A stretch of DNA of 64,000 nt from Phormidesmis sp. (GTDB taxonomy: Bacteria; Cyanobacteriota; Cyanobacteriia; Leptolyngbyales; Leptolyngbyaceae). Location: contig CBDFJR010000002.1 of the NCBI GenBank assembly GCA_965248535.1, forward strand, positions 1,408,001 to 1,472,000, in the 5' to 3' direction. The notes beneath the pieces are model-generated. The model made no database searches and had not been told where the DNA came from. It was given only the letters and a program-made list of their open reading frames with translations. Every line of letters starts with the position of its first letter. Position 1 is the first letter of the stretch. Below, piece after piece: positions 1 to 64,000 of the stretch. The position numbers were made by a program, and so were the translations under genes.

Positions 1-1302
1 CGCTTAGAGCGGCTCGATCGTGAACTGGCAGACCTCAAAGAAGAACAAAGTCACTTGAGTGCTCAGTGGCAGGCTGAGAAGAGTGGCAGAGACCAGATCA
101 AGGAGTTGAAGGAAGAGATCGATCGGATCAACCTTGAAATTGAGCAGGCAGAACGTGATTATGACCTCAATAAAGCGGCTGAATTGAAGTATGGGACTCT
201 CACCGATTTAAATCGCCGACTTCAAGAAGCAGAAGCTCAAACGGCTCAAACTAAGAAAAGTGGTTCGTCTCTGCTGCGCGAAGAGGTCACCGAAGCGGAT
301 ATTGCTGAGATCATCTCAAAGTGGACGGGCATTCCTCTCAGCAAGCTGGTTGAGTCGGAAATGCAAAAGCTGCTGCACTTAGAAGACGAACTGCATAACC
401 GTGTGGTGGGTCAAGATGAAGCGGTGACGGCCGTGGCGGATGCGATTCAGCGATCGCGGGCCGGCCTTGCTGATCCCAATCGACCAACGGCGAGTTTCAT
501 CTTCTTAGGGCCCACGGGTGTAGGCAAAACTGAACTTGCAAAAGCCCTAGCCGTCTACCTCTTTGACACCGAGGAATCGATGGTGCGAATCGATATGTCG
601 GAGTATATGGAGAAGCATTCTGTCTCTCGTCTGATCGGTGCGCCTCCGGGCTATGTCGGCTATGAAGAAGGCGGACAGTTGACAGAGGCGGTGCGTCGTC
701 GTCCGTTCTCGGTGATTTTGTTTGACGAAATTGAGAAAGCGCACCCGGATGTGTTTAACGTCATGCTGCAAATTCTCGACGATGGGCGCGTCACAGATTC
801 TCAGGGTCGTCGGGTGGATTTTAAAAACTCCATCATCATCATGACCAGCAATATCGGGTCGCAATATATTTTGGATCTGGCTGGCGATGACACGCAATAT
901 GAAGAGATGCGATCGCGGGTGATGGATGCGATGCGATCGAGCTTCCGTCCTGAGTTTCTCAACCGCATTGACGAAATCATCATCTTCCACAGTTTGAACA
1001 AAGCTGAGTTGCGCGAGATTGTCAAACTGCAAGTGCAACGGCTTGAGAAGCGACTGGCAGACCGGAAGATGTCGCTCAAACTGTCTGACTCGGCGCTAGA
1101 TTTCTTAGCAGAGGTGGGCTTTGACCCAGTGTTTGGAGCGCGTCCGCTTAAGCGGGCGATTCAGCGCGAGTTAGAGACTCAGATCGCTAAGTCAATTTTG
1201 CGAAGTGAGTTTAACGAGGGCGACACGATCTTTGTCGATGTTGGTGAAACCGAGCGGTTAGAGTTTCGGCGCTTGCCGTCTGAAGTGTTGACCACTCAGT
1301 AA
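1..1302 (+). CDS. clpB: ClpB chaperone, C-terminal part (gene begins before the window)
   Basis: Open frame from base 1; coiled-coil M domain, second AAA+ Walker [40 protein letters not shown]. Confidence 0.97.
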
Positions 1303-1312
1303 TATAGGGTTG

Positions 1313-1338
1313 AGGGTAGGCAAAGTCCTGCCCTTTTT
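1313..1338 (+). terminator. Probable intrinsic terminator after clpB
   Basis: agggtagg-caaagt-cctgccct hairpin followed by a T run. Confidence 0.55.
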
Positions 1339-1370
1339 GTTGATACCTGATCCCGATCGCTTCGACCTTC

Positions 1371-2363
1371 ATGCCGCAAACCCTATCTTTTGAAGAATTT
1401 CTCAACGCTCCTGGAATCATTTTGGATGCTAGAAGTCCGGCTGAATATGCTCAAGGGCACATTCCCCAAGCCGTCAGCTTTCCCCTGTTTAGCGACGACG
1501 AACGGGCACAGGTTGGCACTTGCTATAAGCAACAGGGCAGAGAGGTCGCGATCGAGCTTGGCTTAACACTCGTCGGTTCAAAACTGGCTCAGTTTGTGCA
1601 GACTGCTAAAAAACTGTCGCCCGATCGCCGAGTTCGGCTCCACTGCTGGCGCGGCGGAATGCGAAGCAGTAGTTTAGCGTGGCTCCTTGAGACGGCAGGA
1701 ATGGAGGTTTCTTTGCTGGAAGGGGGATACAAAGCATTTCGGCAGTGGGTGCGATCGACGTTGGCAACTCCGCAAGCGATCGTGACTCTGGGCGGCATGA
1801 CGGGCACCGGGAAAACTATTCTGCTCAACGCTTTGGCAGATCGAGGCGAGCAGATTCTTGACTTAGAGCATCTGGCCAATCATCGCGGCAGCAGCTATGG
1901 CAGTTTGGGTCTACCGCCGCAGCCAAGCAATGAGCACTATGAAAATCTGCTGGCGATGCAGTGGGTGAAGCTCGATCGTCACCGTCCCGTGTGGATCGAA
2001 GCCGAAAGCCGTCGCGTCGGATCGTGTCGCGTGCCCGATGAGATTTTTTCGCAGATGATTGAGTCGCCTGTGGTGCAGGTTGAGCGATCGCGCCTCGAAC
2101 GCATCAATCTGTTGCGAGAAGTCTATGGCTCGGCTGACTCTGAAGAACTGATTGCGGCAACTGAGCGAATCAGCAAAAAGCTGGGCGGACAGAATGCACA
2201 GGCAGCGATCGCTTATATCCGTCAGGGTAACTTAGCACCCGCTATTGACATCGTTCTGAACTATTACGATAAAAGCTATTTGTTTGATTTGAAGAAGCGA
2301 TCGGTTCCGATTTATCCAGTCGATGTCTCTGAATGTCTGTCGATGAAAGCGTCGATCGACTGA
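1371..2363 (+). CDS. selU: tRNA 2-selenouridine synthase (rhodanese + P-loop)
   Basis: DARSPAEY..GHIP, CWRGGMRS, GMTGTGKT, LDLEHLANHRGSSYG motifs. Confidence 0.93.
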   Translation: MPQTLSFEEFLNAPGIILDARSPAEYAQGHIPQAVSFPLFSDDERAQVGTCYKQQGREVAIELGLTLVGSKLAQFVQTAKKLSPDRRVRLHCWRGGMRSSSLAWLLETAGMEVSLLEGGYKAFRQWVRSTLATPQAIVTLGGMTGTGKTILLNALADRGEQILDLEHLANHRGSSYGSLGLPPQPSNEHYENLLAMQWVKLDRHRPVWIEAESRRVGSCRVPDEIFSQMIESPVVQVERSRLERINLLREVYGSADSEELIAATERISKKLGGQNAQAAIAYIRQGNLAPAIDIVLNYYDKSYLFDLKKRSVPIYPVDVSECLSMKASID

Positions 2364-2430
2364 TTGAAGCATCCAAAAAAATCTCTGTAGAAAATCAATC
2401 TGAATTCACACCAGAACTATTAATTAAGAG

Positions 2431-2808
2431 GTGACTATGGAGTTATCAATCAACCACGATCGCTTGCGAATTGATCTCAACTTTTGGGAGCGAATCTGGG
2501 CGTTTTTCTTTAATCAAACGCTTGATATTCCGCTTAATCATATTCGTCAAGTCACGATCGCCAAGCCTGAAATTGACTGGAAAGCGGTGCGATTGCCTGG
2601 CACATTTGTCCCCGGTGTGATCAAAGCGGGCACCTATTACACCAGTCAAGGGCGAGAGTTCTGGATTGTTACTCGTGACGAAGATTATTTAACCCTTGAA
2701 CTCAACGACGAGTTTTATAAGAGGATTGTTTTGACGATCGAGCAGAGTCAGATGTGGCACGATCGGATTAACCAAGAGAAGGGCACGATCGAGCAAGTCA
2801 ATCACTAG
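2431..2808 (+). CDS. Hypothetical protein
   Basis: Clean 125-aa ORF with RLPGTFVPGVIKAGTYY segment; function not recognised. Confidence 0.7.
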   Translation: MTMELSINHDRLRIDLNFWERIWAFFFNQTLDIPLNHIRQVTIAKPEIDWKAVRLPGTFVPGVIKAGTYYTSQGREFWIVTRDEDYLTLELNDEFYKRIVLTIEQSQMWHDRINQEKGTIEQVNH

Positions 2809-2869
2809 TTGTGTGGTGTCAGGGATCAGTGATTTCTGGAGTTGTGATGGATGGATAGGCGATCGTGAC

Positions 2870-3141
2870 ACTAACAATGACTCTTTTGATCTCAAGCTTG
2901 ACTCTCTAACACTCAATAATGACTCTCGAATACTCGACGATGACTTTCTGACACTCAAGCTTGATTCTCGAATACTCAATGATGACTTTCTGACACTCAA
3001 TGATGATTCTCGAATACTCGACGATCACTCTCGAATACTCAACGATCACTCTTTCTATCCCAAGCTTAACTCCTTTGATCTCAATGACAACTCTTTTGAT
3101 CTCAAGCTTGACTCTCGGATATTCAATGATGACTCTTTGAT
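2870..3141. repeat. Degenerate 21-bp tandem repeat, ~13 units (ctcaaNNNtgactctcgaata-like)
   Basis: 21-nt periodicity is directly visible; gives heptad ORFs on both strands. Confidence 0.9.
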
Positions 3142-3325
3142 AAGTAGAGAGGCTCAATTAAACATAAAACGTCGAAAAAGACCCTCACCCCAGCCCTCTC
3201 CCAAGCTGAGAGAGGAAGCAAGAGGCCGGTTCCCCTTCCCCTATTTTGAGAGAAGTGGTTAAGTGATGGGGGTCTTCAATTTAATTGCTCCCACCTACTT
3301 AAAGACTGCATTTTTTGCCCTGGGA

Positions 3326-3631
3326 ATGAGTAACGAAAATCCAAAGATGCGTGAGTTTTTAATTAACTGCCTTGATGATGACTGGGCGATAGATTACAGG
3401 CAGTGGTCAAGAGCATTTCATCCTAACTCGATCGCCTTTAGAAATCTGCCAGGAACCCAACATCGTATAGAGATTAATGGAGTTTCCATTTACTTTGCTC
3501 ATGAATGTCCTGGGATTCATGTCTGTGTTGAAGGTGAGCTATCAAATGTAATTACATACCAAATTATGGAAGAGGTGTTGAGCAACCTACAGCAATTGAC
3601 AGGACAACAAGGTCAAATTATCGAGCTTTGA
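3326..3631 (+). CDS. Hypothetical protein
   Basis: ORF track 3263..3631; internal ATG at 3326 is a more plausible start. Confidence 0.45.
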   Translation: MSNENPKMREFLINCLDDDWAIDYRQWSRAFHPNSIAFRNLPGTQHRIEINGVSIYFAHECPGIHVCVEGELSNVITYQIMEEVLSNLQQLTGQQGQIIEL

Positions 3632-3720
3632 CCCACCAGTCTATACATCTTGTCAAAGCAGCATATCTTTGATAGCGTCCTGTTAAACTGCAAGTAAGAT
3701 TCAGTAGATTATGTGGACTC

Positions 3721-3948
3721 ATGAGGTCGATCGAAGAGCTAACTGAGGAACTTTTGTCTCTACCCAATGCGTATAGGGCGCTTCTAGCCGAGAAGCTGGT
3801 AGAAAGCTTGGAATTTGACCCTGATCCCTCAATTCAGGAGGCGTGGACAGCAGAGGCAAAGCAGCGACGCGATGAAGTGATAAACGGGAATATCCAACCT
3901 ATTGCCGGAGAAGATGCCTTAGCTCAAATGAGGCAGATCCTTAAGTAA
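3721..3948 (+). CDS. Putative addiction-module antitoxin component
   Basis: LSLP..RALLAEKLVESL...AW..EA..R..E pattern typical of small addiction-module proteins; no intact toxin ORF follows. Confidence 0.75.
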   Translation: MRSIEELTEELLSLPNAYRALLAEKLVESLEFDPDPSIQEAWTAEAKQRRDEVINGNIQPIAGEDALAQMRQILK

Positions 3949-3976
3949 ACTCCTGAAAGCTATGGCCTAATCGAGG

Positions 3977-4020
3977 ATAACTTTGACACTCTTTAGAAAA
4001 TAACTTTGACACTCTTTAGA
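3977..4020. repeat. Direct duplication of the 21-mer ataactttgacactctttaga
   Basis: Copies at 3977-3997 and 4000-4020. Confidence 0.9.
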
Positions 4021-4052
4021 GACTAATAGACCTCCTACACGAATCCGGGAAC

Positions 4053-4090
4053 GCCCCCCTAAATCCCCCAGAATGGGGGATTTAGGGGGC
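4053..4090. repeat. Cyanobacterial palindromic dispersed repeat
   Basis: ccccctaaatccccc-agaat-gggggatttaggggg inverted repeat. Confidence 0.75.
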
Positions 4091-4161
4091 ACCAGCCGAC
4101 CTTAACGTAGCGCGATCGCAGAGCACTTTGTCCCTAGAATTCTATTCATGCAGGAAGTCTG

Positions 4162-4917
4162 ATGACTCAACAAACCTGGAATCCAGAACGCTATGCCAAG
4201 AATGCTCGGTTTGTCTCTGACCTAGGCGAACCGCTTCTTGATTTACTGCAACTGGTGCCTGGCGAGAAAGTTCTTGATCTTGGCTGTGGAGACGGAGCGC
4301 TAACCGAAAAACTGGCGGCCGCAGGGGGGCTAGTCTTAGGAGTCGATGCCAGCGTTGACCAAGTGCAGGCGACTCGTCAGCGCGGACTGGATGCGGAAGT
4401 CTTCGCGGCCGAAGATCTGCCCTTTGTTGAGGAGTTTGACGCGGTTTTCAGCAATGCCGTTTTGCATTGGGTTAGAGATCAGCCGATGGCACTGGCTAAA
4501 ATCTACCGATCGCTACTCCCAAACGGGCGATTTGTCGCCGAAATGGGTGGATTTGGGTGTGTGGCAACGATTCGTAACGCCCTTCACGAATCACTCCGCG
4601 ATCGTGGCATTGACCCCCAAGACTACGATCCCTGGTTTTTCCCAACCGTCGATCAATATCGCGTTCTTTTAGAAGATCAGGGCTTTGAAATCGATTCGAT
4701 CGTGCTCTTTCCCCGACCAACACCTTTGCCGGGTGATCTCTCCGGGTGGCTCGAAACCTTTGCCCAGCCATTTCTTCGGGCGCTTCCGTCAGAGGATTGG
4801 CAGACTTGCATTGAAGAAGTGCGCGATCGCGCCTATCCCACCCTCTTTCACAGCGATCAAGGCTGGGTTGCTGACTACACTCGATTGAGATTTCGAGCTA
4901 TTCGGCAGGCGGCTTAA
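4162..4917 (+). CDS. Class I SAM-dependent methyltransferase
   Basis: VLDLGCGDG and FDAVFSNAVLHW motifs. Confidence 0.9.
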   Translation: MTQQTWNPERYAKNARFVSDLGEPLLDLLQLVPGEKVLDLGCGDGALTEKLAAAGGLVLGVDASVDQVQATRQRGLDAEVFAAEDLPFVEEFDAVFSNAVLHWVRDQPMALAKIYRSLLPNGRFVAEMGGFGCVATIRNALHESLRDRGIDPQDYDPWFFPTVDQYRVLLEDQGFEIDSIVLFPRPTPLPGDLSGWLETFAQPFLRALPSEDWQTCIEEVRDRAYPTLFHSDQGWVADYTRLRFRAIRQAA

Positions 4918-5308
4918 TCGGTTGAATATCGAGTTCTAGAAACCCAGTTTGGGGATCGGGCGATCGTGAAAAAATCAGATCCTCACACTCTCCGATCACA
5001 ATCTCGGCAGTCGTGTAGATAATGCTGCCGTTGTCCAAGTGTCCCCCGATCGTGCGCCCGGCTGAGTCAGCGATCGCAATATGCAAATGCAGCCCCTTCA
5101 CCGACAGCGTGCCATTGAGCGAGAGAATCTCAAATCTTCCGGGCAAAAGCTGACTCGTTGGCTGATCAGCAAATCGGATGGCGGCTTGTTTGAGACTCCC
5201 GATCGCCGACAGCACAAACCCGGCTTGAATCTCATTCTCAAGCGCAAATTCCTTGAGACTTTGACGTAAATCCCGATCGGGCTTCAGCCGCAACGCAAAG
5301 ACTTTCAT
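4898..5308 (-). CDS. PPC/DUF296 domain protein
   Basis: FALRLKP, IGSL, FEILSLNGT, HLHIAIAD, GGHL, TTAEIVI motifs; ATG at 5308. Confidence 0.88.
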   Translation of the reverse strand: MKVFALRLKPDRDLRQSLKEFALENEIQAGFVLSAIGSLKQAAIRFADQPTSQLLPGRFEILSLNGTLSVKGLHLHIAIADSAGRTIGGHLDNGSIIYTTAEIVIGECEDLIFSRSPDPQTGFLELDIQPIKPPAE

Positions 5309-5337
5309 AGTTACTAATTGAGATCCCCGGATTCTTG

Positions 5338-5946
5338 CTACGACTTTCCACAAATGACTCGCCGCATCTGCTTAAGATTAGTCGGCAAATCAAACTGAAT
5401 CGCCTGCTCAATCAGCACCCCCGGAATCGGAATCGTCGGAGTCGCCTGCACCGAATAGGTCAAAATCGTGCCATCTCCACAAGCTTGAAGCTGCAAATCG
5501 GCGCTAAAATCGCGAAAACTTCCCGACTCAAAATAGAACTGAATGCGCTGATGTTGGGTCTCTAAAACTTTGAGATGAATCTCAACCTGCGCCGTGAGAA
5601 ACAAAAAGGCTCGGCTGGCTTTTTGATAAATGCGCTTGACCTGCTGCTTAAGCACCGTTGCGCTAGTAGAGCCATTTGGGTCAGAGTGCACCACTTCGCT
5701 GCGGGTGATATCAGGAAAAAACAGCGTCCAGCGCGGATAATCAGTCAACTGCTGCCAGACTTGAGTCGGAGAGACAGGCAAATACATCTGGGCGGTGACA
5801 GCCCCTCCCCAAGCGGTGTAAGCGCGAGTTTTAAGCAGAATTTCACCATTGATCAAAGAAGTGCGCTGAGAGTCACGAATCTCTGGAACGAAGGACACAG
5901 CCTCTGTAGATCTCTGAGATAGATGGGGTTTTGTCGATGCAGTCAT
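5338..5946 (-). CDS. SRPBCC/polyketide cyclase-like protein
   Basis: VWQQLTDYPRW..FFPDI START-fold signature. Confidence 0.8.
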   Translation of the reverse strand: MTASTKPHLSQRSTEAVSFVPEIRDSQRTSLINGEILLKTRAYTAWGGAVTAQMYLPVSPTQVWQQLTDYPRWTLFFPDITRSEVVHSDPNGSTSATVLKQQVKRIYQKASRAFLFLTAQVEIHLKVLETQHQRIQFYFESGSFRDFSADLQLQACGDGTILTYSVQATPTIPIPGVLIEQAIQFDLPTNLKQMRRVICGKS

Positions 5947-6563
5947 CTTGATTTAGCACTCCTCAACGAAGGTCATTGGGCGATTGGATCAAGGGTGCAA
6001 ACCATCGACGAAAATTGTAACGAGTCGTCGATCGTGCCCCTACCAACGCTAAGTTATCAATATAATTAACACCTTGACATAAAAATCTGCCGTTTTCTGA
6101 TGAAGATTTAGATAAATCTACTCATGACAAGAGACTTAAAACCATCACCGTTGTGTGTAAAAAACTATGAGCAAGTCATCTAACTCGCGAGTTATCGTCT
6201 TTCTAGGAGTCCTTGGGCTAACGGCTCTGATGTGGCTGCTGAGAGGCATAGGATTCCTCACCTTTATTCCTGGATTTGTCTTGTGGACGTTAATTTTACT
6301 GACGATCGTGCTGGCGATCGTCAACGGGCTAATTGAGACCAGATAATCGTTAAATCGCTCCCCATTATCCCTATTAAGGGTTATTCTCTTGACTCAAAAA
6401 CCGGGCTTCTAACCCCAAAGCATGAGCCGATTAATGACTGTTTTCTGGCTTCAAACCCATCCTCAGATGGATTGTTATAGAGGCGGTAATCGAGATAATA
6501 ACAACTACTTAGTTAGGGAATTCTAGCTAGTTATTGAAATCTTTATTTTGAAATTTCTGCACT

Positions 6564-6995
6564 ATGAATCTTGAAAGCCAAACCCGTGGACAGCTAGAGC
6601 GCATCCTCTCCCAGCGCATTCAAGCGCTTTATCGAACGCAGCTTGGGCAGCAACCTAGTCGAGTGCAGTGTCAAATTTTTGATGGCAAAGTAGTGATCAT
6701 TTTAGAAGATTCGATTACTAAAACTGAGCAAGTTTTGGTAGCCAATGGTCAAGAAGATTTAGCCGAGCAAGTCAGACAAGATCTCGATAAAGCCTTCAAT
6801 CCTCAACTGACAGATTTGATTCAAGAAGTGATGGGAATCGAAGTAATCGATGTTTTAACCGATGCCACCCTCAAAACTGGCAGAATGGGCACGATCGCCG
6901 TTTTAGCCGACACGCCCCAGTTTCGCGAGTCTCAAAACCCTCGCAGACTCAAGAGTGACCCAGAAGCGGAAGACCCCGATCATCCCGATAATTAA
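6564..6995 (+). CDS. DUF2294-like protein
   Basis: LSQRIQALY..QLG..P, TKTEQVL, TGRMG pattern. Confidence 0.75.
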   Translation: MNLESQTRGQLERILSQRIQALYRTQLGQQPSRVQCQIFDGKVVIILEDSITKTEQVLVANGQEDLAEQVRQDLDKAFNPQLTDLIQEVMGIEVIDVLTDATLKTGRMGTIAVLADTPQFRESQNPRRLKSDPEAEDPDHPDN

Positions 6996-7031
6996 ATATA
7001 TTGAGTTCAAGATCATCAGGAGCATAGGCTT

Positions 7032-8399
7032 ATGGCAATCGCCAGCACAAATCCAGCCACTGGAGAAGTTTTAAAAACGTTTGAGGCGTTGAGCGATCGC
7101 GATCTTGAAACCAAGCTTGACCACGCCCAGCAGACGTTTTTAGACTACCGAACGGTGCCAATGTCCCAAAAAGCCACTTGGCTAAATCGGGCGGCTGAGA
7201 TTTTAGACGCAGAGCGCGATCGCTTCGCCAAGACCATGACGCTAGAAATGGGAAAACCTCTCAAAGCGGCGATCTCCGAGGTCGAAAAATGTGCCTCAGT
7301 CTGTCGCTACTATGCTGAAAATGCTCCTCAGCTTTTGGCCGATGTGATCGTCAAAACCGACGCGAGTCACAGCTTTATTCGCTATCAGCCCTTGGGCATC
7401 GTTTTGGCGGTCATGCCGTGGAATTTTCCGTTTTGGCAGGTGTTTAGATTTGCGGCACCCGCCCTGATGGCAGGAAACGTGGGCTTGCTGAAACACGCCT
7501 CTAATGTGCCCCAGTCGGCTCTGGCGATCGAAGAAATTCTGCACCGGGCGGGCTTTCCGACGGGATCGTTTCAAACATTGCTGGTTGGCGCAGATAAGGT
7601 GGCGGCGATCGTGGCAGACGATCGGATCAAAGCCGCCACTTTAACAGGCAGCGAACCTGCGGGCATCAGTTTGGCCTCAACCGCCGGAAAACACCTTAAA
7701 AAAGTCGTACTGGAATTGGGGGGCAGCGATCCGTTTATTGTCATGCCCAGTGCAGATTTAGAGATGGCGGTCTCTATGGCGGTGACTGCCCGCATGATCA
7801 ACAATGGACAGTCTTGCATCGCGGCTAAACGATTTATTTTGGCAGAGACGATCGCTGATGAATTTATCGATCGCTTAGTCGAAAAATATCGCGCCCTCAA
7901 AATTGGTGACCCGCTCCTACCCGACACCGACATTGGCCCCCTCGCCACACCTGGGATTCTCAAAGATTTAGACCAACAGGTCAAAACCAGTATCCAGCAG
8001 GGGGCAAAAGTCTTGATCGGCGGTGAGCCGCTGGCCGATCGTCCGGGCAATTTTTATTCACCAACGATTTTGAGTGAGATTCCGGTGGGCTGCCTGGCAG
8101 AGCACGAAGAATTTTTTGGGCCCGTGGCGCTTCTGTTTCGAGTTCATGACATTGATGCCGCGATTCGGCGCGCTAATGATTCGCCGTTTGGCTTAGGCGC
8201 GAGTGCTTGGACGACTGATCTAAAAGAGCGCGATCGCTTCATCGCAGAAATCGAAGCAGGGTCAGTCTTTATCAACAGCATGGTCAAATCTGACGTGCGC
8301 TTGCCTTTTGGCGGCATCAAGCGATCGGGCTATGGTCGCGAGTTGGGCAAAGAAGGCATCCACGAGTTTGTTAATATCAAAACAATCTGGGAAAAATAG
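7032..8399 (+). CDS. gabD: NAD(P)-dependent succinate-semialdehyde dehydrogenase
   Basis: MPWNFP, LELGGSDP, GQSCIA, EEFFGP, PFGGIKRSGYGRE. Confidence 0.9.
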   Translation: MAIASTNPATGEVLKTFEALSDRDLETKLDHAQQTFLDYRTVPMSQKATWLNRAAEILDAERDRFAKTMTLEMGKPLKAAISEVEKCASVCRYYAENAPQLLADVIVKTDASHSFIRYQPLGIVLAVMPWNFPFWQVFRFAAPALMAGNVGLLKHASNVPQSALAIEEILHRAGFPTGSFQTLLVGADKVAAIVADDRIKAATLTGSEPAGISLASTAGKHLKKVVLELGGSDPFIVMPSADLEMAVSMAVTARMINNGQSCIAAKRFILAETIADEFIDRLVEKYRALKIGDPLLPDTDIGPLATPGILKDLDQQVKTSIQQGAKVLIGGEPLADRPGNFYSPTILSEIPVGCLAEHEEFFGPVALLFRVHDIDAAIRRANDSPFGLGASAWTTDLKERDRFIAEIEAGSVFINSMVKSDVRLPFGGIKRSGYGRELGKEGIHEFVNIKTIWEK

Positions 8400-8695
8400 A
8401 GCGGTGAATTCACCCTGAGGCTTAAGGTTTAGAGTTCTAGAGATCGGCTATAACTTGAGGGGGATCGATCATTCCCCCCTAAGATCATTGATTGGTCTAG
8501 TTAAAGCCTTTCTAGAAATCACATCCCCATAAAAACCCTGAAGTCAACTCCCATAACACCGATGCAGGTGGCTCTCTGAAGTCTCCCAGCTTTTGCTTGA
8601 GTGCTTAACAGCAAGGGAATTCAGGCTTCAGGCTTTTTTAAGAAACACCTTACATCACGACTTACCTTGAACCCCTTTCCCCGGAGGGCAGACCT

Positions 8696-10342
8696 ATGAG
8701 CGCAATGAACACGGCTGAACTATTGATTCGATGTCTAGAAAATGAGGGCGTAAAATACATTTTTGGGCTACCCGGAGAAGAAAATCTTCACGTTTTAGAA
8801 GCCCTGCAAAAGTCCTCAATTCAATTCATCACGACTCGTCACGAGCAGGGCGCGGCCTTTATGGCCGATGTCTATGGGCGCTTGACTGGGTGTGCAGGCG
8901 TGTGTCTCTCGACGCTGGGGCCAGGGGCAACTAATTTGATGACGGGGGTGGCAGACGCAAACCTCGATCGCGCCCCCCTTGTGGCCATTACGGGGCAAGT
9001 GGGCACCGATCGGATGCACATTGAGTCTCATCAATATCTCGATCTAGTGGCGATGTTTGCCCCGGTCACCAAGTGGAACGCTCAGATCGTTCGCCCTAGC
9101 AACACGTCAGAGATTGTCCGGCGAGCGTTTAAGATAGCTCAGACCGAAAACCCCGGTGCCGTTCACATTGATTTGCCTGAAAATATCGCTGCCATGTCGG
9201 TCGAAGGTCAGCCCTTAATGACGGGCGAGATCGAAAAAACCTACGCCTCGTTTCGCAGCATTGAGAAAGCGGCGATCGCCATTGCTGCCGCCAAAAATCC
9301 CTTAATTCTGGTAGGAAACGGGGCGATTCGCGATCGCGCCAGCGAGATGGTGACTAAATTTGCCACTCAACTCAACATTCCCGTTGCCAACACGTTTATG
9401 GGCAAAGGCGTGATTCCCTACACCCATCCCCTAGCGCTGTGGGCGGTTGGCTTGCAGCAGCGTGACTATATTAGCTGTGGCTTTGATCAAGCAGATTTGG
9501 TGATCGCGATCGGCTATGACCTGATTGAATATTCGCCCAAAAAGTGGAACCCCAAAGCCGATATCCCGATCGTGCATATCAGCGTCACCCCGGCTGAGAT
9601 TGACAGCAGCTATATTCCGATCGCTGAGGTGGTCGGCGATATCTCAGATGCGCTGCAAGAAATTTTGCATCGCGCCAATCGTGAAGGCAAACCTGAACCC
9701 TATGCCCTAGAGCTTCGGGCAGAAATTAGGGCCGACTATGCTCAATATGCTGACGATGAGGGCTTTCCCATCAAGCCACAAAAGCTGATCTATGATCTGC
9801 GGCAGGTGATGGGCCCTGACGACATCGTGATCTCAGATGTGGGAGCGCACAAGATGTGGATGGCGCGTCACTATCACTGTCATCGCCCCAACACTTGCAT
9901 TATTTCTAACGGGTTTGCGGCCATGGGCATTGCGATTCCGGGCGCGATCGCTGCCAAACTCGTGCATCCTCAACACAAAGTGGTGGCAGTCACGGGCGAC
10001 GGGGGCTTTATGATGAACTGTCAAGAATTAGAAACCGCCCTCAGAATCGGCACAGCTTTCGTGACGATTATTTTCAACGATGGCGGCTATGGACTGATCG
10101 AGTGGAAACAAGAAAATCAGTTCGGGCATTCTTCATTCATTAAATTCACCAACCCCGATTTTGTCAAATTTGCTGAGAGCATGGGTCTCAAGGGTTATCG
10201 AATCAACTCCTGTGCAGACTTAATTCCTACTCTAAAAGAAGCCTTGGCCCAAGATGTTCCGGCGGTGATTGACTGCCCGATCGACTATCGAGAAAATCTC
10301 CGCTTTACCCAACGCGCTGGTGATTTAAGCTGCACAATTTAG
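8696..10342 (+). CDS. ThDP-dependent acetolactate-synthase-like enzyme, probably 2-oxoglutarate decarboxylase
   Basis: TRHEQGA, GDGGF...ND ThDP motif; adjacent to SSADH as in the cyanobacterial TCA bypass. Confidence 0.82.
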   Translation: MSAMNTAELLIRCLENEGVKYIFGLPGEENLHVLEALQKSSIQFITTRHEQGAAFMADVYGRLTGCAGVCLSTLGPGATNLMTGVADANLDRAPLVAITGQVGTDRMHIESHQYLDLVAMFAPVTKWNAQIVRPSNTSEIVRRAFKIAQTENPGAVHIDLPENIAAMSVEGQPLMTGEIEKTYASFRSIEKAAIAIAAAKNPLILVGNGAIRDRASEMVTKFATQLNIPVANTFMGKGVIPYTHPLALWAVGLQQRDYISCGFDQADLVIAIGYDLIEYSPKKWNPKADIPIVHISVTPAEIDSSYIPIAEVVGDISDALQEILHRANREGKPEPYALELRAEIRADYAQYADDEGFPIKPQKLIYDLRQVMGPDDIVISDVGAHKMWMARHYHCHRPNTCIISNGFAAMGIAIPGAIAAKLVHPQHKVVAVTGDGGFMMNCQELETALRIGTAFVTIIFNDGGYGLIEWKQENQFGHSSFIKFTNPDFVKFAESMGLKGYRINSCADLIPTLKEALAQDVPAVIDCPIDYRENLRFTQRAGDLSCTI

Positions 10343-10345
10343 CCG

Positions 10346-11029
10346 TCAATTTAGCGGCAGCAGTCGTTCTAAATCTAAGTTGCTAGCCGCCTGAGCCAGT
10401 TTTGACCGATCCGTTGGGTCAGATAAAAAAGGTATCAGTCCTAAAACCGGAACCTGGGTCAATGACTCGATCAAGTCCGCAGGTGCCCAGTTGTCAACCT
10501 CTTCATCAGAGCAAGACTTGACACAGTTGAGCACAATGCCCTTGAGATGAACTCGGCACGATCGGGCTAGCGCGATATTTGCAACCGCTTGCCCGATCGC
10601 GCCCAACTTGACAGGCACCACCAAAACCGTTGAGATCCGCCAATCCCACGCTAAATCTGCCACCGTGGTCTCTCTGGTGATCGGCGACCCCAACCCCCCC
10701 AGTGCTTCGACTAAAACCCAGTCGCGTTTTTGGCGCAGCGCCTCAAAGCTCTGCCAGACCTTTTCTAGTTTGACGGACGTTCCTTCTTTTTCAGCCGCTA
10801 ACGGAGGCGCGAGCGCCGCTGCAAAATAAAGCGGGTTCAACTCCTCTAGAGTTTGGTCAAGGGAAAATAGCCGAGCGTAGAGTTCCCGATCGCCCGTTCC
10901 GGTCTGAATCGGCTTCATCACCCCCAGCGATCGGGGCTGACAATGGGCTTGCCAATAGGCCGCGAGCGCAGTCGTTAAAACGGTCTTTCCAGCGTCGGTG
11001 TCAGTTCCAGTGATTAATAATGCGTTCAA
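10346..11029 (-). CDS. bioD: Dethiobiotin synthase
   Basis: ITGTDTDAGKT, KPIQTG, VEALGG. Confidence 0.93.
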   Translation of the reverse strand: MNALLITGTDTDAGKTVLTTALAAYWQAHCQPRSLGVMKPIQTGTGDRELYARLFSLDQTLEELNPLYFAAALAPPLAAEKEGTSVKLEKVWQSFEALRQKRDWVLVEALGGLGSPITRETTVADLAWDWRISTVLVVPVKLGAIGQAVANIALARSCRVHLKGIVLNCVKSCSDEEVDNWAPADLIESLTQVPVLGLIPFLSDPTDRSKLAQAASNLDLERLLPLN

Positions 11030-11056
11030 ACAAAGCCACTCAAAACTTCCCTTACT

Positions 11057-12953
11057 CTAGCGGACATTGACATCTAGCTGAAAGTCAGTGTCTTGAGTCG
11101 CCATCACATCAATTTGATAGTCTCCACTTCTAGACAGTTGAGCTTGCCATTTGACAACCCCCGAAGAATCTTCTACCAGTTTGCCGCTGGGGTAGTGAAT
11201 CGCCAACGTTGCCGTCCCCGAATTGAGTTGCACACTCAAGGTTTGACCCTTTTGGGCATTGACCAAATAGCGCCGGATCACTAGGGGAGTCGTTTGTCCG
11301 ACAACTTGCGTTCCAGTCTGCCCTGGCAAAAAGCTGACCCGATCGGTTTGAACGGTGGGCGTAGCGCGTGGGCAAAGGAGTCGGCGTTGGGGTGGTTGAA
11401 GGAACGGGAGTGGGGGGCGCTTTTAGCGCGACATCTAGCTTATAGTCGGTTTTAGGAATCCCTTTAACGGTTTTGAGTTGAATGGTGTAATCGCCCGTAA
11501 ACGGCAGTTCGCCCTCCCAGCGAGAGACGCGACTGGCCCGATCGTCAACCGGATCTTGATTGGGAGCCAAGACACTCAGCAACACGCCTTCACTGGCCAA
11601 CGCAGTACTCAGCGTCTGTCCCTGCTGCCCTGGCACCACAAAACTCAGCGTTTCATTAGCTCTCAAGGTGCCGTTTTTAGCAGCATTTTCTCCAGGCGCT
11701 AAATTTAGGCGCTGCTTATAAAGCACTGGCTCACTGCTGGGGCTAGCGCTAGGAGAAGGACGAACGCTCGGTGAGGTGGTTGGGCTAGGAGTCGCCACGA
11801 TCGTCTGACTCGGTGTAGGCGTGGGCGTAGGTTGCGGATTCATCAACGCCCGCACCAAAGTCCAAGAACCCAGACCCGTCAGCAACACTAGCCCAGTGCC
11901 GATCGCGCCCACAGCCCAGGGATCATCCCACAGAGACCCCCGCGTCGGAATCGTTGGATCAGAGCGAGTCAGATTGGTGGGCAAAGTGGTCGGGTCGATG
12001 TTGGCACGCCTCCCTACAGCCACGGTGTCCATGCGTGAAGCGGGTGGCTGCTGGGGTTGAGCCGCGATCGGGGGCGGCGTTTGCGGCACAGGCGTAACAT
12101 TGGGCGGAGACTGAAGCGCGTGAAGCACGTCTTGAGACGATTGATAACGATCGGTCGTGCGGTAGCTCAACATCCGATTGATCACCATGGCAAACCCAGG
12201 GCTGACGGTGACTAATCGCTGCCAGCGCCAGGCCATCGTGGTTTCGTCAAATAATTCTTGTGGCTCTCGCCCCGTCAGCAGCACCACAGCCGTCACGGCC
12301 AACGCATATAAATCACTGTTGGGGTAGGCCCGTCCAGTCTGCATTTGCTCAGTCGGCGCATAGCCCAACTTGCCGACCGTAGTGGATTGTCTGACCGTAT
12401 CGGGAGACTGAATACGAGTGGCCAATTCTTTAACCACACCAAAATCGATCAGGACAGGGAGGCGATCGCTTTGCCGCAGCATTATATTGTCAGGCGCAAT
12501 ATCACGATGAATAATTCCCTTGCCGTGAATGTAAGACAGCACTGGCAGCACCTGCTGGAGGATCTGAATCACCTCGACCTCTGAGAAGACATAGCCCTGG
12601 GTTTTGCGTTCGTCTAGAAGGGCGCGATAGGTTTTGCCCTCGACATAATCTTGAACCAGAAAAAATCGCTGGTCTTCTTCAAACGTGGCTCTAAACTGCG
12701 GAATTTGGGGATGCTGAATCTGGTAGAGAATCTGAGCCTCTCGCTGAAACAGTTCTTTAGATTTATCTAGCGCATAGGCGTTGTCTTGGGGCGGAATCAA
12801 TTCTTTGAGGGCACACAGTTCGTTAAATCGCCCTTGGTCTTCAGCCAAATAAGTCCGACCAAATCCTCCCTGTCCTAAAATGCTTAAGACGCGATAACGA
12901 TTTTGCAAAGTAGTTCCGGTAGGAATAGCAGTTTGCATAGCAGATTTAATCAC
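11057..12953 (-). CDS. Membrane Ser/Thr protein kinase with Pro/Thr linkers and two C-terminal PPC-like beta domains; frameshift near 11367
   Basis: LGQGGFGRTY, HRDIAPDN, DFG, TM segment; ORF 11057..11329 continues the second repeat in another frame. Confidence 0.88.
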
Positions 12954-13166
12954 TCACATTTCAATAATGTTAGAGAGGCAGAGGGCCGCTTGAGTTTCGA
13001 CGCGACTTACTCACGACTCGACCCAATGATTCCAGTCTAAAGTTTACAGTCCAAATCAGAACATGCTGCACCCCACTTCCTATTCTGGCAGAGGGGCAGG
13101 GTCGCGAGTGACTACAGCGTGCACAGCACTGGCTACGGATCGCTCACGATGAAGTCTGTAGAGACT

Positions 13167-13625
13167 TTAGCGGCTCAGCTTAGATTTGACGAATTCTTGA
13201 ACTTTTTTGCCATCTGTTTTGCCTTTTAACTGCTGCATCGCGGCACCCATGACTTTGCCCATATCTTTGGCAGAGTTTGCCCCGACTTGGGCAATGATGT
13301 CGTCAATCACCTGAGAAACTTCAGCGTCAGAGAGCTGCTGAGGCAAAAATTCTTCTACGATCGCTAACTCTTGCGCTTCTTGGTGAGCCAGATCAGTGCG
13401 TCCTGCGTTTTGATATTGCTCGATCGAGTCTCGACGCTGCTTTGCAACTTGCACCAACACTTCAGTCTCTTGGGCTTCTGTCAGATCAGATTGCCCCAAT
13501 GGGCGAACGCTCACCTCTTTCTCTAACAACACTTTTTTGATGCTCCGCAAGGTTTCAAGCCGCAGTTTGTCTTTAGACTTCATGGCCGCTTGAATGTCGC
13601 CAGTGATAATATCTTTTAGGGTCAT
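13167..13625 (-). CDS. GatB/YqeY domain protein
   Basis: AMKSKDK.RL, KQRRDSIEQY, KDMGKVMG. Confidence 0.92.
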   Translation of the reverse strand: MTLKDIITGDIQAAMKSKDKLRLETLRSIKKVLLEKEVSVRPLGQSDLTEAQETEVLVQVAKQRRDSIEQYQNAGRTDLAHQEAQELAIVEEFLPQQLSDAEVSQVIDDIIAQVGANSAKDMGKVMGAAMQQLKGKTDGKKVQEFVKSKLSR

Positions 13626-14008
13626 ACGAGATAATTTCCTTTTCTTCCGGATCTCAAGATAGCTTAAACGAAGCTAGTTAAATAGCCGATTTTTAGGGCT
13701 AACTATTGATAATTGAGTCATCACAAATCTTGGTTGCAGTTGATGCCTAGATTTAATAATCGTAGAAAATATTAAATCCAGTTAGATTCGATTATTGCAA
13801 ACTGACTGACTGTTTTGCCCATGACTCTAGGCATTTGTTAACGGGCGCGGGCGGTGAATAGAACGAATGCTCCGGGGGAGATTCAGTCTCTGTCAAGGGT
13901 TATTTAGTTTCTTGTTGTTAATAACAAAAACTTAAAATTGTCAAGATTCAGGAGGACGTTTATAATCCTCAGTGATAAGATTGCGATGAACGCGTTCGAG
14001 GGCTAAAT

Positions 14009-15001
14009 GTGATCCGTTCTGCAACGTTAACTGCTCCTGCTGCTTTCCCAGCAGTTCCTGACAATAATCGTCTTCGACTACTTTCTGGTTCAGCAAATAT
14101 TGCGCTCTCTCAAGAAGTTGCACGCTACCTAGGGATGGATCTGGGCCCCATGGTGCGAAAACGGTTTGCCGATGGGGAGCTTTATATTCAACTTCAAGAA
14201 TCGATTCGAGGCTGCGATGTCTATTTAATTCAGCCCACCTGTCGCCCGGTCAACGACCATTTAATGGAGTTAATGATCATGGTCGATGCCTGCCGTCGGG
14301 CTTCGGCGCGGCAGATTACAGCAGTGATTCCTTATTATGGCTATGCGAGAGCCGATCGTAAAACCGCAGGTCGTGAGTCAATCACGGCAAAATTAGCGGC
14401 TAACCTAATCACTCAAGCAGGGGCAAGTCGCATTCTAGCGATGGATCTGCACGCTGCCCAGATTCAGGGTTATTTTGATATTCCGCTCGATCATGTTTAC
14501 GGCTCACCTGTTTTGATCAATTATCTAGCGAGCAAACAGCTTCCTGACATTGTGGTGGTGTCGCCCGATGTGGGCGGGGTCGCTCGTGCGAGAGCGTTTG
14601 CCAAAAAATTAAATGATGCGCCTCTAGCGATCATTGATAAGCGCCGTCAGGCGCACAACGTTGCAGAAGTCATGAATGTGATTGGAGATGTGCGCGGCAA
14701 AACTGCTGTGTTAGTCGATGACATGATTGACACGGCGGGCACGATTACCGAGGGTGCCAAGATTTTGCGCGAACAGGGAGCACGGCAAGTCTATGCTTGT
14801 GCCACTCATGCGGTGTTTTCTCCACCTGCGATCGAGCGCCTCTCAAGCGGCTGCCTCGAAGAAGTCATTGTGACCAACACGATACCTGTTGCCGAAGAAA
14901 ACCGCTTTCCCCAACTCACGGTTCTCTCAGTGGCTAATCTGCTGGGTGAAACGATTTGGCGGATTCACGAAGACACTTCTGTCAGCAGCATGTTTCGCTA
15001 A
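14009..15001 (+). CDS. prs: Ribose-phosphate pyrophosphokinase
   Basis: FADGE, PYYGYARADRK, VSPDVGG, VDDMIDTAGT. Confidence 0.97.
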   Translation: MIRSATLTAPAAFPAVPDNNRLRLLSGSANIALSQEVARYLGMDLGPMVRKRFADGELYIQLQESIRGCDVYLIQPTCRPVNDHLMELMIMVDACRRASARQITAVIPYYGYARADRKTAGRESITAKLAANLITQAGASRILAMDLHAAQIQGYFDIPLDHVYGSPVLINYLASKQLPDIVVVSPDVGGVARARAFAKKLNDAPLAIIDKRRQAHNVAEVMNVIGDVRGKTAVLVDDMIDTAGTITEGAKILREQGARQVYACATHAVFSPPAIERLSSGCLEEVIVTNTIPVAEENRFPQLTVLSVANLLGETIWRIHEDTSVSSMFR

Positions 15002-15029
15002 ACCTGAAGGGTGAGCATTATTATTTTAT

Positions 15030-15065
15030 AAGGGTCAGTTGTCTATAGAGTGGCAACTGACCCTT
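15030..15065 (+). terminator. Hairpin after prs
   Basis: aagggtcagttg ... caactgaccctt 12-bp inverted repeat. Confidence 0.6.
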
Positions 15066-15475
15066 GATTGTCTGGGAGCGGTCATCAGGCTATTGCGGAG
15101 CCGAAGCGATCGGGCCTGATTTGTCTCACGTTAGTGGCTGAGATGAGTGTTCGATCGCGTCAACGTCATCCGTTAACGGGATCAACCTAAGATTTCTCTT
15201 AATCGGGATGTTTAATCACCCTAAGCCATCTGAGGGATTATCCTACGCCAAAAAACTCGATCGGCGGCCGCTTTAAGTCAGAGGTTTCCTGCCTAAAGTC
15301 ACTAAAATCTGACGAAATAGAATTTTTAATCTATCTAAAGTCTGATGCCACTCATAAATTAAAATATCTAATCAATCGGCACTAGTCGCTTGCTAATTAA
15401 AAAAAGATATGATTCGTGCGATTTCATCAATTTTCTGATCTAGCTTACACCGAGCGCAAAACTATCTTGATCGCT

Positions 15476-15937
15476 ATGCTCCGAGTCGTTCTTGTCTATC
15501 CTCAGATTCCTCCCAACACGGGCAATATCGCTCGCACCTGCGCGGCCACTGACACCGAGTTACATCTAGTCGGACCCTTGGGGTTTGAGATCAGCGATCG
15601 CTATCTTAAACGCGCTGGGCTAGACTATTGGCCCTATGTCAACCTGCATTATCATCCCTCTCTGCAAGACTTTCAGACATTTCATCAACATCAAAAAGGG
15701 CGCTGGATTGGCTTTAGCACATCTGGAAGCTGTAGTTATCTTCAGTTTCAGTTTGCCGATGGAGATTGGCTACTATTTGGCAGCGAGACTCAGGGGCTGC
15801 CTTTAGAGGTGTTGTCTCTGTGCTCTACCGTGGTTCGCATTCCCATGAGTCAGCCCAATGTCCGCAGCCTAAATCTCTCTGTCAGTGCGGCTGTTGGGCT
15901 GTTTGAAGCCCGCCGCCAGTTAGGGTATGCAGAGTAA
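15476..15937 (+). CDS. trmL: tRNA (cytidine34-2'-O)-methyltransferase, SPOUT family
   Basis: PQIPPNTGNIARTC, RAGLDYW, FGSETQGL, RSLNLS. Confidence 0.93.
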   Translation: MLRVVLVYPQIPPNTGNIARTCAATDTELHLVGPLGFEISDRYLKRAGLDYWPYVNLHYHPSLQDFQTFHQHQKGRWIGFSTSGSCSYLQFQFADGDWLLFGSETQGLPLEVLSLCSTVVRIPMSQPNVRSLNLSVSAAVGLFEARRQLGYAE

Positions 15938-16843
15938 AAAGGAGTGCGATCAACGTTCCCAGTAGAGTGCCCTCCAGAAAAGCTTGAATCCTTGACTCTC
16001 ATAGACTTACAGCGTTGACTCAGACAGCAGCCCTGCATCTATATATAAGGGTCTAAATATTGGGATCTAAAGGTCGATAAAGTCGGGCTGGCAACGGGGA
16101 TACCTGCCCGGTTTAACAGCCCGATCGCTCTGAGAGCACTTCTCTAGGTCAAACAACAGGTCAGATAAGTTATCCATACTACTAAATTGCAACAGTTTAA
16201 TAAGAAATTTGTATATGAATGTAAAACTCCTTTGAACGGCGCTGTGACGGTGCTTTTAATTCTAAATGACTTGCCCGATTAATCCTTGACAACCCTGATA
16301 GAGAGGCGCTTTAGAGAGATTATATGAGCTTGGATTAAGGCGCTTATCTTCACCACAATGGGGTGATTGCCTGCATGATCCTACGGTTGATAATTGCGCC
16401 ACCTTTGCCGTAACTTCAGGTCAGCCTATGCTGATAAATGCTGACTTGACGAACGCCCTATGATGGGCTTGGAGATTTTGAGCCAATGCTCATCAATCTC
16501 GCGGAATATGAATTTTTGGCTAGTCGTCTTCGCTCTCATGTTGCAATCTCCGCAGAGTAGGTTAAACTCCTGTTTGGATTTGTCGATATCGGACGACTAC
16601 CCGTTCCCTGTCACGATAAGTTGACATTGGCTAGGAAAATCTGTTATCGATTTGGGTCGAGTCCATCATTTAATTTTGTTGAAAGATGTGAACTTGTCTA
16701 AATCGAAAAAGCAGGGTAATCTTGCCTAAGTGTATTTACCGAATGTGATCTCGATCGCTTTTCGGAGCAGCAATGATCACTGACAAATGGTGAATTCAAT
16801 GGCTCAAGGACAGTTAAACGCTGGTCATTTAGGAGGTCGTTTT

Positions 16844-18841
16844 TTGAAACGAGCATTCCCGCAAGAAGAATCAAATCCTGTTCCGTTCTCGGTCATCAAC
16901 GATGGTGCCTTGGCCGAACAGCCGAAGCAGACGCTCTCTGAAGCAAACCGCCGGGTTCGCACTTCCGCCGCTATGATCGGGCTTGCCGCCATCTCAATGG
17001 GTGCTTATAGCCTACTCGCCCCGCAGCAAGGTGATTCTGCCATCGCCGCCGAGCCTGTAGCAACAGAGCCTACTCTCCCGACCGTCTCTAATTCACCCGA
17101 TGTTGCAGTGACCTCTACTGCACCTGAAGCTCTTCCTACTGTGCTCCCTGCCTCGACCATTCAAACGGTTGAACACACGGTTCAAGAAGGTCAGACCCTT
17201 TGGAAGATTGCCAAGTTTTACAAGGTTGATATCAATCAACTCGCCACCAAAAACAACCTAAGCCCTAACGCTGTGCTCTATGTGGGGCAGGTTTTGCAGG
17301 TTCCTGGAGATGTCCAGTCTGCTCAATTTTCTGTCAGCCCAGCGATCGTCGCTAAATCCGAGTTAAATGATGGAACTGTGACCTCGCCAGTCGAGCCTGT
17401 TGCCATCAATGCTTCCGGTGAGCCAACCGCCTATGCGCCACACGAGGCTCAACAACTGCTCAAATCTCGTCAAGATGTTGCTGTCGCAAACCTGAAGCAA
17501 CAACGGGATCGTCTAAAGCTAAGTCTGGCGGAGTTGAAGTCTGAGGAGTCTAAAACTGTATTGAAGCCTGCTCAAGTTGACCTTCAGGCGAAGGCTGAGA
17601 CAGCAGGTTTAGTCAGCTATCAGATCAGCCCAGGCGATACTCTGACCGCGATCGCTCAAAATCACGGCATTTCCTACGCAGAGCTAGCCAAAATCAATCA
17701 ACTGACAAACCCCAATCTGCTTGAGGTAAACCAGTTTATCAGGGTTCCTCAAGCTCAAGCTGCATTGGCTGCTCAACCAGTGGCTTCTTCGTCTCAGGTG
17801 GCAGCCACGCCCACTGAAACTGCAACGGCTGCTTCAGTGTCGCTGCCGACCGTGCCCAGCTTGATGGTTGCCAATAGCTCAGAGCCGACTTTGCTCAACA
17901 ACCAAACGGCTATTCCCTTAGGAATTGGCGGTGACGCTTCTCAGTTTGCGCTTAACCCGGCTCGATCGGGCAGGCAGTCGCCTTTTAAGGGCAATCAAGC
18001 CCCTGTCAACGATCGACAGATAGATAGTCAGCCCTACGTCAACAGCTTAGTGTCTGAAATTGTCAAGCTGCGCGAACGATATCAATCGAAATCAGTTAGC
18101 TTGCAGCCTAGGCATCAACTCCCCGATCGTGCTCAGGCTCCTGTTCCGGCTTCATTATCTCTAAGAAACGCTCATCGCGTAAACTCAGAGTTTAAGCCCA
18201 GCCGCAATTTAGAGGGTCTACAGGCAGAGCTGCAAAGCTTGCGGAGCGATCGCAAAAATGCATCTGCTTCGCAAACAAAGGTAGCGGCTTATGGTGCAGA
18301 GTTCCCTAAGCACAAGCCTCAGCTAGTCGCGATGGCTCCAGTCGGGTCAGAAACCTATGCCCCTCTAGTGCGCTCTTCGGTTGGCAAAATGGTTTCGCCA
18401 AGTCTGCCTCCTTTGGGCAAACCAGACGCATATCTGCCAGGTAATGGCAGCAAGTTTAATGGCTACATCTGGCCTGCGAAAGGGATGCTGACATCGGGGT
18501 ATGGCTGGCGCTGGGGACGACTGCACAAAGGAATCGATATTGCGGCTCCAGTCGGAACCCCGATCGTCTCTGCTGCCCCTGGTAAAGTCATTACCGCAGG
18601 CTGGAATGATGGCGGCTATGGCAACCTGGTTGAGGTGCAACATGCCGATGGAAGTGTGACGCTATATGGTCACAATAGCCGCGTTCTGGTAAGAGTCGGT
18701 CAAGCGGTTGCTCAGGGTCAGCAGATTGCTGAGATGGGCAGCACAGGCTTTAGTACGGGGCCTCACTCTCACTTTGAAGTTCATCTTCCAGGTCAGGGTG
18801 CTGTTAACCCAGTTGCTCATCTGCCTCAGTTCCGAGGATAG
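16844..18841 (+). CDS. LysM / M23 metalloendopeptidase (NlpD-like)
   Basis: Two LysM domains, HKGIDIA and STGPHSHFE motifs; AGGAGG precedes TTG at 16844. Confidence 0.9.
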   Translation: MKRAFPQEESNPVPFSVINDGALAEQPKQTLSEANRRVRTSAAMIGLAAISMGAYSLLAPQQGDSAIAAEPVATEPTLPTVSNSPDVAVTSTAPEALPTVLPASTIQTVEHTVQEGQTLWKIAKFYKVDINQLATKNNLSPNAVLYVGQVLQVPGDVQSAQFSVSPAIVAKSELNDGTVTSPVEPVAINASGEPTAYAPHEAQQLLKSRQDVAVANLKQQRDRLKLSLAELKSEESKTVLKPAQVDLQAKAETAGLVSYQISPGDTLTAIAQNHGISYAELAKINQLTNPNLLEVNQFIRVPQAQAALAAQPVASSSQVAATPTETATAASVSLPTVPSLMVANSSEPTLLNNQTAIPLGIGGDASQFALNPARSGRQSPFKGNQAPVNDRQIDSQPYVNSLVSEIVKLRERYQSKSVSLQPRHQLPDRAQAPVPASLSLRNAHRVNSEFKPSRNLEGLQAELQSLRSDRKNASASQTKVAAYGAEFPKHKPQLVAMAPVGSETYAPLVRSSVGKMVSPSLPPLGKPDAYLPGNGSKFNGYIWPAKGMLTSGYGWRWGRLHKGIDIAAPVGTPIVSAAPGKVITAGWNDGGYGNLVEVQHADGSVTLYGHNSRVLVRVGQAVAQGQQIAEMGSTGFSTGPHSHFEVHLPGQGAVNPVAHLPQFRG

Positions 18842-18961
18842 ATTCTCTTTTAATCATCTTTCAAGAGAGGAGCCACAAAGCTCCTCTTTTTGTATTCTAG
18901 AAATCAACCTAGATTTCCAGACTGCATCTGTGGTAATCTAGGAGCTGCATTGAATAGGTTT

Positions 18962-19034
18962 GGCTCAGTAGCTCAGTGGTTAGAGCAGGGGACTCATAAG
19001 CCCAAGGTCGCAGGTTCAAATCCCGCTTGAGCCA
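18962..19034 (+). tRNA. tRNA with CAT anticodon, most likely elongator tRNA-Met; integration target
   Basis: GGCTCAG/TTGAGCC acceptor stem, AGCTCAGTGGTTAGAGC D arm, CTCATAA loop, GGTTCAAATCC T arm; G1-C72 paired so not initiator; Ile2 identity not excluded. Confidence 0.92.
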
Positions 19035-19041
19035 TTTTTTA
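18990..19041 (+). repeat. attL core (3' part of tRNA)
   Basis: ggactcataagcccaaggtcgcaggttcaaatcccgcttgagccatttttta identical to 32373-32424; imperfect similarity continues ~60 bp through the terminator hairpin. Confidence 0.95.
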
Positions 19042-19169
19042 GGATGGAATAAAATATCCCGTAGCCCCGTATTTCAAGGGGTTACGGGATTTTCGCGTTT
19101 GTGCAATACCCTCTAACACCCTTTAATACCCTCTAATACCTGCCTACTTTTTAGGCAAACTTTAGGCAC

Positions 19170-20300
19170 ATGATTGAAGGCAGACTTGCACAGGCTAACG
19201 GACGATTGAAAGCTTCTAACGTGGGTGTGAGCATCGAGATAAAGGGCAATCGCCTTTATTTACGATCGACGTTCCCCCCTAAACCCGGTTCAGATAGAGA
19301 AAAGCCCTCTCAGCAACGTTTGACGCTTGGCTACCATTCAAACCCGGCTGGTCTGAAACTGGCAGAACAAGAAGCGAGAAAAGTCGGCGCGCTGCTCGAT
19401 TGTCGTGAGTTTTCTTGGCAACCGTATTTAACGGCATCTATCATCAAACCCCTGACGATCGCTGATTGGGTGCAGAGATATGAGATTGATTATTTCAATC
19501 GTCGTGAGCAGACCCCTGAGAGTGTAACGACTTGGAAAGGTGACTATCTACAGGCTTTTTCGTGTCTGCCTCCAGATGAACCGATCACTCTGCAACTGCT
19601 AACAAGCGCTATCACTGCTACTAAACCAGATTCTAGGAATCGAAAGCGGTTTGTCGATGTGTTAGGACGGCTCGCAGTGTTTGCGGGGCTAGAAGCCAAT
19701 TTTAAGCCACTGAAGGGGAATTACTCACCGAGCAAGGTAACGCCGCGTGATTTACCTCCAGATAGCACGATCGCGGCATGGAGGGAGAAAATCCCTAACC
19801 CTAAATGGCAGTATGCCTATGGTCTGATTGCCACTTATGGAATTAGACCCCATGAGGTATTCCGGTGCAACCTGGATAAATTCCCGGTGCTGCAAATTGA
19901 GGAAACGACTAAAACAGGGCAGAGACGGGTTTATCCGTTCTACCCTGAGTGGCTTGAGCAGTGGAATTTAAGGGAGGGCACCTTGCCACGGGTCACGGGT
20001 CAGAATAACTCTGATTTGGGTAATCGGGTGAGTCACCAGTTTAGGCGCTATGAGGTGCCCTTTCCTCCCTACAATTTGCGGCACGCTTGGGCCGTGAGGT
20101 CGATGGAGTTTGGGCTAGACATTAGCCTAGCGGCGCAACAGATGGGGCATAGCGTCAGAGTCCACAGCGAGATCTATCACGCTTGGATTAGTGAGGAGGT
20201 GCATCAGAGAGCGTATGAGGCTCTCATGATGAGGAGCGATCGCCCGTTGCCTCCTATCTCATCTCTGGGGGAATCTCTAACGCCTCCTCACAGCGTTTGA
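19170..20300 (+). CDS. Tyrosine recombinase/integrase, cyanobacterial XisA/XisC-like
   Basis: N-terminal ANGRLK..RLYLRSTFPPKPG; catalytic YGIRPHE, KTG, LRHAWA, MGHS, terminal Y. Confidence 0.93.
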   Translation: MIEGRLAQANGRLKASNVGVSIEIKGNRLYLRSTFPPKPGSDREKPSQQRLTLGYHSNPAGLKLAEQEARKVGALLDCREFSWQPYLTASIIKPLTIADWVQRYEIDYFNRREQTPESVTTWKGDYLQAFSCLPPDEPITLQLLTSAITATKPDSRNRKRFVDVLGRLAVFAGLEANFKPLKGNYSPSKVTPRDLPPDSTIAAWREKIPNPKWQYAYGLIATYGIRPHEVFRCNLDKFPVLQIEETTKTGQRRVYPFYPEWLEQWNLREGTLPRVTGQNNSDLGNRVSHQFRRYEVPFPPYNLRHAWAVRSMEFGLDISLAAQQMGHSVRVHSEIYHAWISEEVHQRAYEALMMRSDRPLPPISSLGESLTPPHSV

Positions 20301-20466
20301 GGTGCCATCGGTAGGTCGGTCTAGCAGCTTGCGGGCTGGCAATATTTCGCCAATGGATTTTCTCTTTTAGGAGTCCTTCACGCCGAAGTTTCCAGAGATG
20401 CTCGTCAGTGAAACCCAATTCATTACAAACCGTGCCTGTAGGCACCCAATCAGAGGTTCTGCTCAT
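20254..20466 (-). CDS. Probable excisionase / small winged-helix DNA-binding protein
   Basis: 70 aa, convergent on the integrase; WV.T...LG....L.K.R..G.LK...HWR...RPTYRWH pattern. Confidence 0.7.
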   Translation of the reverse strand: MSRTSDWVPTGTVCNELGFTDEHLWKLRREGLLKEKIHWRNIASPQAARPTYRWHLKRCEEALEIPPEMR

Positions 20467-20728
20467 CACACCCCCCAAATAAACTGGGCTGCACGTATTT
20501 TTTAACGTACACCTGTCTCTCAAGTTGCTGACATCGCTGGTTTAGGGCAGTGGTCAGGATGTCAAATTCTCTCGATAGCAGAGAGTAGTGGGATTTTTTC
20601 CACTTCTTGTAGAGCGGCATATCTTGCCAGTCGCCCTCTGGCTCCCAATCTGTCAGCACCCCGATGGCGATTTTGAGCTTAGAAATCCGATCGCTGTGAT
20701 CGATGATGTCGTCAATGAAGTTGCTCAT
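20450..20728 (-). CDS. Hypothetical protein (element early operon)
   Basis: ORF tightly coupled between rep and xis. Confidence 0.6.
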   Translation of the reverse strand: MSNFIDDIIDHSDRISKLKIAIGVLTDWEPEGDWQDMPLYKKWKKSHYSLLSREFDILTTALNQRCQQLERQVYVKKYVQPSLFGGCDEQNL

Positions 20729-21666
20729 CTATCGTTCCTCCAAGATTTGGTTGCCGTCGATCAAGAAGCGCCACTGGTTATCGGTAATCAGATTCCTCAC
20801 TAAATCGGCCCAGCCGGCCGCGAGCAGCGCTTGCAGTCGCTCTAAAACAAAGGTGCGATCGCCGAACTCGATCGCTCTTTGGCAACTTTCGCGAATTTCA
20901 AATAAATCGGGTGCCGCCGCCGCCACCGGAACCTGACCCGTCTCAACCTGACGATTTTGGCTGATCAGAAAGTCTTGCTGATTGGCTTCTAACGGTGCCT
21001 GCTTTTTGACCCACTGCTCTAAGAAGGTGGGCCGGACTGGGAGCTGCTCAGATTTCCAGATCAACCAGTCTCGATAGGCGGGTTCGATCTCCTGTTTTGC
21101 GTCAGCATTTTTGTCTCTCTCTCGATCATCTCTGTAGAGAGAGAGAAAGATTGTAAAGACTGTAGAGATAGAGGCGATCCAGACCCGTTATGGGATGCGG
21201 GTTCTGGCGGTTTTTTGTCGCAAATTTGCGAATTTTTGTCGCATAAGTGCGAATCTGAGTCGCAAAACTGCGAATCTGAGTCGCAAATTTGCGAATTTTT
21301 GTCGCACTTATGCGAATCTGAGTCGCAAATTTGCGACAATTCCTCCAAAAAAACATATTCTGGAACTCCCTCTGAGTTTGACATAGGAACGTTTAGTTCC
21401 ATTTCGTCGGGGGCGCTAATTTCGAGGCGATGCTGCTCAGAAAGTTTTCCGATCGCTCGGTAATAACTGGCTTTGTTGATGCCCAGTTGATCGCAAACCC
21501 AACTGATGCTGAGGCGCACCACTTTGCCAAGTTTGCGGGCACTGGCTACCAGGTAGAAAATTGCGCCCCTGGTCGTGAGCAACCCGGCTTTATAGTCTCG
21601 AATGACATCTTTAACGGTCAGTCTATGGTGGGGTTGGGTTTTGGGTGTTTTTACGCTAGGATTCAT
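20729..21666 (-). CDS. Putative replication initiator (N-terminal HTH, internal iterons), split by a frameshift in the (AG)n tract near 21115-21124
   Basis: HTH-like VCDQLGINKASYYRAIGKL; removing one AG joins 21061..21666 to 20729..21064 via RDKNADAKQEIEPAYRDWLIWKSEQLP. Confidence 0.65.
21218..21336. repeat. Six palindromic TCGCA-N4-TGCGA boxes at exact 21-bp spacing (putative iteron origin)
   Basis: Boxes start at 21218, 21239, 21260, 21281, 21302, 21323. Confidence 0.85.
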
Positions 21667-21759
21667 GGGGATGTCAAGGTTTTATGGACAAGAGAAAGAA
21701 AAGGCAACCTTTAGCCTTAAAAAGGGGCAGTCCGTAACTAGCGGTCTGCCCTTTGGCTT

Positions 21760-21972
21760 TTAAATGTGATTGACGATCGTTCTAATCAGGGCTTTCTTTT
21801 GCTCAGGTGACATGGTTGCGATCTGAGGTTCTAGCGGCGCTGGCAGATGATCGACGTGAAAGCCCAGGGGCTTGTGGGCAGAGGGATAGCTGATCTGCTC
21901 AGTCAGGGCGTGAATGAGTTGGACTTTTTGGTCTGAGGTGAGCAGCAGAAGTTGCGCCGTGAGTTGGGTCAT
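21760..21972 (-). CDS. Hypothetical protein
   Basis: 70-aa ORF with internal repeat (LTSDQKVQLI / MSPEQKKALI). Confidence 0.6.
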   Translation of the reverse strand: MTQLTAQLLLLTSDQKVQLIHALTEQISYPSAHKPLGFHVDHLPAPLEPQIATMSPEQKKALIRTIVNHI

Positions 21973-22015
21973 GGGTTAACCTTTGCTTAGATGAATTTGA
22001 TCAATGAACAGGCGA

Positions 22016-22049
22016 TCGCACTCCCCAGACGGCAGCGCGATCGCTTTTT
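22016..22049. repeat. 34-bp direct repeat, left of TA cassette
   Basis: tcgcactccccagacggcagcgcgatcgcttttt identical at 22784-22817. Confidence 0.92.
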
Positions 22050-22084
22050 GTTGGGATAATGGATTGAGTAAAAGAGGTTGAGTG

Positions 22085-22249
22085 ATGTTCAACATTGAGC
22101 TTGAGCAGGAAGATGACCAACGGTGGATCGGTGAGGTTACAGACTTACCGGGTGTGCTGGCTTATGGGCAGACGAAGGAAGAGGCGATCGCCAATGCAAA
22201 AGCGTTAGCGCTGCGGGTGCTGGCTGACCGCATTGAGCATGGTGAGTGA
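22085..22249 (+). CDS. hicB: Short HicB-family antitoxin (54 aa, not in ORF track)
   Basis: Translated by hand: MFNIELEQEDDQRWIGEVTDLPGVLAYGQTKEEAIANAKALALRVLADRIEHGE. Confidence 0.8.
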   Translation: MFNIELEQEDDQRWIGEVTDLPGVLAYGQTKEEAIANAKALALRVLADRIEHGE

Positions 22250-22251
22250 CG

Positions 22252-22485
22252 ATGCCTAAGAAGGTTAGGGAGTTGAAAAAACTCGTGAAGAAAGCGGGGT
22301 ATGTCTACCAGCCGGATCGAGGGAAGGGTAGTCATAGTTTTTGGAAACATCCCCTGTTGCCGGGTGAGGCGTTGTGTATCCCTGGTAAGGATGGAGATGA
22401 CGCACCGAGATATCTTGAGAAAGAGGTTGATCGGGTGCTGATGAAGCTGAAGGAGTTAGAGAGCCAACAGGAGGATGAGGTATGA
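22252..22485 (+). CDS. hicA: HicA-family mRNA interferase toxin
   Basis: MPKKVRELK..AGY...RGKGSH..WKHP. Confidence 0.88.
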   Translation: MPKKVRELKKLVKKAGYVYQPDRGKGSHSFWKHPLLPGEALCIPGKDGDDAPRYLEKEVDRVLMKLKELESQQEDEV

Positions 22486-22712
22486 AATCGCGCTACAGCA
22501 TGGTCATCCAGTGGTCGGATGAGGATGATCTCTACCTGGTTCATTTGCCTGAGTTTCCGTGGCAGCAGTTTGTAACGCACGGTAAGACCTATGAAGAGGC
22601 GGCTAAAAACGGGCGTGAGGTGTTGGAAACGTTTATCGAGATGTTTCAGGAGGAAGGAAAGCCTCTGCCTGAGCCGATCGCTTACCCTGAAAAACCTCTG
22701 AAAGTTGCTTAG
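22482..22712 (+). CDS. hicB: HicB-family antitoxin
   Basis: YSMVIQWSDED..YLVHLPEF...THGKTYEEA; overlaps hicA stop (ATGA). Confidence 0.9.
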   Translation: MKSRYSMVIQWSDEDDLYLVHLPEFPWQQFVTHGKTYEEAAKNGREVLETFIEMFQEEGKPLPEPIAYPEKPLKVA

Positions 22713-22783
22713 TGGCATAGAAATCTCCGATCGGTAAAAAACAAAAGTCATTTCGGCGCACACGTCCCGTGCAGCGAGGCTGT

Positions 22784-22817
22784 TCGCACTCCCCAGACGG
22801 CAGCGCGATCGCTTTTT
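22784..22817. repeat. 34-bp direct repeat, right of TA cassette
   Basis: Identical to 22016-22049. Confidence 0.92.
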
Positions 22818-22821
22818 TGTG

Positions 22822-23007
22822 TCAGTAGGGCATTTGGTCTTCTTCTTCTGACTCTTCAACGCAGAGGTCAAAGATTTGCTGTAGCTCGTCTAGCAGGGCT
22901 TCTTGTCGATCGGGCGGGAGTTGCTCAAAGAGAGTGACGATTCTGTCTTTGAGTTCGTCGTGGTCTTGATGGTCTGCTTCTAAAACGGTCATTTCGTCTT
23001 GGGTCAT
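22822..23007 (-). CDS. Small acidic hypothetical protein
   Basis: 61-aa ORF with GGAGG upstream on the minus strand. Confidence 0.6.
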   Translation of the reverse strand: MTQDEMTVLEADHQDHDELKDRIVTLFEQLPPDRQEALLDELQQIFDLCVEESEEEDQMPY

Positions 23008-23151
23008 CGATAAGCCTCCGGGTGGGAGAGGGAATCACGGTAAGGGGTCTGAGGGGTTGGGTTCCTCAGATGGGTGATTCCGGTGGATCATTGGTTTTAG
23101 CCACACGGGGAGGACGGCAAATCTGCCCCGTGTGGATGTTCAGTACAGAAC

Positions 23152-23190
23152 AGGCGATTCATCTAGGTGAATCATCTAGACGAATCGCCT
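23152..23190. promoter_or_regulatory. Inverted-repeat operator candidate at the divergence point of the element
   Basis: aggcgattc...gaatcgcct arms with nested gattcatctaggtgaatc, 13 bp upstream of the XRE gene. Confidence 0.55.
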
Positions 23191-23203
23191 ATTTCAAGAT
23201 ACT

Positions 23204-23473
23204 ATGGATTCAGAAAAAAACAACCCGTGGGAGGAAGGCGTGTCCCCTTTAAAAACAATCCGCCAGTTGCTCAAACTGACTCAAAGGCAGTTTGCAGAAA
23301 GGATTGGCTCAGACCAAAACGTTGTGAGCCGATGGGAAAGGGGTGTCTATGAGGCGACTTTTACCATCGCGCAAGTCAAGGCTATGGATGAGTTGCTAAA
23401 AGAGGCATCCCTTACCTGGCAAGACATTCCTAACAGTCTTGCTCCCTACTCAAACGAAAGCGCTGAGGCGTGA
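23204..23473 (+). CDS. XRE/Cro-family HTH regulator
   Basis: LKTIRQLLKLTQRQFAERIGSDQNVVSRWERG. Confidence 0.9.
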   Translation: MDSEKNNPWEEGVSPLKTIRQLLKLTQRQFAERIGSDQNVVSRWERGVYEATFTIAQVKAMDELLKEASLTWQDIPNSLAPYSNESAEA

Positions 23474-23602
23474 CCACAATCACACTTCAGCGCTCACTTA
23501 AGAAAGGAGGTCATTAACCCCACACTATTTAGATCAAATTCTTAGCCGGGGCACAGCTTCCAACTTCACCCCGGCTCTACCCCAAACAGAGGCACTTACA
23601 TT

Positions 23603-24016
23603 ATGAATCTTTCATCACACAGACGATCGCTCGGTGCGATCGTCGCTGCAACGATCACGATTGCGGCACCCGCAGCGATCGCCATGACCTACGACGATTT
23701 CGGAGACCTTTTCAAGAATGCCGTCAACGGGTTAGCGGGCGATCGACCGCCTGAGACTCGGTACCCAGATGTCCCCAACAACGCTCCCCTGACTCACGGC
23801 GCTAAACCCTACAGCAGTTTTGGCTCACTCACCGCCGGGCAAGTCGATGCGCTGCATAACCTAGCCTGGCCACAATCCACTAAAGCGATGCGTTCCCGGT
23901 TCGGCGCTCCCTCCTATATCAGTGCCGACCTGGATTGGTTTGAGCAACCCGACGGGGAGTTTATCGCTGTCCGTTACCAGGGTGCTCAAGCTGTCGGTGT
24001 GGAGGCGGGAAAGTAG
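23603..24016 (+). CDS. Hypothetical secreted protein
   Basis: Signal-peptide-like N-terminus RRSLGAIVAATITIAAPAAIA. Confidence 0.65.
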   Translation: MNLSSHRRSLGAIVAATITIAAPAAIAMTYDDFGDLFKNAVNGLAGDRPPETRYPDVPNNAPLTHGAKPYSSFGSLTAGQVDALHNLAWPQSTKAMRSRFGAPSYISADLDWFEQPDGEFIAVRYQGAQAVGVEAGK

Positions 24017-24018
24017 TC

Positions 24019-24276
24019 ATGCCTAGAGAAACATGGATTATGGAATCTGATGACAAAGACGGAGACTTTAGCGACACTGCATCTCACCACACTTACCAGG
24101 TGGGCAACATCACAGATGCGGTTGAAGCTGAATCACGGGCGCTTGAAACAGGTGGTGATCCGGTTTGGATGGATGCCAAGATCGATGGCTCTGAGTATGA
24201 AATCGAGCAGAATCAGAAATTCACGATCGCTGAGTTTGAGCTTGATTCTCAAGGTGTTCAGTATCAACAGAAGTGA
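24019..24276 (+). CDS. Acidic hypothetical protein
   Basis: Starts 2 bp after previous stop. Confidence 0.6.
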   Translation: MPRETWIMESDDKDGDFSDTASHHTYQVGNITDAVEAESRALETGGDPVWMDAKIDGSEYEIEQNQKFTIAEFELDSQGVQYQQK

Positions 24277-24285
24277 GGTTAAACA

Positions 24286-24588
24286 ATGCCAGGTTTTTTT
24301 GAGCGAGTATTTTTTGGCAATCAAGCCGATGATGATGAAAGCTTTACTGACACCAATTCAGGGATTCAGTACACGAATCACAGCAAGCAGGAAACGCTTG
24401 ATCATGCGGCGCGATTTGATGAGTACGAGGCCGGCTCTGATGTCCGGTCTAACGATGGAAGGCAGGCTTCAGAGGTGCGTGATTCGACAAGGTTTAACAC
24501 TGCTATCTTTGAAGTGGATGACCAGAAGTTTTACTTCCCAACTGAACTCGATCCAGGCAACCCTAGAAATCCAGCAAACAAGCCATGA
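24286..24588 (+). CDS. Acidic hypothetical protein
   Basis: GAGG RBS; tight operon spacing. Confidence 0.6.
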   Translation: MPGFFERVFFGNQADDDESFTDTNSGIQYTNHSKQETLDHAARFDEYEAGSDVRSNDGRQASEVRDSTRFNTAIFEVDDQKFYFPTELDPGNPRNPANKP

Positions 24589-24737
24589 ACAGCCTAACCC
24601 GACTAACAGAAGTCATGCAGACTGAGACGACCCTTACCGCGATCGCAAAGAAAGCAAGGGTTCCGGTTTCGATGGTGCAGTTTCATCTCAAAAAGACGCT
24701 CCCATCTGGTAAGCGACTGATTGTAGTGAACGAATAG
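24585..24737 (+). CDS. Small HTH protein (50 aa, not in ORF track)
   Basis: ATGA overlap; MNSLTRLTEVMQTETTLTAIAKKARVPVSMVQFHLKK... resembles a helix-turn-helix. Confidence 0.55.
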   Translation: MNSLTRLTEVMQTETTLTAIAKKARVPVSMVQFHLKKTLPSGKRLIVVNE

Positions 24738-24742
24738 ACAGC

Positions 24743-24809
24743 GATTGTCCTTTTCTCACAACTTGGGAACGCACAAAAAGCCCCTCTTAGACCGATCTGA
24801 GAGGGGCTT
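24743..24809. repeat. Hairpin-containing intergenic repeat, copy 1 of 3
   Basis: gattgtccttttctcacaacttgggaac...aagcccctcttag-accgat-ctgagaggggctt. Confidence 0.85.
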
Positions 24810-24841
24810 ATGATTAAAAATATCGCTGTTTCTAGACCATT

Positions 24842-25261
24842 ATGACCGACACACCCGATCAACCGACTAACTTGAGCGATCGTATTGAATCCTTATTAGG
24901 TCAATCGCAAGAGTCATTCAACGCACGAATGGATCGAATTGCCGAAAACCTTGAAACAAGTTTTGAGATACAGCAACGTCAGCACGAAAACACCCTATCA
25001 GAACTGCGAGAACTCAAATCAGTTGCTCAAGAGCAATCTCGCACCGCACATCAGCAACAAGAAACCGTCCGTCAATTTGTGGGCATCGTCGGTGAACTGA
25101 CCCGCACCATTGCAGAAATGTCACGCACCGTTAGCGACTCAGTAGAGTCATCCAGGAACGCCGCACAAGCAGCAGAAACCGCCTCTGTTTTAGCTCAAAC
25201 CAATCAGAACGCCATCAGAGACTTAATTGAAGAGATGCGAGAACGGAGAAATGGAGGGTAG
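24842..25261 (+). CDS. Coiled-coil hypothetical protein (cassette 1)
   Basis: 139 aa, Q/E/A/S-rich helical sequence, bounded by repeat copies 1 and 2. Confidence 0.7.
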   Translation: MTDTPDQPTNLSDRIESLLGQSQESFNARMDRIAENLETSFEIQQRQHENTLSELRELKSVAQEQSRTAHQQQETVRQFVGIVGELTRTIAEMSRTVSDSVESSRNAAQAAETASVLAQTNQNAIRDLIEEMRERRNGG

Positions 25262-25328
25262 ATCGTCCTTTCTTCACAACTTGGGAACCTTAAAAAAGCC
25301 CCTATCAGATCTTTCTGGTAGGGGCTTT
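25261..25328. repeat. Hairpin-containing intergenic repeat, copy 2 of 3
   Basis: gatcgtcctttcttcacaacttgggaac...aagcccctatcag...ctggtaggggcttt. Confidence 0.85.
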
Positions 25329-25349
25329 AACACGCTTAAGGAGACAATC

Positions 25350-25562
25350 ATGATCGACGAAATCAAAATTGATAACTCAGTCATCCCTTTCATGCCTGCT
25401 AAATATCACTTGGGGCAGAAAGTCACGGTTGATCGCACCGTTGGCTACATCATCGGCATCCAGCGCGAAAAGTATTCATGGAGCTACCTGGTAGTCGAGG
25501 GTGAACCACCTACCAGCGATAGTGATGAAAACTGGCAATCAGAAAGCGAACTTGCAGCGTAG
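25350..25562 (+). CDS. Small beta-rich (SH3-like) hypothetical protein (cassette 2)
   Basis: AAGGAG RBS before ATG 25350; PAKYHLGQKV...GYIIGI...WSYLV. Confidence 0.65.
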   Translation: MIDEIKIDNSVIPFMPAKYHLGQKVTVDRTVGYIIGIQREKYSWSYLVVEGEPPTSDSDENWQSESELAA

Positions 25563-25614
25563 ATCGCTTCATTCTCACAAAAGCCCCTCTTAGATCGGTC
25601 TAAGAGGGGCTTTT
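25562..25614. repeat. Hairpin-containing intergenic repeat, copy 3 of 3 (shortened)
   Basis: gatcgcttcattctcacaaaagcccctcttag-atcggt-ctaagaggggctttt. Confidence 0.85.
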
Positions 25615-25697
25615 GTCTGGCAAGTTATCGCCATTAACCCGGTATAAACCGTTACTAGTGGGAATGTTTAGAGATGAACAGTCAGCCCTGAATCACT

Positions 25698-25994
25698 ATG
25701 TCAGCTTTACCCACTAGACCCAGCGCGATCGCCACCACCGAACAGGAAATCATGCGCCTGATGATGTATTACCGCGATGTCAACCCGCGCACGACTTGGC
25801 TAGAAGAATCTAACTTCACCATGCCCGTGGCCTCATGGGATTGGAAACCCAACCCAGAAGGACGGATTCTCTTTGTGGCCCGCGCCATTATCGAAGTCGA
25901 TTCAGCCCTTCTCAGCAGTGGGGTCAAACCGTGGATGAGTGCTAAAGAGGTTCCCGGCTCCGCTACGTTGACGGGCAACGCCTACACCACCTGA
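25698..25994 (+). CDS. Hypothetical protein, first gene of putative structural module
   Basis: 98-aa ORF, 4 bp from the next gene. Confidence 0.65.
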   Translation: MSALPTRPSAIATTEQEIMRLMMYYRDVNPRTTWLEESNFTMPVASWDWKPNPEGRILFVARAIIEVDSALLSSGVKPWMSAKEVPGSATLTGNAYTT

Positions 25995-25998
25995 TGCA

Positions 25999-26697
25999 AT
26001 GAACTGGACACAGTTAGGCAAAAGCATCACGATCGCCTCACAGCGCAAGTGGACTGATACGACGGCTAAGACTTGGTTTAAGTTTGATTTCAACCCGGCA
26101 ACCGAGGGATTTTTAGAAGTCACTCAAGGGGATGGAAATCTGACGATCGGGGAACCGATCAACATTTCAACGGATAGAAGCCCGGTGATTTTATCCCTAC
26201 CAGTGCCGCTATTAGTCAGTCCACAAAGCAGAAAACTCGCGCTTAAATCGCTCCAAAAACTCAAGATTAGCATCTCTACTTTAGATGTTGAACCTATCAC
26301 AATCAACCCAGATTTAAGCGCAGTTGTTCAGGCAATTCAAACTCAACAATCGCAGATCGACCTCATCTCAAACCAACTCACAACCTTACTCACCATGCCA
26401 TTATTTCAATCCAATCCCACCGTTCAGCCGCCCAAGAATTCCGTCTCTGCAACGATCGCTAGCTCAACCACAAGCGTATCGCTGTTAGCAGCAAACGATA
26501 ATCGCAAAGGTGCCACTATCTATAATCGCAGCACTGCCACACTGTTTATCGACTTTGACAGCGCTGCAACAATTCTAGATTGTGCTGTGGCTATTCCTCC
26601 AATGGGTTACTACGAAGTGCCGTTTGGAATGCTCACCGCAATCTCAGGTATCTGGGATGCAGTCAACGGTAGCGCATATGTTAGAGAGCTAACCTAA
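25999..26697 (+). CDS. Putative virion protein with C-terminal beta domain (paralogue of 31025..31705)
   Basis: STTSVSLLAANDNRKGATIYNRS...ISGIWD C-terminal domain; TAATG overlap with next gene. Confidence 0.6.
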   Translation: MNWTQLGKSITIASQRKWTDTTAKTWFKFDFNPATEGFLEVTQGDGNLTIGEPINISTDRSPVILSLPVPLLVSPQSRKLALKSLQKLKISISTLDVEPITINPDLSAVVQAIQTQQSQIDLISNQLTTLLTMPLFQSNPTVQPPKNSVSATIASSTTSVSLLAANDNRKGATIYNRSTATLFIDFDSAATILDCAVAIPPMGYYEVPFGMLTAISGIWDAVNGSAYVRELT

Positions 26698-27308
26698 TGC
26701 CGTTGTATGCCTACGATAAACATGACACTTACACTCAGGCTATCAACTGGGAGACACCCGGTGAGATAGGAAAAACAACACCTAACACGGGAAAGTTTAC
26801 ACGGGTTAGTGTTGCCAATACTAACAATGAGATTAGTAGATTTAGTTCGTCTGCTCAATACTATGCACGGCTAGCAGTTGAACACTCTGGGAGTCCGGGT
26901 ATAGCGCTCTATCATGATTCAACTTGGGCATGGTCTATCTTCTCAGATAGCGTCCTATTGAGCAATGGACAGACTAATGGATATAGCTACGCCATTGTTA
27001 ACGAGCGAACCTCTAAAATGGTGTTTGCTATTGATGGCAATGTGCAAAAGGTCAATGTGTTTGGAGGGCTGAGAGTTAGCAAGGAAACACCTAACCTCAC
27101 CTTCACTTCACCCCCCTCACCCGGCGAAGGCAACCTAGCCGTCGAGGGGTTTGTTCAGTTGGGCAGGTTCACCCTCTCTACTCTGCCTAATCCCGCTAGC
27201 TGTGAGGGTGCGATCGTCTATCTCTCTAACGAGTCTGGAGGCAAGACGATCGCCTTCTCTGATGGTGCGAACTGGAGACGAGTTAGAGACAACGTTGTTG
27301 TTACTTAA
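26697..27308 (+). CDS. Putative fibre/spike-like protein
   Basis: PGEIGKTTPNTGKFT and C-terminal LP......GAIVYLSNESGG...AFSDGANWRR motifs like those of phage fibre proteins. Confidence 0.6.
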   Translation: MPLYAYDKHDTYTQAINWETPGEIGKTTPNTGKFTRVSVANTNNEISRFSSSAQYYARLAVEHSGSPGIALYHDSTWAWSIFSDSVLLSNGQTNGYSYAIVNERTSKMVFAIDGNVQKVNVFGGLRVSKETPNLTFTSPPSPGEGNLAVEGFVQLGRFTLSTLPNPASCEGAIVYLSNESGGKTIAFSDGANWRRVRDNVVVT

Positions 27309-27329
27309 ACGATAAGGGAATCGCTACAG

Positions 27330-29825
27330 ATGGCTAATTATCGCTTTGGTGACGGATTTCATTACGAAAAACCCGCCTACGAACCTACACCCTCGCAAAT
27401 TAATGCAGCACAGGAAAGTGCTAGACGAAGCGCTGAAGCAAGAGCACGAGTTCAAGCAGCACAAGAACAGACTGCACGAGCAAGAGCGAAAGCTCTATCA
27501 GATCAAATAGAAGCCGAGCGACCGCAGAGAGAAGCACAGCAGAGACGGAATGCTGAACTTCGGCAACAAGCACAACAACGGTCTGATGAGTATCGAGCGG
27601 GATTAGAAAGTATCAAACAACGGCATAGAGAACAAGATGCTAAGTCAAAAGAAGTTTATGATGCCCTGAGAAAATACCAACGAGAAGAGTACGTTAATCG
27701 AACCGCTCCTAAACTCGATATTGCCCCTGGTAGACCACCCGGCGAAAATGATTTTGATAGCTCCGCAAAATTAAGAAATAGTACGCTACCAGCGCCCGCA
27801 CCACTTCCCATCAATCCCACAAAAAATGGGGAAATGGTACACGTTCCTAACGCTTCAAAATCACCATTAGCAAGAACTCAAGGCCCGATCGGGCCTCAAC
27901 TCCCAAAAGCATCATTACCCAGCGCAACTAAAAGCGGATTTAAATTTAGCGGTGTTGGCATGAGCGGCGGCGGCTTAGGTTTTGATATATCGGAAGCAGC
28001 GGCAACGTCCATCGCCCTCGATTTTCTGAATTCAAACGGTAGACCTAACTTTCCTGGTTACAATCCAGGCAATTCTGACATTGAAAGGTTAGGCAGAGGT
28101 ATCAGTGACGCTCTGAGGAATTTAGGCAACTCTCTAAGTCACCCTAGCGATAGATTATCTGACCTTCTAAACTTATTCCCCAACCCCTATAGAAAGCACC
28201 CTAGAACCGACCCCCAAAATGAGGACGGTAGACCTAAACCTGTTCGCTATGTCTCTGAGTGGAGAGGGTTAAAGTTCTACTCACCCAACAACAAGCGAGT
28301 AGTGCAGATCGCCGCACCCCACGGCGAATATTCGCTAGGGGAGATCAAGCAAGATAACCCCGGCGGGAACTACGTTTTCTCCAGTCCTGAAAAAAACACC
28401 TATGCCATCATCTACTGGGATAACCTGCAAGGGAATAACACCGATGGTTATCAGGTCATCAGGGGTAGCAGCACTTGCGAGCCTGACACCATCCAACGCG
28501 ATCCGACATATTCTCCTCCCTCCTACGACTTGCCCGCGCTGCTACCACCCGGCACCACCCCTGACCCCGGCTACCCTCCCATCTTCACAGACGAAGACTT
28601 CAAGCCCCAACGGGATTTGAATAACGATCGGGCCCGGCAAGACGAGCAAGACAGACAAGACGCACCCGATCCAGAACAAGAGCGGCAAGACGCACGCAGC
28701 CCACAGCCCGCCCCCGACCCGTGGGAAAATCCATTTCCAGCCCCAGACGGAACGCCGCAGCCACAGCCTTACCCCTTCCCGCTCGATCCACCCTCCCCAG
28801 ACCCCACTAACCCGACCGACCCCTACCCCGACACAACCCTAGGCGATCGCCTGAGAGAGAAAGTAGATCGCATCAAAGAAAAGCTCAACGAGAGATTCCC
28901 GGCTCCGACCGATGGGCCGCAGGTCACAATCAACGGTGATCCGGTGCCCAGTCCCACTTCTCCCGCTCCGCTACCAGACACCTCACTGTCTCCGTTGCCA
29001 GACACCCGCACTAAATCGCCTCCATCGCCTACAACGACCAAACCGCCCACAGAGACTCGGCTAGACACAGAGACCGGGCTGACTCCCACAAAAGACCCTG
29101 ACCCAAAACCCGACACCCCGACACCCGAAAAGTGTAAAGACCCCTGTATGCAAGGCTTGCACGATAAAACGGATGCTAACTCTAAGCAGACTGAAATTAA
29201 GGTCAAGGTGTTTAAATCGTGCTCTAAAGCGGGTGCTGACGGCACGACAAAAAATGAGATTGACTTTGAAGAGAAGCTGGTGAAGGTGCTAGCGAGTGAA
29301 GCGGATGCCTATAGGTTGCTCTACAGTCGGATTTTTGCCCTAGAGTCTGAGCAGTGTGGCGATGTGAAAGCGATCGCCTCCGTCCCTGAGTGGTGGCAAG
29401 CTCGGCGCGGGGCAGACATCCCTCAGCTTGTGATTATTTTTGCCGAGCAGTTTTCATCAGGCAAGCTAGGCGGCTCGCGATGGAATCTATCCATCCCTCA
29501 TTACAACAAGGGCAAGGGGTCTAGACCCGCGATTCCCTCTTATAACAAGGGCAACTGGTTCGGCACCCTACGGCTAACGGATGGGTCAAAGCTTGGGGTC
29601 AATGCCGCCACATCAACCGAATGTAAACGCATCTTAAATCGGTTGAAAATTCACATTCCGGTCGAGTTCCGCACCAAAAAAGGCAAGGCGATTAAACCGC
29701 GCATTGTGGAAGACCCCACGGCTGATCTCAAAGAATGCAAAGTGACACCCGTTAGAGCCGATTACTACTCTAAGGGTCAAGCCAACATGAGGCCTGACTG
29801 GTCAATTAATCTCCGCAGCAAATAG
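27330..29825 (+). CDS. Large 831-aa protein: N-terminal coiled coil, Pro-rich linker, basic C-terminal domain
   Basis: Long ORF with clear compositional domains; function unknown. Confidence 0.75.
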   Translation: MANYRFGDGFHYEKPAYEPTPSQINAAQESARRSAEARARVQAAQEQTARARAKALSDQIEAERPQREAQQRRNAELRQQAQQRSDEYRAGLESIKQRHREQDAKSKEVYDALRKYQREEYVNRTAPKLDIAPGRPPGENDFDSSAKLRNSTLPAPAPLPINPTKNGEMVHVPNASKSPLARTQGPIGPQLPKASLPSATKSGFKFSGVGMSGGGLGFDISEAAATSIALDFLNSNGRPNFPGYNPGNSDIERLGRGISDALRNLGNSLSHPSDRLSDLLNLFPNPYRKHPRTDPQNEDGRPKPVRYVSEWRGLKFYSPNNKRVVQIAAPHGEYSLGEIKQDNPGGNYVFSSPEKNTYAIIYWDNLQGNNTDGYQVIRGSSTCEPDTIQRDPTYSPPSYDLPALLPPGTTPDPGYPPIFTDEDFKPQRDLNNDRARQDEQDRQDAPDPEQERQDARSPQPAPDPWENPFPAPDGTPQPQPYPFPLDPPSPDPTNPTDPYPDTTLGDRLREKVDRIKEKLNERFPAPTDGPQVTINGDPVPSPTSPAPLPDTSLSPLPDTRTKSPPSPTTTKPPTETRLDTETGLTPTKDPDPKPDTPTPEKCKDPCMQGLHDKTDANSKQTEIKVKVFKSCSKAGADGTTKNEIDFEEKLVKVLASEADAYRLLYSRIFALESEQCGDVKAIASVPEWWQARRGADIPQLVIIFAEQFSSGKLGGSRWNLSIPHYNKGKGSRPAIPSYNKGNWFGTLRLTDGSKLGVNAATSTECKRILNRLKIHIPVEFRTKKGKAIKPRIVEDPTADLKECKVTPVRADYYSKGQANMRPDWSINLRSK

Positions 29826-29998
29826 TCAGTAATTTTAATGAAGCCCACGATCGGATCAATTTGCCTCAGCAACACAGGAAACCTCCGTAATTATGTCTTC
29901 GCTCTTAGAGCGAAGAAAATAAACCGGGGTTACCCTTGGCACTTCTGAGTATCGGTTGCGTAGGGTTGTGAGTAGCAAAAACTACCTCTCATTCACCT

Positions 29999-30503
29999 AT
30001 GTCTGCAATCAGCGTCACTGGCTCTAGCCTCAAATCAACCACCCTCCCAGGTGCCCTTCTCGAAGCCTGCTCTATTTCTCGATTCTGCTGAGAAAGCTCG
30101 GAACGGCGCAAACCCCGGAATCACTCCTAAAAACAACGTCAGCATCACATTTTCGAGTGACGACGGCACCGCTAACATCGCGGCTACCTTACCCGTTGAT
30201 GTTTCACAGCTATCTGATGGTGGCGTGAAATATCTGCCTAAAGACTATCTGGGTGGCACCTATGCGGCCTTTACTGCTGGTGGCGATGTCACGGCTACTT
30301 CTCGCATGGCGGCGGTTGCTCAAATTGCTCAGATTTTGAGTGCGGCTGAGAAAGCGATTCAACCCTTAGAAGATCAGCCTAATTTCATCCAGGTTGAATC
30401 CTCTAGCGAAAATGGCACCATCACCGTGACGGCTGCTCTTCCGATCGTGCAAACCATCAGTTCTAGCGGACTGGTGACGATCGCCGCGCTCGACTACCTC
30501 TAA
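29999..30503 (+). CDS. ~167-aa protein made of two ~80-aa tandem repeats; candidate major virion protein; frameshift near 30068
   Basis: ATG 29999 gives MSAISVTGSSLKSTTLPGALLEA, and a one-base shift joins it to ALFLDSAEKA...; both repeats end in DYL. Confidence 0.65.
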
Positions 30504-30534
30504 ATCAGGAAGAAACCTATAGGAGGTATAAATC

Positions 30535-30999
30535 ATGGCTGAAACAGCAGCAGCAAAGAAGCATAGAGCTAGAGGTCCGAGACAGCTTTTTGGATGGGGA
30601 ACGATCACGGTGACTCGTGAGAAGAAGAAGGTTAAGCACAACCCCTTTTCAACGATTCCTAAAAGCACGATGGATGCCTGCGGCTTGAAGATTGCCAAAG
30701 CCCCTGCGAGTGCAGGAGTGAAAACCAAGAAAGACAAAAAGGGGCGCTTGAGACTGGTTAACAGCCAAAATCTGACCAACGTCTCCTCTCGCTACATCAT
30801 GGTTTATGCAGGTGAAACCGACAACAAACAAGGGGAAGTCTGGCATCGGATCACCCTACCAACCGGGATTTCACTCGCTAGAGGAGCGTCTATTCTCACG
30901 GGTGGAGGCTCTAAAATCCAAAAGGTGAAATTCCCGAACGGTAAAGCCGTCCAGATTGGCAAGAAAATCACCCCGAAAGCGGCTCCTAAGAAGAAGTAA
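30535..30999 (+). CDS. Highly basic protein, candidate nucleic-acid-binding core protein
   Basis: AGGAGG RBS; K/R-rich throughout, ends PKAAPKKK. Confidence 0.75.
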   Translation: MAETAAAKKHRARGPRQLFGWGTITVTREKKKVKHNPFSTIPKSTMDACGLKIAKAPASAGVKTKKDKKGRLRLVNSQNLTNVSSRYIMVYAGETDNKQGEVWHRITLPTGISLARGASILTGGGSKIQKVKFPNGKAVQIGKKITPKAAPKKK

Positions 31000-31024
31000 C
31001 GATCATCGCTGAGTAGCCCAATCA

Positions 31025-31705
31025 ATGCTTGACCCAACTGAATGGCGGCTACGCGGCACCCGGCTCTATGGGATTAGGGGCGATCGGTCTCCCCTAATCC
31101 TCTGCCGTGACCTCACTTCTCAACTCGTGCGGGTTGATGTAGTTTTCAAAAATCTCAAATCGACTTGGTATAAGGCGGGAACGATTCAGCAGGTGTCGGA
31201 TGGGATTAGAGCGGCTGAGAAGACCGTGCCGTTTGAGTCTCGCTACTATTTGTTTCCAACGGATTTAGCACCCACCTATTCGCTTTATTGGCAGCCCGTG
31301 CCATGGCTACCAGTGGGGCGCTTACAGGTGTGGGAGTATATCGGATTGATTCCTGATGCACTCCTTCATCAACTCGCTAACTTCTCTGGAGAGTCTCAAA
31401 TGCCTGTCATTACAAATCCCGTCGCTCGTGCAGCCACGTCACGAGACACTGACAAAGGGGTCAGCACTACGTCTGTTGTGTTGATGCCTGCTGAGTTACG
31501 CCGCGTGGGGGGCACGATCATCAATCGATCTACCATTGCCTCGCTGTCGATCAATTTCGGTGAAACAGCAACGTCTGCTGACTATCACCGCCTCACCCCT
31601 GGCGGCTCGATCGATATTCCTATCTCTTGGGTGGGAGCGATCGCCGGAATCTGGGATAAAGCAGATCCCCTCGGTAAAGCCGTCATGACCGAGCTACTGG
31701 GCTGA
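31025..31705 (+). CDS. Putative virion protein with C-terminal beta domain (paralogue of 25999..26697)
   Basis: STTSVVLMPAELRRVGGTIINRS...IAGIWD. Confidence 0.6.
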   Translation: MLDPTEWRLRGTRLYGIRGDRSPLILCRDLTSQLVRVDVVFKNLKSTWYKAGTIQQVSDGIRAAEKTVPFESRYYLFPTDLAPTYSLYWQPVPWLPVGRLQVWEYIGLIPDALLHQLANFSGESQMPVITNPVARAATSRDTDKGVSTTSVVLMPAELRRVGGTIINRSTIASLSINFGETATSADYHRLTPGGSIDIPISWVGAIAGIWDKADPLGKAVMTELLG

Positions 31706-31742
31706 AAGCCCTTGAGTTAAATCAGTTCTCCTGAAGCACCAG

Positions 31743-31768
31743 GCGCGGGGTCAGTCCCGCGCTTTTTT
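31743..31768 (+). terminator. Intrinsic terminator closing the structural module
   Basis: gcgcggg-gtcagt-cccgcgc followed by T6. Confidence 0.8.
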
Positions 31769-31786
31769 GAATCATCTAAGGTCACC

Positions 31787-32083
31787 GTGAATAAAAATGA
31801 GTCGATTCTGTTTACGATCACCGTGCTCTCTTTTGGGGCTGGTCTGTTGCATCGTGTCTGGCTGATGTCCATGGCGGTTTCAGGAATGCGCCATAATCTG
31901 GAAAAACAAGACATCCGGTTGGAAAATCTCAACGATCTACATGAGGCCGGGTTTAATGGGTTTAAAGAAAGGATCGAACACTTCACTAACCGGACTCGCG
32001 GCGAGATTGGGGAGTTGAACAAACGGCTAGAGGATGTCGAGTCCTATCTGACAAAATCAACCGAGTTTATAAGACGACGATGA
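31787..32083 (+). CDS. Small membrane protein with coiled coil (holin-like position)
   Basis: N-terminal hydrophobic ILFTITVLSFGAGLL, charged C-terminus. Confidence 0.55.
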   Translation: MNKNESILFTITVLSFGAGLLHRVWLMSMAVSGMRHNLEKQDIRLENLNDLHEAGFNGFKERIEHFTNRTRGEIGELNKRLEDVESYLTKSTEFIRRR

Positions 32084-32229
32084 CGAGCAACCTGAATTTA
32101 TCGCTAGTTCAAACCACTAAGGAATTTTTGCGGCTCGTGCTGGCACAGCTACAAATGGATAAATTAGAGACAGCCGTAGCCCTAGAAGAAACGGCGGCAG
32201 AAATTCGAGCCAAAAAAGCGGCAGAGTAG
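32080..32229 (+). CDS. Small helical protein (49 aa, not in ORF track)
   Basis: ATGA overlap; MTSNLNLSLVQTTKEFLRLVLAQLQMDKLETAVALEETAAEIRAKKAAE. Confidence 0.5.
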   Translation: MTSNLNLSLVQTTKEFLRLVLAQLQMDKLETAVALEETAAEIRAKKAAE

Positions 32230-32372
32230 GTCAGTGCTAACGAGCATTAGACTAGTTTTATCTCTGTTCAGATAAATAGAATGAAGTGCTTAAATTAGTC
32301 ACACTTTAGTCAAGTTTTATAACTCAATTACTGAAAGCCAAACGCATCAAAGCTTTCAGCAGTCAGGTTTAT

Positions 32373-32424
32373 GGACTCATAAGCCCAAGGTCGCAGGTTC
32401 AAATCCCGCTTGAGCCATTTTTTA
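32373..32424 (+). repeat. attR core (duplicated tRNA 3' part)
   Basis: Identical to 18990-19041. Confidence 0.95.
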
Positions 32425-32774
32425 AGATGAAACAGAATATCCTGTAGCCCATATTTCAAAGGGGTTACGGGATTTTCGCGTTTGATGAACTCGCGCTACA
32501 GCATGATCATCCAGCGATCGCATGAGGGTCATTAAATGTCCTAAAAATCTCTCGTTAGAAATAACCGGGATTGAGCGATCGATTCCAGCCAGACAAACAA
32601 ACCGCTTCGCACAGGACGGGTTGGCGAGTTTGTTGAGAGAATGGAGTCAATTTCAAGGCGTGTGATCTTTAAAAGATTGAAAAATTTAGCCACAGCAGCA
32701 AGATTGAGATAGGCTGAGAATGACTGATTCCAAGGACTCTCATCAGGTGAAACCCCTAGTTCTGGCATTCAATC

Positions 32775-35252
32775 ATGGAGACAACCCCTGTGGTAAAACA
32801 TCGGTCTAGCTCAAATCAGCCAAATGCGGCTGTTGGCAATGGGGAAGAGGCGTTTCAAGCACAACTGCGATCGCTGCTGACCCAAAAAAAATATCGCCAA
32901 GCGATCGAAGCGATCAAAAAAGCTCGACGCGCCCAGCCCGATGCCCAGTTTAAACCGACAGAAGCCGAGATTTGGTCACTGCGGGGCCAGCAAGAATTTC
33001 AAAAAGCAGACTTTAAACAAGCAGAAAGCTCATTCCGGCAAGCGCTGACTTTAGGGTTGGACGGCGAAGCGCACTACTGGTTAGCAAAATGTCTGGTGTC
33101 TCTCGATCGGTTAGAGGCTGCCTTAGATCTGATTCGCTCAGCGTTTGAACAAGGGACGCTGCCCAAAGAATTTGCCATCTGCTACTTAAAGCTTTTGTTG
33201 CTCAAGGGCGACTCTCAAACGGTGGAGCAGTTAATCGCAAAACAATCTAAGCGGTTTAGCGCCGCCCAGCTTCACTGGGTGCGAGGAGTGTTAGCCCTCA
33301 AAAAGGGTGAACCGGAGACTGCTTTGATCTCGTTTCAGAAAATCAAGCGTCCGGTCACGCCGGGAGATTTGCCGGATGCCTGGGTCGTCTACGCGCAGCA
33401 AGCGATCGGAGACTGGAAGTCCGCCGCCGCCAAATTAGGACTCGCCACTTCACTGCCATGGGGCGGATTTTTGGGTAAGCCCCAGTTTCTCAGTCATCCG
33501 ATTTTGACGCAGTTAGCGACGTTTCAGCAGGCAAAAACCGGAGAGATCCAGCCTACTCTCTTTAGACAGTCCGATCAAGCAACTCAAGACTTGATCAATG
33601 TTTTGGCGATCGGGCAGCTAATTGACGGAGGCAACTATCACGACGCAGGACACGCCTTGCTAAAAATGGGGCCGTCCAAACGCTTTCCTGAACTGGCCAC
33701 CCTGCGATCGCCGCTCCTCGCTCTGGCTGGGCAACAAGCCTTTAACCAAGATGAAATCGAGTGCGCTGCCCAACTCTGGCAACCGTTGCTCAATGAGTCA
33801 TCCTTAGATCCTCAGCTTGCGGTTAACGCCCTAGAAGCGCTGGAGATCAACGATGCAGGGCCAGAACGACAACGGTTGGCGACTCGAATCGTGAAATGGA
33901 TTGAACAAGATGCAAAGAAACACCCAAACGATTGGACAGAAGAACGCCTAAAGTTGACACTAGCACACGCTCACTGTCGTCTCGCTGATGCTTGGATCTC
34001 GATGGGAAAAATCCGAGCGGCGATCGGAGAAGTGCAGCAAGCCGAACGCATTTGTTCGACTTCGCCGGAAGTGTTGGGGCGACGGGGATTATTAGCAGCA
34101 GATGATCAAAATACACAAGACGCGATCGAGTTATTAACGCAAGCGATCGAAGGCGGTTGTCGCTATGAAGAAGTCTATGACGCATTGCTCAACTGTTGGC
34201 GACAGTTAGGAAACACAAACGCGGTCAATGACGCTCGTCGCCGCTATGGAAAATTCTTTGGCGATCTGAATGCTGAAACGGAGATCGAGCTTGCCCCTTG
34301 GGTTGAGGCTCTCTCAACTCGGAGATATCCGTTTTATCGTCGCATGGTTCAGAGTGCCAGTGCCTCCGATCCGGCGGTGCGCGCCTGTCAGATCTTTGTA
34401 GAATCGACCCAAGGAGATCTCATTTCGAGTGGAAAAATTTCGCTCGATCAAGCCACGGCGATCGAGCAATGGGAGACCCTGCTGCAAGGATTGTCTGTGC
34501 AGGATCAAATTCCAGTTTTAGAAGCGATCGCGCTTTCTATTCAATTATTTGCCAAGCGCGAAAAAGGAATTACCTCCCTAGTCTCGGACTATATGCTGAG
34601 AATTGCGAATGTCAAACAAGATTATCCCGAAGCGAGAGTCGCGCATCTCGTCGTCTTAACCGTCAGAGAAGGCAATAACCCCCAGAGACTTGAGTTTCCC
34701 ATACAGTTCTATTTAGCGGCGATGCCCCAGCCAGGAACGGCGTTAGCCACGATTCAACTGCAAGTGCGGCTTTTTGCTCAGACGGCAATTTTGCGATCGT
34801 TCCTCGATCAAGCCCTGACACGCGAGCCTCAAAATCCGCTTTTGTTGTTGGCCAAGGCCACCACGTTTGCACCCCACACCAAACCCTATGACGATCTAAA
34901 GCAGCAGGGGTTTGAACTCGCTCGTCGGCTTCAAGATGCCAAAGCCCTGCAAGCGTTTCGCGCCGAGCAAGCCTTTTTAGTCACCCAAGAAACGCAGAGA
35001 ATTTTGCCAAACCCTGAGCAGCTAGACTCTCTCGACATAGGCGGGATGGAAGCGATGCTTGAAGCCTTGATTCGCAATATGGCGGGCGGCAAAATTCCCC
35101 AAGTCGATCTCGATCGCATGATGCCCGAACTGAAGCAAGAAATGATCAATGATCTGCCCGATGCTGACTTTGAAGCGGACGATCGCTTTGATTTTGATGC
35201 CATTTTTGGAGACCCCTCGAAGAAGCGCAAACGCAGTTTTCGAGATTTGTGA
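32775..35252 (+). CDS. Large TPR-repeat protein
   Basis: Repeated helical TPR-like segments (AESSFRQAL, AHYWLAKCL, AIELLTQAI). Confidence 0.8.
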   Translation: METTPVVKHRSSSNQPNAAVGNGEEAFQAQLRSLLTQKKYRQAIEAIKKARRAQPDAQFKPTEAEIWSLRGQQEFQKADFKQAESSFRQALTLGLDGEAHYWLAKCLVSLDRLEAALDLIRSAFEQGTLPKEFAICYLKLLLLKGDSQTVEQLIAKQSKRFSAAQLHWVRGVLALKKGEPETALISFQKIKRPVTPGDLPDAWVVYAQQAIGDWKSAAAKLGLATSLPWGGFLGKPQFLSHPILTQLATFQQAKTGEIQPTLFRQSDQATQDLINVLAIGQLIDGGNYHDAGHALLKMGPSKRFPELATLRSPLLALAGQQAFNQDEIECAAQLWQPLLNESSLDPQLAVNALEALEINDAGPERQRLATRIVKWIEQDAKKHPNDWTEERLKLTLAHAHCRLADAWISMGKIRAAIGEVQQAERICSTSPEVLGRRGLLAADDQNTQDAIELLTQAIEGGCRYEEVYDALLNCWRQLGNTNAVNDARRRYGKFFGDLNAETEIELAPWVEALSTRRYPFYRRMVQSASASDPAVRACQIFVESTQGDLISSGKISLDQATAIEQWETLLQGLSVQDQIPVLEAIALSIQLFAKREKGITSLVSDYMLRIANVKQDYPEARVAHLVVLTVREGNNPQRLEFPIQFYLAAMPQPGTALATIQLQVRLFAQTAILRSFLDQALTREPQNPLLLLAKATTFAPHTKPYDDLKQQGFELARRLQDAKALQAFRAEQAFLVTQETQRILPNPEQLDSLDIGGMEAMLEALIRNMAGGKIPQVDLDRMMPELKQEMINDLPDADFEADDRFDFDAIFGDPSKKRKRSFRDL

Positions 35253-35276
35253 GATTCGTCGTTAGAGTGCAACCCT

Positions 35277-35573
35277 ATGACTTCCAGTCACGATCGCTTA
35301 GGTCTTTCTCCCACGGCTACCCCTGCCGAAGTCAAAGCCGCTTATCACGCCAAACTGCGAGAGTTTCCCGCTCACACCCATCCCGAAGACTTTAAAGCGA
35401 TTCGCACCGCCTATGAAGCGATTCGCACTGGGGCAGCGAGTCAGTCAGAAGATTTCTTCAAGCTCCGGCCTTTAGAAGCCCCGATCGACCCAGAGCCGCT
35501 AAATCAGCTTCGAGAGCAAGTGATGGCTCAACTCGACGTTCGGTTAGATGACCTGATTCGCGCTACATTTTGA
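35277..35573 (+). CDS. Small J-domain-like protein lacking canonical HPD
   Basis: LGLSPTATPAEVKAAYH.KLREFPAHTHPEDFKAIRTAYEAI. Confidence 0.8.
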   Translation: MTSSHDRLGLSPTATPAEVKAAYHAKLREFPAHTHPEDFKAIRTAYEAIRTGAASQSEDFFKLRPLEAPIDPEPLNQLREQVMAQLDVRLDDLIRATF

Positions 35574-35582
35574 GGAAGATTT

Positions 35583-36323
35583 ATGCCCGATTCTGAAGAA
35601 ACTTTGCCCCGCGATCGTCAAGCCCTAGTCGAAAAGCTCCTCGACTCGCTTCAGGCAACGCCCAACCCGCTCGAATATCTGGGCAAAGCACCCGATCGGG
35701 CAGAACTGTTTGATCCCTATCAGATGGTCAGTGAATGGATTGCACTCCGCCACGAAGTTAAACAGCAGAACAAATTATCACAAGCAGCCCACGCATCTTT
35801 GCAACAAGCTTTAGAAACTGAGCGATTGCAAAATGCACAGCTTCAACAACGGCTAGAAGAACTTTCAAACACAAAATCGGACAATCAAAGCTATCACTCA
35901 GAGCAGAAAAGATTATTCCAAGATTTATTAAAAATGATGGATGCTCTCGATCAAGCTTGTGAATATGGACGATCGCAGATTTCAGCCTCTATGCCAACGC
36001 CGCCTGCATCGACAAATTTTTTAGAAAAACTCTTTTCTAGACCCAAGGCTGACTCGCGTGATTTCAACAAAGGGTTGCTCAGTCATCAGCAGGGGGTGGA
36101 GGTGATTCGGAGATCGCTGCTCGATTTGCTCAAGCAAAAACAAGTCGTGCCGATCGTGACCCTAGGAAAGCCCTTTGATCCAGCCTATATGTATGCGATC
36201 GGGCGACAAGAAAGCGACACTGCCCCTGAAAACACCGTCATTCAAGAGATTGTGCGGGGCTATTGGTGGCAAGATCAGGTCTTGAGAGAAGCACAAGTAA
36301 TGGTAGCTGTGAGCAAGGAATAA
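35583..36323 (+). CDS. grpE: GrpE-like nucleotide exchange factor
   Basis: Coiled coil, then GKPFDP.YMYAI...VIQEIVRGY....VLREAQVMVA. Confidence 0.85.
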   Translation: MPDSEETLPRDRQALVEKLLDSLQATPNPLEYLGKAPDRAELFDPYQMVSEWIALRHEVKQQNKLSQAAHASLQQALETERLQNAQLQQRLEELSNTKSDNQSYHSEQKRLFQDLLKMMDALDQACEYGRSQISASMPTPPASTNFLEKLFSRPKADSRDFNKGLLSHQQGVEVIRRSLLDLLKQKQVVPIVTLGKPFDPAYMYAIGRQESDTAPENTVIQEIVRGYWWQDQVLREAQVMVAVSKE

Positions 36324-36328
36324 CCACA

Positions 36329-38121
36329 ATGGGCAAAACCGTTGGCATTGATTTAGGAACCACCAATTCTGAAGTGGCGATCGTCGAAAACGGACAAGCG
36401 AGAATCTTAGCCGGAACAGACGGAGACTTACTGCTGCCCTCTTGCGTCGGATTTAGCGACACTGGCAAGCTGCTGGTCGGGCGCGAGGCTTTGCGTCAAT
36501 ATGCGGCAGCCCCCGATCGCACCGTCAAATCGATCAAACGCTGGATGGGCACAGACCACAAAACCACGCTGCAAATCTCGGCGGAGGAAACTTATGAGTA
36601 TTTGCCCCACGAAATCTCTGCCATTCTGCTCCGCGCTCTCAAACAGCGAGCAGAAGTGGCTTTAGGGGCAGATGTGACTCAGGCGGTGATCACGGTTCCG
36701 GCCTATTTCACCGATGCTCAACGTCAAGCTACTAAGCTGGCAGGCGAAATTGCGGGCTTAGAGGTGCTGCAAATTATCAACGAGCCGACCGCTGCCGCTC
36801 TCGCCTATGACGTGCGATCGGAGGAGACCGAACGAGTTTTAGTCTACGATCTAGGGGGCGGCACCTTTGATGTGTCAGTGGTCGAAATCACGGGCGATGT
36901 CACAGAAGTGCTGGCTAGCCACGGCAACAATCGTCTGGGCGGCGATGACTTTGATCGGCTGCTGCAACTGCACCTGATCGACCGATTTCGGCAGGCTCAC
37001 GGGGTCGAGGTGCCCCAAGATGCCATTCCACAAGCTCGACTGCTGCGGGCGGCAGAGCAGGTCAAAATTGACCTTAGCGCCCATGCCTTTACAACCGTCA
37101 GAGAGGCGTTTTTGAGCAGCCAAGGTCAGACTGCTTTGCACTTGGAAACAGAGATTGCCCGCACTGATTTTGAAGCGCTGATCCGTCCACTGATTGATGA
37201 GACGTTGGACGCAATTGATCGGGCCCTTTCGGATGCCAAGCTGGAGGCTGAAGCCCTCGATCGGGTGATTCTGGTCGGCGGCTCGACGCGCATTCCTCTC
37301 GTGCAGCAGATGATTGAAGAACATCTAGAACAAGCGCCTACAGATGGCGTGCAGCCCGATCTGTGTGTAGCGTTGGGGGCAGCCATTCAAGCTGGGGTGC
37401 GGGTGGGAGAAGATGTCGATGCAATTTTGGTGGATGTCAGCCCTCACTCGTTAGGCGTTGCCGCCGCCATCACTACGCCCATGGGCATGATGCCAGGGTT
37501 TTTTAGCGTAATTATTCCTCGCAACAGTGTGGTTCCGGTGTCGCGTTCTCAGGTTTACTCAACGGCATCTGATCGCCAAACCTCGGTTGAGATCGAAGTG
37601 TTTCAGGGCGAGAATACGATCGCGAAGAAAACGTTCCCCTTGGGGCTTTTATGGTGGAAGGCTTGCCGCCCCAGCCCGCCGGAAGTCTTGAAGTCGAGGT
37701 GCATTTTGACTTTGACATCAACGGCATTCTCACTGTCACCGCCACCGAAAAAGGTAAGGGGCAGCAAAATAGCTTAGTCGTGAACAATGCTGCGGTGCAT
37801 CGGCTTTCTAGTCACGAGCTAAATCAGGCTAGAGAAGATCTAGACGCATTGTTTAAAAGTGATGAAACTATCGTCACTCAAGCGCGAGAGGTCACAGATT
37901 TTGAAGCGATCGCTGACTCGATTTCACCAGATTTAGCAGATCTTCTGGGTCGTGCCCAAAAAACTCTAACAACGCTAGACGAAGACCAAACCGAAGAATT
38001 AAAAACGCTGATTGAGCAACTTCAAACCGCGATCGTCAACGATTATGATATTGCTATCCCCAATCTTCAAGAAGAGCTAGAAGATTTTCTCTACTACATC
38101 AGCACTAATTCGGATTCATAA
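36329..38121 (+). CDS. dnaK: Hsp70/DnaK paralogue; frameshift near 37623
   Basis: GIDLGTTNS, TVPAYF, NEPTAAA, DLGGGTFD, LVGGSTRIP; continues in ORF 37651..38121 (FDFDINGILTV). Confidence 0.9.
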
Positions 38122-38124
38122 CGG

Positions 38125-38481
38125 ATGAAATGCCCCGTATGTCATGCCAGTTATCGTCCTTCTGCGGTGCTTTGTCGTCGGTGTGGGGTCGATCTATCTC
38201 CCCTGATTCGGCTGCGAGATCAAGCGGTTTGGCACTACCAGCAAGCGATTCAATACCTCGAAGCGGGACAATATGCAGAGGCGATCGCCGAAAATGATCA
38301 AGCGATCGCGCTCCATCACCAGCAAGCCGAATTTCATGCCTTAGCTGGACAACTGTGGGCGCTGCAAGGAAAGTTTGATCGGGCGATCGACGATTGGAAA
38401 ACGGCTCAGGCCCTCGACCCTAAGCACCCGATCGCCGCAGCGTGTTTAGACGGTTTGCTGCAACTTCGCAATTTCGCTTGA
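38125..38481 (+). CDS. Zn-ribbon + TPR protein
   Basis: CPVC...CRRC followed by TPR helices. Confidence 0.8.
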   Translation: MKCPVCHASYRPSAVLCRRCGVDLSPLIRLRDQAVWHYQQAIQYLEAGQYAEAIAENDQAIALHHQQAEFHALAGQLWALQGKFDRAIDDWKTAQALDPKHPIAAACLDGLLQLRNFA

Positions 38482-39699
38482 TTAAGGGATTAAGGGTTTA
38501 ATCGCCTTCCATTGAGTCACGGGAATCAGAGGTTTCCAGCCGGAGAATGACCCGATCGGGGCGACTCGCTGAATGCCAATCCGCATCAAATCGCCGCCAT
38601 AGAGCTGTTGAGATTGCAAAACGATTTGTTCACTCTCGATCGTCACCGCATTCACCACCAATCGCCCTCCCGGACGCAGCGCAGTCCAGCAGACTTCGAG
38701 GAGCCGATCGACCGTTACGCCACCACCGATAAAAATGGCATCGGGCTGCGGCAAATCTTGTAGGGCCGCGGGGGCTTCTCCGTCCACGATTTTAAGCTGC
38801 GGAACGCCCAGCGCCAAGGCATTGTCTGCAATGTGTTGCAGGCGAGTGGGATGACGCTCAATGGCGATCGCGCGACAGCGTGGATGAGTTCGCAACCACT
38901 CAATGGCGATCGAGCCACAGCCCGCGCCGACATCCCACAGCAACTCTCCGGGCAGGGGCGCAAGGGTGGAGAGGGTCAGCGATCGCACTTCGCGTTTGGT
39001 GAGTTGTCCGTCGTGGTGATAAGCGTCGTCGGGCAATCCGGCTGTGCGGGACAACAACACCGTAGCTGGATCGGCGTGACAAACGATCGCTAGCGTGTTG
39101 AGATCTGATAAATTTTGAATATCCCAAGCGTTAGCTGTGCATTCAGTTTGGCGTTCTTGAAGTCCTCCCATGTGTTCTAAAATCGTAATCTGACTGCGAC
39201 CAAATCCGCGTTGAGTCAGCAAGTTTGCAACGTGGGCAGGAGTGTTTCTATTCGCGCTTAAGATCAGGAGTCGGGCATCGGGAGCGAGAGCCGGAACGAT
39301 CGTCGAAACCGGGCGATGGGTGAGGCTAAAGGTTTCAATATCTGCCAGCGGCCAGCCCAATCGAGCACAGGCCAGACTAAACGCAGACGGCGCAGGAATA
39401 ATCTTCATTTCTGTTAGGGGAATGTGGCGAGTCAGGGTTACGCCCACCCCATGACACATCGGATCGCCACTGGCCAAAACACACACATTCTGTCCGCGAC
39501 GATGCAGAATTTGGGCGATCGTTCCCTCCAACGGAGAAGCCCAAGCAAGCCGTTCTCGCGGGTCATTTTTGGACAGCATGGCAAGATGACGATCGCCCCC
39601 AACCACGACGACTGCTTGATCGAGCAGCGATCGGGCGATCTGGCTCAACCCCGCAATTCCGTCTTCACCGATGCCAACCACTGAGAGCCACGTCTGCAT
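38482..39699 (-). CDS. cbiE: Precorrin-6Y C5,15-methyltransferase (CbiE/CbiT fusion, CobL)
   Basis: VVGIGEDG, LASGDP, GQLTKREVR, LWDVGAGCGS. Confidence 0.93.
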   Translation of the reverse strand: MQTWLSVVGIGEDGIAGLSQIARSLLDQAVVVVGGDRHLAMLSKNDPRERLAWASPLEGTIAQILHRRGQNVCVLASGDPMCHGVGVTLTRHIPLTEMKIIPAPSAFSLACARLGWPLADIETFSLTHRPVSTIVPALAPDARLLILSANRNTPAHVANLLTQRGFGRSQITILEHMGGLQERQTECTANAWDIQNLSDLNTLAIVCHADPATVLLSRTAGLPDDAYHHDGQLTKREVRSLTLSTLAPLPGELLWDVGAGCGSIAIEWLRTHPRCRAIAIERHPTRLQHIADNALALGVPQLKIVDGEAPAALQDLPQPDAIFIGGGVTVDRLLEVCWTALRPGGRLVVNAVTIESEQIVLQSQQLYGGDLMRIGIQRVAPIGSFSGWKPLIPVTQWKAIKPLIP

Positions 39700-39809
39700 A
39701 GCTAAACTCGTCTGTATCAGGATTGCCCGATCGTACAGGGTTTCAGGCTTCGTTAAGAAAGGTGAGTATTCAAGAAATTGGGTCAGTGGCGTATGATAAC
39801 CTGCATAGA

Positions 39810-39883
39810 TCTAGGGTTGGGAAAGTTCGGTGAGAGTCCGACGCTGTGCCGCAACTGTGAAAGTCAGAATGCCGATTCTAGGG
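39810..39883 (+). ncRNA. Cobalamin riboswitch (compact) upstream of cobG
   Basis: GGGAAAGTTCGGTG..AGTCCGACGCTGTGCCGCAACTGT...AAGTCAG..TGCC B12-box consensus. Confidence 0.85.
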
Positions 39884-39925
39884 TGACCTTGATTCCCTGC
39901 GTCGCACGGGGAGGAGACTGATCGA

Positions 39926-41383
39926 TTGGTGTTGCCGACTTGTCCGGGGTTATTTTATGGGTCGTCTGCCCAAGATGGAATGCTGGCACGAATGCGGATT
40001 CCGGGCGGAATTCTCACGGCTCAACAGTGTGAGGCGATCGCCGATCTCGCTGATGAGTTTGGGGCAGGCTATGGGCAGGTGACTAATCGCGCCAATGTGC
40101 AGATTCGGGAGATTCATAGCCCGATCGCGCCGCCTGTTTTTGATCACCTCCAGCGATTGGGGTTAGCGGCCCACACCGTCAGTCTTGACCCGATTCGGAA
40201 TATTATGGCGAGTCCGACGGCGGGCATTGATGCTCAGATGCTGATCGACACTCGTCCGTTGGTGAAGAAATTAGACGATTATTTGCAAACTCATCCTGAG
40301 CTAGCGATTTTATCTCCTAAATTTAGCATTTGTTTAGATGGCGGAGAGTCGGTTTCGGTCAGCGATCGCCGCAATGATATCAGCCTGGTGGCTCACAGGT
40401 TGCCATCGTCAGAGATAGGATTTCGAGTCTGTTTGAATGTTGATGGACAGAATTCTGGAGATGTTAATGTTTTCATTCCAGAAAACCAGTGTTTAGAGTT
40501 CATCGCTGCGCTGTCTCAAGTATATCTTGACTATACGCAAAAATATTATTCTGGCAAGGGTCGTAAACCTCGATTTCGTGATCTCTTAGCGGGTTGGTGT
40601 ATTGAGTATTGCTTAGAACAAGTAGAGCATTTGTTAGGATTTTCACTGCAACGAGATGATAGTTCTCTACGATCGCCTTCCCATTCCTATCACCATCTCG
40701 GCATCCATTCTCAGCGTCAATCAGGTTTGTCTTATGTGGGAATCGCGTTGCCGTTGGGTCGTCTAGAATCTTGGCAGTTGAGAAACTTAGCTCAGTTAAT
40801 GCAGGCTGGCGGCACCTTGCGTTTAACTCCGTGGCAGACGATTTTGTTATCTGATGTGGCTGACGATCGCGTGGGTGAGGTAGAGCGCACGATCGCCGAT
40901 TTAGGGCTTCACACCTCAGCGACTCGCGGCGACAGTGCTTTAGTGGCGTGTTCAGGCCGAACCGGATGCGCGTCGGGGCTTACAGACACTCAAACCCAGG
41001 CGTTGAGATGGGTGAAGGAATCAACCATTCAGTTAGATCAGCCGCTTAATCTTCACTTCAGTGGGTGTGAAAAGTCCTGTGCTCAGAAGACTCCCAGCGA
41101 TATAACCCTGGTTGGGATTGAGATGAGAATGGGAAATTCTACGATCGAGGGCTATGACGTTTATGTGGGCACTGGAGAGCAATCGTTTGGGCGGTGGATA
41201 CGATCGGTGAATGCTTCAGAAATTACAAATTTAATCAATCAGATGTTACAAATCTATCAGCAGCAGCGAGTACCAGATGAATCGTTTAAGATGTTTGTGG
41301 ATCGACACTCAATTGATCGATTGCAGCAATGGTTTAAATCAGGCTATCATTCACCTCTCTTATCGCATTTGATCACACGCTGA
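39926..41383 (+). CDS. cobG: Precorrin-3B synthase (nitrite/sulfite reductase fold)
   Basis: CPGLF...DG..ARMRIPGG, ACSGRTGC, HFSGCEKSCA. Confidence 0.88.
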   Translation: MVLPTCPGLFYGSSAQDGMLARMRIPGGILTAQQCEAIADLADEFGAGYGQVTNRANVQIREIHSPIAPPVFDHLQRLGLAAHTVSLDPIRNIMASPTAGIDAQMLIDTRPLVKKLDDYLQTHPELAILSPKFSICLDGGESVSVSDRRNDISLVAHRLPSSEIGFRVCLNVDGQNSGDVNVFIPENQCLEFIAALSQVYLDYTQKYYSGKGRKPRFRDLLAGWCIEYCLEQVEHLLGFSLQRDDSSLRSPSHSYHHLGIHSQRQSGLSYVGIALPLGRLESWQLRNLAQLMQAGGTLRLTPWQTILLSDVADDRVGEVERTIADLGLHTSATRGDSALVACSGRTGCASGLTDTQTQALRWVKESTIQLDQPLNLHFSGCEKSCAQKTPSDITLVGIEMRMGNSTIEGYDVYVGTGEQSFGRWIRSVNASEITNLINQMLQIYQQQRVPDESFKMFVDRHSIDRLQQWFKSGYHSPLLSHLITR

Positions 41384-41388
41384 CGATC

Positions 41389-42018
41389 ATGATTGACTAC
41401 ATTCAAGACGGAATCGAAATCTATCGTCAATCCTTTGCTACGATTCGCTCAGAGGCAAACTTGTCAAGCTTGCCGCCTGATTTAGAACGGGTTGCCGTGC
41501 GGCTGATTCATAGCTGCGGCATGACTGATATTGTGGCCGATTTATCCGCTTCACCCAGAGCCGCGACGGTCGGACGCAACGCCCTGATCGCGGGTGCCCC
41601 CATTCTATGTGATGTTCGCATGGTGGCAGAAGGCGTAACGCGCAAACGACTTCCGGCTAACAATGAGGTGATTTGCACGCTTCAGCATCCCGATACGCCT
41701 AGGCTGGCCGAACAGATGGACACCACCCGATCGGCAGCAGCCCTCGAACTGTGGCGCGATCATTTAGAAGGGGCGATCGTGGCGATCGGCAATGCGCCGA
41801 CGGCTCTATTTCGGCTGTTAGAACTGTTGGATGAAGGCGTGCCCAAACCTGCGCTAATTTTAGGATTTCCGGTGGGGTTTATTGGGGCGGCAGAGTCAAA
41901 AGCAGCGCTGGCCGCCAACAGTCGAGGGGTGCCATTTATCGCTTTGCAGGGGCGACGAGGCGGCAGTGCGATGGCATCGGCGGCGGTGAATGCGTTAGCA
42001 AAAGAGGATGAATTATGA
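41389..42018 (+). CDS. cobH: Precorrin-8X methylmutase
   Basis: IYRQSFATIR, AIGNAPTAL, GRRGGSAMA. Confidence 0.95.
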   Translation: MIDYIQDGIEIYRQSFATIRSEANLSSLPPDLERVAVRLIHSCGMTDIVADLSASPRAATVGRNALIAGAPILCDVRMVAEGVTRKRLPANNEVICTLQHPDTPRLAEQMDTTRSAAALELWRDHLEGAIVAIGNAPTALFRLLELLDEGVPKPALILGFPVGFIGAAESKAALAANSRGVPFIALQGRRGGSAMASAAVNALAKEDEL

Positions 42019-42725
42019 CACAGAAAACGGGTCGGTTGTATGGGTTGGGCATCGGTCCGGGTGACCCAGAATTGTTGACGCTAAAAGCCTATCGAATCTT
42101 GCGATCGGTGCCCGTGATCGCCTATCCCACTATGGAGAATGGCAAGGTTTTGGCACGAGCGATCGTGGCCGATTTTTTGCGTCCAGAACAGATTGAAGTG
42201 CCGATGCCATTGCCGTTTAGCCCGGTGCGATCGTCCCAGCCCTACTATGACATCGCGGCTGAAAAGTTGTCCGAGCATCTCAGCGCTGGCAGAGATGTCG
42301 CCGTGCTGTGTGAGGGCGAACCCTTTTTGTATGGCTCGTTCATGTATCTGTTCAATCGCTTATCATCCAAGTTTGAAACGGAAGTAGTGCCAGGAATCTC
42401 TTCGACGATGGCCAGCGCATCTGCGTTAGGAGTGCCACTCACTTATCGCAACGATGTATTATCGATTATGCCTGCCACTCTCAATGCTGATATCTTGCGC
42501 GATCGCCTTGCCGTTGCAGATGCGGCCGTGATCATTAAACTGGGTAGACACTTCAGCAAGGTGCGAGACGTTTTATCTGAGTTGGGGCTGCTGTCTCGAT
42601 CGTTGTATATCGAGCGCGCCACCATGCCCAATCAGCGCATTGTCCCGATCGCGGAGATCGATGCGGCTGAAGTTCCCTACTGGGCGTTGATTATGATTCC
42701 GAGTCTTCAAACGTCGGTGACATAA
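42015..42725 (+). CDS. cobI: Precorrin-2 C20-methyltransferase
   Basis: GIGPGDPELLTLKA, CEGEP..YGSF. Confidence 0.93.
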   Translation: MTQKTGRLYGLGIGPGDPELLTLKAYRILRSVPVIAYPTMENGKVLARAIVADFLRPEQIEVPMPLPFSPVRSSQPYYDIAAEKLSEHLSAGRDVAVLCEGEPFLYGSFMYLFNRLSSKFETEVVPGISSTMASASALGVPLTYRNDVLSIMPATLNADILRDRLAVADAAVIIKLGRHFSKVRDVLSELGLLSRSLYIERATMPNQRIVPIAEIDAAEVPYWALIMIPSLQTSVT

Positions 42726-44422
42726 TGGCTGTTGCAGTGGTGGTGTTGGGTCAAGCTAGCATTCCGGTAGCCCGACAATTAATGACTGGTTTGCCCGATG
42801 CAACGCTCTATGGGTTGGCAGGGCGAACCCTAGACGTAGATATCTCCTTTAGCGATTTTGGGTCAACCCTGCGAGAATTATTTGCAGCCGGAACCCCGAT
42901 CGTCGGACTGTGTGCGGCCGGAATTTTGATTCGCACGATCGCCCCTCTGCTCTCTGACAAACGCTATGAGCCACCCGTTTTAGCCGTTGCTGAAGACGGC
43001 AGCGCAGTCGTGCCGCTGCTGGGTGGATTGCAGGGCGTGAATGATTTGGCGCGGCAGATTGCAGCCGTTTTGGGCGTTCAGCCTGCGATCACGACGACGG
43101 GCGATCTCCGATTTCGGACGACGCTGCTGAATCCGCCATCGGGCTATCGGTTAGCCAACCCAGACGATGCCAAAACCTTTATTGCTGACTTACTGGCAGG
43201 GTCAACCGTGCGGCTCGAAGGGGTTGCGCCTTGGCTGAGTCAAAGCAAGCTGCCGATCGTGCCTGACGCACCCCTCACCCTGCAAATCACTGACTCTAAA
43301 GGATCTCCAGCCCCCGATCGCTTGGTCTACCATCCGGCAACGTTGGCGATCGCGGTGAGCCATCTATCCGATAGTGAATTCGCGGTTGAATTCGTACAGC
43401 AAATTCTAGACGAGGCCGATCTAGCGATCGCATCCCTGGCAGGAATCTTTGCTTCCACCCACGACATGGGACATCCTGCCCTCGCCGCCCTCGCTCAAGT
43501 CTTGCAGGTGCCGATCCGATTTCTCGATTTGTCTGAGGCTGAAGACCTATCTCTAACGGCAGTTGGAGAATCAGGGCAACTGCTCGTGTCTCAACAAAAA
43601 TTAGGACTGAGTTGCGCGATCGCCCGATCAAGTCAGCCCCTTGATGTAACCACGATCGGCAAACCTCGCGGGCAACTGACGATCGTTGGCACTGGGCCCG
43701 GCGGCGATCTTTGGATGTCTCCCGAAGTTAAAGCCGTGCTGCGATCGGCGACCGATTGGGTCGGCTACAAATTCTATCTTGACCTAGCGGGTTCTCTCCG
43801 AGACGGACAGCAGCGCCACGACTCCGACAATCGCGAAGAACTCGATCGGGCCCGATTTGCTTTAGATCTCGCTGCCACTGGCAAATCAGTCGCGGTGGTT
43901 TCATCTGGCGATCCGGGCATTTTTGCGATGGCGGCGGCGGTGTTTGAAGTGCTAGAGCACGAGGCTAAACCCGACTGGCTGCGGTTAGACATCCAAGTCG
44001 CTCCAGGCATTTCGGCGATGCAGGCGGCGGCGGCTCGGATTGGCGCACCCTTGGGACATGACTTTTGCGCGCTCTCTTTGTCCGATATTCTCAAGCCTTG
44101 GTCAGCGATCGAGCAACGCATCGCCGCCGCCGCTCAAGCCGATTTGGTGATGGCCTTCTACAATCCGATTTCAAAACAGCGCATTTGGCAACTGAGAAAA
44201 GCGCGGGAGATTTTGTTGCAGTGGCGATCGCCCAACACCCCGATCGTTCTAGCACGAAACCTAGGCAGACCCGGAGAATCGGTGCGCGTCTGCACCCTAG
44301 AACAATTCTCGCCCGATGATGTAGATATGCGAACGATCGTGTTAGTGGGATCAAGTCAAACCCGCTCAATTCCTCGTCCCCACGGAGGGGTCTGGGTTTA
44401 CACGCCACGACGCTACCCATGA
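42725..44422 (+). CDS. cobJ: CbiG-CobJ fusion (precorrin-3B C17-methyltransferase)
   Basis: N-terminal DKRYEPPV..PLLGG; C-terminal VSSGDPGIFAMA, GHDFC.LSLSD, YTPRRY. Confidence 0.92.
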   Translation: MAVAVVVLGQASIPVARQLMTGLPDATLYGLAGRTLDVDISFSDFGSTLRELFAAGTPIVGLCAAGILIRTIAPLLSDKRYEPPVLAVAEDGSAVVPLLGGLQGVNDLARQIAAVLGVQPAITTTGDLRFRTTLLNPPSGYRLANPDDAKTFIADLLAGSTVRLEGVAPWLSQSKLPIVPDAPLTLQITDSKGSPAPDRLVYHPATLAIAVSHLSDSEFAVEFVQQILDEADLAIASLAGIFASTHDMGHPALAALAQVLQVPIRFLDLSEAEDLSLTAVGESGQLLVSQQKLGLSCAIARSSQPLDVTTIGKPRGQLTIVGTGPGGDLWMSPEVKAVLRSATDWVGYKFYLDLAGSLRDGQQRHDSDNREELDRARFALDLAATGKSVAVVSSGDPGIFAMAAAVFEVLEHEAKPDWLRLDIQVAPGISAMQAAAARIGAPLGHDFCALSLSDILKPWSAIEQRIAAAAQADLVMAFYNPISKQRIWQLRKAREILLQWRSPNTPIVLARNLGRPGESVRVCTLEQFSPDDVDMRTIVLVGSSQTRSIPRPHGGVWVYTPRRYP

Positions 44423-44511
44423 CTCAAGTTTTTCTGGCGGTGCCATCCATCGACGCAAGAATTTCGCTAAGGTCATAGGAGATATTTGCAGCGATCGCTT
44501 GTCTCGACTCT

Positions 44512-45549
44512 ATGACTGATCCCTCTGCTTCTGACCCGACCTTGCCCACCTATGCTGACATCCAATCCGCCGCCCAGCGGCTGTCAGGCAACGCTCACCG
44601 CACGCCAGTTTTGACTTCCACCACGGTCAATCAACGCACTAAAAGCCAGGTTTTCTTTAAATGCGAAAACTTTCAGCGCACGGGTTCCTTTAAATTCCGG
44701 GGAGCCTTTAATGCGCTTTCGCACCTGTCTGCTGATCAGAAAAAACGCGGCGTGATCGCCTTTTCTTCGGGCAATCATGCTCAAGCATTAGCCCGATCGG
44801 GCCAGCTTCTCGATATCCCGGTCACGATCGTTATGCCCCAGGATGCCCCAGCCGTCAAGCAAGCAGCCACCCGCGAGTATGGGGCAGACCTAATTTTCTA
44901 CGATCGGGCCACCCAAATACGAGAAGCGATCGTTCAACAAATTGCCGAGGAGCGATCGCTGACCTTGATTCCGCCCTTTGACTATGGGCCCGTGATTGCC
45001 GGACAGGGCACCACCGCCAAAGAACTGATCGAAGAAGTGGGCCCGTTGGATCTGTTGCTGGTTTGCTGTGGGGGCGGCGGACTGCTGTCAGGCTGCGCGA
45101 TCGCCACTGATGCCCTAGCTCCAAACTGCCAAATTGTCGGCGTTGAGCCAAAGCGGGCCGATGACGCGACCCGATCGTTCTATAGCAGAACCCTGCAAGT
45201 GGTCGAAGATCCCCAAACGATCGCCGATGGTGCTCGAACGCGATCGCTGGGTCACCTTACCTTTCCGCTCATTTTGAATTATGTCGATGACATGGTAACG
45301 GTGTCTGATGCGGCGCTCTCACGGACGATGCTCTTTTTATGGGAGCGCCTCAAAATTGTAGTAGAACCCACCGGAGCGTTAGCGGCAGCAGCTTTACTAG
45401 AAGGAATCATCGCTTTACCCAATGCCCGAATTGGCGTGATCATCAGTGGCGGCAATGTAGATCTCAAAGAAGCCAGCAAGCTCTTTGCTAAAACCACCGC
45501 TAAACAGAAGACATCCCAGCGCCTGCCGCTTGCCCAAGAACTGAGCTAA
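44512..45549 (+). CDS. PLP-dependent Ser/Thr dehydratase-family ammonia-lyase
   Basis: KCENFQRTGSFKFRGA, SSGNHAQA, GGGGL, SGGNVD. Confidence 0.9.
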   Translation: MTDPSASDPTLPTYADIQSAAQRLSGNAHRTPVLTSTTVNQRTKSQVFFKCENFQRTGSFKFRGAFNALSHLSADQKKRGVIAFSSGNHAQALARSGQLLDIPVTIVMPQDAPAVKQAATREYGADLIFYDRATQIREAIVQQIAEERSLTLIPPFDYGPVIAGQGTTAKELIEEVGPLDLLLVCCGGGGLLSGCAIATDALAPNCQIVGVEPKRADDATRSFYSRTLQVVEDPQTIADGARTRSLGHLTFPLILNYVDDMVTVSDAALSRTMLFLWERLKIVVEPTGALAAAALLEGIIALPNARIGVIISGGNVDLKEASKLFAKTTAKQKTSQRLPLAQELS

Positions 45550-45594
45550 CGATCGAGATCAACTAACATCACCGACCCGATTGAGTCCACGATC

Positions 45595-46254
45595 CTAATC
45601 AGATTCAGCGATCGACGATAGAGGATCATCCACGATCGGCAAATTTGGGGTCATCGCTAACGGTTCATCGGGCATCAGAGGCGGCACAATTTGGTTAACG
45701 GGCAGACCCAACACTGAGAAAGCTGGCAGGATTTGCTCCACGGCAAACGGTTGAGTAGCTGCAAACGTTTGATCGCTGACCAGCAGCACCCGACCCACAC
45801 TCAGCGGAACTTGCAGAAACAGATTGCTAGCCAGAAATGCGATCGCCGCCATCACGAGACCCAACCCTCGCCCTGCAAACGGCGTGACATTAGCCGCGAT
45901 CGGAGCGATCCCATAAATCTGTTTTAACAGCACCAGCAGCACCAGCGCCCCCGTCCCGATCCACACCGGGCTGCGACGAGTTTTAAACAGAGTTAGAATG
46001 CGACGCTGATCATCGCTCAACCGCTCAGGTTTAAGCGCGATAAATACCAAACTAAAAATATAAAAAGGTTTCTGCCACTGCATCCACACAATGGGCGCAA
46101 TGCCAACGATCGCCACCAATCCTAACTCTAACCAGACGGGCAAAAGGGGGTCACCCACCGCCAGTCCTAGGAGGCAAACCGCCAAACAGAGCGGAACGGC
46201 TGCCACACCCGCCGCATGAATCCAAAGGTAGGGATCAGACCAGAAAGCACGCAT
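45595..46254 (-). CDS. Conserved cyanobacterial membrane protein
   Basis: Four hydrophobic segments; FWSDPYLWIH start. Confidence 0.8.
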   Translation of the reverse strand: MRAFWSDPYLWIHAAGVAAVPLCLAVCLLGLAVGDPLLPVWLELGLVAIVGIAPIVWMQWQKPFYIFSLVFIALKPERLSDDQRRILTLFKTRRSPVWIGTGALVLLVLLKQIYGIAPIAANVTPFAGRGLGLVMAAIAFLASNLFLQVPLSVGRVLLVSDQTFAATQPFAVEQILPAFSVLGLPVNQIVPPLMPDEPLAMTPNLPIVDDPLSSIAESD

Positions 46255-46339
46255 AACTCACACCTACTTAAACCCATCACTCATTCTAGGAGGTGTGGGG
46301 CGTAGGGTGTGAGTTATTGAAAAAGGCCAATGGTTAAGA

Positions 46340-46567
46340 TTAGCTAATTGCCTGGTCTCGTTGTTGTTTAAGACTTTGTAACTGATGCAGCAAAGACTCA
46401 GTTTCAGCGTGAAGATTAAGAAACTTGGTCTGCTGCTCGGCCTGATAGAGAGCCTTCATCTTTTCTAGCGATCGGGCCCACTCTTGATCAGAGATGGCAG
46501 CAGGCTCTGGGCGCTGTTCGCAAATGGCGGTGTTGCTAAACTGACTAGTTGAATTTTTCGTTGTCAT
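46340..46567 (-). CDS. Hypothetical protein
   Basis: YQAEQQTKFLNLHAETESLL helical ORF. Confidence 0.65.
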   Translation of the reverse strand: MTTKNSTSQFSNTAICEQRPEPAAISDQEWARSLEKMKALYQAEQQTKFLNLHAETESLLHQLQSLKQQRDQAIS

Positions 46568-46785
46568 AGTTTGTAGAAATTTGTACTTACTCACACCGAA
46601 AATTTATATTAACCTAAACTTTACACGACATTGTATCGAAGTGTTCCATTTTAATGACTGGCGACCAGTTTTCTGAGTTCCTCCCTTGACCCAAGATCAG
46701 ACTGAACCCTGTAGAAGAAACCAGTCTCACCGACCCTCTGTAGTAGACTAAGATCTACACTTATTGCATTCAACGATTCAACCCT

Positions 46786-47898
46786 GTGACTTTAAGTCTG
46801 TCTGTTCAAGATGACTCCCTTCACGAGGCGATGCCCAAAGTTCAAAACTGGCGTGGCTTAATTGAGGGCTATCGGCGCTATTTGCCCGTAACCGACAAAA
46901 CGCCAGTGATTACACTGCATGAGGGCAACACGCCCCTGATTCCGGCCCCTGCGATCGCGGCTCAGATCGGGCGGCAGGTAAAGGTGTTTGTAAAATATGA
47001 CGGTCTCAACCCGACAGGCAGCTTTAAAGATCGCGGCATGACGATGGCCCTTTCTAAAGCCAAAGAAGCCGGGGCAGAAGCCGTAATTTGTGCCAGCACG
47101 GGCAACACTTCAGCAGCAGCAGCAGCCTATGCGCGTCGCGGGGGGATGCGGGCATTTGTGCTGATCCCCGATGGCTATGTCGCGTTGGGAAAACTGGCGC
47201 AAGCGTTGCTCTATGGTGCCGAAGTTTTAGCCATTCAGGGCAACTTCGATCGGGCTTTAGAAATCGTGCGCGAGATGTCACAAAATTATCCCGTCACCCT
47301 AGTCAACTCCCTCAACCCCTATCGCCTCGAAGGTCAAAAAACGGCGGCCTTTGAAGTCGTGGATGTCTTAGGCGACGCACCCGATTGGCTGTGCATTCCC
47401 GTCGGCAACGCGGGCAACATCAGCGCTTATTGGATGGGCTTTTGCCAATATCACCAAGAAGGGCGCTGCACCAAGCTGCCTAAGATGATGGGTTTTCAGG
47501 CGGCAGGCGCGGCCCCGATCGTCAAGGGTCATATCTTCAGCCACCCTGAAACGCTGGCCACAGCCATTCGCATTGGCAACCCTGCCAATTGGCAAAAAGC
47601 CCTGGCCGTCCAAGACTCCAGCAAGGGTGAGTTTAACGCGGTCACCGATGAAGAGATTCTCAACGCCTATCGTCTGTTGGCTTCTGGTGAAGGCATTTTT
47701 TGCGAACCTGCCAGCGCGGCCTCGGTCGCGGGGTTACTCAAGGTCAAAGATCAAGTGCCGACGGGAGCAACGGTGGTCTGTGTCCTGACTGGAAACGGAC
47801 TCAAAGATCCTGACACGGCCATTCAGCACAGTCAAAACCAATTTAAGCAAGGCATTGCGCCAGATCTACAGACCGTCGCCAAAGCGATGGGGTTCTAG
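46786..47898 (+). CDS. thrC: Threonine synthase
   Basis: [40 protein letters not shown]. Confidence 0.96.
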
Positions 47899-47903
47899 AG
47901 ATT

Positions 47904-48350
47904 TTAGGACGCTGCTTTTTGGGCTTTGGTCAACATATCTACCGTGTCTCCTAGGGCAGTCGTCAGGTTTTTGCGAGTTTGAGTATGCTCGGCTTGCTCG
48001 GCTTTAAGGTCTTGAGCGAGTCGATCGTGCTCTGCCCAAAGTTCGAGGAGTTTGGCTTTGAGTTGCTCAACCGTCGTCAGCGAGTCGATCGAGCGTTCTA
48101 AAACGGGCTGAGAAGCGACCCTTGCTGAAGACTGGGGCAACGTTTGAAGCTGGGCGATTTCAGATTTGAGCGCCTCGATCGTTTGTCGGGTCAGCAGGGC
48201 TTCGGTGCGTCGTTGCTGCGCTTCGGTCTCATAGAGCTTTCGCCAACTGTCTGCACTGGCATTGGCAGCATCTTGCGCGGTTTGGGCGGCCTGCAACTTT
48301 TGCTTGAGATCTTGGATTTCATTGAGCCACTGCACCACTTGATCCGCCAT
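47904..48350 (-). CDS. Coiled-coil hypothetical protein
   Basis: 148-aa helical ORF. Confidence 0.7.
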   Translation of the reverse strand: MADQVVQWLNEIQDLKQKLQAAQTAQDAANASADSWRKLYETEAQQRRTEALLTRQTIEALKSEIAQLQTLPQSSARVASQPVLERSIDSLTTVEQLKAKLLELWAEHDRLAQDLKAEQAEHTQTRKNLTTALGDTVDMLTKAQKAAS

Positions 48351-48416
48351 TTTCTTCTCTCCTATAAAATTAAGTGCGGGTCGCTGCCCAAATTGTCTCT
48401 GATTGAGATGAATTCA

Positions 48417-49631
48417 TCACTGCGGAATGGATTGCACAAAGTCTAGCAACTGGTGCGCCATCTGCAATTTGCTGCCGATCGGACTCACGACTTGACGACC
48501 CGATCGATCCAGAAACACCGCCTGATTTGTATCGACTCCAAAGCCGCTATCTGGCTGATCGATGGGATTGGCCACGATCGCATCCAGATTCTTGCGCTGC
48601 AACTTCTCTAAAGCGGGCGTGATGATGTCGCCTGACTGAGCCGCAAACCCGATCAGTCGTTGATGAGGCTGCTTGAGCGTTGCTAACTCTGCGACAATAT
48701 CGGGCACTGGGGTGAGAGACAAGCGATCGGGCAATTCTTTTTTGGCTAATTTTTTAGAACTGTAAGCGGCAGGTTTGACATCAGCCACCGCCGCCGCCAT
48801 GACAATCCAATCTGCGTTTGGAAGACCCTCGCGCATGGCTTGCTGCATCTCTGCCGCGCTAATCGTTGGGATCAGGCGAACATTGCGAAGAGGAGCCAGC
48901 AAATACGGCGCGATCGGGGCATGAACTACTGTGACGATCGCCCCTCGATGCAGCGCTGCCTGAGCCAATGCCAGCCCCATTTTCCCCGTCGAAGGATTGC
49001 CAATAAACCGCACCGGGTCGAGAAATTCTTGGGTGCCGCCAGCGCTGATCAGAATTCGCTTCCCGGTTAAATCTCGATTGCCGTGAGTGTAGAGCAGCGA
49101 AGCGATTTGCGGCAAAAGTTCTTCGGGTTCTGCCATGCGCCCAGTGCCGACCCGATCGCACGCCAAAATACCCTCACCTGGATCGGCAACGTGATAACGC
49201 CGATCGGTCTGAATCTGTCGCCAATTTCGCTGTACGCTTTGCTGATTCCACATATCTGTGTTCATCGCGGGGGACAGCAGCACCGGACAGGTTGAAGCCA
49301 ACACGGTGTTAGTCAGCAGGTTATCTGCCATGCCGTGAGCCAGTTTAGCCAACGTATTGGCGGTGAGCGGCGCGATCACAAACACGTCTGCCCATTCACC
49401 GAGAGCGATGTGAAGTGGACGATCGTGGGTCGGTTGCCAAAAAGAATCGTCAGTGTGAGCCGCACGGCGGCTGAGGGTGGCAAACGTCAACGGAGTCACA
49501 AAAGCTTTGGCAGCATCGGTGAGAATCACCTGCACATCTGCCCCGGCTTTGGCTAGCGTCGAGACCACCGCACAGACTTTGTAGGCAGCGATGCCGCCAC
49601 CTACGCCAATTAAAATGCGCTTACCCTGCAT
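48417..49631 (-). CDS. coaBC: Phosphopantothenoylcysteine decarboxylase/ligase
   Basis: [35 protein letters not shown]. Confidence 0.96.
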
Positions 49632-49640
49632 GTCAAGACT

Positions 49641-49853
49641 CTAGGCTTCGTCAAACGATTCTAGATCTAAGAGATAGAGATAGGGTTCGACCAAGGCGGG
49701 GCGTTGGAAGGCAATCGCCCGCAGCAAATGCCAATCGTTTAGCCCGTCAAACACATTATCATAGTCATCTTGCTCTAGTCGGGTAGCCAGTTCTGCTACT
49801 TCAACTTCGGTCAATTTGGCGACCGTTACCTGTTCAATATTTAAAGTCGTCAT
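49641..49853 (-). CDS. DUF2555-like small cyanobacterial protein
   Basis: LATRLEQDDY...GLNDWHLLRAIA. Confidence 0.75.
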   Translation of the reverse strand: MTTLNIEQVTVAKLTEVEVAELATRLEQDDYDNVFDGLNDWHLLRAIAFQRPALVEPYLYLLDLESFDEA

Positions 49854-49985
49854 CTTCTGTGCCTCCCTCAAGCTGTTCTTGCATGTTAGCCAACTTCAGA
49901 CACCCTAACCCATCTTCTCGCATGAAATGTTACTTCAAGGTTGGTGAGACTGCTGAACCGTAACGTTTCAAGTCGTTTCTTGGGG

Positions 49986-50624
49986 TTATCTCAAGACGGT
50001 TTGAATGAATAGTTGCATCTGATGGAGAATGAGCGGGGAAATTTCGTGTCCCATATCAAATTCTTCATAGGCGATCGTGGCCCCTAGCGTGGAGAGGCGA
50101 TCGCGAGCACTGCGAGCCGCTGACACGGGCACAACGGGATCTTGTCTGCCATGCACCATCAAAATCGGGGGATAGGAAACCTCTGGAGGCGAGACGGCTC
50201 CGTGCAGATAGCCACTCAGCACCATCAACCCCGCTAGGGGCAAGTGCAGCCCCACATCTAGGGTCATGGCACCCCCTTGAGAAAAGCCGCCCAACAGGGT
50301 CTGAGAAAGCGGCACTCCAGTATTAGCCGCGAGGGAGTTGAGCCAGTCTGTGAGCAGATTTCGGCTGGTGACTAAATCAGTTTGAGTGCTGATATCTGTG
50401 CCAAAGCTCATATTATTTGACAGGTTGTACCACATCTTGCCGCCACTGCCGTAGGGGTGAGCAAAGGGGGCATCGGGCACCATGAATTGCACATCGGGCA
50501 GTTCTAACATTGAGCAAAGAAATGCCACATCTTGAGCATTTGCGCCCCAGCCGTGCAGCACTACGATTAAGCCAGTGGGAGGGTTGCCAGATTTTGGAGG
50601 AATCGCGATCGTGTTTAGGGACAC
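49986..50624 (-). CDS. Alpha/beta hydrolase (carboxylesterase/phospholipase)
   Basis: LHGWG, GFSQG, HG..D.VV, MGHEI. Confidence 0.92.
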   Translation of the reverse strand: MSLNTIAIPPKSGNPPTGLIVVLHGWGANAQDVAFLCSMLELPDVQFMVPDAPFAHPYGSGGKMWYNLSNNMSFGTDISTQTDLVTSRNLLTDWLNSLAANTGVPLSQTLLGGFSQGGAMTLDVGLHLPLAGLMVLSGYLHGAVSPPEVSYPPILMVHGRQDPVVPVSAARSARDRLSTLGATIAYEEFDMGHEISPLILHQMQLFIQTVLR

Positions 50625-50724
50625 AGGTTTTATCTCGCCATCAACCCTACTAATTTACGATAATCGGGGCATTGCTTATCCATTGCAGGTTGAGCAACGT
50701 ATCATTTAAGTCGTTTCTCTGAGT

Positions 50725-51561
50725 GTGGTTATGGACTGGCTCCCATTCGTTGATCTGGCTGGCTTGGGTGATTGGCTGGCTCAAACGCCTACTGCGGGCA
50801 CTCAGGTAGATTTGTTGCGACAGCAGCTTGATTTTCTGACTAAAGAAAATGCTCGGCAGACCGGAGAGTTTGCCGAAAAGCTGAGGCTGATCACCGATGA
50901 GAACAAAAGTTTAAGCGAAAGTTTTAAGAATTTTATTGGCACGATGCAGTTTGCGATCGGAGGATTTGGCTTGCTGAGTGCGGGCATCACAGGCGCGATC
51001 GCTTATGTCTTCAAGACCAATTTGGATGATGCCAAACAAGTGGCCAAAGACGGGATCAATCAGCGAGTCGATGCCCACATCAGCGATCTGCTGGACTCGA
51101 AGCTAGACACGGTGAGGCGGACGCTGCAAAAAGAAGAGGTGATCGGCTCAACCTGGGTGGACTATTGCCTGATGGGAGCAAAGGCGATGCCCAAAGAGTT
51201 TGACTTGCTGAAGAGGCGCGGATTTCAGGAGGTGCGCGATCGCCGCGATGAACAGGAGCTTCGGCGATCGTCGGCGCAAGTGGTGGTTTTAGATCTAGAG
51301 AATTGGGTGAATTTGCAGGGGGTGCCGTTTTCTAAATTGCCGGAGAGCGATCGGGAGGCTATAGCCAAACAGCAGATAGATTTGCTGCTTGATGTGTTGG
51401 CGAGCGATGTGGTGCTGGTGGTGTATGTGCGATCGAGAGTGAGTTATCTCAACTCGGTGACCCACGATCGCTACATGTCGCCTGTGAATAACCCGGTGAC
51501 GTTGGTGGGCATGGTGAGCGATGCGGCGTATGTATCGGCAGGAATGAAGGGACGGGGCTGA
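50725..51561 (+). CDS. Membrane protein (coiled coil + TM + alpha/beta domain) beside CRISPR array 1; candidate type III accessory
   Basis: TM FAIGGFGLLSAGITGAIAYVF; C-terminal VVVLDL...VLVVYV...NNPVTL. Confidence 0.7.
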   Translation: MVMDWLPFVDLAGLGDWLAQTPTAGTQVDLLRQQLDFLTKENARQTGEFAEKLRLITDENKSLSESFKNFIGTMQFAIGGFGLLSAGITGAIAYVFKTNLDDAKQVAKDGINQRVDAHISDLLDSKLDTVRRTLQKEEVIGSTWVDYCLMGAKAMPKEFDLLKRRGFQEVRDRRDEQELRRSSAQVVVLDLENWVNLQGVPFSKLPESDREAIAKQQIDLLLDVLASDVVLVVYVRSRVSYLNSVTHDRYMSPVNNPVTLVGMVSDAAYVSAGMKGRG

Positions 51562-51753
51562 GATTCGACAACGCCACCGCGACGATCGTCGATTTCGCGA
51601 TCGAGTTCTTCATCGTTGACTGAGCAGGATTGCTTTTATTCTACGATTTGTGGATGTGGTTTTCTCGAAAGATGACGATCGTGAGTTGCGTCAACCGAGT
51701 TCCGATCGCTGGCTCTCTCTAAGCTGCTGGTTTGAGGCGATCGCCGCTGCAAA

Positions 51754-51786
51754 AGACCTCCGATTTCTTGAAGAAATCGGAGGTCT
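51754..51786. repeat. Perfect 16-bp inverted repeat at the trailer end of array 1
   Basis: agacctccgatttctt-g-aagaaatcggaggtct. Confidence 0.85.
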
Positions 51787-51800
51787 AGTCCCCACGCCAA

Positions 51801-52646
51801 GTTTTCAATTAACCCGATCGCAGGTGATCGACAACGGTTGATTCTATGAATCAGCAGTCAAACTCCACAACGTTTCCAACTAATCCGATCGCAGGTGATC
51901 GGCAACCTGGAGAAGTGTCACTACTCAAGCCTACTTCCAACTAATCCGATCGCAGGTGATCGGCAACGATTTAAACTAAGGGGACCAAGGCACCAGGTTT
52001 CCAACTAATCCGATCGCAGGTGATCGGCAACGCTTCAAACCTGAAGCTAAACAACGGATACAATAGAGTTTCCAACTAATCCGATCGCAGGTGATCGGCA
52101 ACCCGTTTCAAGCTAGTTTCCAACTAATCCGATCGCAGGTGATCGGCAACAATCCTCCAAGAGTGGATTCGATTTTTGATCAAAGAGTTTCCAACTAATC
52201 CGATCGCAGGTGATCGGCAACGAGTAGAGATTACTTCTGCGGATGCTCAAACACTGTTAGTTTCCAACTAATCCGATCGCAGGTGATCGGCAACCTACTG
52301 GGATTGGCAACTCAACCTGACAAACAAGTCAGTTTCCAACTAATCCGATCGCAGGTGATCGGCAACCGCTCCGACAGCTGCGGAATCCCCTTGGATAAGT
52401 AGTTTCCAACTAATCCGATCGCAGGTGATCGGCAACCCTGACAACATACTTAAAGATCGAACTTATGGGTTTCCAACTAATCCGATCGCAGGTGATCGGC
52501 AACTTTGTTACCCATGCTGGTTACCACTGCATCACTGGTATTGTTTCCAACTAATCCGATCGCAGGTGATCGGCAACTGGTAGTATGGATTTACGATCGA
52601 ACAGAAGAAAAGTTTCCAACTAATCCGATCGCAGGTGATCGGCAAC
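51801..52646 (-). CRISPR. CRISPR array 1: 13 repeats / 12 spacers; repeat GTTGCCGATCACCTGCGATCGGATTAGTTGGAAAC (35 nt)
   Basis: Regular repeats; degenerate terminal repeat at 51801; leader-like region 52647-52970; GAAAC 3' end on minus strand. Confidence 0.97.
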
Positions 52647-52971
52647 CCCGCCCTTTTTAGAGCCTTACCCAGAGCGACTTTCCAGCCTCAAAACTGAGGG
52701 GGTCATTTTCGATGTCAATAAGCAGCCCTCTTATTGCGAAAAGTTACCCATTTTGAAGCGTGAAACCCTTACCCAGAAAGCGATACGCGGGGGTCAACGA
52801 CAGAATGCCGCTTTCAGCGATCACGCGACCCCCCCAGAAATTGGCTTTCTCTATGGTAGCTCCCAAAAAGTCCAAACACCCAAACAATCAGCAAAATTAC
52901 TGAGCCGATTCCGGTTCTTCACAAAATAAGCTTGAATCTGTTAATGGTTTTCTTGTAGAACCTTACCTTTC

Positions 52972-55716
<2,745 letters not shown>

Positions 55717-55720
55717 AATC

Positions 55721-56553
55721 ATGTATCACAAAAAACACGGCATCATTGAAACGTTGGCTCCGGTGCATGTGGGTGCTAGCGCGGGCGAAGAAACAGGCAA
55801 CCTGAATCTGATTTTTCGTGACCAATTTACTCAAACGGGAATAATTCCTGGCAGTTCGATTCGGGGGCGATTTCGGGCAGATATGCGCCAAAAAGAAACC
55901 GAAAGTCATCTCAGCGATCTGCCTGAAACCTCCAAGTGGTATGGACATCACGCTCTCGCTCAAAAAGATGGAGGCACCACCGAAGCCCTAGTGAAGTTTG
56001 AATATGCCTCGCTGGTTTGGCTCCCCGTCTTCTGTCCAGGGCAACCGATCGTGTGGGTGACCTGTCCGTGGCTATTGCGACGATACAAGCAAATTGCGGA
56101 GATTGAAGAGAAGCTTCCCGAAGCTTACACCGCTCCCAAGGGTCTACAGGGGCGACAGGTCGAGGGCGTAAATCGCAAAGTGTTGTTCTTTAATCTCGGC
56201 TTTTTAGAAATCGAACATGAAGCAGATTTATCAATGTGGATACCAACAGGAATTAACATCAAAACAGACAATCTAGTGGTCGTGGCAGATAACGATATTG
56301 CAATGCTGCATGATATGGCGCTCTATCGTCAAAGTCGCGTCAAATTAGAGACGACACTATGAAGAAAGTAGATACGGAAAAAGGCGCTTTCTTCAACGTC
56401 GAAGCATTGCCGGAAGGCAGTATTTTAGTGTTCCCGATCGCCCTCAAAAACCCCGATTGGAAGCCTTTTGAATCAGAAACTGCCGAACTCTATTTTGGTG
56501 GCTTGGAATCGATCGGGTTTGGTCGCTGTCGTGTCACCCTCAAAGGAGCATAA
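55721..56553 (+). CDS. cmr4: Cmr4 (Cas7 group RAMP); frameshift near 56355
   Basis: LAPVHVGA, IPGSSIRGRFR; C-terminal GGLESIGFG in next ORF 56359..56553. Confidence 0.9.
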
Positions 56554-56558
56554 GCATC

Positions 56559-56966
56559 ATGGCTTGGAAATCTTATGACCTCGATCGGGCAGCCCAAAAG
56601 CTCGTTCTCGATGCTCGTCAACGCGATCCGCAGTCACTCAATCAAGCGCACAAAATGCGAATGTCGGTCGCCTACGGATTAGAACGATTTTGGGGAGAAC
56701 AGCTACGACTTCAGGGAAAAGAACCCGAAAAAGCAAAGTTTTGGGAAGAGACTTGGAATACTCTAATCAACGTGATGAACAACGCTGGCATGAAGCTCCC
56801 AAACGATAAAGTGAATGGAAGCAACACCCAGCAAATTCAAGTCATGTCAAAAAAATTATGGGAACTGACGATCGACGAACAACGGGTGACCCTCGCTGTT
56901 TTAACACAGCTCTGTGATTGCATTGTCTGGTGGACACAACGCTACAAAACAAAAGGAGACGACTAA
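56559..56966 (+). CDS. cmr5: Cmr5 small subunit (Cas11)
   Basis: Helical 135 aa between cmr4 and cmr6; YGLERFWGE, LTQLCDCIVWWTQRYK. Confidence 0.75.
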   Translation: MAWKSYDLDRAAQKLVLDARQRDPQSLNQAHKMRMSVAYGLERFWGEQLRLQGKEPEKAKFWEETWNTLINVMNNAGMKLPNDKVNGSNTQQIQVMSKKLWELTIDEQRVTLAVLTQLCDCIVWWTQRYKTKGDD

Positions 56967-58663
56967 TGGCCCTCGTCCCAGATGCGTTTAAAAAAGTGCC
57001 GATGATGTTTCAGGCACAGGTCGATGGACGATGCCAAATACAACGTCTCGACCCAGACAAAAAGAAACGTGACGAAGAACAAGACTGCGATCGCTGGGCA
57101 GATGAATGGATTGATAAAGTTGATCGCTTGCCCGATGCTAGATTTGGGGCGCAGACCCGCGATCGCACCTTCACTTGGCGCGTCATTTCTAACAGCGGCG
57201 TTGATGATGGGGTGATCCGTCCGGTGATTGGTGCCCAGGGCAATCCTTACTATCCCGGCAGCAGCATGAAGGGCATTTTTCGTCGGGCCTGCACGACCGA
57301 ACAAGCCGATCGCTACTGTGGAAAACCGCTCCCTAACCGCGATTGGCAACCGGGAATTTTGCGCTTTCACGGGGGCTATCCCGTCAACGACGATTGGACA
57401 GATCATCTGGTGGATATTGTGCATCCGCAGCAGGGCAGACAGGTCAAAGATCAGTCAGAAAAATCGAGTGCGTTTGTCCAAGTGTCGCTCTATAAACCGA
57501 AAATGCGGTTTGAGATTTCTAGCACTGTGACTTTAGAGGAGCATCAGTGGGCAGAAATCTGGGAGATTTGGGAACGTGCGATCGCGACAGGCATCGGCAG
57601 CCGAGTCTGTGCAGGTTACGGTCAGCCCGAAGTTGTCGGCAAGCCACACGGCGACCTTCTCTATCAGACGCGATTGCAGGGGCAAGGACAAGCCGCAATG
57701 CTGATCGATGGAACGGGAGAGTTTCGTCCCAACGTGTTTCGGGCGGCGTTGCGAGGTCACGCCCTACGGATTTTTGGCGGACTGACTGATGCCCGATCGA
57801 CAGAAAAAATCGTCGAGCAACTCTTCGGCGGCATCAGCAACGGTGGCGGAACGGTGGGACTTTTGAGAATGCGATTTCAAACGTCTCAGTTAGAGATTGA
57901 CTCATTTGGGAGACACAACAATCCAACCTATGATGTGCGAGGAGAACTCACCTGGTTATTAACTCAACCAACGCTGGAAGCAACACAAGCAGCAACGCTA
58001 AAAAGACTGATTGCACAACTGACTCAATTTGCAATGGTGTTGGGTGGGTTTGGCAAATCGTGGCGACGATCGGATCATCGATTATTTTTTGAGGATTACA
58101 ACAAAGATAGCTATAAGCCGTTAATCGGCTGTCACTGGCGGTGGTTGGGCGATCGGGCATTTATTCAAGATGTGCAGGTGCGAAAACTCGATAAGCTGGG
58201 CGAGTTTATTGAAAAAGTGCGACAAACGGCGCGGGAGTGGATGCAGCTTCAGCCAGAGTCATATCCCGATGGCTGTGCAGATTGGCGAGAGAGTTGGCAC
58301 CCGCAACGGGCACAGATTTGGGGACGGGAGGCTGACGATCGTGACGACAGTGAAGCGATCGTGTGGTTTCATCGCGATCGCCCAGACAAATCTCTCACGC
58401 AGCCTCCCATTATCAAAAAGTCTTCGCTCACGGGTGAGATGGGCAAAATTGGGCGCATCTGGCACCGAATGTATCCGGTGGTGGGGTTAAATCGCCCGAT
58501 CGAGCCTGGGGGCAAGCCGATTCCTAGACCAACGCCGCGTTTTTTGGAGTTGCTGACGATTTTTCCTGATGATTCTTTAGAGTCGGAGCGGTTTTTAGAG
58601 TTTTTGCACTCGCAGCAGGGAGCTTCGCGAGGATTTCGGTTGTTGTGGGGTGGAGTTGAATGA
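56966..58663 (+). CDS. cmr6: Double-RAMP protein (Cmr6-Cmr1-like fusion)
   Basis: PYYPGSSMKG, GIGSRVCAGYG, then FRAALRGH and LGGFGKSWRR. Confidence 0.82.
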   Translation: MALVPDAFKKVPMMFQAQVDGRCQIQRLDPDKKKRDEEQDCDRWADEWIDKVDRLPDARFGAQTRDRTFTWRVISNSGVDDGVIRPVIGAQGNPYYPGSSMKGIFRRACTTEQADRYCGKPLPNRDWQPGILRFHGGYPVNDDWTDHLVDIVHPQQGRQVKDQSEKSSAFVQVSLYKPKMRFEISSTVTLEEHQWAEIWEIWERAIATGIGSRVCAGYGQPEVVGKPHGDLLYQTRLQGQGQAAMLIDGTGEFRPNVFRAALRGHALRIFGGLTDARSTEKIVEQLFGGISNGGGTVGLLRMRFQTSQLEIDSFGRHNNPTYDVRGELTWLLTQPTLEATQAATLKRLIAQLTQFAMVLGGFGKSWRRSDHRLFFEDYNKDSYKPLIGCHWRWLGDRAFIQDVQVRKLDKLGEFIEKVRQTAREWMQLQPESYPDGCADWRESWHPQRAQIWGREADDRDDSEAIVWFHRDRPDKSLTQPPIIKKSSLTGEMGKIGRIWHRMYPVVGLNRPIEPGGKPIPRPTPRFLELLTIFPDDSLESERFLEFLHSQQGASRGFRLLWGGVE

Positions 58664-59013
58664 TCCTGTACGATCGCATTAATTTAGATTCACTCACTGC
58701 AATGGAAAGCGCTATCAGACCCGAAACTGAATCGATGATTCAAGTGATCATGCAAGGGCGCGAAGGCGGCGAACGAAACGTAGAGACTCCTGCGGGCGCG
58801 ATCGACCTTTTGACTGACCAAGAAGTGATTGAAATCAAACACGTTCACAACTGGAAAGATGCCACAAAAGTGCTGGTTTATCAAACTTATTTTCCCGATC
58901 GTCAGCCCAGAGTTCATCTATTTGGCGGCTACAGTCGGCAAACGAGAGCCACGATCGAGGAGGCTTTTGGTAAACTAAACATCACTGTGACTTGGGAACG
59001 TGACCCGTTTTAG
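58660..59013 (+). CDS. Small PD-(D/E)xK nuclease-like protein coupled to cmr6
   Basis: VETPAGAIDLLTDQEVIEIK; ATGA overlap with cmr6 stop. Confidence 0.65.
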   Translation: MILYDRINLDSLTAMESAIRPETESMIQVIMQGREGGERNVETPAGAIDLLTDQEVIEIKHVHNWKDATKVLVYQTYFPDRQPRVHLFGGYSRQTRATIEEAFGKLNITVTWERDPF

Positions 59014-59239
59014 AGGCTTTTGTTTTTTGCAGGGTGAAGAATAGCTGAGTAATGCGCGAATGATGATGATTTGCTGAAACCCTGATTCTGTCGTAGCGAT
59101 CCGCGAACCTTGTAGAGTCAGGATTTTGAGGGCTTGAGCACTATTTATTTTCAATAAGTCTTTGGTTAATGACTTGAAAAATTCGATCCGCGCAAATACT
59201 ATGGGGAAAGCTTACGGAGTAAGGATTCTGTAGGCAGCA

Positions 59240-61267
59240 GTTGTGCCGATCCTTCACGATCGGATTAGTTGGAAACGCCATGGTTGGGTCGGCAATCTGC
59301 AAGCCAGTTGTGCCGATCCTTCACGATCGGATTAGTTGGAAACAACCCTCTTCATCTGGTTTGCGTGCGATCGCCTCGGTAGTCCCACCCACGGTGAGTT
59401 GTGCCGATCCTTCACGATCGGATTAGTTGGAAACCGAATCAGCCTGCTCGGTACTTTGATGACTGGTTGTGCCGATCCTTCACGATCGGATTAGTTGGAA
59501 ACGTGACTCTTGCAGCATCGGTATAGCAAGATAAATGGTTGTGCCGATCCTTCACGATCGGATTAGTTGGAAACAGAGAGAGTTCTGAAGCGGTCTGATC
59601 ATTCTGAATAGGTTGTGCCGATCCTTCACGATCGGATTAGTTGGAAACGAACGATTAACCGTTGAGGTTGACGCAACGTTGTGCCGATCCTTCACGATCG
59701 GATTAGTTGGATGGTGTGACGTTGTGCCGATCCTTCACGATCGGATTAGTTGGAAACGTCAAATCCTTGATCGAGTTGCCGCCGCCATTGAGTTGTGCCG
59801 ATCCTTCACGATCGGATTAGTTAAGGTTGCCAGGCCGTTGTGCCGATCCTTCACGATCGGATTAGTTGGAAACTTACTCGATTGCAAGTCTCTACGCTTC
59901 TTTTTTAGATAGTTGTGCCGATCCTTCACGATCGGATTAGTTGGAAATCGCTTCAAGATTTGATAGTTGTGCCGATCCTTCACGATCGGATTAGTTGGAA
60001 ACCATTGTCGCGTCTGCGCAAGGAGTTGTGCCGATCCTTCACGATCGGATTAGTTGGAAACCGAACGTTGTGCCGATCCTTCACGATCGGATTAGTTGGC
60101 GATCGGTACGGCTGATCAAAACGTTGTGCCGATCCTTCACGATCGGATTAGTTGGAAAAGCACCACAGAGAATTGGTTGTGCCGATCCTTCACGATCGGA
60201 TTAGTTCTTGGGTCATTGCCGAACAATGGTTGTGCCGATCCTTCACGATCGGATTAGTTGGAAATCGGTATCAACCGCTGGATTGATTGTTGACGTTGTG
60301 CCGATCCTTCACGATCGCACGGAACCTGCGAGTTGTGCCGATCCTTCACGATCGGATTAGTTGGAAAGCGCGAGTTGTGCCGATCCTTCACGATCGGATT
60401 AGTTGGTGGGCGTAGGCATTAGTTTAGCAGATCACTGACGTTGTGCCGATCCTTCACGATCGGATTAGTTGGAAACTCACTGAATTCGATCCTTCACGAT
60501 CGATTAGCGTCAAGAACTGTTGAGGTTGTGCCGATCCTTCACGATCGGATTAGTTGGAAACCCACAGAAAGGTGCCGATCCTTCCCGGAAGTTGGAAAAG
60601 CAGCCGAGTTGTGCCGATCCTTCACGATCGGATTAGTTGGAAACGGATTAGTTGAAATTAGCGGGTGCCGATCAGAATCCTTCACGCGGATTAGTTGGGC
60701 GGACGCGAGCATTGACAAAGGTTGTGCCGATCCTTCACGATCGGATTAGTTGGAAAACTCGCCCGACCCAAGCCCTGAGTTCTGTAATCGATACCGCAGG
60801 GTTGGGTGGGTTGTGCCGATCCTTCACGATCGGATTATAGATCCTTCACGACGCTGACGGCTTTTAATTGTTGTGCCGATCCTTCACGATCGGATTAGTT
60901 GGAAACTTGAGGTTTGGCCTCTACAGAAGAAAAGTTGTGCCGATCCTTCACGATCGGATTAGTTGGAAACCGAAACTTGCAGACCAGTACGTCAATTCTG
61001 ACATCCGAGCGCTCGTTGTGCCGATCCTTCACGATCGGATTAGTTGGAAACGGTGTTGCTCTGAACCTGCGAAGTTTGCGTAAAGTTGTGCCGATCCTTC
61101 TCGATCGGATTAGTTGGAAACTGACGGCTTTTAATCCCGCAGGCGACTGCTTTACTAGTTGTGCCGATCCTTCACGATCGGATTAGTTGGAAACGTCTTG
61201 AGTTGGGTCGCCTGTGCAATGATTTGGTCAGTTGTGCCGATCCTTCACGATCGGATTCATCAAAAAC
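59240..61267 (+). CRISPR. CRISPR array 2: ~31 clear plus ~4 fragmentary repeats; repeat GTTGTGCCGATCCTTCACGATCGGATTAGTTGGAAAC (37 nt); irregular middle
   Basis: Repeats from 59240 to degenerate last copy at 61231; leader-like region 59014-59239. Confidence 0.96.
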
Positions 61268-61379
61268 CTGACCTCTGCCGTGCGATCGCAGCAGTCAGGC
61301 TAAAGTTAAATGAGCAAAGCGATCGAGTTTTAATAAGCCCGATCGCTTTCAACGTTTGGAAAGTAGATATTTGGTTGAA

Positions 61380-61757
61380 ATGCCCATAGATAGAGATGAT
61401 ATTCAAGCGCAAGCACGGCAGATTCTTGACCTACTCGCCTTCACGCCATTCAGCAACTGTCAATCCCTGAGCCGCCAGTTTGATACGATTCCTAGTCGCC
61501 CAGGACTTTATGCAATTCGGCACAAAGCTGCTGGACTCTTGTACATCGGCAAGACCAAGAATTTGCGTGGACGTTTCACCAATGGACACAAGGCATTCTT
61601 ATGGGCATGGCTCGATAAGTACTATGAAGAGGATGTGCGAATTGCAACGCACACGCTTTCCCACTGGAACAGCCCAACTTTACTATTAGAATTAGAGGCA
61701 ATCCTGCTAAGAGCAACCGAACCGCCCTACAACGTCCAAATCCCAATGGAGACGTAA
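61380..61757 (+). CDS. GIY-YIG nuclease-family protein
   Basis: PGLYAI...LLYIGKTKNLRGRF...E...PPYN. Confidence 0.85.
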   Translation: MPIDRDDIQAQARQILDLLAFTPFSNCQSLSRQFDTIPSRPGLYAIRHKAAGLLYIGKTKNLRGRFTNGHKAFLWAWLDKYYEEDVRIATHTLSHWNSPTLLLELEAILLRATEPPYNVQIPMET

Positions 61758-61761
61758 ATCC

Positions 61762-61968
61762 ATGCAAGACACTGCCCTCGAACAACTTTCAGCCGTCGAT
61801 GCTCAAGCAATTCTAGAGCGTCTACCAGAGCGAATTAGAGCAGCACTAGTCGATCGTGCAACCGACATCGAATATCCACTCGAAGCCATTATCGAAATGG
61901 CGATCGCGAGTTTCTTAGATGAAGAAGCGCTTGGGTTTGCAGACTGTAAACCAGGGCGCGGTCAGTAG
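61762..61968 (+). CDS. Small hypothetical protein
   Basis: 68-aa ORF 4 bp after the GIY-YIG gene. Confidence 0.65.
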   Translation: MQDTALEQLSAVDAQAILERLPERIRAALVDRATDIEYPLEAIIEMAIASFLDEEALGFADCKPGRGQ

Positions 61969-61987
61969 CAATCTTTAGTTGCACCAG

Positions 61988-62224
61988 ATGACTACAACAT
62001 TTAGCAGACCATTATCCATGCTGCACGAAATTCGCATTGAGAACATTGATCGCTGGAATTTGTTTAAGTTCAGCGAATCACTACAACTTCGGATGGAAGA
62101 CCTTCTCGATAAAAAGAAAGCCAACCAACTCACCCTTGAAGAGATTGTAGAACTCGACGCGATCGGAGAACTCGATCGTGTTCTCACCCATGCCAACGCA
62201 ATGCTCGCCGCTCACCAGATTTGA
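61988..62224 (+). CDS. Small hypothetical protein (antitoxin-like)
   Basis: LQLRMEDLLDKKKANQLT.EE..ELD pattern. Confidence 0.6.
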   Translation: MTTTFSRPLSMLHEIRIENIDRWNLFKFSESLQLRMEDLLDKKKANQLTLEEIVELDAIGELDRVLTHANAMLAAHQI

Positions 62225-62317
62225 TGAGATACCAGCTTTCAGGAGTCCGATCGCCCATTCTTTCAGCACTTCCCTTATCCTAAAAGATGCGATTTAACGA
62301 CTGAGGACTTTGAATTC

Positions 62318-63871
62318 ATGGCACGTCTAGCACTGCTGAGTGTATCTGACAAAACAGGACTGATTGACCTAGCACAAAGCCTAGTCGGAGAATTTGGGTT
62401 CGACATCATCAGCAGCGGCGGCACCGCAAACGCCCTCAAACAAGCAGGCTTGCCCGTCACCAAAGTCTCTGACTACACCGGAGCGCCCGAAATCTTAGGC
62501 GGCCGAGTCAAAACATTGCATCCAAAAATTCACGGCGGCATCCTAGCGCGGCGCGACCTACCCGACCACCTGGCAGACCTAGAAGCCCAGCAGATTCGCC
62601 CGATCGACCTTGTAGTGGTGAATTTATATCCCTTTGAGCAAACGATCGCCAAACCCGACGTGACCTTAGCAGACGCGATCGAGAACATTGACATCGGCGG
62701 CCCCGCCATGATCAGAGCTTCCGCTAAAAACTTTGCTCATCTGACGGTGCTGTGCAATCCCGCTCAATACAACGCATATCTCCAAGAACTGAGACACAAC
62801 AGAGATGCTTCCTTCTCATTTCGTCAAAACTGCGCGTTGCAGGCATTTCAGCACACGGCTAGCTACGATCGTGCCATCTCAACCTATTTAGAAGCTCAAC
62901 AGCCCTCAGACAGTGACCAGCTTCCGGCTAACCTGACCTTAACAGGGCATCAACTTCAAACCCTGCGCTATGGAGAAAACCCCCATCAGCCCGCCGCCTG
63001 GTATCAAACCGGAGCCACCCCGACGGGTTGGGCATCGGCCACCAAACTTCAGGGCAAAGAACTGAGCTATAACAACCTGGTTGACCTCGAAGCCGCCCGA
63101 CAAATCATCGCCGAATTTGCCCCTTTAGACAATGATCCAGCCGCCACGATCATTAAACATACAAACCCCTGTGGATCAGCGATGGGATCATCGTTATCAG
63201 AGGCCTACGAGAAAGCCTTCAACGCCGACTCAACTTCAGCCTTTGGTGGAATCGTGGCAGTCAATCGCCCGATCGATGCCGCCACCGCCACCGCCATGAC
63301 CAAAACCTTTCTAGAGTGCATCGTTGCTCCAGGAATTGAGGCCGATGCTCAAGAAATTCTGCAAGCCAAATCTAAGCTGCGGGTGCTGCTGTTGCCTGAC
63401 TTGCTCAATGGAGCCAAAGAAATTATTAAACCGATCGCAGGCGGATTTCTCGCTCAAGCTTCTGACGATATGATCGCTGACCCGTCTCAGTGGCAACTGC
63501 CCACCGTCAAAAAACCAACTCCAGCCCAGCTTGCCGAGTTATTATTTGCCTGGAAGATTTGCAAACACGTCAAATCTAACGCGATCGTCGTCACCCAAAA
63601 TCGCACCACGATCGGAGTCGGCGCAGGCCAAATGAATCGAGTTGGATCGGTCAAAATTGCTCTAGAACAAGCCGGGGCGCGATCAGCCGGAGCCGTTCTG
63701 GCCAGTGATGGTTTTTTCCCGTTTGACGACTCAGTGAGAACAGCCGCCGCCGCCGGAATTTCTGCCATTGTGCAACCGGGCGGCAGTCTGAGAGACCAAG
63801 ACTCGATCGATGCCGCCAATGAGCTAGGCATCATCATGGTGTTCACCGGGATACGGCACTTCTTGCATTAA
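62318..63871 (+). CDS. purH: Bifunctional AICAR formyltransferase / IMP cyclohydrolase
   Basis: ALLSVSDK, GRVKTLHP, LRYGENPHQ, KHTNPCG, RHFLH. Confidence 0.98.
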   Translation: MARLALLSVSDKTGLIDLAQSLVGEFGFDIISSGGTANALKQAGLPVTKVSDYTGAPEILGGRVKTLHPKIHGGILARRDLPDHLADLEAQQIRPIDLVVVNLYPFEQTIAKPDVTLADAIENIDIGGPAMIRASAKNFAHLTVLCNPAQYNAYLQELRHNRDASFSFRQNCALQAFQHTASYDRAISTYLEAQQPSDSDQLPANLTLTGHQLQTLRYGENPHQPAAWYQTGATPTGWASATKLQGKELSYNNLVDLEAARQIIAEFAPLDNDPAATIIKHTNPCGSAMGSSLSEAYEKAFNADSTSAFGGIVAVNRPIDAATATAMTKTFLECIVAPGIEADAQEILQAKSKLRVLLLPDLLNGAKEIIKPIAGGFLAQASDDMIADPSQWQLPTVKKPTPAQLAELLFAWKICKHVKSNAIVVTQNRTTIGVGAGQMNRVGSVKIALEQAGARSAGAVLASDGFFPFDDSVRTAAAAGISAIVQPGGSLRDQDSIDAANELGIIMVFTGIRHFLH

Positions 63872-63920
63872 ACCAATTATGCTAAGTTTTACAACATTCC
63901 TCGCACACGGAGACCTCTCA

Positions 63921-64000
63921 ATGCCCTTGGACAAGATTCCAGAGTCGGTTAAAGTTTACAGTCAGTTTGTGCACCCGGTTTTGATGTGGGTGCTGTTGGG
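63921..64000 (+). CDS. Start of a membrane protein (DUF4079-like), truncated by window end
   Basis: MPLDKIPESVKVYSQFVHPVLMWVLL. Confidence 0.45.
   Translation, partial: MPLDKIPESVKVYSQFVHPVLMWVLL

Follow-up and report, generated by a model that had tools for sequence, protein, structure and literature searches.

The described systems closest to the element studied here are the Corticoviridae, the Tectiviridae, the Finnlakeviridae-like phages, several kinds of phage satellite and the XepA/YomS proteins of Bacillus. The element lies at a tRNA-Met gene of Phormidesmis sp., in a window (the whole stretch of DNA analysed) of 64,000 nucleotides. Corticoviridae (PM2 and PM2-like proviruses) have, like the element, small (~10 kb) temperate or integrated genomes in aquatic bacteria. 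P1 of PM2 is a single vertex protein, with a jelly-roll base and a distal jelly-roll receptor-binding domain, and is the best match of the 232-aa protein of the element. To our knowledge PM2 has no endolysin of its own, and none was found in the element by Pfam or PHROGs. In contrast with PM2, no double-jelly-roll MCP or P9-type packaging ATPase was detected in the element, the set of small membrane proteins is lacking (at most one or two ORFs are hydrophobic), and there is no sequence similarity.

The pentons of the tectiviruses PRD1 and PR772 are composed of P31 and P5 (PMC6750898), paralogues with a penton-type N-domain which is bare in P31 and followed by a linker and a distal head in P5. 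Likewise, the element family has the N-domain either fused to a beta-domain, in the 232- and 226-aa proteins, or free, as a 156-aa protein of a sibling element. However, Pfam PF08948 does not match the 232-aa protein, no P3-like MCP, P9 ATPase or protein-primed polymerase is present, and the element is circular and integrative whereas the tectiviral genome is linear. Finnlakeviridae-like ssDNA phages (FLiP, PhiCjT23) are small, temperate and tailless, with a double-jelly-roll MCP and a lipid membrane, and such phages use rolling-circle replication. Neither such an MCP nor an HUH Rep was found in the element, and its replication looks iteron- or theta-type. In temperate phage PhiCjT23 one protein makes up the penton base, a flexible linker and the external spike, and the main text of the paper describing it uses the word "ATPase" 0 times and mentions no packaging ATPase (PMC9719478).

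Satellites (P4-like, PICI/cf-PICI and PLE) have the same size, a tyrosine integrase at a tRNA site and a repressor switch, and share helicase or D5 primase-helicase replication modules with relatives of the element. But the element has no match to known hijacking functions, no helper was identified in the host genome, and we know of no counterpart in these satellites to a conserved multi-protein structural-type module that takes 6-7 kb, half of the genome. XepA and YomS (Bacillus PBSX, SPbeta) consist, like the 232-aa protein, of two beta-sandwich domains and a linker; they are encoded at the end of the late operon, just ahead of small membrane/lysis proteins (PMC6834076), and a likeness of XepA pentamers to fivefold capsomers has been stated (PMC8812541). 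They differ in belonging to large tailed or tail-like prophages, in having no established function and in showing no sequence similarity to the element protein.

Boundaries and gene content

The 52-bp exact repeat formed by the 3' end of tRNA-Met encloses 13.4 kb (Table 1), as the earlier note had reported. Imperfect homology past the attL core extends to 19101, and repeat search gave 18990-19101 and 32373-32484 as a direct repeat with 90% identity over 112 nt. The element is bounded and site-specifically inserted; a tyrosine recombinase placed it in the tRNA 3' end, and the 52-bp core restores the tRNA. Presence or absence at tRNA-Met was compared in seven same-genus genomes over ~1.4 kb past the tRNA. 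In five of them homology ended 4 to 59 bp past the tRNA and the element genes were absent from this ~1.4 kb, a sister species (G402) carried a decayed relative that had lost most of int and kept a xis-like ORF, and the remaining genome (G407) was unclear.

The earlier note had assigned an integrase with a convergent xis, a leftward replication operon and an XRE switch to the left part. Integrase and XRE regulator were confirmed by family matches; the integrase is also 42% identical over 268 aa to that of sibling element E2, which passes Pfam, while its own Pfam Phage_integrase score (14.7 bits) was under the cut-off. The convergent ORF is retained in the G402 relic, and it has no family match in Pfam, PHROGs or NCBIfam and is a putative excisionase by its position. 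The replication operon gained no support from families, its ORFs being without match (the 201-aa ORF against Pfam, PHROGs and NCBIfam); what stands is the iteron array inside the 201-aa ORF, as the ori of lambda lies inside gene O.

A HicA/HicB pair, absent from the earlier note, has a perfect 34-nt direct repeat (D11) on both sides (22016-22049 and 22784-22817). The 61-aa ORF looks by eye like a 67-aa ORF of the sibling, and BLAST gave no confirmation. The five small rightward ORFs have no match in Pfam, PHROGs or NCBIfam; the N-terminus of the 137-aa one is signal-peptide-like, and a G+C-rich hairpin occurs in three copies between the small rightward ORFs (24776-24812, 25294-25330, 25579-25615; D3, D4).

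The late-type operon encodes two jelly-roll proteins with N-domain and beta-domain, together with one fibre-like, one large Pro-rich, one acidic repeat and one very basic protein, and its ORFs of 98, 232, 203, 831, 150, 154 and 226 aa cover 25698-31705. This is the extent given by the earlier note, though the tight coupling it described is not uniform because of a 225-bp gap at 29826-30050. Its other descriptions agreed with our analysis: the two beta-domain proteins are paralogous (C-terminal ~100 aa, E 1.1e-8, 38% identity), the 150-aa protein has a ~60-aa unit duplicated internally, the 154-aa protein is very basic, the 831-aa protein has 51 prolines within residues 401-600, and a terminator precedes a small TM gene. 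None of the seven proteins matches Pfam, PHROGs or NCBIfam at E<=1e-3. Residues 1-100 of the 831-aa protein are charged and Ala-rich, and it is 50% identical over 228 aa to a homologue in G294. The "s101" family is found upstream of the large protein in sibling-type elements, a PF10983 match on P0005 belongs to the evidence on the fibre-like protein, and no relatives of the basic protein were detected in local searches. Among terminator-like sites in the region the hairpin ranks first. After it come a 98-aa ORF (31787-32083) with a hydrophobic stretch at the N-terminus and a 49-aa ORF (32080-32229) which is 55% identical to a sibling ORF, and together they may be an exit or lysis pair.

Table 1. 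Coordinates of features of the tRNA-Met element in the window.
Feature	Coordinates	Strand	Basis
tRNA-Met (CAT), integration target	18961..19035	+	ARAGORN
attL, 52-bp exact core (tRNA 3' part + 6 nt)	18990..19041	.	repeat search, letters
Tyrosine integrase, 376 aa	19170..20300	+	phrog_1, E 1.3e-10
89-aa ORF convergent with int, putative excisionase	20254..20523	-	position; 78% aa identity in G402 relic
Two ORFs, 92 and 111 aa, no assigned role	20450..21064	-	ORF list
201-aa initiator-like ORF with iteron array inside	21061..21666	-	repeats, ORF list
Six 21-nt iterons, candidate origin	21196..21357	.	repeat family D1
70-aa ORF kept in sibling element	21760..21972	-	40% identity, E 1.3e-11
HicA toxin and HicB antitoxin	22246..22712	+	PF07927 E 2.1e-10, PF15919 E 7.2e-6, phrog_497
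61-aa acidic ORF divergent from XRE	22822..23007	-	ORF list
XRE-type HTH regulator	23204..23473	+	HTH_3, E 7e-11
Five small ORFs, 137, 85, 100, 139 and 111 aa	23603..25562	+	ORF list, no family match
98-aa protein, family "s101"	25698..25994	+	local HMM, E<0.01, small database
232-aa two-jelly-roll protein, candidate vertex/spike	25999..26697	+	AF2 model, fold matches
203-aa fibre-like protein	26697..27308	+	C-terminal ~50 aa common to long fibre-like proteins on viral contigs
831-aa large protein	27330..29825	+	charged N-terminus, Pro-rich middle, conserved C-terminal ~230 aa
150-aa acidic protein, family X150, internal duplication	30051..30503	+	sequence analysis
154-aa very basic protein	30535..30999	+	pI 10.9, 34 K+R
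226-aa protein, "Ndom" family N-domain fused to beta-domain	31025..31705	+	sequence comparison
Intrinsic-terminator-like hairpin at operon end	31741..31764	+	10 pairs, 7 G-C
98-aa coiled-coil-like protein and 49-aa ORF, candidate exit/lysis pair	31787..32229	+	ORF list
attR, 52-bp exact core	32373..32424	.	repeat search, letters

Distribution of related elements

The tRNA-Met element is one of a family of cyanobacterial elements of 10-21 kb, not described before and mostly from filamentous Nostocales. Sibling E2 is located at tRNA-Glu of the same genome (~14.1 kb, 81-bp att repeat). Among 40 loci of other species-representative genomes (38 cyanobacterial), 25 had all four core families and 9 had two or three; the resulting 34 core-module loci are nearly all from Nostocales. 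The beta-domain profile was found in 14 of 401 cyanobacterial genomes. One Nostoc genome has three copies with 98% identity, two of them in tandem, which points to recent activity. Relatives exist as free circles: module genes are present on two circular replicons ("plasmids") of 15,633 and 20,757 bp, with the full module on the larger.

The core module is constant, while integrase and replication genes are exchanged between relatives, with iterons in the tRNA-Met element and an AAA_25/DnaB-like helicase or a D5-type primase-helicase in relatives. In the 34 loci, sibling E2 and the two circular replicons the module is never beside terminase, portal or capsid genes. So the compact gene set, which recurs at other sites and replicons, is not the deletion remnant of a larger prophage that the earlier note had considered. 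IMG/VR and GenBank phages contained no module proteins apart from two shuffled domains.

Hallmark genes and folds of core proteins

The Walker A motif [GA]xxxxGK[ST] had two matches in the six frames of 18901-32600, both in open frames of 23 and 15 codons, so no real ORF encodes a Walker-A ATPase. No hallmark was matched in the element by Pfam, PHROG or NCBIfam, and in six related loci all 97 ORFs were without a match to Pfam families for terminase, portal, capsid or tail tube. PHROG matches of two Nostoc elements were limited to helicase, integrase and tail-fibre; the same search on a tailed prophage detected TerL, portal, head, adaptor and head-closure. Tail tube, sheath and baseplate families (Pfam, PHROGs) matched neither the element nor the tested relatives, and relaxase and type IV secretion families (Pfam) had no match in the element and the six related loci. 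In agreement with the earlier note, the element has no Walker-A ATPase and none of the sequence-detectable hallmarks of tailed phages, inoviruses or microviruses. TerL_ATPase, Terminase_6N and Phage_capsid matched nothing in the host genome, which is 99.76% complete, therefore no recognisable helper is resident.

Two core proteins were folded, the 232-aa protein and X269. The AF2 model of the former (pLDDT 81.4) shows two jelly rolls, an N-domain (1-92) and the C-terminal beta-domain (148-232), joined by a flexible linker. Against best Z scores of 7-8, typical even for unmatched models, it gave Z 10.3 with the receptor-binding domain of PM2 P1 (rmsd 2.8, 85 aligned), Z 9.7 with whole P1, yet with rmsd 11.1 over 164 aligned, and, for the N-domain, Z 8.3 with a PR772 chain of 124 residues (6q5u_O; rmsd 2.7, 86 aligned). 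The N-terminal domain of P5 was modelled as residues 1-124 (PMC6750898), and on the model comparison we read this match as the P5 penton domain. The jelly-roll matches are just 1-2 Z units over generic cupins, Ena pili and carbohydrate-binding modules, and Ena pilus subunits are similar to the beta-domain as well (Z 8.7 and 7.7). Foldseek against PDB gave XepA as the top match (E 2.6e-4; YomS, Z 7.6). Independently, the language-model Atlas pointed to a cluster with PRD1_P5_spike_N in 32% of its members, with a score of 0.88, below 0.9 and so taken as a lead. From these models the 232-aa protein is a candidate vertex or spike protein.

X269, a core protein of the sibling type found in seven of the first nine loci and absent from the tRNA-Met element, matched no known fold, neither double-jelly-roll nor HK97: its best Z was 5.8, on the helical N-terminus, and the C-domain reached 4.5-5.0, with 2H-phosphoesterase-like folds as the closest natural ones (Z 4.5-4.8). 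No capsid shell protein was identified by family search or by folding of these two proteins.

Two tailed phages carry the beta-domain within their structural or fibre region, and the C-terminus of the 203-aa protein is the end of long fibre-like proteins on nine viral contigs. Relatives contain PTR, collagen and Laminin_G_3 domains and a tail-fibre PHROG match (phrog_24210, E 4.8e-13). Both externally shared domains come from tailed-phage fibre-region proteins, and an adsorption apparatus fits as well as a capsid. The "virion-like" reading of the earlier note is strengthened by the domains common to tailed-phage fibre-region proteins and by the vertex-spike-like jelly roll.

Possible nature of the element

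Our tentative reading, with a probability of about 0.4, is that 18990-32424 is the integrated copy of a small temperate tailless virus-like element. After derepression it would excise and replicate as a circle. The module proteins have no signal-peptide- or membrane-like stretch except the last small one (N-termini inspected, hydropathy), so they should assemble in the cytoplasm, where the operon would produce a tailless particle. The 232- and 226-aa proteins may form penton-plus-spike units at the vertices, as compared with PM2 P1, PhiCjT23 P13 and PRD1 P5/P31, the 203-aa and large proteins may be host-recognition fibres, and the 154-aa protein may condense DNA. The particle would be filled without a P-loop motor or by a motor of host or helper, and the small membrane protein would serve for exit. 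The interpretation of the earlier note is thus supported in part: the element is bounded, lacks hallmarks and is no remnant, and the two options of that note, a motor-less virus and a satellite with particle proteins of its own, still lead, the present evidence fitting both.

The main rival, somewhat less likely, is a phage satellite that integrates, replicates and is regulated like the P4, PICI or PLE type; having no shell, it would be packaged into helper capsids when a tailed cyanophage infects, and its operon would supply the fibre or spike proteins that retarget the particles. Its 10-15 kb, the integrase, the XRE switch and the helicase or D5-type modules of relatives agree with this, as do the absence of capsid, portal, terminase and ATPase, the place of both shared domains in tailed-phage fibre or structural regions, and the phrog_24210 match, PTR and collagen repeats of relatives. 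However, PHROGs revealed no small terminase, capsid-size redirector or helper-interference gene, the host lacks a recognisable helper prophage, and the N-domain resembles penton bases, a feature of shells rather than tails. Among the papers listed in a literature search, none was on a satellite that has a fibre module of its own.

In mycelial actinomycetes, small integrative conjugative elements transfer double-stranded DNA by means of a single FtsK-like protein. That the element is a non-viral integrative plasmid, whose module would build a fibre or adhesin on the cell or, as in those elements, a structure for contact-dependent transfer, seems improbable, even with circular "plasmid" relatives (one with ParAB), mostly filamentous hosts and the beta-domain likeness to Ena pili. 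Two relatives, L048 and the 20.8-kb circle, encode a P-loop protein of ~400 aa in which an N-terminal stretch looks hydrophobic by eye, with sub-threshold matches to FtsK_SpoIIIE and HerA (E 2e-4 and 4e-4) in the P-loop region only; but it is absent from the tRNA-Met element, sibling E2 and the Nostoc type, and its PDB sequence search returned generic P-loop matches only. The lack of export stretches in the module proteins and of relaxase or type IV secretion families also argues against a plasmid.

A decayed tailed prophage or domesticated tail-like bacteriocin cluster with fibre/baseplate genes left is very improbable: fibre-type domains occur without head genes, and relative L042 has no replication gene, a frameshifted X269 and an adjoining amidase/glucosaminidase, but exact att repeats enclose only 13.4 kb, the compact content recurs in different sites, genera and circles, each time with an integrase and in most cases with replication genes, near-identical copies share one genome, and no tail tube, sheath or baseplate family matched.

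As a member of a family with particle-surface-type genes and without recognisable capsid or packaging genes, the element could represent a novel sort of small virus or a parasite of viruses, with the tailless virus-like reading preferred.

Insertion at tRNA-Met and gene layout of the element

The element at tRNA-Met is bounded, mobile and self-replicating, and it belongs to a recurrent family. The 52-bp exact att core that the earlier note had claimed agrees letter for letter between its two copies (see the table of features), and the repeat finder extended it to an imperfect 112-nt repeat. This extension was also considered as a tandem second element, which we rejected, because relatives without the element have the same trailer of ~60 nt after the tRNA. 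Since the trailer is present there, the imperfect part is best read as an attP copy that mimics the host trailer.

Features of the element and its borders (window positions)
Feature	Position	Direction	Evidence or remark
Element	18990-32424		
tRNA-Met	18961-19035		single tRNA in the window (ARAGORN)
att core, 52 bp	18990-19041 and 32373-32424		exact
Direct repeat, 112 nt	18990-19101 and 32373-32484		90%
Tyrosine integrase	19170-20300		phrog_1, E 1.3e-10; Pfam below cut-off
Six 21-nt iterons	21196-21357		inside a 201-aa leftward ORF
Direct repeat, 34 nt	22016-22049 and 22784-22817		perfect
HicA + HicB	22246-22712		Pfam
XRE regulator	23204-23473		HTH_3, E 7e-11
G+C-rich hairpins	24776-24812, 25294-25330 and 25579-25615		three copies
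Late operon	25698-31705	rightward	98, 232, 203, 831, 150, 154 and 226 aa
Beta-domain copies	26380-26694 and 31382-31702		
Gap in late operon	29826-30050		225 bp
Terminator-like hairpin	31741-31764		strongest of the region, after the operon
hicB-like piece	32485-32532		48 nt, just right of attR

Insertion was checked with the left flank and tRNA as query against seven same-genus genomes. In five of them homology ended 4 to 59 bp past the tRNA end, and no element genes were found in the ~1.4 kb after tRNA-Met; of the other two, G402 has a decayed relative (below) and G407 gave an ambiguous picture. The right flank of the window is homologous to the relatives from ~32670, where it lies on contigs other than that of tRNA-Met, so the empty attB was judged from the left side only.

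A sister species (G402, locus L106, G402:C52) carries a decayed relative downstream of the same tRNA-Met, with most of int deleted (~47 integrase residues left) and an 89-aa xis-like ORF kept at 78% identity. The hicB-like piece beside attR matches the beginning of the element's own hicB gene (22482-22529) at 85% identity, and it may be the relic of an earlier related element at this tRNA. Among public reads, the stretch was present only in the Logan contigs of three runs, which belong to two studies, with no RNA runs among the listed holders; none of the Logan contigs joined the att sites or crossed a circle junction, and these contigs were short and uninformative either way. Metagenome contigs (runs X1 and X2, two studies) contained several variants of the left arm (20300-23500), 90-99% identical with block replacements, which indicates that elements of this type form a diverse population in nature.

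The phrog_1 and HTH_3 matches agree with the integrase and the XRE switch described in the earlier note. Four leftward ORFs after the integrase gave no family match. Iterons inside an initiator-like gene are the arrangement of lambda O and its origin. The labels "xis" and "replication" stand by position and iterons, and no family match lies behind either of them. Overlapping by 4 nt, two adjacent genes that the earlier note did not mention matched HicA (PF07927 at 41 bits, cut-off 27) and HicB (PF15919 at 26.6 bits, just under the cut-off of 27), with phrog_497 at E 1.6e-10, and make up a HicAB toxin-antitoxin pair. They are bracketed by the 34-nt repeat, as if the cassette had been inserted as a unit.

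Five small rightward ORFs precede the late operon, spaced by the three hairpin copies (AAAAGCCCC...GGGGCTT), the last of them ~80 bp ahead of the first late gene. These hairpins may act as terminators in series, or entry into the operon may be controlled there by antitermination. The late operon had been called tightly coupled; its gene set was confirmed, but it is interrupted by the 225-bp gap. Other properties claimed for its products were recovered: the 232- and 226-aa proteins have paralogous C-termini (the beta-domain, ~100 aa), the middle of the 831-aa protein is Pro-rich, the 150-aa protein has an internal duplication and the 154-aa protein is very basic (pI 10.9). The closing terminator and the small membrane gene were also found, the latter as a 98-aa ORF with a hydrophobic N-terminus, followed by a 49-aa ORF. 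None of the seven operon proteins matched Pfam, PHROGs or NCBIfam at E<=1e-3.

A recurrent family in cyanobacteria

The same genome has a sibling element, E2, of ~14.1 kb (G000:C2:1014240-1028386, from L018 14240 to L019 8386). An 81-bp repeat with 96% identity marks its borders and overlaps with one end of tRNA-Glu. The two elements have in common the integrase (42% identity), the 203-aa protein (59%), the last small ORF (55%), a 70-aa ORF, the beta-domain proteins and the large protein (27% over 334 aa). The replication gene of E2 encodes a 421-aa AAA_25 protein, and E2 has no iterons. E2 also splits the 226-aa protein into a 156-aa N-domain gene followed by 107- and 132-aa beta-domain proteins, which begin at the junction motif MPLF.

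Among 401 cyanobacterial genomes sampled, the 203-aa protein was found in two (this genome included) and the beta-domain profile in 14; the 203-aa alignment had no match in first scans of genome-contig and metagenome-contig collections. Seven loci from five of those genomes carry more of the module, giving nine first loci together with the element and E2. All nine have the beta-domain and a large Pro-rich or collagen-like protein. The X269 family is present in seven and is absent from the element and its closest relative (in genome G294). The loci also have N-domain families, ~200-aa basic proteins, a terminal small membrane-type protein and, ahead of the large protein, a ~100-aa protein that corresponds to the element's 98-aa ORF. 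Profile-profile comparison did not relate basicA, basicB and the 154-aa protein to one another. Between family n131 and the N-domain of the 232-aa protein it gave a probability of 55% (E 1e-4), which is suggestive of a relationship. A fusion of X269 into the 831-aa protein was not borne out, as its profile reached the 831-aa C-terminus only at E 0.012 and a probability of 3.5%.

A wider scan of the beta-domain alignment against one genome per species gave 40 loci, of which 38 come from cyanobacteria (Nostoc, Tolypothrix, Calothrix, Oscillatoriales, Thermoleptolyngbya and Waterburya). All four core families occurred in 25 loci, two or three in nine, and at most one in six, these last being short contigs or the two non-cyanobacterial loci. 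The search for the gene set that the earlier note had proposed returned at least two core families in 34 of 40 loci. The conserved core of the family is a 6-7-kb operon of proteins that, by inspection, have no signal-peptide-like N-termini.

In the Nostoc type (~10-11.5 kb) a DnaB/AAA_25-like helicase comes first, followed on the opposite strand by a small tyrosine recombinase (~195 aa) and then by the module. In Nostoc linckia NIES-25 (AP018222.1; L077/L078/L079) a ~10.2-kb relative occurs three times, the copies being 98% identical; two of them form a tandem array that repeats every 15,895 bp, and in this variant three ~120-aa paralogues stand in place of the basic protein. Module genes were also found on two complete circular "plasmids". 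The 15,633-bp circle (L090, CP019638.1) carries X269 and the large protein together with ParAB and an integrase; it also encodes a 1,690-aa protein (L090 9827-14899) with a MACPF/perforin domain match (E 2.2e-6) and, separately, a PIN-domain pair. On the 20,757-bp circle of Tolypothrix sp. PCC 7601 (L091, NZ_CP064893.1) the module is complete, and genes for an HTH regulator, a small integrase and a ~400-aa P-loop protein accompany it.

The 51 homologues of X269 and the 69 of the N-domain family were all unnamed "hypothetical proteins", from filamentous cyanobacteria in every case among the organism names listed. IMG/VR contained no relatives of the 232-aa protein, the 831-aa protein or protein P0022, and GenBank phages none of X269 or the 831- and 226-aa proteins.

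Beta-domain and predicted folds of the core proteins

The only relatives of the core proteins outside the family are surface or fibre modules of phage particles. Searched with a four-sequence profile of the beta-domain, 1.84 billion proteins yielded 8,883 cluster representatives at E<=1e-3, of which 5,006 remained at E<=1e-10. In nearly all of the 150 representatives listed (101 to 1,155 aa) the best-scoring copy is at or near the C-terminus, and a few carry two or three copies. The 18 representatives scanned had no Pfam model in the domain and no PHROG match at E<=1e-4, with one weak match (phrog_30212, E 2e-4); the profile had no match at E<=10 in PDB sequences. In the two tailed phages viewed, the domain is in the structural region: after the capsid and tail genes in a podovirus, and between a head-tail adaptor and a tail-fibre-assembly-like gene in a prophage. 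The beta-domain appears to be a large family of virion-surface modules, C-terminal in position and so far unannotated. Long fibre-like proteins from nine viral contigs, among them an 840-aa repeat protein, terminate in a segment related to the last ~50 residues of the 203-aa protein, and one 203-aa homologue carries PF10983.

The AlphaFold2 model of the 232-aa protein (42-sequence alignment, pLDDT 81.4) consists of a beta-sandwich at the N-terminus (1-92) and a jelly roll at the C-terminus (148-232, pLDDT ~97), joined by a linker of low confidence. The best structural match was the receptor-binding domain of the PM2 spike P1 (Z 10.3, rmsd 2.8, 85 aligned), and whole P1 in the virion followed (Z 9.7, rmsd 11.1, 164 aligned). 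The N-domain matched a PR772 virion chain of 124 residues (Z 8.3, rmsd 2.7, 86 aligned) and several picorna-like and norovirus capsid jelly rolls (Z 6.9-7.8). In the PR772 study, the N-terminal penton domain of P5 is modelled as residues 1-124, and P5 and P31 form a heteropentameric penton (PMC6750898). Close behind for the 232-aa model were generic cupins (Z 7-9.3), Ena pilus subunits (8.7) and carbohydrate-binding modules (8.2), and, by the search tool's own guidance, models that lack a true match commonly reach a best Z of 7-8.

Foldseek against the PDB placed XepA (E 2.6e-4) and PM2 P1 (3.1e-4) at the top, and against a viral library it returned many uncharacterised phage proteins of ~90-100 aa at TM 0.7-0.87 (normalised by target length). 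XepA pentamers resemble fivefold capsomers, and searches with single-jelly-roll capsid proteins bring up XepA and cupins at Z ~7, according to PMC8812541; this puts the 232-aa protein in the same structural neighbourhood. A language-model atlas put the protein near a viral cluster with PRD1_P5_spike_N on 32% of its members (score 0.88), which we take as a lead only; Pfam PF08948 did not match it.

X269 was folded from a 46-sequence alignment (pLDDT 85.2) as a three-helix N-terminus and an alpha/beta domain. The best fold match had Z 5.8, on the helices, in a search that barely tested parts of the model. The C-terminal domain reached only Z 4.5-5.0, with 2H-phosphoesterase-like proteins as the closest natural folds (4.5-4.8), and the Protein Atlas returned nothing usable. 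As no match was convincing, X269 is, as modelled, probably neither a double jelly roll nor an HK97 fold.

Tailless virus, satellite or plasmid

We give a probability of about 40% to the reading that the element is an autonomous tailless virus. Its genome layout is complete. The likeness to a penton with a spike comes from two independent kinds of evidence, and the N-domains occur both fused and free, as with P5 and P31. No helper prophage was recognisable in the host genome. There is also a precedent in small temperate tailless phages where one protein is penton, linker and spike (PMC9719478); the main text of this paper, on one such phage, does not mention an ATPase.

The element was compared with known groups of viruses. 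For the tailless phages of Bamfordvirae (Corticoviridae, Tectiviridae, Autolykiviridae, Finnlakeviridae), profiles of a major capsid gave no match, and X269 (269 aa, alpha/beta, of the sibling type) had no double-jelly-roll match. The element has no Walker A and so no FtsK/HerA-type packaging ATPase; a P-loop protein with sub-threshold matches to FtsK and HerA was seen in just two distant relatives. For Helvetiavirae, which have two paralogous vertical single-jelly-roll capsid proteins beside a packaging ATPase, the element offers two paralogous jelly-roll proteins whose common part is the distal domain, and no ATPase; capsid chains of P23-77, SH1 and SPV1 were not among the best 50 structural matches of each list. 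For Inoviridae (Zot/pI-type ATPase, small hydrophobic coat proteins), no Walker A and no PHROG match was found, and the late region has only one clearly hydrophobic small ORF. For Microviridae (F-type capsid, HUH Rep, 4-7 kb), the element is 13.4 kb and had no PHROG or Pfam match. A more specific proposal is possible and is offered tentatively: the elements would be proviruses and episomes of small tailless viruses that form a new lineage and infect mainly filamentous cyanobacteria, with penton-plus-spike jelly-roll vertices like those of PM2, PRD1 and PhiCjT23, a shell of unrecognised type and, in this element, no virus-encoded P-loop motor.

That the element is instead a satellite with its own adsorption apparatus seems to us somewhat unlikely. 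No shell fold was found in the two proteins folded, the 232-aa protein and X269, and there is no ATPase, both of which speak for a satellite and against a tailless virus. On the latter point we agree with the earlier note: a six-frame search for the Walker-A pattern gave two matches, in open frames of 15 and 23 codons. The replication modules are satellite-like. Like P4, PICI, cf-PICI and PLE satellites, the element has an integrase, a replication system of its own (iterons with an initiator-like ORF) and an XRE switch, and its relatives have a helicase or primase-helicase. All domains with known relatives are of fibre type. Helper-hijacking families of satellites had no PHROG match in the element and two Nostoc elements.

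A contact-dependent integrative plasmid is improbable. The plasmid forms and the filamentous hosts are in its favour, and so is the ~400-aa P-loop protein of two B-type relatives (L091 13323-14513 and L048 2550-3761), which has a hydrophobic N-terminal stretch by eye and sub-threshold matches to FtsK_SpoIIIE and HerA. It could be a packaging or transfer ATPase; the L048 protein had only generic P-loop matches among PDB sequences. However, it lies outside the family core, and the FtsK-like translocase TraB of small actinomycete-type integrative conjugative elements was not found in the element, the likeness in the two relatives being weak and limited to the P-loop.

The element is not a remnant of a larger prophage, an origin considered in the earlier note, and a decayed prophage or tail-like bacteriocin cluster is very improbable. 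Of the Caudoviricetes hallmarks, no terminase large subunit was matched by Pfam or PHROGs among 24 ORFs of the element region, and no portal or HK97-fold capsid by either library, the 232-aa and X269 models not being HK97-like. In six related loci, none of 97 ORFs matched Pfam families of terminase, portal, capsid or tail tube; those matched were integrases, AAA_25, a D5-type primase-helicase (DUF3854/D5_N/DUF5906), PTR "phage tail repeat", Laminin_G_3, collagen, one amidase/glucosaminidase and a transposase. Two Nostoc elements matched only helicase/primase, integrase, tail-fibre phrog_24210 (E 4.8e-13) and collagen-type tail-fibre PHROGs. The same scan of a control tailed prophage from a Pseudomonadota genome recovered terminase, portal, major head, adaptor and head-closure proteins, and therefore it detects hallmarks when they are present. 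TerL_ATPase, Terminase_6N and Phage_capsid had no match in the host genome (99.76% complete).

No account of such elements in cyanobacteria came up in the literature listings and abstract openings searched. We rated the element as a temperate virus-like or satellite-like integrative element and gave a categorically new virus lineage one chance in three.

Temperate viruses and satellites of filamentous cyanobacteria such as Nostoc, Tolypothrix and Calothrix, which are nitrogen fixers, lichen and plant symbionts and bloom formers, are poorly known. Detection pipelines rely on hallmark genes, and this family has none. The viral collections searched did not contain it, although it recurs across genomes, reaches several copies in some of them and also exists as free circles. 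Under either reading, virus or satellite, the beta-domain defines a large family (the 5,006 representatives at E<=1e-10), and if the new tailless lineage is true it would be a common viral surface module missed by current family libraries. A satellite with its own adsorption apparatus would represent a new satellite strategy. If particles are made, the family would be a virus or satellite type invisible to current tools, and a tractable small model in culture-collection strains.

Follow-up and report, generated by a model that had tools for sequence, protein, structure and literature searches.

Two adjacent genes in a 64,000-nt stretch of Phormidesmis sp. DNA (the window), one encoding an acidic protein built of two repeats and the other a strongly basic protein, form the conserved centre of the non-replicative module of a 13.4-kb element integrated at a tRNA-Met gene, which belongs to a family of small, undescribed integrating virus-like elements. 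The pair may represent a new shell protein and a DNA-coating protein, the core of the particle module of temperate virus-like elements, with a rough probability of 0.38; this reading is plausible, rests on position, conservation, domain fusions and the absence of alternatives, and fits the context better than its rivals. The earlier note on this DNA had proposed a capsid and genome-condensing pair, which is supported in part: the pair forms the conserved core of a mobile, virus-like element, and the partner is basic, with a predicted alpha/beta fold that sets it apart from a simple polycation. Literature searches at the level of listings and abstracts found nothing on the element family or on six of its locus tags.

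The integrative element

The element is bounded by direct repeats (90% identity, spacing 13383 nt, by repeat search and pairwise alignment), one of them inside a tRNA gene, which bracket an integrase gene, the arrangement of a temperate integrative element. Its ends and the genes preceding the conserved module are as follows.

18961..19035, plus strand: tRNA-Met (CAT), the integration target (ARAGORN; Rfam tRNA, 60.8 bits)
18990..19101, no strand: attL, a 112-nt direct repeat with an exact 52-nt core at 18990-19041
19170..20300, plus strand: tyrosine integrase (phrog_1 integrase, E 1.3e-10; no Pfam match at E <= 0.01)
21061..21666, minus strand: 201-aa protein, with six 21-bp iterons within the gene (21196-21357)
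22082..22712, plus strand: HicB-like / HicA / HicB-like toxin-antitoxin cassette (PF07927, PF15919)
23204..23473, plus strand: XRE-family HTH regulator (PF01381 HTH_3, E 7e-11)
32373..32484, no strand: attR, a copy of the 3' part of the tRNA gene

The 201-aa protein has no family match in Pfam, PHROGs or NCBIfam, and the iterons within its gene suggest a replication initiator together with its origin. The toxin-antitoxin cassette matches PF07927 (HicA, E 2.1e-10) and, twice, PF15919 (HicB-like, E 1e-4 and 7.2e-6). An operon on the plus strand extends from 23603 to 32229, with no product that has a useful match in Pfam, PHROGs or NCBIfam, the Pfam and PHROG scan having taken in 24 + 13 window proteins. 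The features of this operon that bear on the pair, with related loci given as L numbers, are listed below.

25698..25994, plus strand: conserved 98-aa module protein, with copies in L016, L017, L019, L021 and L031
25999..26697, plus strand: 232-aa fibre-like protein, C-terminal domain common with ORF 31025-31705
26697..27308, plus strand: 203-aa protein with a phage fibre-type C-terminal domain (Erwinia phage UCB24 match)
27330..29825, plus strand: 831-aa large protein with a coiled-coil N-terminus, proline-rich linkers and a conserved 230-aa C-terminal domain
29896..29916, plus strand: conserved stem-loop (9 bp, loop TTA), 83 nt before the start codon of the repeat gene
29936..29966, plus strand: promoter-like TTGGCA, 19 nt, TAGGGT (own reading of the alignment)
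29999..30503, plus strand: repeat protein gene (167 aa when intact), with a 1-nt insertion at about 30066-30072
30521..30526, plus strand: AGGAGG ribosome-binding site of the basic gene, 8 nt before its ATG
30535..30999, plus strand: basic protein gene (154 aa, pI 10.9)
31025..31705, plus strand: 226-aa fibre-like protein, C-terminal domain paralogous to that of ORF 25999-26697 (tblastn synteny)
31741..31764, plus strand: intrinsic terminator-like hairpin with a T run (10 pairs, 7 G-C)
31787..32229, plus strand: 98-aa protein followed by a 49-aa protein, conserved at the end of the element (homologues in L021, L027 and L031)

Copies of the 98-aa protein at 25698..25994 are 38-90% identical and have no family match. 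The other 98-aa protein, at the end of the element, is read from its hydropathy as one hydrophobic segment followed by a coiled coil, and its counterpart in L038 has a weak match to Rz-like spanins (E 0.0036); a hydrophobic segment occurs in two small proteins of the element only. Capsid, portal and terminase families are absent from the element in Pfam, PHROG and NCBIfam, no lysis enzyme was recognised in it, and secretion or transfer genes were not recognised with Pfam or PHROGs. No real ORF of the element contains a Walker A motif, and a tailed phage (Caudoviricetes) was rejected on this ground together with the lack of a terminase large subunit, a portal or an HK97-fold capsid family. A candidate L,D-transpeptidase-like lysis enzyme in a related locus (L045:2256-2750) was dropped, having no Pfam support.

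Likeness to phages is found in the fibre-like proteins. ORFs 25999-26697 and 31025-31705 both match identical places in related loci, and residues 166-231 of the former share 39% identity with a 144-aa ORF of Podoviridae sp. ctKR88. This ORF lies immediately upstream of a 598-aa repeat-rich ORF, interpreted here as a fibre, and the surrounding stretch includes the capsid gene and several sugar-transferase genes. In phage UCB24 it is the C-terminus of a 773-aa ORF that resembles residues 147-203 of the 203-aa protein (39% identity, E 7e-5). The large protein of the window has no family or PDB sequence match; collagen-like repeats in its L038 counterpart and in the relative P0284 match PHROG tail-fibre families, matches that are largely repeat-driven.

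The two-repeat protein

The frame opened by the ATG at 29999 ends after 30 codons at a TGA (30089-30091), the remainder of the protein being encoded in the frame of ORF 30051-30503. Alignment of the DNA with six homologous loci places one extra base in the window at about 30066-30072 (GAAGCCTGCT vs GAAG-CTGCT in the homologous loci), and removal of one C yields LEAALFLD, the same as in the relative P0001 (95% identical). Protein searches with ORF 30051-30503 recovered 91 relatives (E <= 0.01, among 210 candidates), nearly all of 166-170 aa, and ten of these, taken as full sequences, start with MS and cross the break position in a single frame. Since the relatives are open through the break and the alignment holds one extra base, the repair of a single indel put forward in the earlier note is right, and once repaired the frame of ATG 29999 continues in that of ORF 30051-30503. 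The homologues are without the extra base, so the break is private to the window copy and marks no conserved recoding site; programmed frameshifting was ruled out because the homologues examined show one open frame.

The extra base could be a real inactivating mutation, in which case the copy is defective, or an assembly indel error. Metagenome contigs from three runs, covering 18800-32700, represent several strain variants, with no indel at 30066-30072 among the 12 of 28 indel rows listed. The DnaK-like gene of the window is likewise split, in a stretch of short homopolymers, which hints at assembly indels and proves nothing.

The two halves of the protein (residues 1-84 vs 85-167, from an alignment of 82 relatives) are homologous by hhalign (98.5% probability, E 3.2e-15, 77 columns, 30% identity) and have in common the motifs AEKA, N-x-V/I, G-T, LP and DYL, which bears out the two repeats first described from these motifs. 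The family is acidic (median pI 4.13 across the 91 relatives), and P0001 has zero Cys and zero Trp. Among the proteins of the module the repeat protein is the best conserved, with a mean column identity of 71%, compared with 42% for the basic protein and 35% for the C-terminal domain of the large protein. Codon usage is unremarkable (ENC 56.6) and does not point to high expression.

Expression signals are conserved around the pair. The gap upstream of the repeat gene measures 173 nt (29826-29998), close to the ~170 bp that had been suggested to hold a promoter; a consensus promoter scan with spacers of 16-18 nt found none on the plus strand of the gap, whereas the alignment, in our own reading, shows the promoter-like hexamers, a similar pair with an 18-nt spacer occurring in L017, L018 and L021 (three further of nine aligned loci). 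The stem-loop at 29896-29916 is present in all nine aligned loci, with compensatory changes at six of the eight predicted pairs. The three-gene unit formed by the pair and the following fibre-like gene is bracketed by promoter-like hexamers at its 5' side and by a strong terminator-like hairpin at its 3' side.

The basic protein

Lysine and arginine make up 22% of the basic protein, which, with its pI and the AGGAGG motif, agrees with the K/R-rich product and strong ribosome-binding site described earlier. A Shine–Dalgarno-like motif precedes the basic gene in 14 of 15 loci and the repeat gene in 4 of 11. Profile searches of 1.84 billion representatives recovered 114 relatives; proteins of the family have a pI of 10-12. 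DNA-binding Pfam families match none of 92 family members at E <= 0.01, which sets the protein apart by sequence from known nucleoid or DNA-condensing proteins (HU/IHF, histone-like), a PDB profile search returned nothing below E 0.44, and the ESM Atlas gave no usable match. The core of the protein does resemble the C-terminal part of 301-aa chromosomal cyanobacterial proteins (hhalign 91.6%, E 8e-7, 89 columns), whose N-terminal part is a NucS_C nuclease domain (PF01939, E 8e-8), and the fusion of this core to a nuclease domain elsewhere supports nucleic-acid binding. Together with a partner that is basic throughout the family, the fusion fits a role in binding nucleic acid. No signal peptide is evident in the sequence of either the repeat or the basic protein.

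Predicted structures and fold searches

The model of P0001, built from 82 sequences, has a pLDDT of 94.5 and a pTM of 0.88, and each repeat is predicted to form a helix of 17-22 residues followed by three strands, the middle one of 14 residues; DSSP assigns two helices of 17-22 residues, one of four residues and six strands. The basic protein was modelled from 92 relatives with a pLDDT of 80.2 and a pTM of 0.67, with twelve strands (4+2+2+2 in another count) and two helices, and is by this model a folded alpha/beta protein, neither a simple nor a disordered polycation.

Foldseek returned nothing for the repeat protein at E <= 1e-3 in PDB or BFVD, and the search against capsid folds that the earlier note had proposed thus came back without a match to any capsid protein at that threshold. 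In a VIA-align search of 48,161 chains the top Z was 4.1, with matches that stop by about residue 130 and are mostly to helical proteins. For the basic protein the best Foldseek E was 0.26 and the best VIA Z 3.8. Neither model resembles any capsid or nucleocapsid protein in Foldseek or VIA, and the two predicted folds could not be matched to a solved structure by these programs, an absence that does not prove a new fold. The best feature score of the repeat protein in the ESM Atlas is 0.88. A tandem cyanovirin suggested by a PDB sequence profile (E 0.003) contradicts the helical model and was rejected, the other PDB sequence-profile searches having produced chance-level rows only.

Known capsid classes were considered in turn. 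No Pfam, PHROG or NCBIfam family, HK97 capsids included, matches the repeat ORF of the window or P0001 at E <= 0.01, and HK97 chains are absent from the Foldseek and VIA rows for the repeat protein, which does not exclude the fold. Single and double jelly-roll capsids were rejected on the model of the repeat protein, composed of helices and six strands with no eight-stranded sandwich, and the model of the basic protein is not an eight-stranded sandwich either. An inovirus major coat protein (~50 residues, one long hydrophobic helix) was set aside for a protein of 167 aa with six strands. As far as these comparisons reach, neither the sequence nor the model of the repeat protein resembles these three types, in line with what had been noted from its size and pattern. 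The shell domain of bacterial microcompartments (BMC), PF00936, has no match.

Related elements

Within the host's order, 12 of 90 genomes carry a relative of the repeat protein, and in a sample of 401 genomes from the phylum 15 do so, across five families; in a species collection five loci were found, all cyanobacterial. Cultured carriers include Nostoc sp. NIES-3756, Anabaena sp. PCC 7108, Tolypothrix sp. NIES-4075 and Fischerella sp. NIES-4106. The related elements, of 10-13 kb in Leptolyngbya-like and Nostoc-like cyanobacteria, keep the order large protein, repeat protein, basic protein and fibre-like protein, and differ in their replication and integration genes. In 16 of the 21 places examined the repeat gene is immediately preceded by the C-terminal domain of the large protein (the exceptions being L029, L030, L034, L041 and L042). 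Downstream of the repeat gene, 14 of 17 loci encode a protein of 125-154 aa with a pI >= 10; in L029 a 199-aa protein (pI 9.9) takes this position, and in L028 and L030 no basic protein follows. A basic protein also follows in L038, L045 and L046, and each of the seven genomes of the order in which the two-repeat match is strong has a basic gene at most ~60 nt downstream.

The partners do not diverge in step. Identity to the window's proteins in L025 and L027 is 57% for the repeat protein and 81-84% for the basic protein, and in L016 it is 71% and 43%, a discordance that argues against a tightly co-adapted contact. One related locus, L021, is a 19,975-nt metagenome contig consisting of element genes only, with a period of 10,084 nt, in which a stretch of 7,001 nt is repeated at 99.6% and followed by a diverged 3-kb part; it has a weak Prim-Pol match and no integrase, and its layout would suit an episome, circular or concatemeric, and equally a tandem pair, without proving one or the other. 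Terminal overlaps were found in none of six short contigs.

Viral collections yielded no counterparts. Pattern scans of IMG/VR found no relative, tblastn with P0001 and P0220 found none of the repeat protein in 50,697 phage records, and neither the basic protein nor the C-terminal domain of the large protein has a tblastn match in the phage collection; the plasmid collection likewise holds no relative of the repeat protein by tblastn. The 112 spacers in four CRISPR arrays of the host genome gave only chance matches of 13-19 nt to element loci. These negatives, and the lack of a recognised lysis enzyme, speak against a viral nature; the unremarkable codon bias, the broken gene in the window copy and models unlike any capsid protein weigh against the shell reading.

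Size variants and fusions of the repeat protein are informative as to its architecture. In L031 a half-size protein with one repeat occupies the position of the repeat gene (hhalign 94.4%, E 8.5e-8), and L028 has a half-size, one-repeat protein likewise. Seventy-six Nostoc-type relatives of 306-433 aa carry a ~170-aa N-terminal extension ahead of the whole repeat domain, and in all 72 long forms with an anchor motif the junction of extension and repeat is Met (69) or Val (3), so that an internal start, giving a long and a short product from one gene, is possible. The first ~60 residues of the extension look, in our own reading, like an excisionase-type winged helix, which Pfam did not support in eight long forms; a separate 72-aa ORF of L031, at the same place as the extension, matches HTH_17 (E 6.7e-5, below the curated cut-off). 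The extension has no tblastn counterpart in Leptolyngbya-type elements. In the relative P0284 the N-terminal extension and first repeat run on into collagen-like sequence (PF01391, E 2e-13), and the protein ends in a domain with matches to PHROG tail-fibre families, a fusion suggesting that the repeat sits in a fibre-carrying structure.

Alternative explanations

The P0284 fusion also lends itself to a different account, in which the element is a satellite or borrows its shell, and the repeat protein is an accessory of the virion and not its main shell protein, such as an adaptor or hub anchoring fibres or a redirector of a helper phage's capsid. A size of 10-13 kb, an integrase or Prim-Pol-like gene and the lack of capsid, portal and terminase genes are in keeping with a satellite, as are the several fibre-like proteins around the pair and the fusion, in which a collagen-like fibre is rooted in the repeat; however, a conserved module of at least eight genes is in our judgement large for a satellite, and the repeat protein is the best conserved of that module. 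This account seems unlikely. The opposite charges of the pair (median pI 4.13 vs 10-12) would also be explained if both proteins were non-structural, the basic protein binding the DNA of the element and the acidic one, perhaps a chaperone or DNA mimic, working with it in replication, partition, regulation or counter-defence. The fusion of the basic core to a NucS-type nuclease domain elsewhere is compatible with such a role, and the apparent DNA-binding extension of the long Nostoc-type forms, by our own reading a winged helix of excisionase type over ~60 residues, would also fit a regulator. Against this, the repeat gene lies among fibre-like genes and not among replication or regulatory genes, it remains linked to the genes of the large protein and the fibres in elements whose replication and integration modules differ, and a regulator joined to a collagen-like fibre would be unusual; a non-structural pair is regarded as rather doubtful.

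Least probable of the accounts considered is an integrative plasmid-like element, not a virus, with a module that builds a cell-surface fibre or adhesin to the benefit of the host or the element. The viral collections without relatives, a secreted 137-aa protein with a hydrophobic, signal-like N-terminal segment, and large proteins that are collagen-like and proline-rich would all suit it, yet the repeat and basic proteins bear no signal peptide as read from their sequences, secretion or transfer genes were not recognised, and a pI-11 protein related to a nuclease-associated domain suits DNA better than the cell surface.

Proposed assembly and comparison with known systems

Under the preferred reading of a shell protein with a DNA-coating partner, the two genes would form the core of the late, particle-forming module of 10-13-kb temperate elements of filamentous cyanobacteria. 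The acidic 167-aa protein would act as a single-chain pseudo-dimer, a helix and three strands occurring twice, and as the main building block of the protein lattice or sheath of the particle, an equivalent unit being formed in sister elements by two copies of a half-size protein. The basic protein would be a folded nucleic-acid-binding protein that coats and neutralises the DNA of the element, and it is proposed that, with the DNA so neutralised, protein and DNA could co-assemble with no need for a packaging ATPase. Attachment would be supplied by the large upstream protein and the fibre-like proteins. The fullest version of this scheme, a new kind of bacterial DNA virus with a particle of alpha/beta pseudo-dimers of a fold not among solved structures, co-assembly through a basic protein, no packaging ATPase, and genome selection by the Nostoc-type long form, is tentative and possible at best. 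In that version a single gene of the Nostoc-type elements would yield both the short and the long shell protein, and a DNA-recognition domain on the latter would select the genome.

Very few structural classes account for the capsid proteins of bacterial viruses, and virus-finding programs rely on these classes. If the repeat protein is a shell protein, it would add a new capsid architecture and show that virus detection has a blind spot; otherwise there is still a widespread module with two confidently modelled folds unmatched to solved structures. The element family combines phage-type fibre domains with none of the known hallmark genes and is not found in IMG/VR, and culturable carriers with intact copies make the question testable.

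Partial parallels exist among known systems. In MS2-type ssRNA phages the coat protein is a small alpha/beta protein with a dimer as the building block, and single-chain dimers have been engineered; here, too, a tandem fusion would replace two chains, in parallel to the 167-aa form vs the half-size forms of L031 and L028, although the order of helix and strands differs, no MS2-type coat appears in the Foldseek or VIA lists, and the element has a DNA genome that integrates. The shells of bacterial microcompartments are likewise assembled from single-domain (BMC-H) and tandem-domain (BMC-T) versions (PF00936) of one small alpha/beta unit, a duplication similar to that seen here, but the repeat protein has no PF00936 or fold match and its context is a mobile element and not a metabolic operon. 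Acholeplasma phage L2 (Plasmaviridae) has an integrating dsDNA genome of ~12 kb that encodes a large protein and basic proteins and in which capsid and packaging genes are not recognisable; by description, the element resembles it in all these respects. L2 is enveloped and infects wall-less bacteria; in the element just two small proteins have a hydrophobic segment.

The basic protein has parallels of its own. Small basic DNA-binding proteins of the virion or phage nucleoid, of which phi29 p6 is an example, are comparable in that a basic protein from a structural region could neutralise DNA, but the VIA Z of 3.0 for p6 is within noise and the basic protein here is larger and predicted to be folded. 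For the shell, the capsid proteins of Varidnaviria have one or two jelly-roll barrels (PMC8328091), the number per chain depending on the lineage, which is similar to the occurrence here of one unit per chain vs two fused; small temperate tailless elements of ~10-15 kb are a further resemblance. Unlike these, the model of the repeat protein has two long helices and six strands, and no packaging ATPase was found in the element. About 89 residues of the basic protein core align with the C-terminal part of NucS-type proteins (PF01939), the common part having no Pfam name, whereas the window's basic protein is without their nuclease domain.

Conserved and repeated sequences of the element

The intergenic and flanking regions of the 13.4-kb element at tRNA-Met contain a conserved stem-loop and several repeats:

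29896-29916, conserved stem-loop CTTCGnnn TTA nnnCGAAG, in the gap that separates the large gene from the repeat gene (encoding the internally duplicated acidic protein)
24776-24812, 25294-25330 and 25579-25615, G+C-rich palindrome, AAAAGCCCCTC...GAGGGGCTTTT, present three times in gaps separating small element genes
22016-22049 and 22784-22817, exact 34-nt direct repeat, either side of the HicB/HicA/HicB toxin-antitoxin cassette
32485-32532, 48-nt stretch immediately beyond attR, with 85% identity to 22482-22529

Compensatory changes in the stem-loop are seen over nine loci, and a T run is absent on its 3' side, therefore its role may lie in processing, stability or recognition and not in termination. 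The palindromes resemble either bidirectional terminators or a small repetitive element. The direct repeat flanks the toxin-antitoxin genes, an arrangement that would fit insertion of the whole cassette as one unit. Within the element, the stretch beyond attR has its match at the 5' end of the second hicB-like gene; this stretch may be the leftover of an earlier related element once present at the same site.

CRISPR-like arrays and a split DnaK-like gene

Outside the element, the window carries the following:

about 52069-52623, 59611-59688 and 60607-61019, three CRISPR-like arrays, whose repeat lengths are 33 and 27 nt
36263-38121, DnaK-like gene in two overlapping frames, covering HSP70 profile positions 2-451 and 454-592

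A further array of 91 repeats lies on a separate contig of the same genome, and none of the 112 spacers extracted from the host genome's CRISPR arrays matched the element family. The frame switch of the DnaK-like gene falls near 37640-37660, within a run of short homopolymers, and the split may reflect indel errors in the assembly.

Related elements and a chromosomal homologue

A 10.1-kb relative is present twice, head-to-tail, in the 18,465 nt examined of a metagenome contig (L021), a stretch with no host genes; the copies share 99.6% identity along 7,001 nt, followed by a diverged part carrying genes of 100 and 811 aa. An episome or a concatemer could account for this arrangement, as could the merging of two variants during assembly. 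The large protein ranges widely in length among elements (811-890 aa), and in a Nostoc-type element (L038:10602-13211) features long collagen-like triplet runs and several other tandem repeats, N-terminal to the conserved C-terminal domain.

A relative of the element's basic protein is found as a domain of a chromosomal protein:

L043:4411-5313 and L044:5116-6021, conserved 301-aa chromosomal protein with an N-terminal NucS_C nuclease domain

The C-terminal domain of this protein is the relative in question, and in both genomes the gene is adjoined by an ORF of roughly 250 aa, whose sequence hardly differs from one genome to the other.
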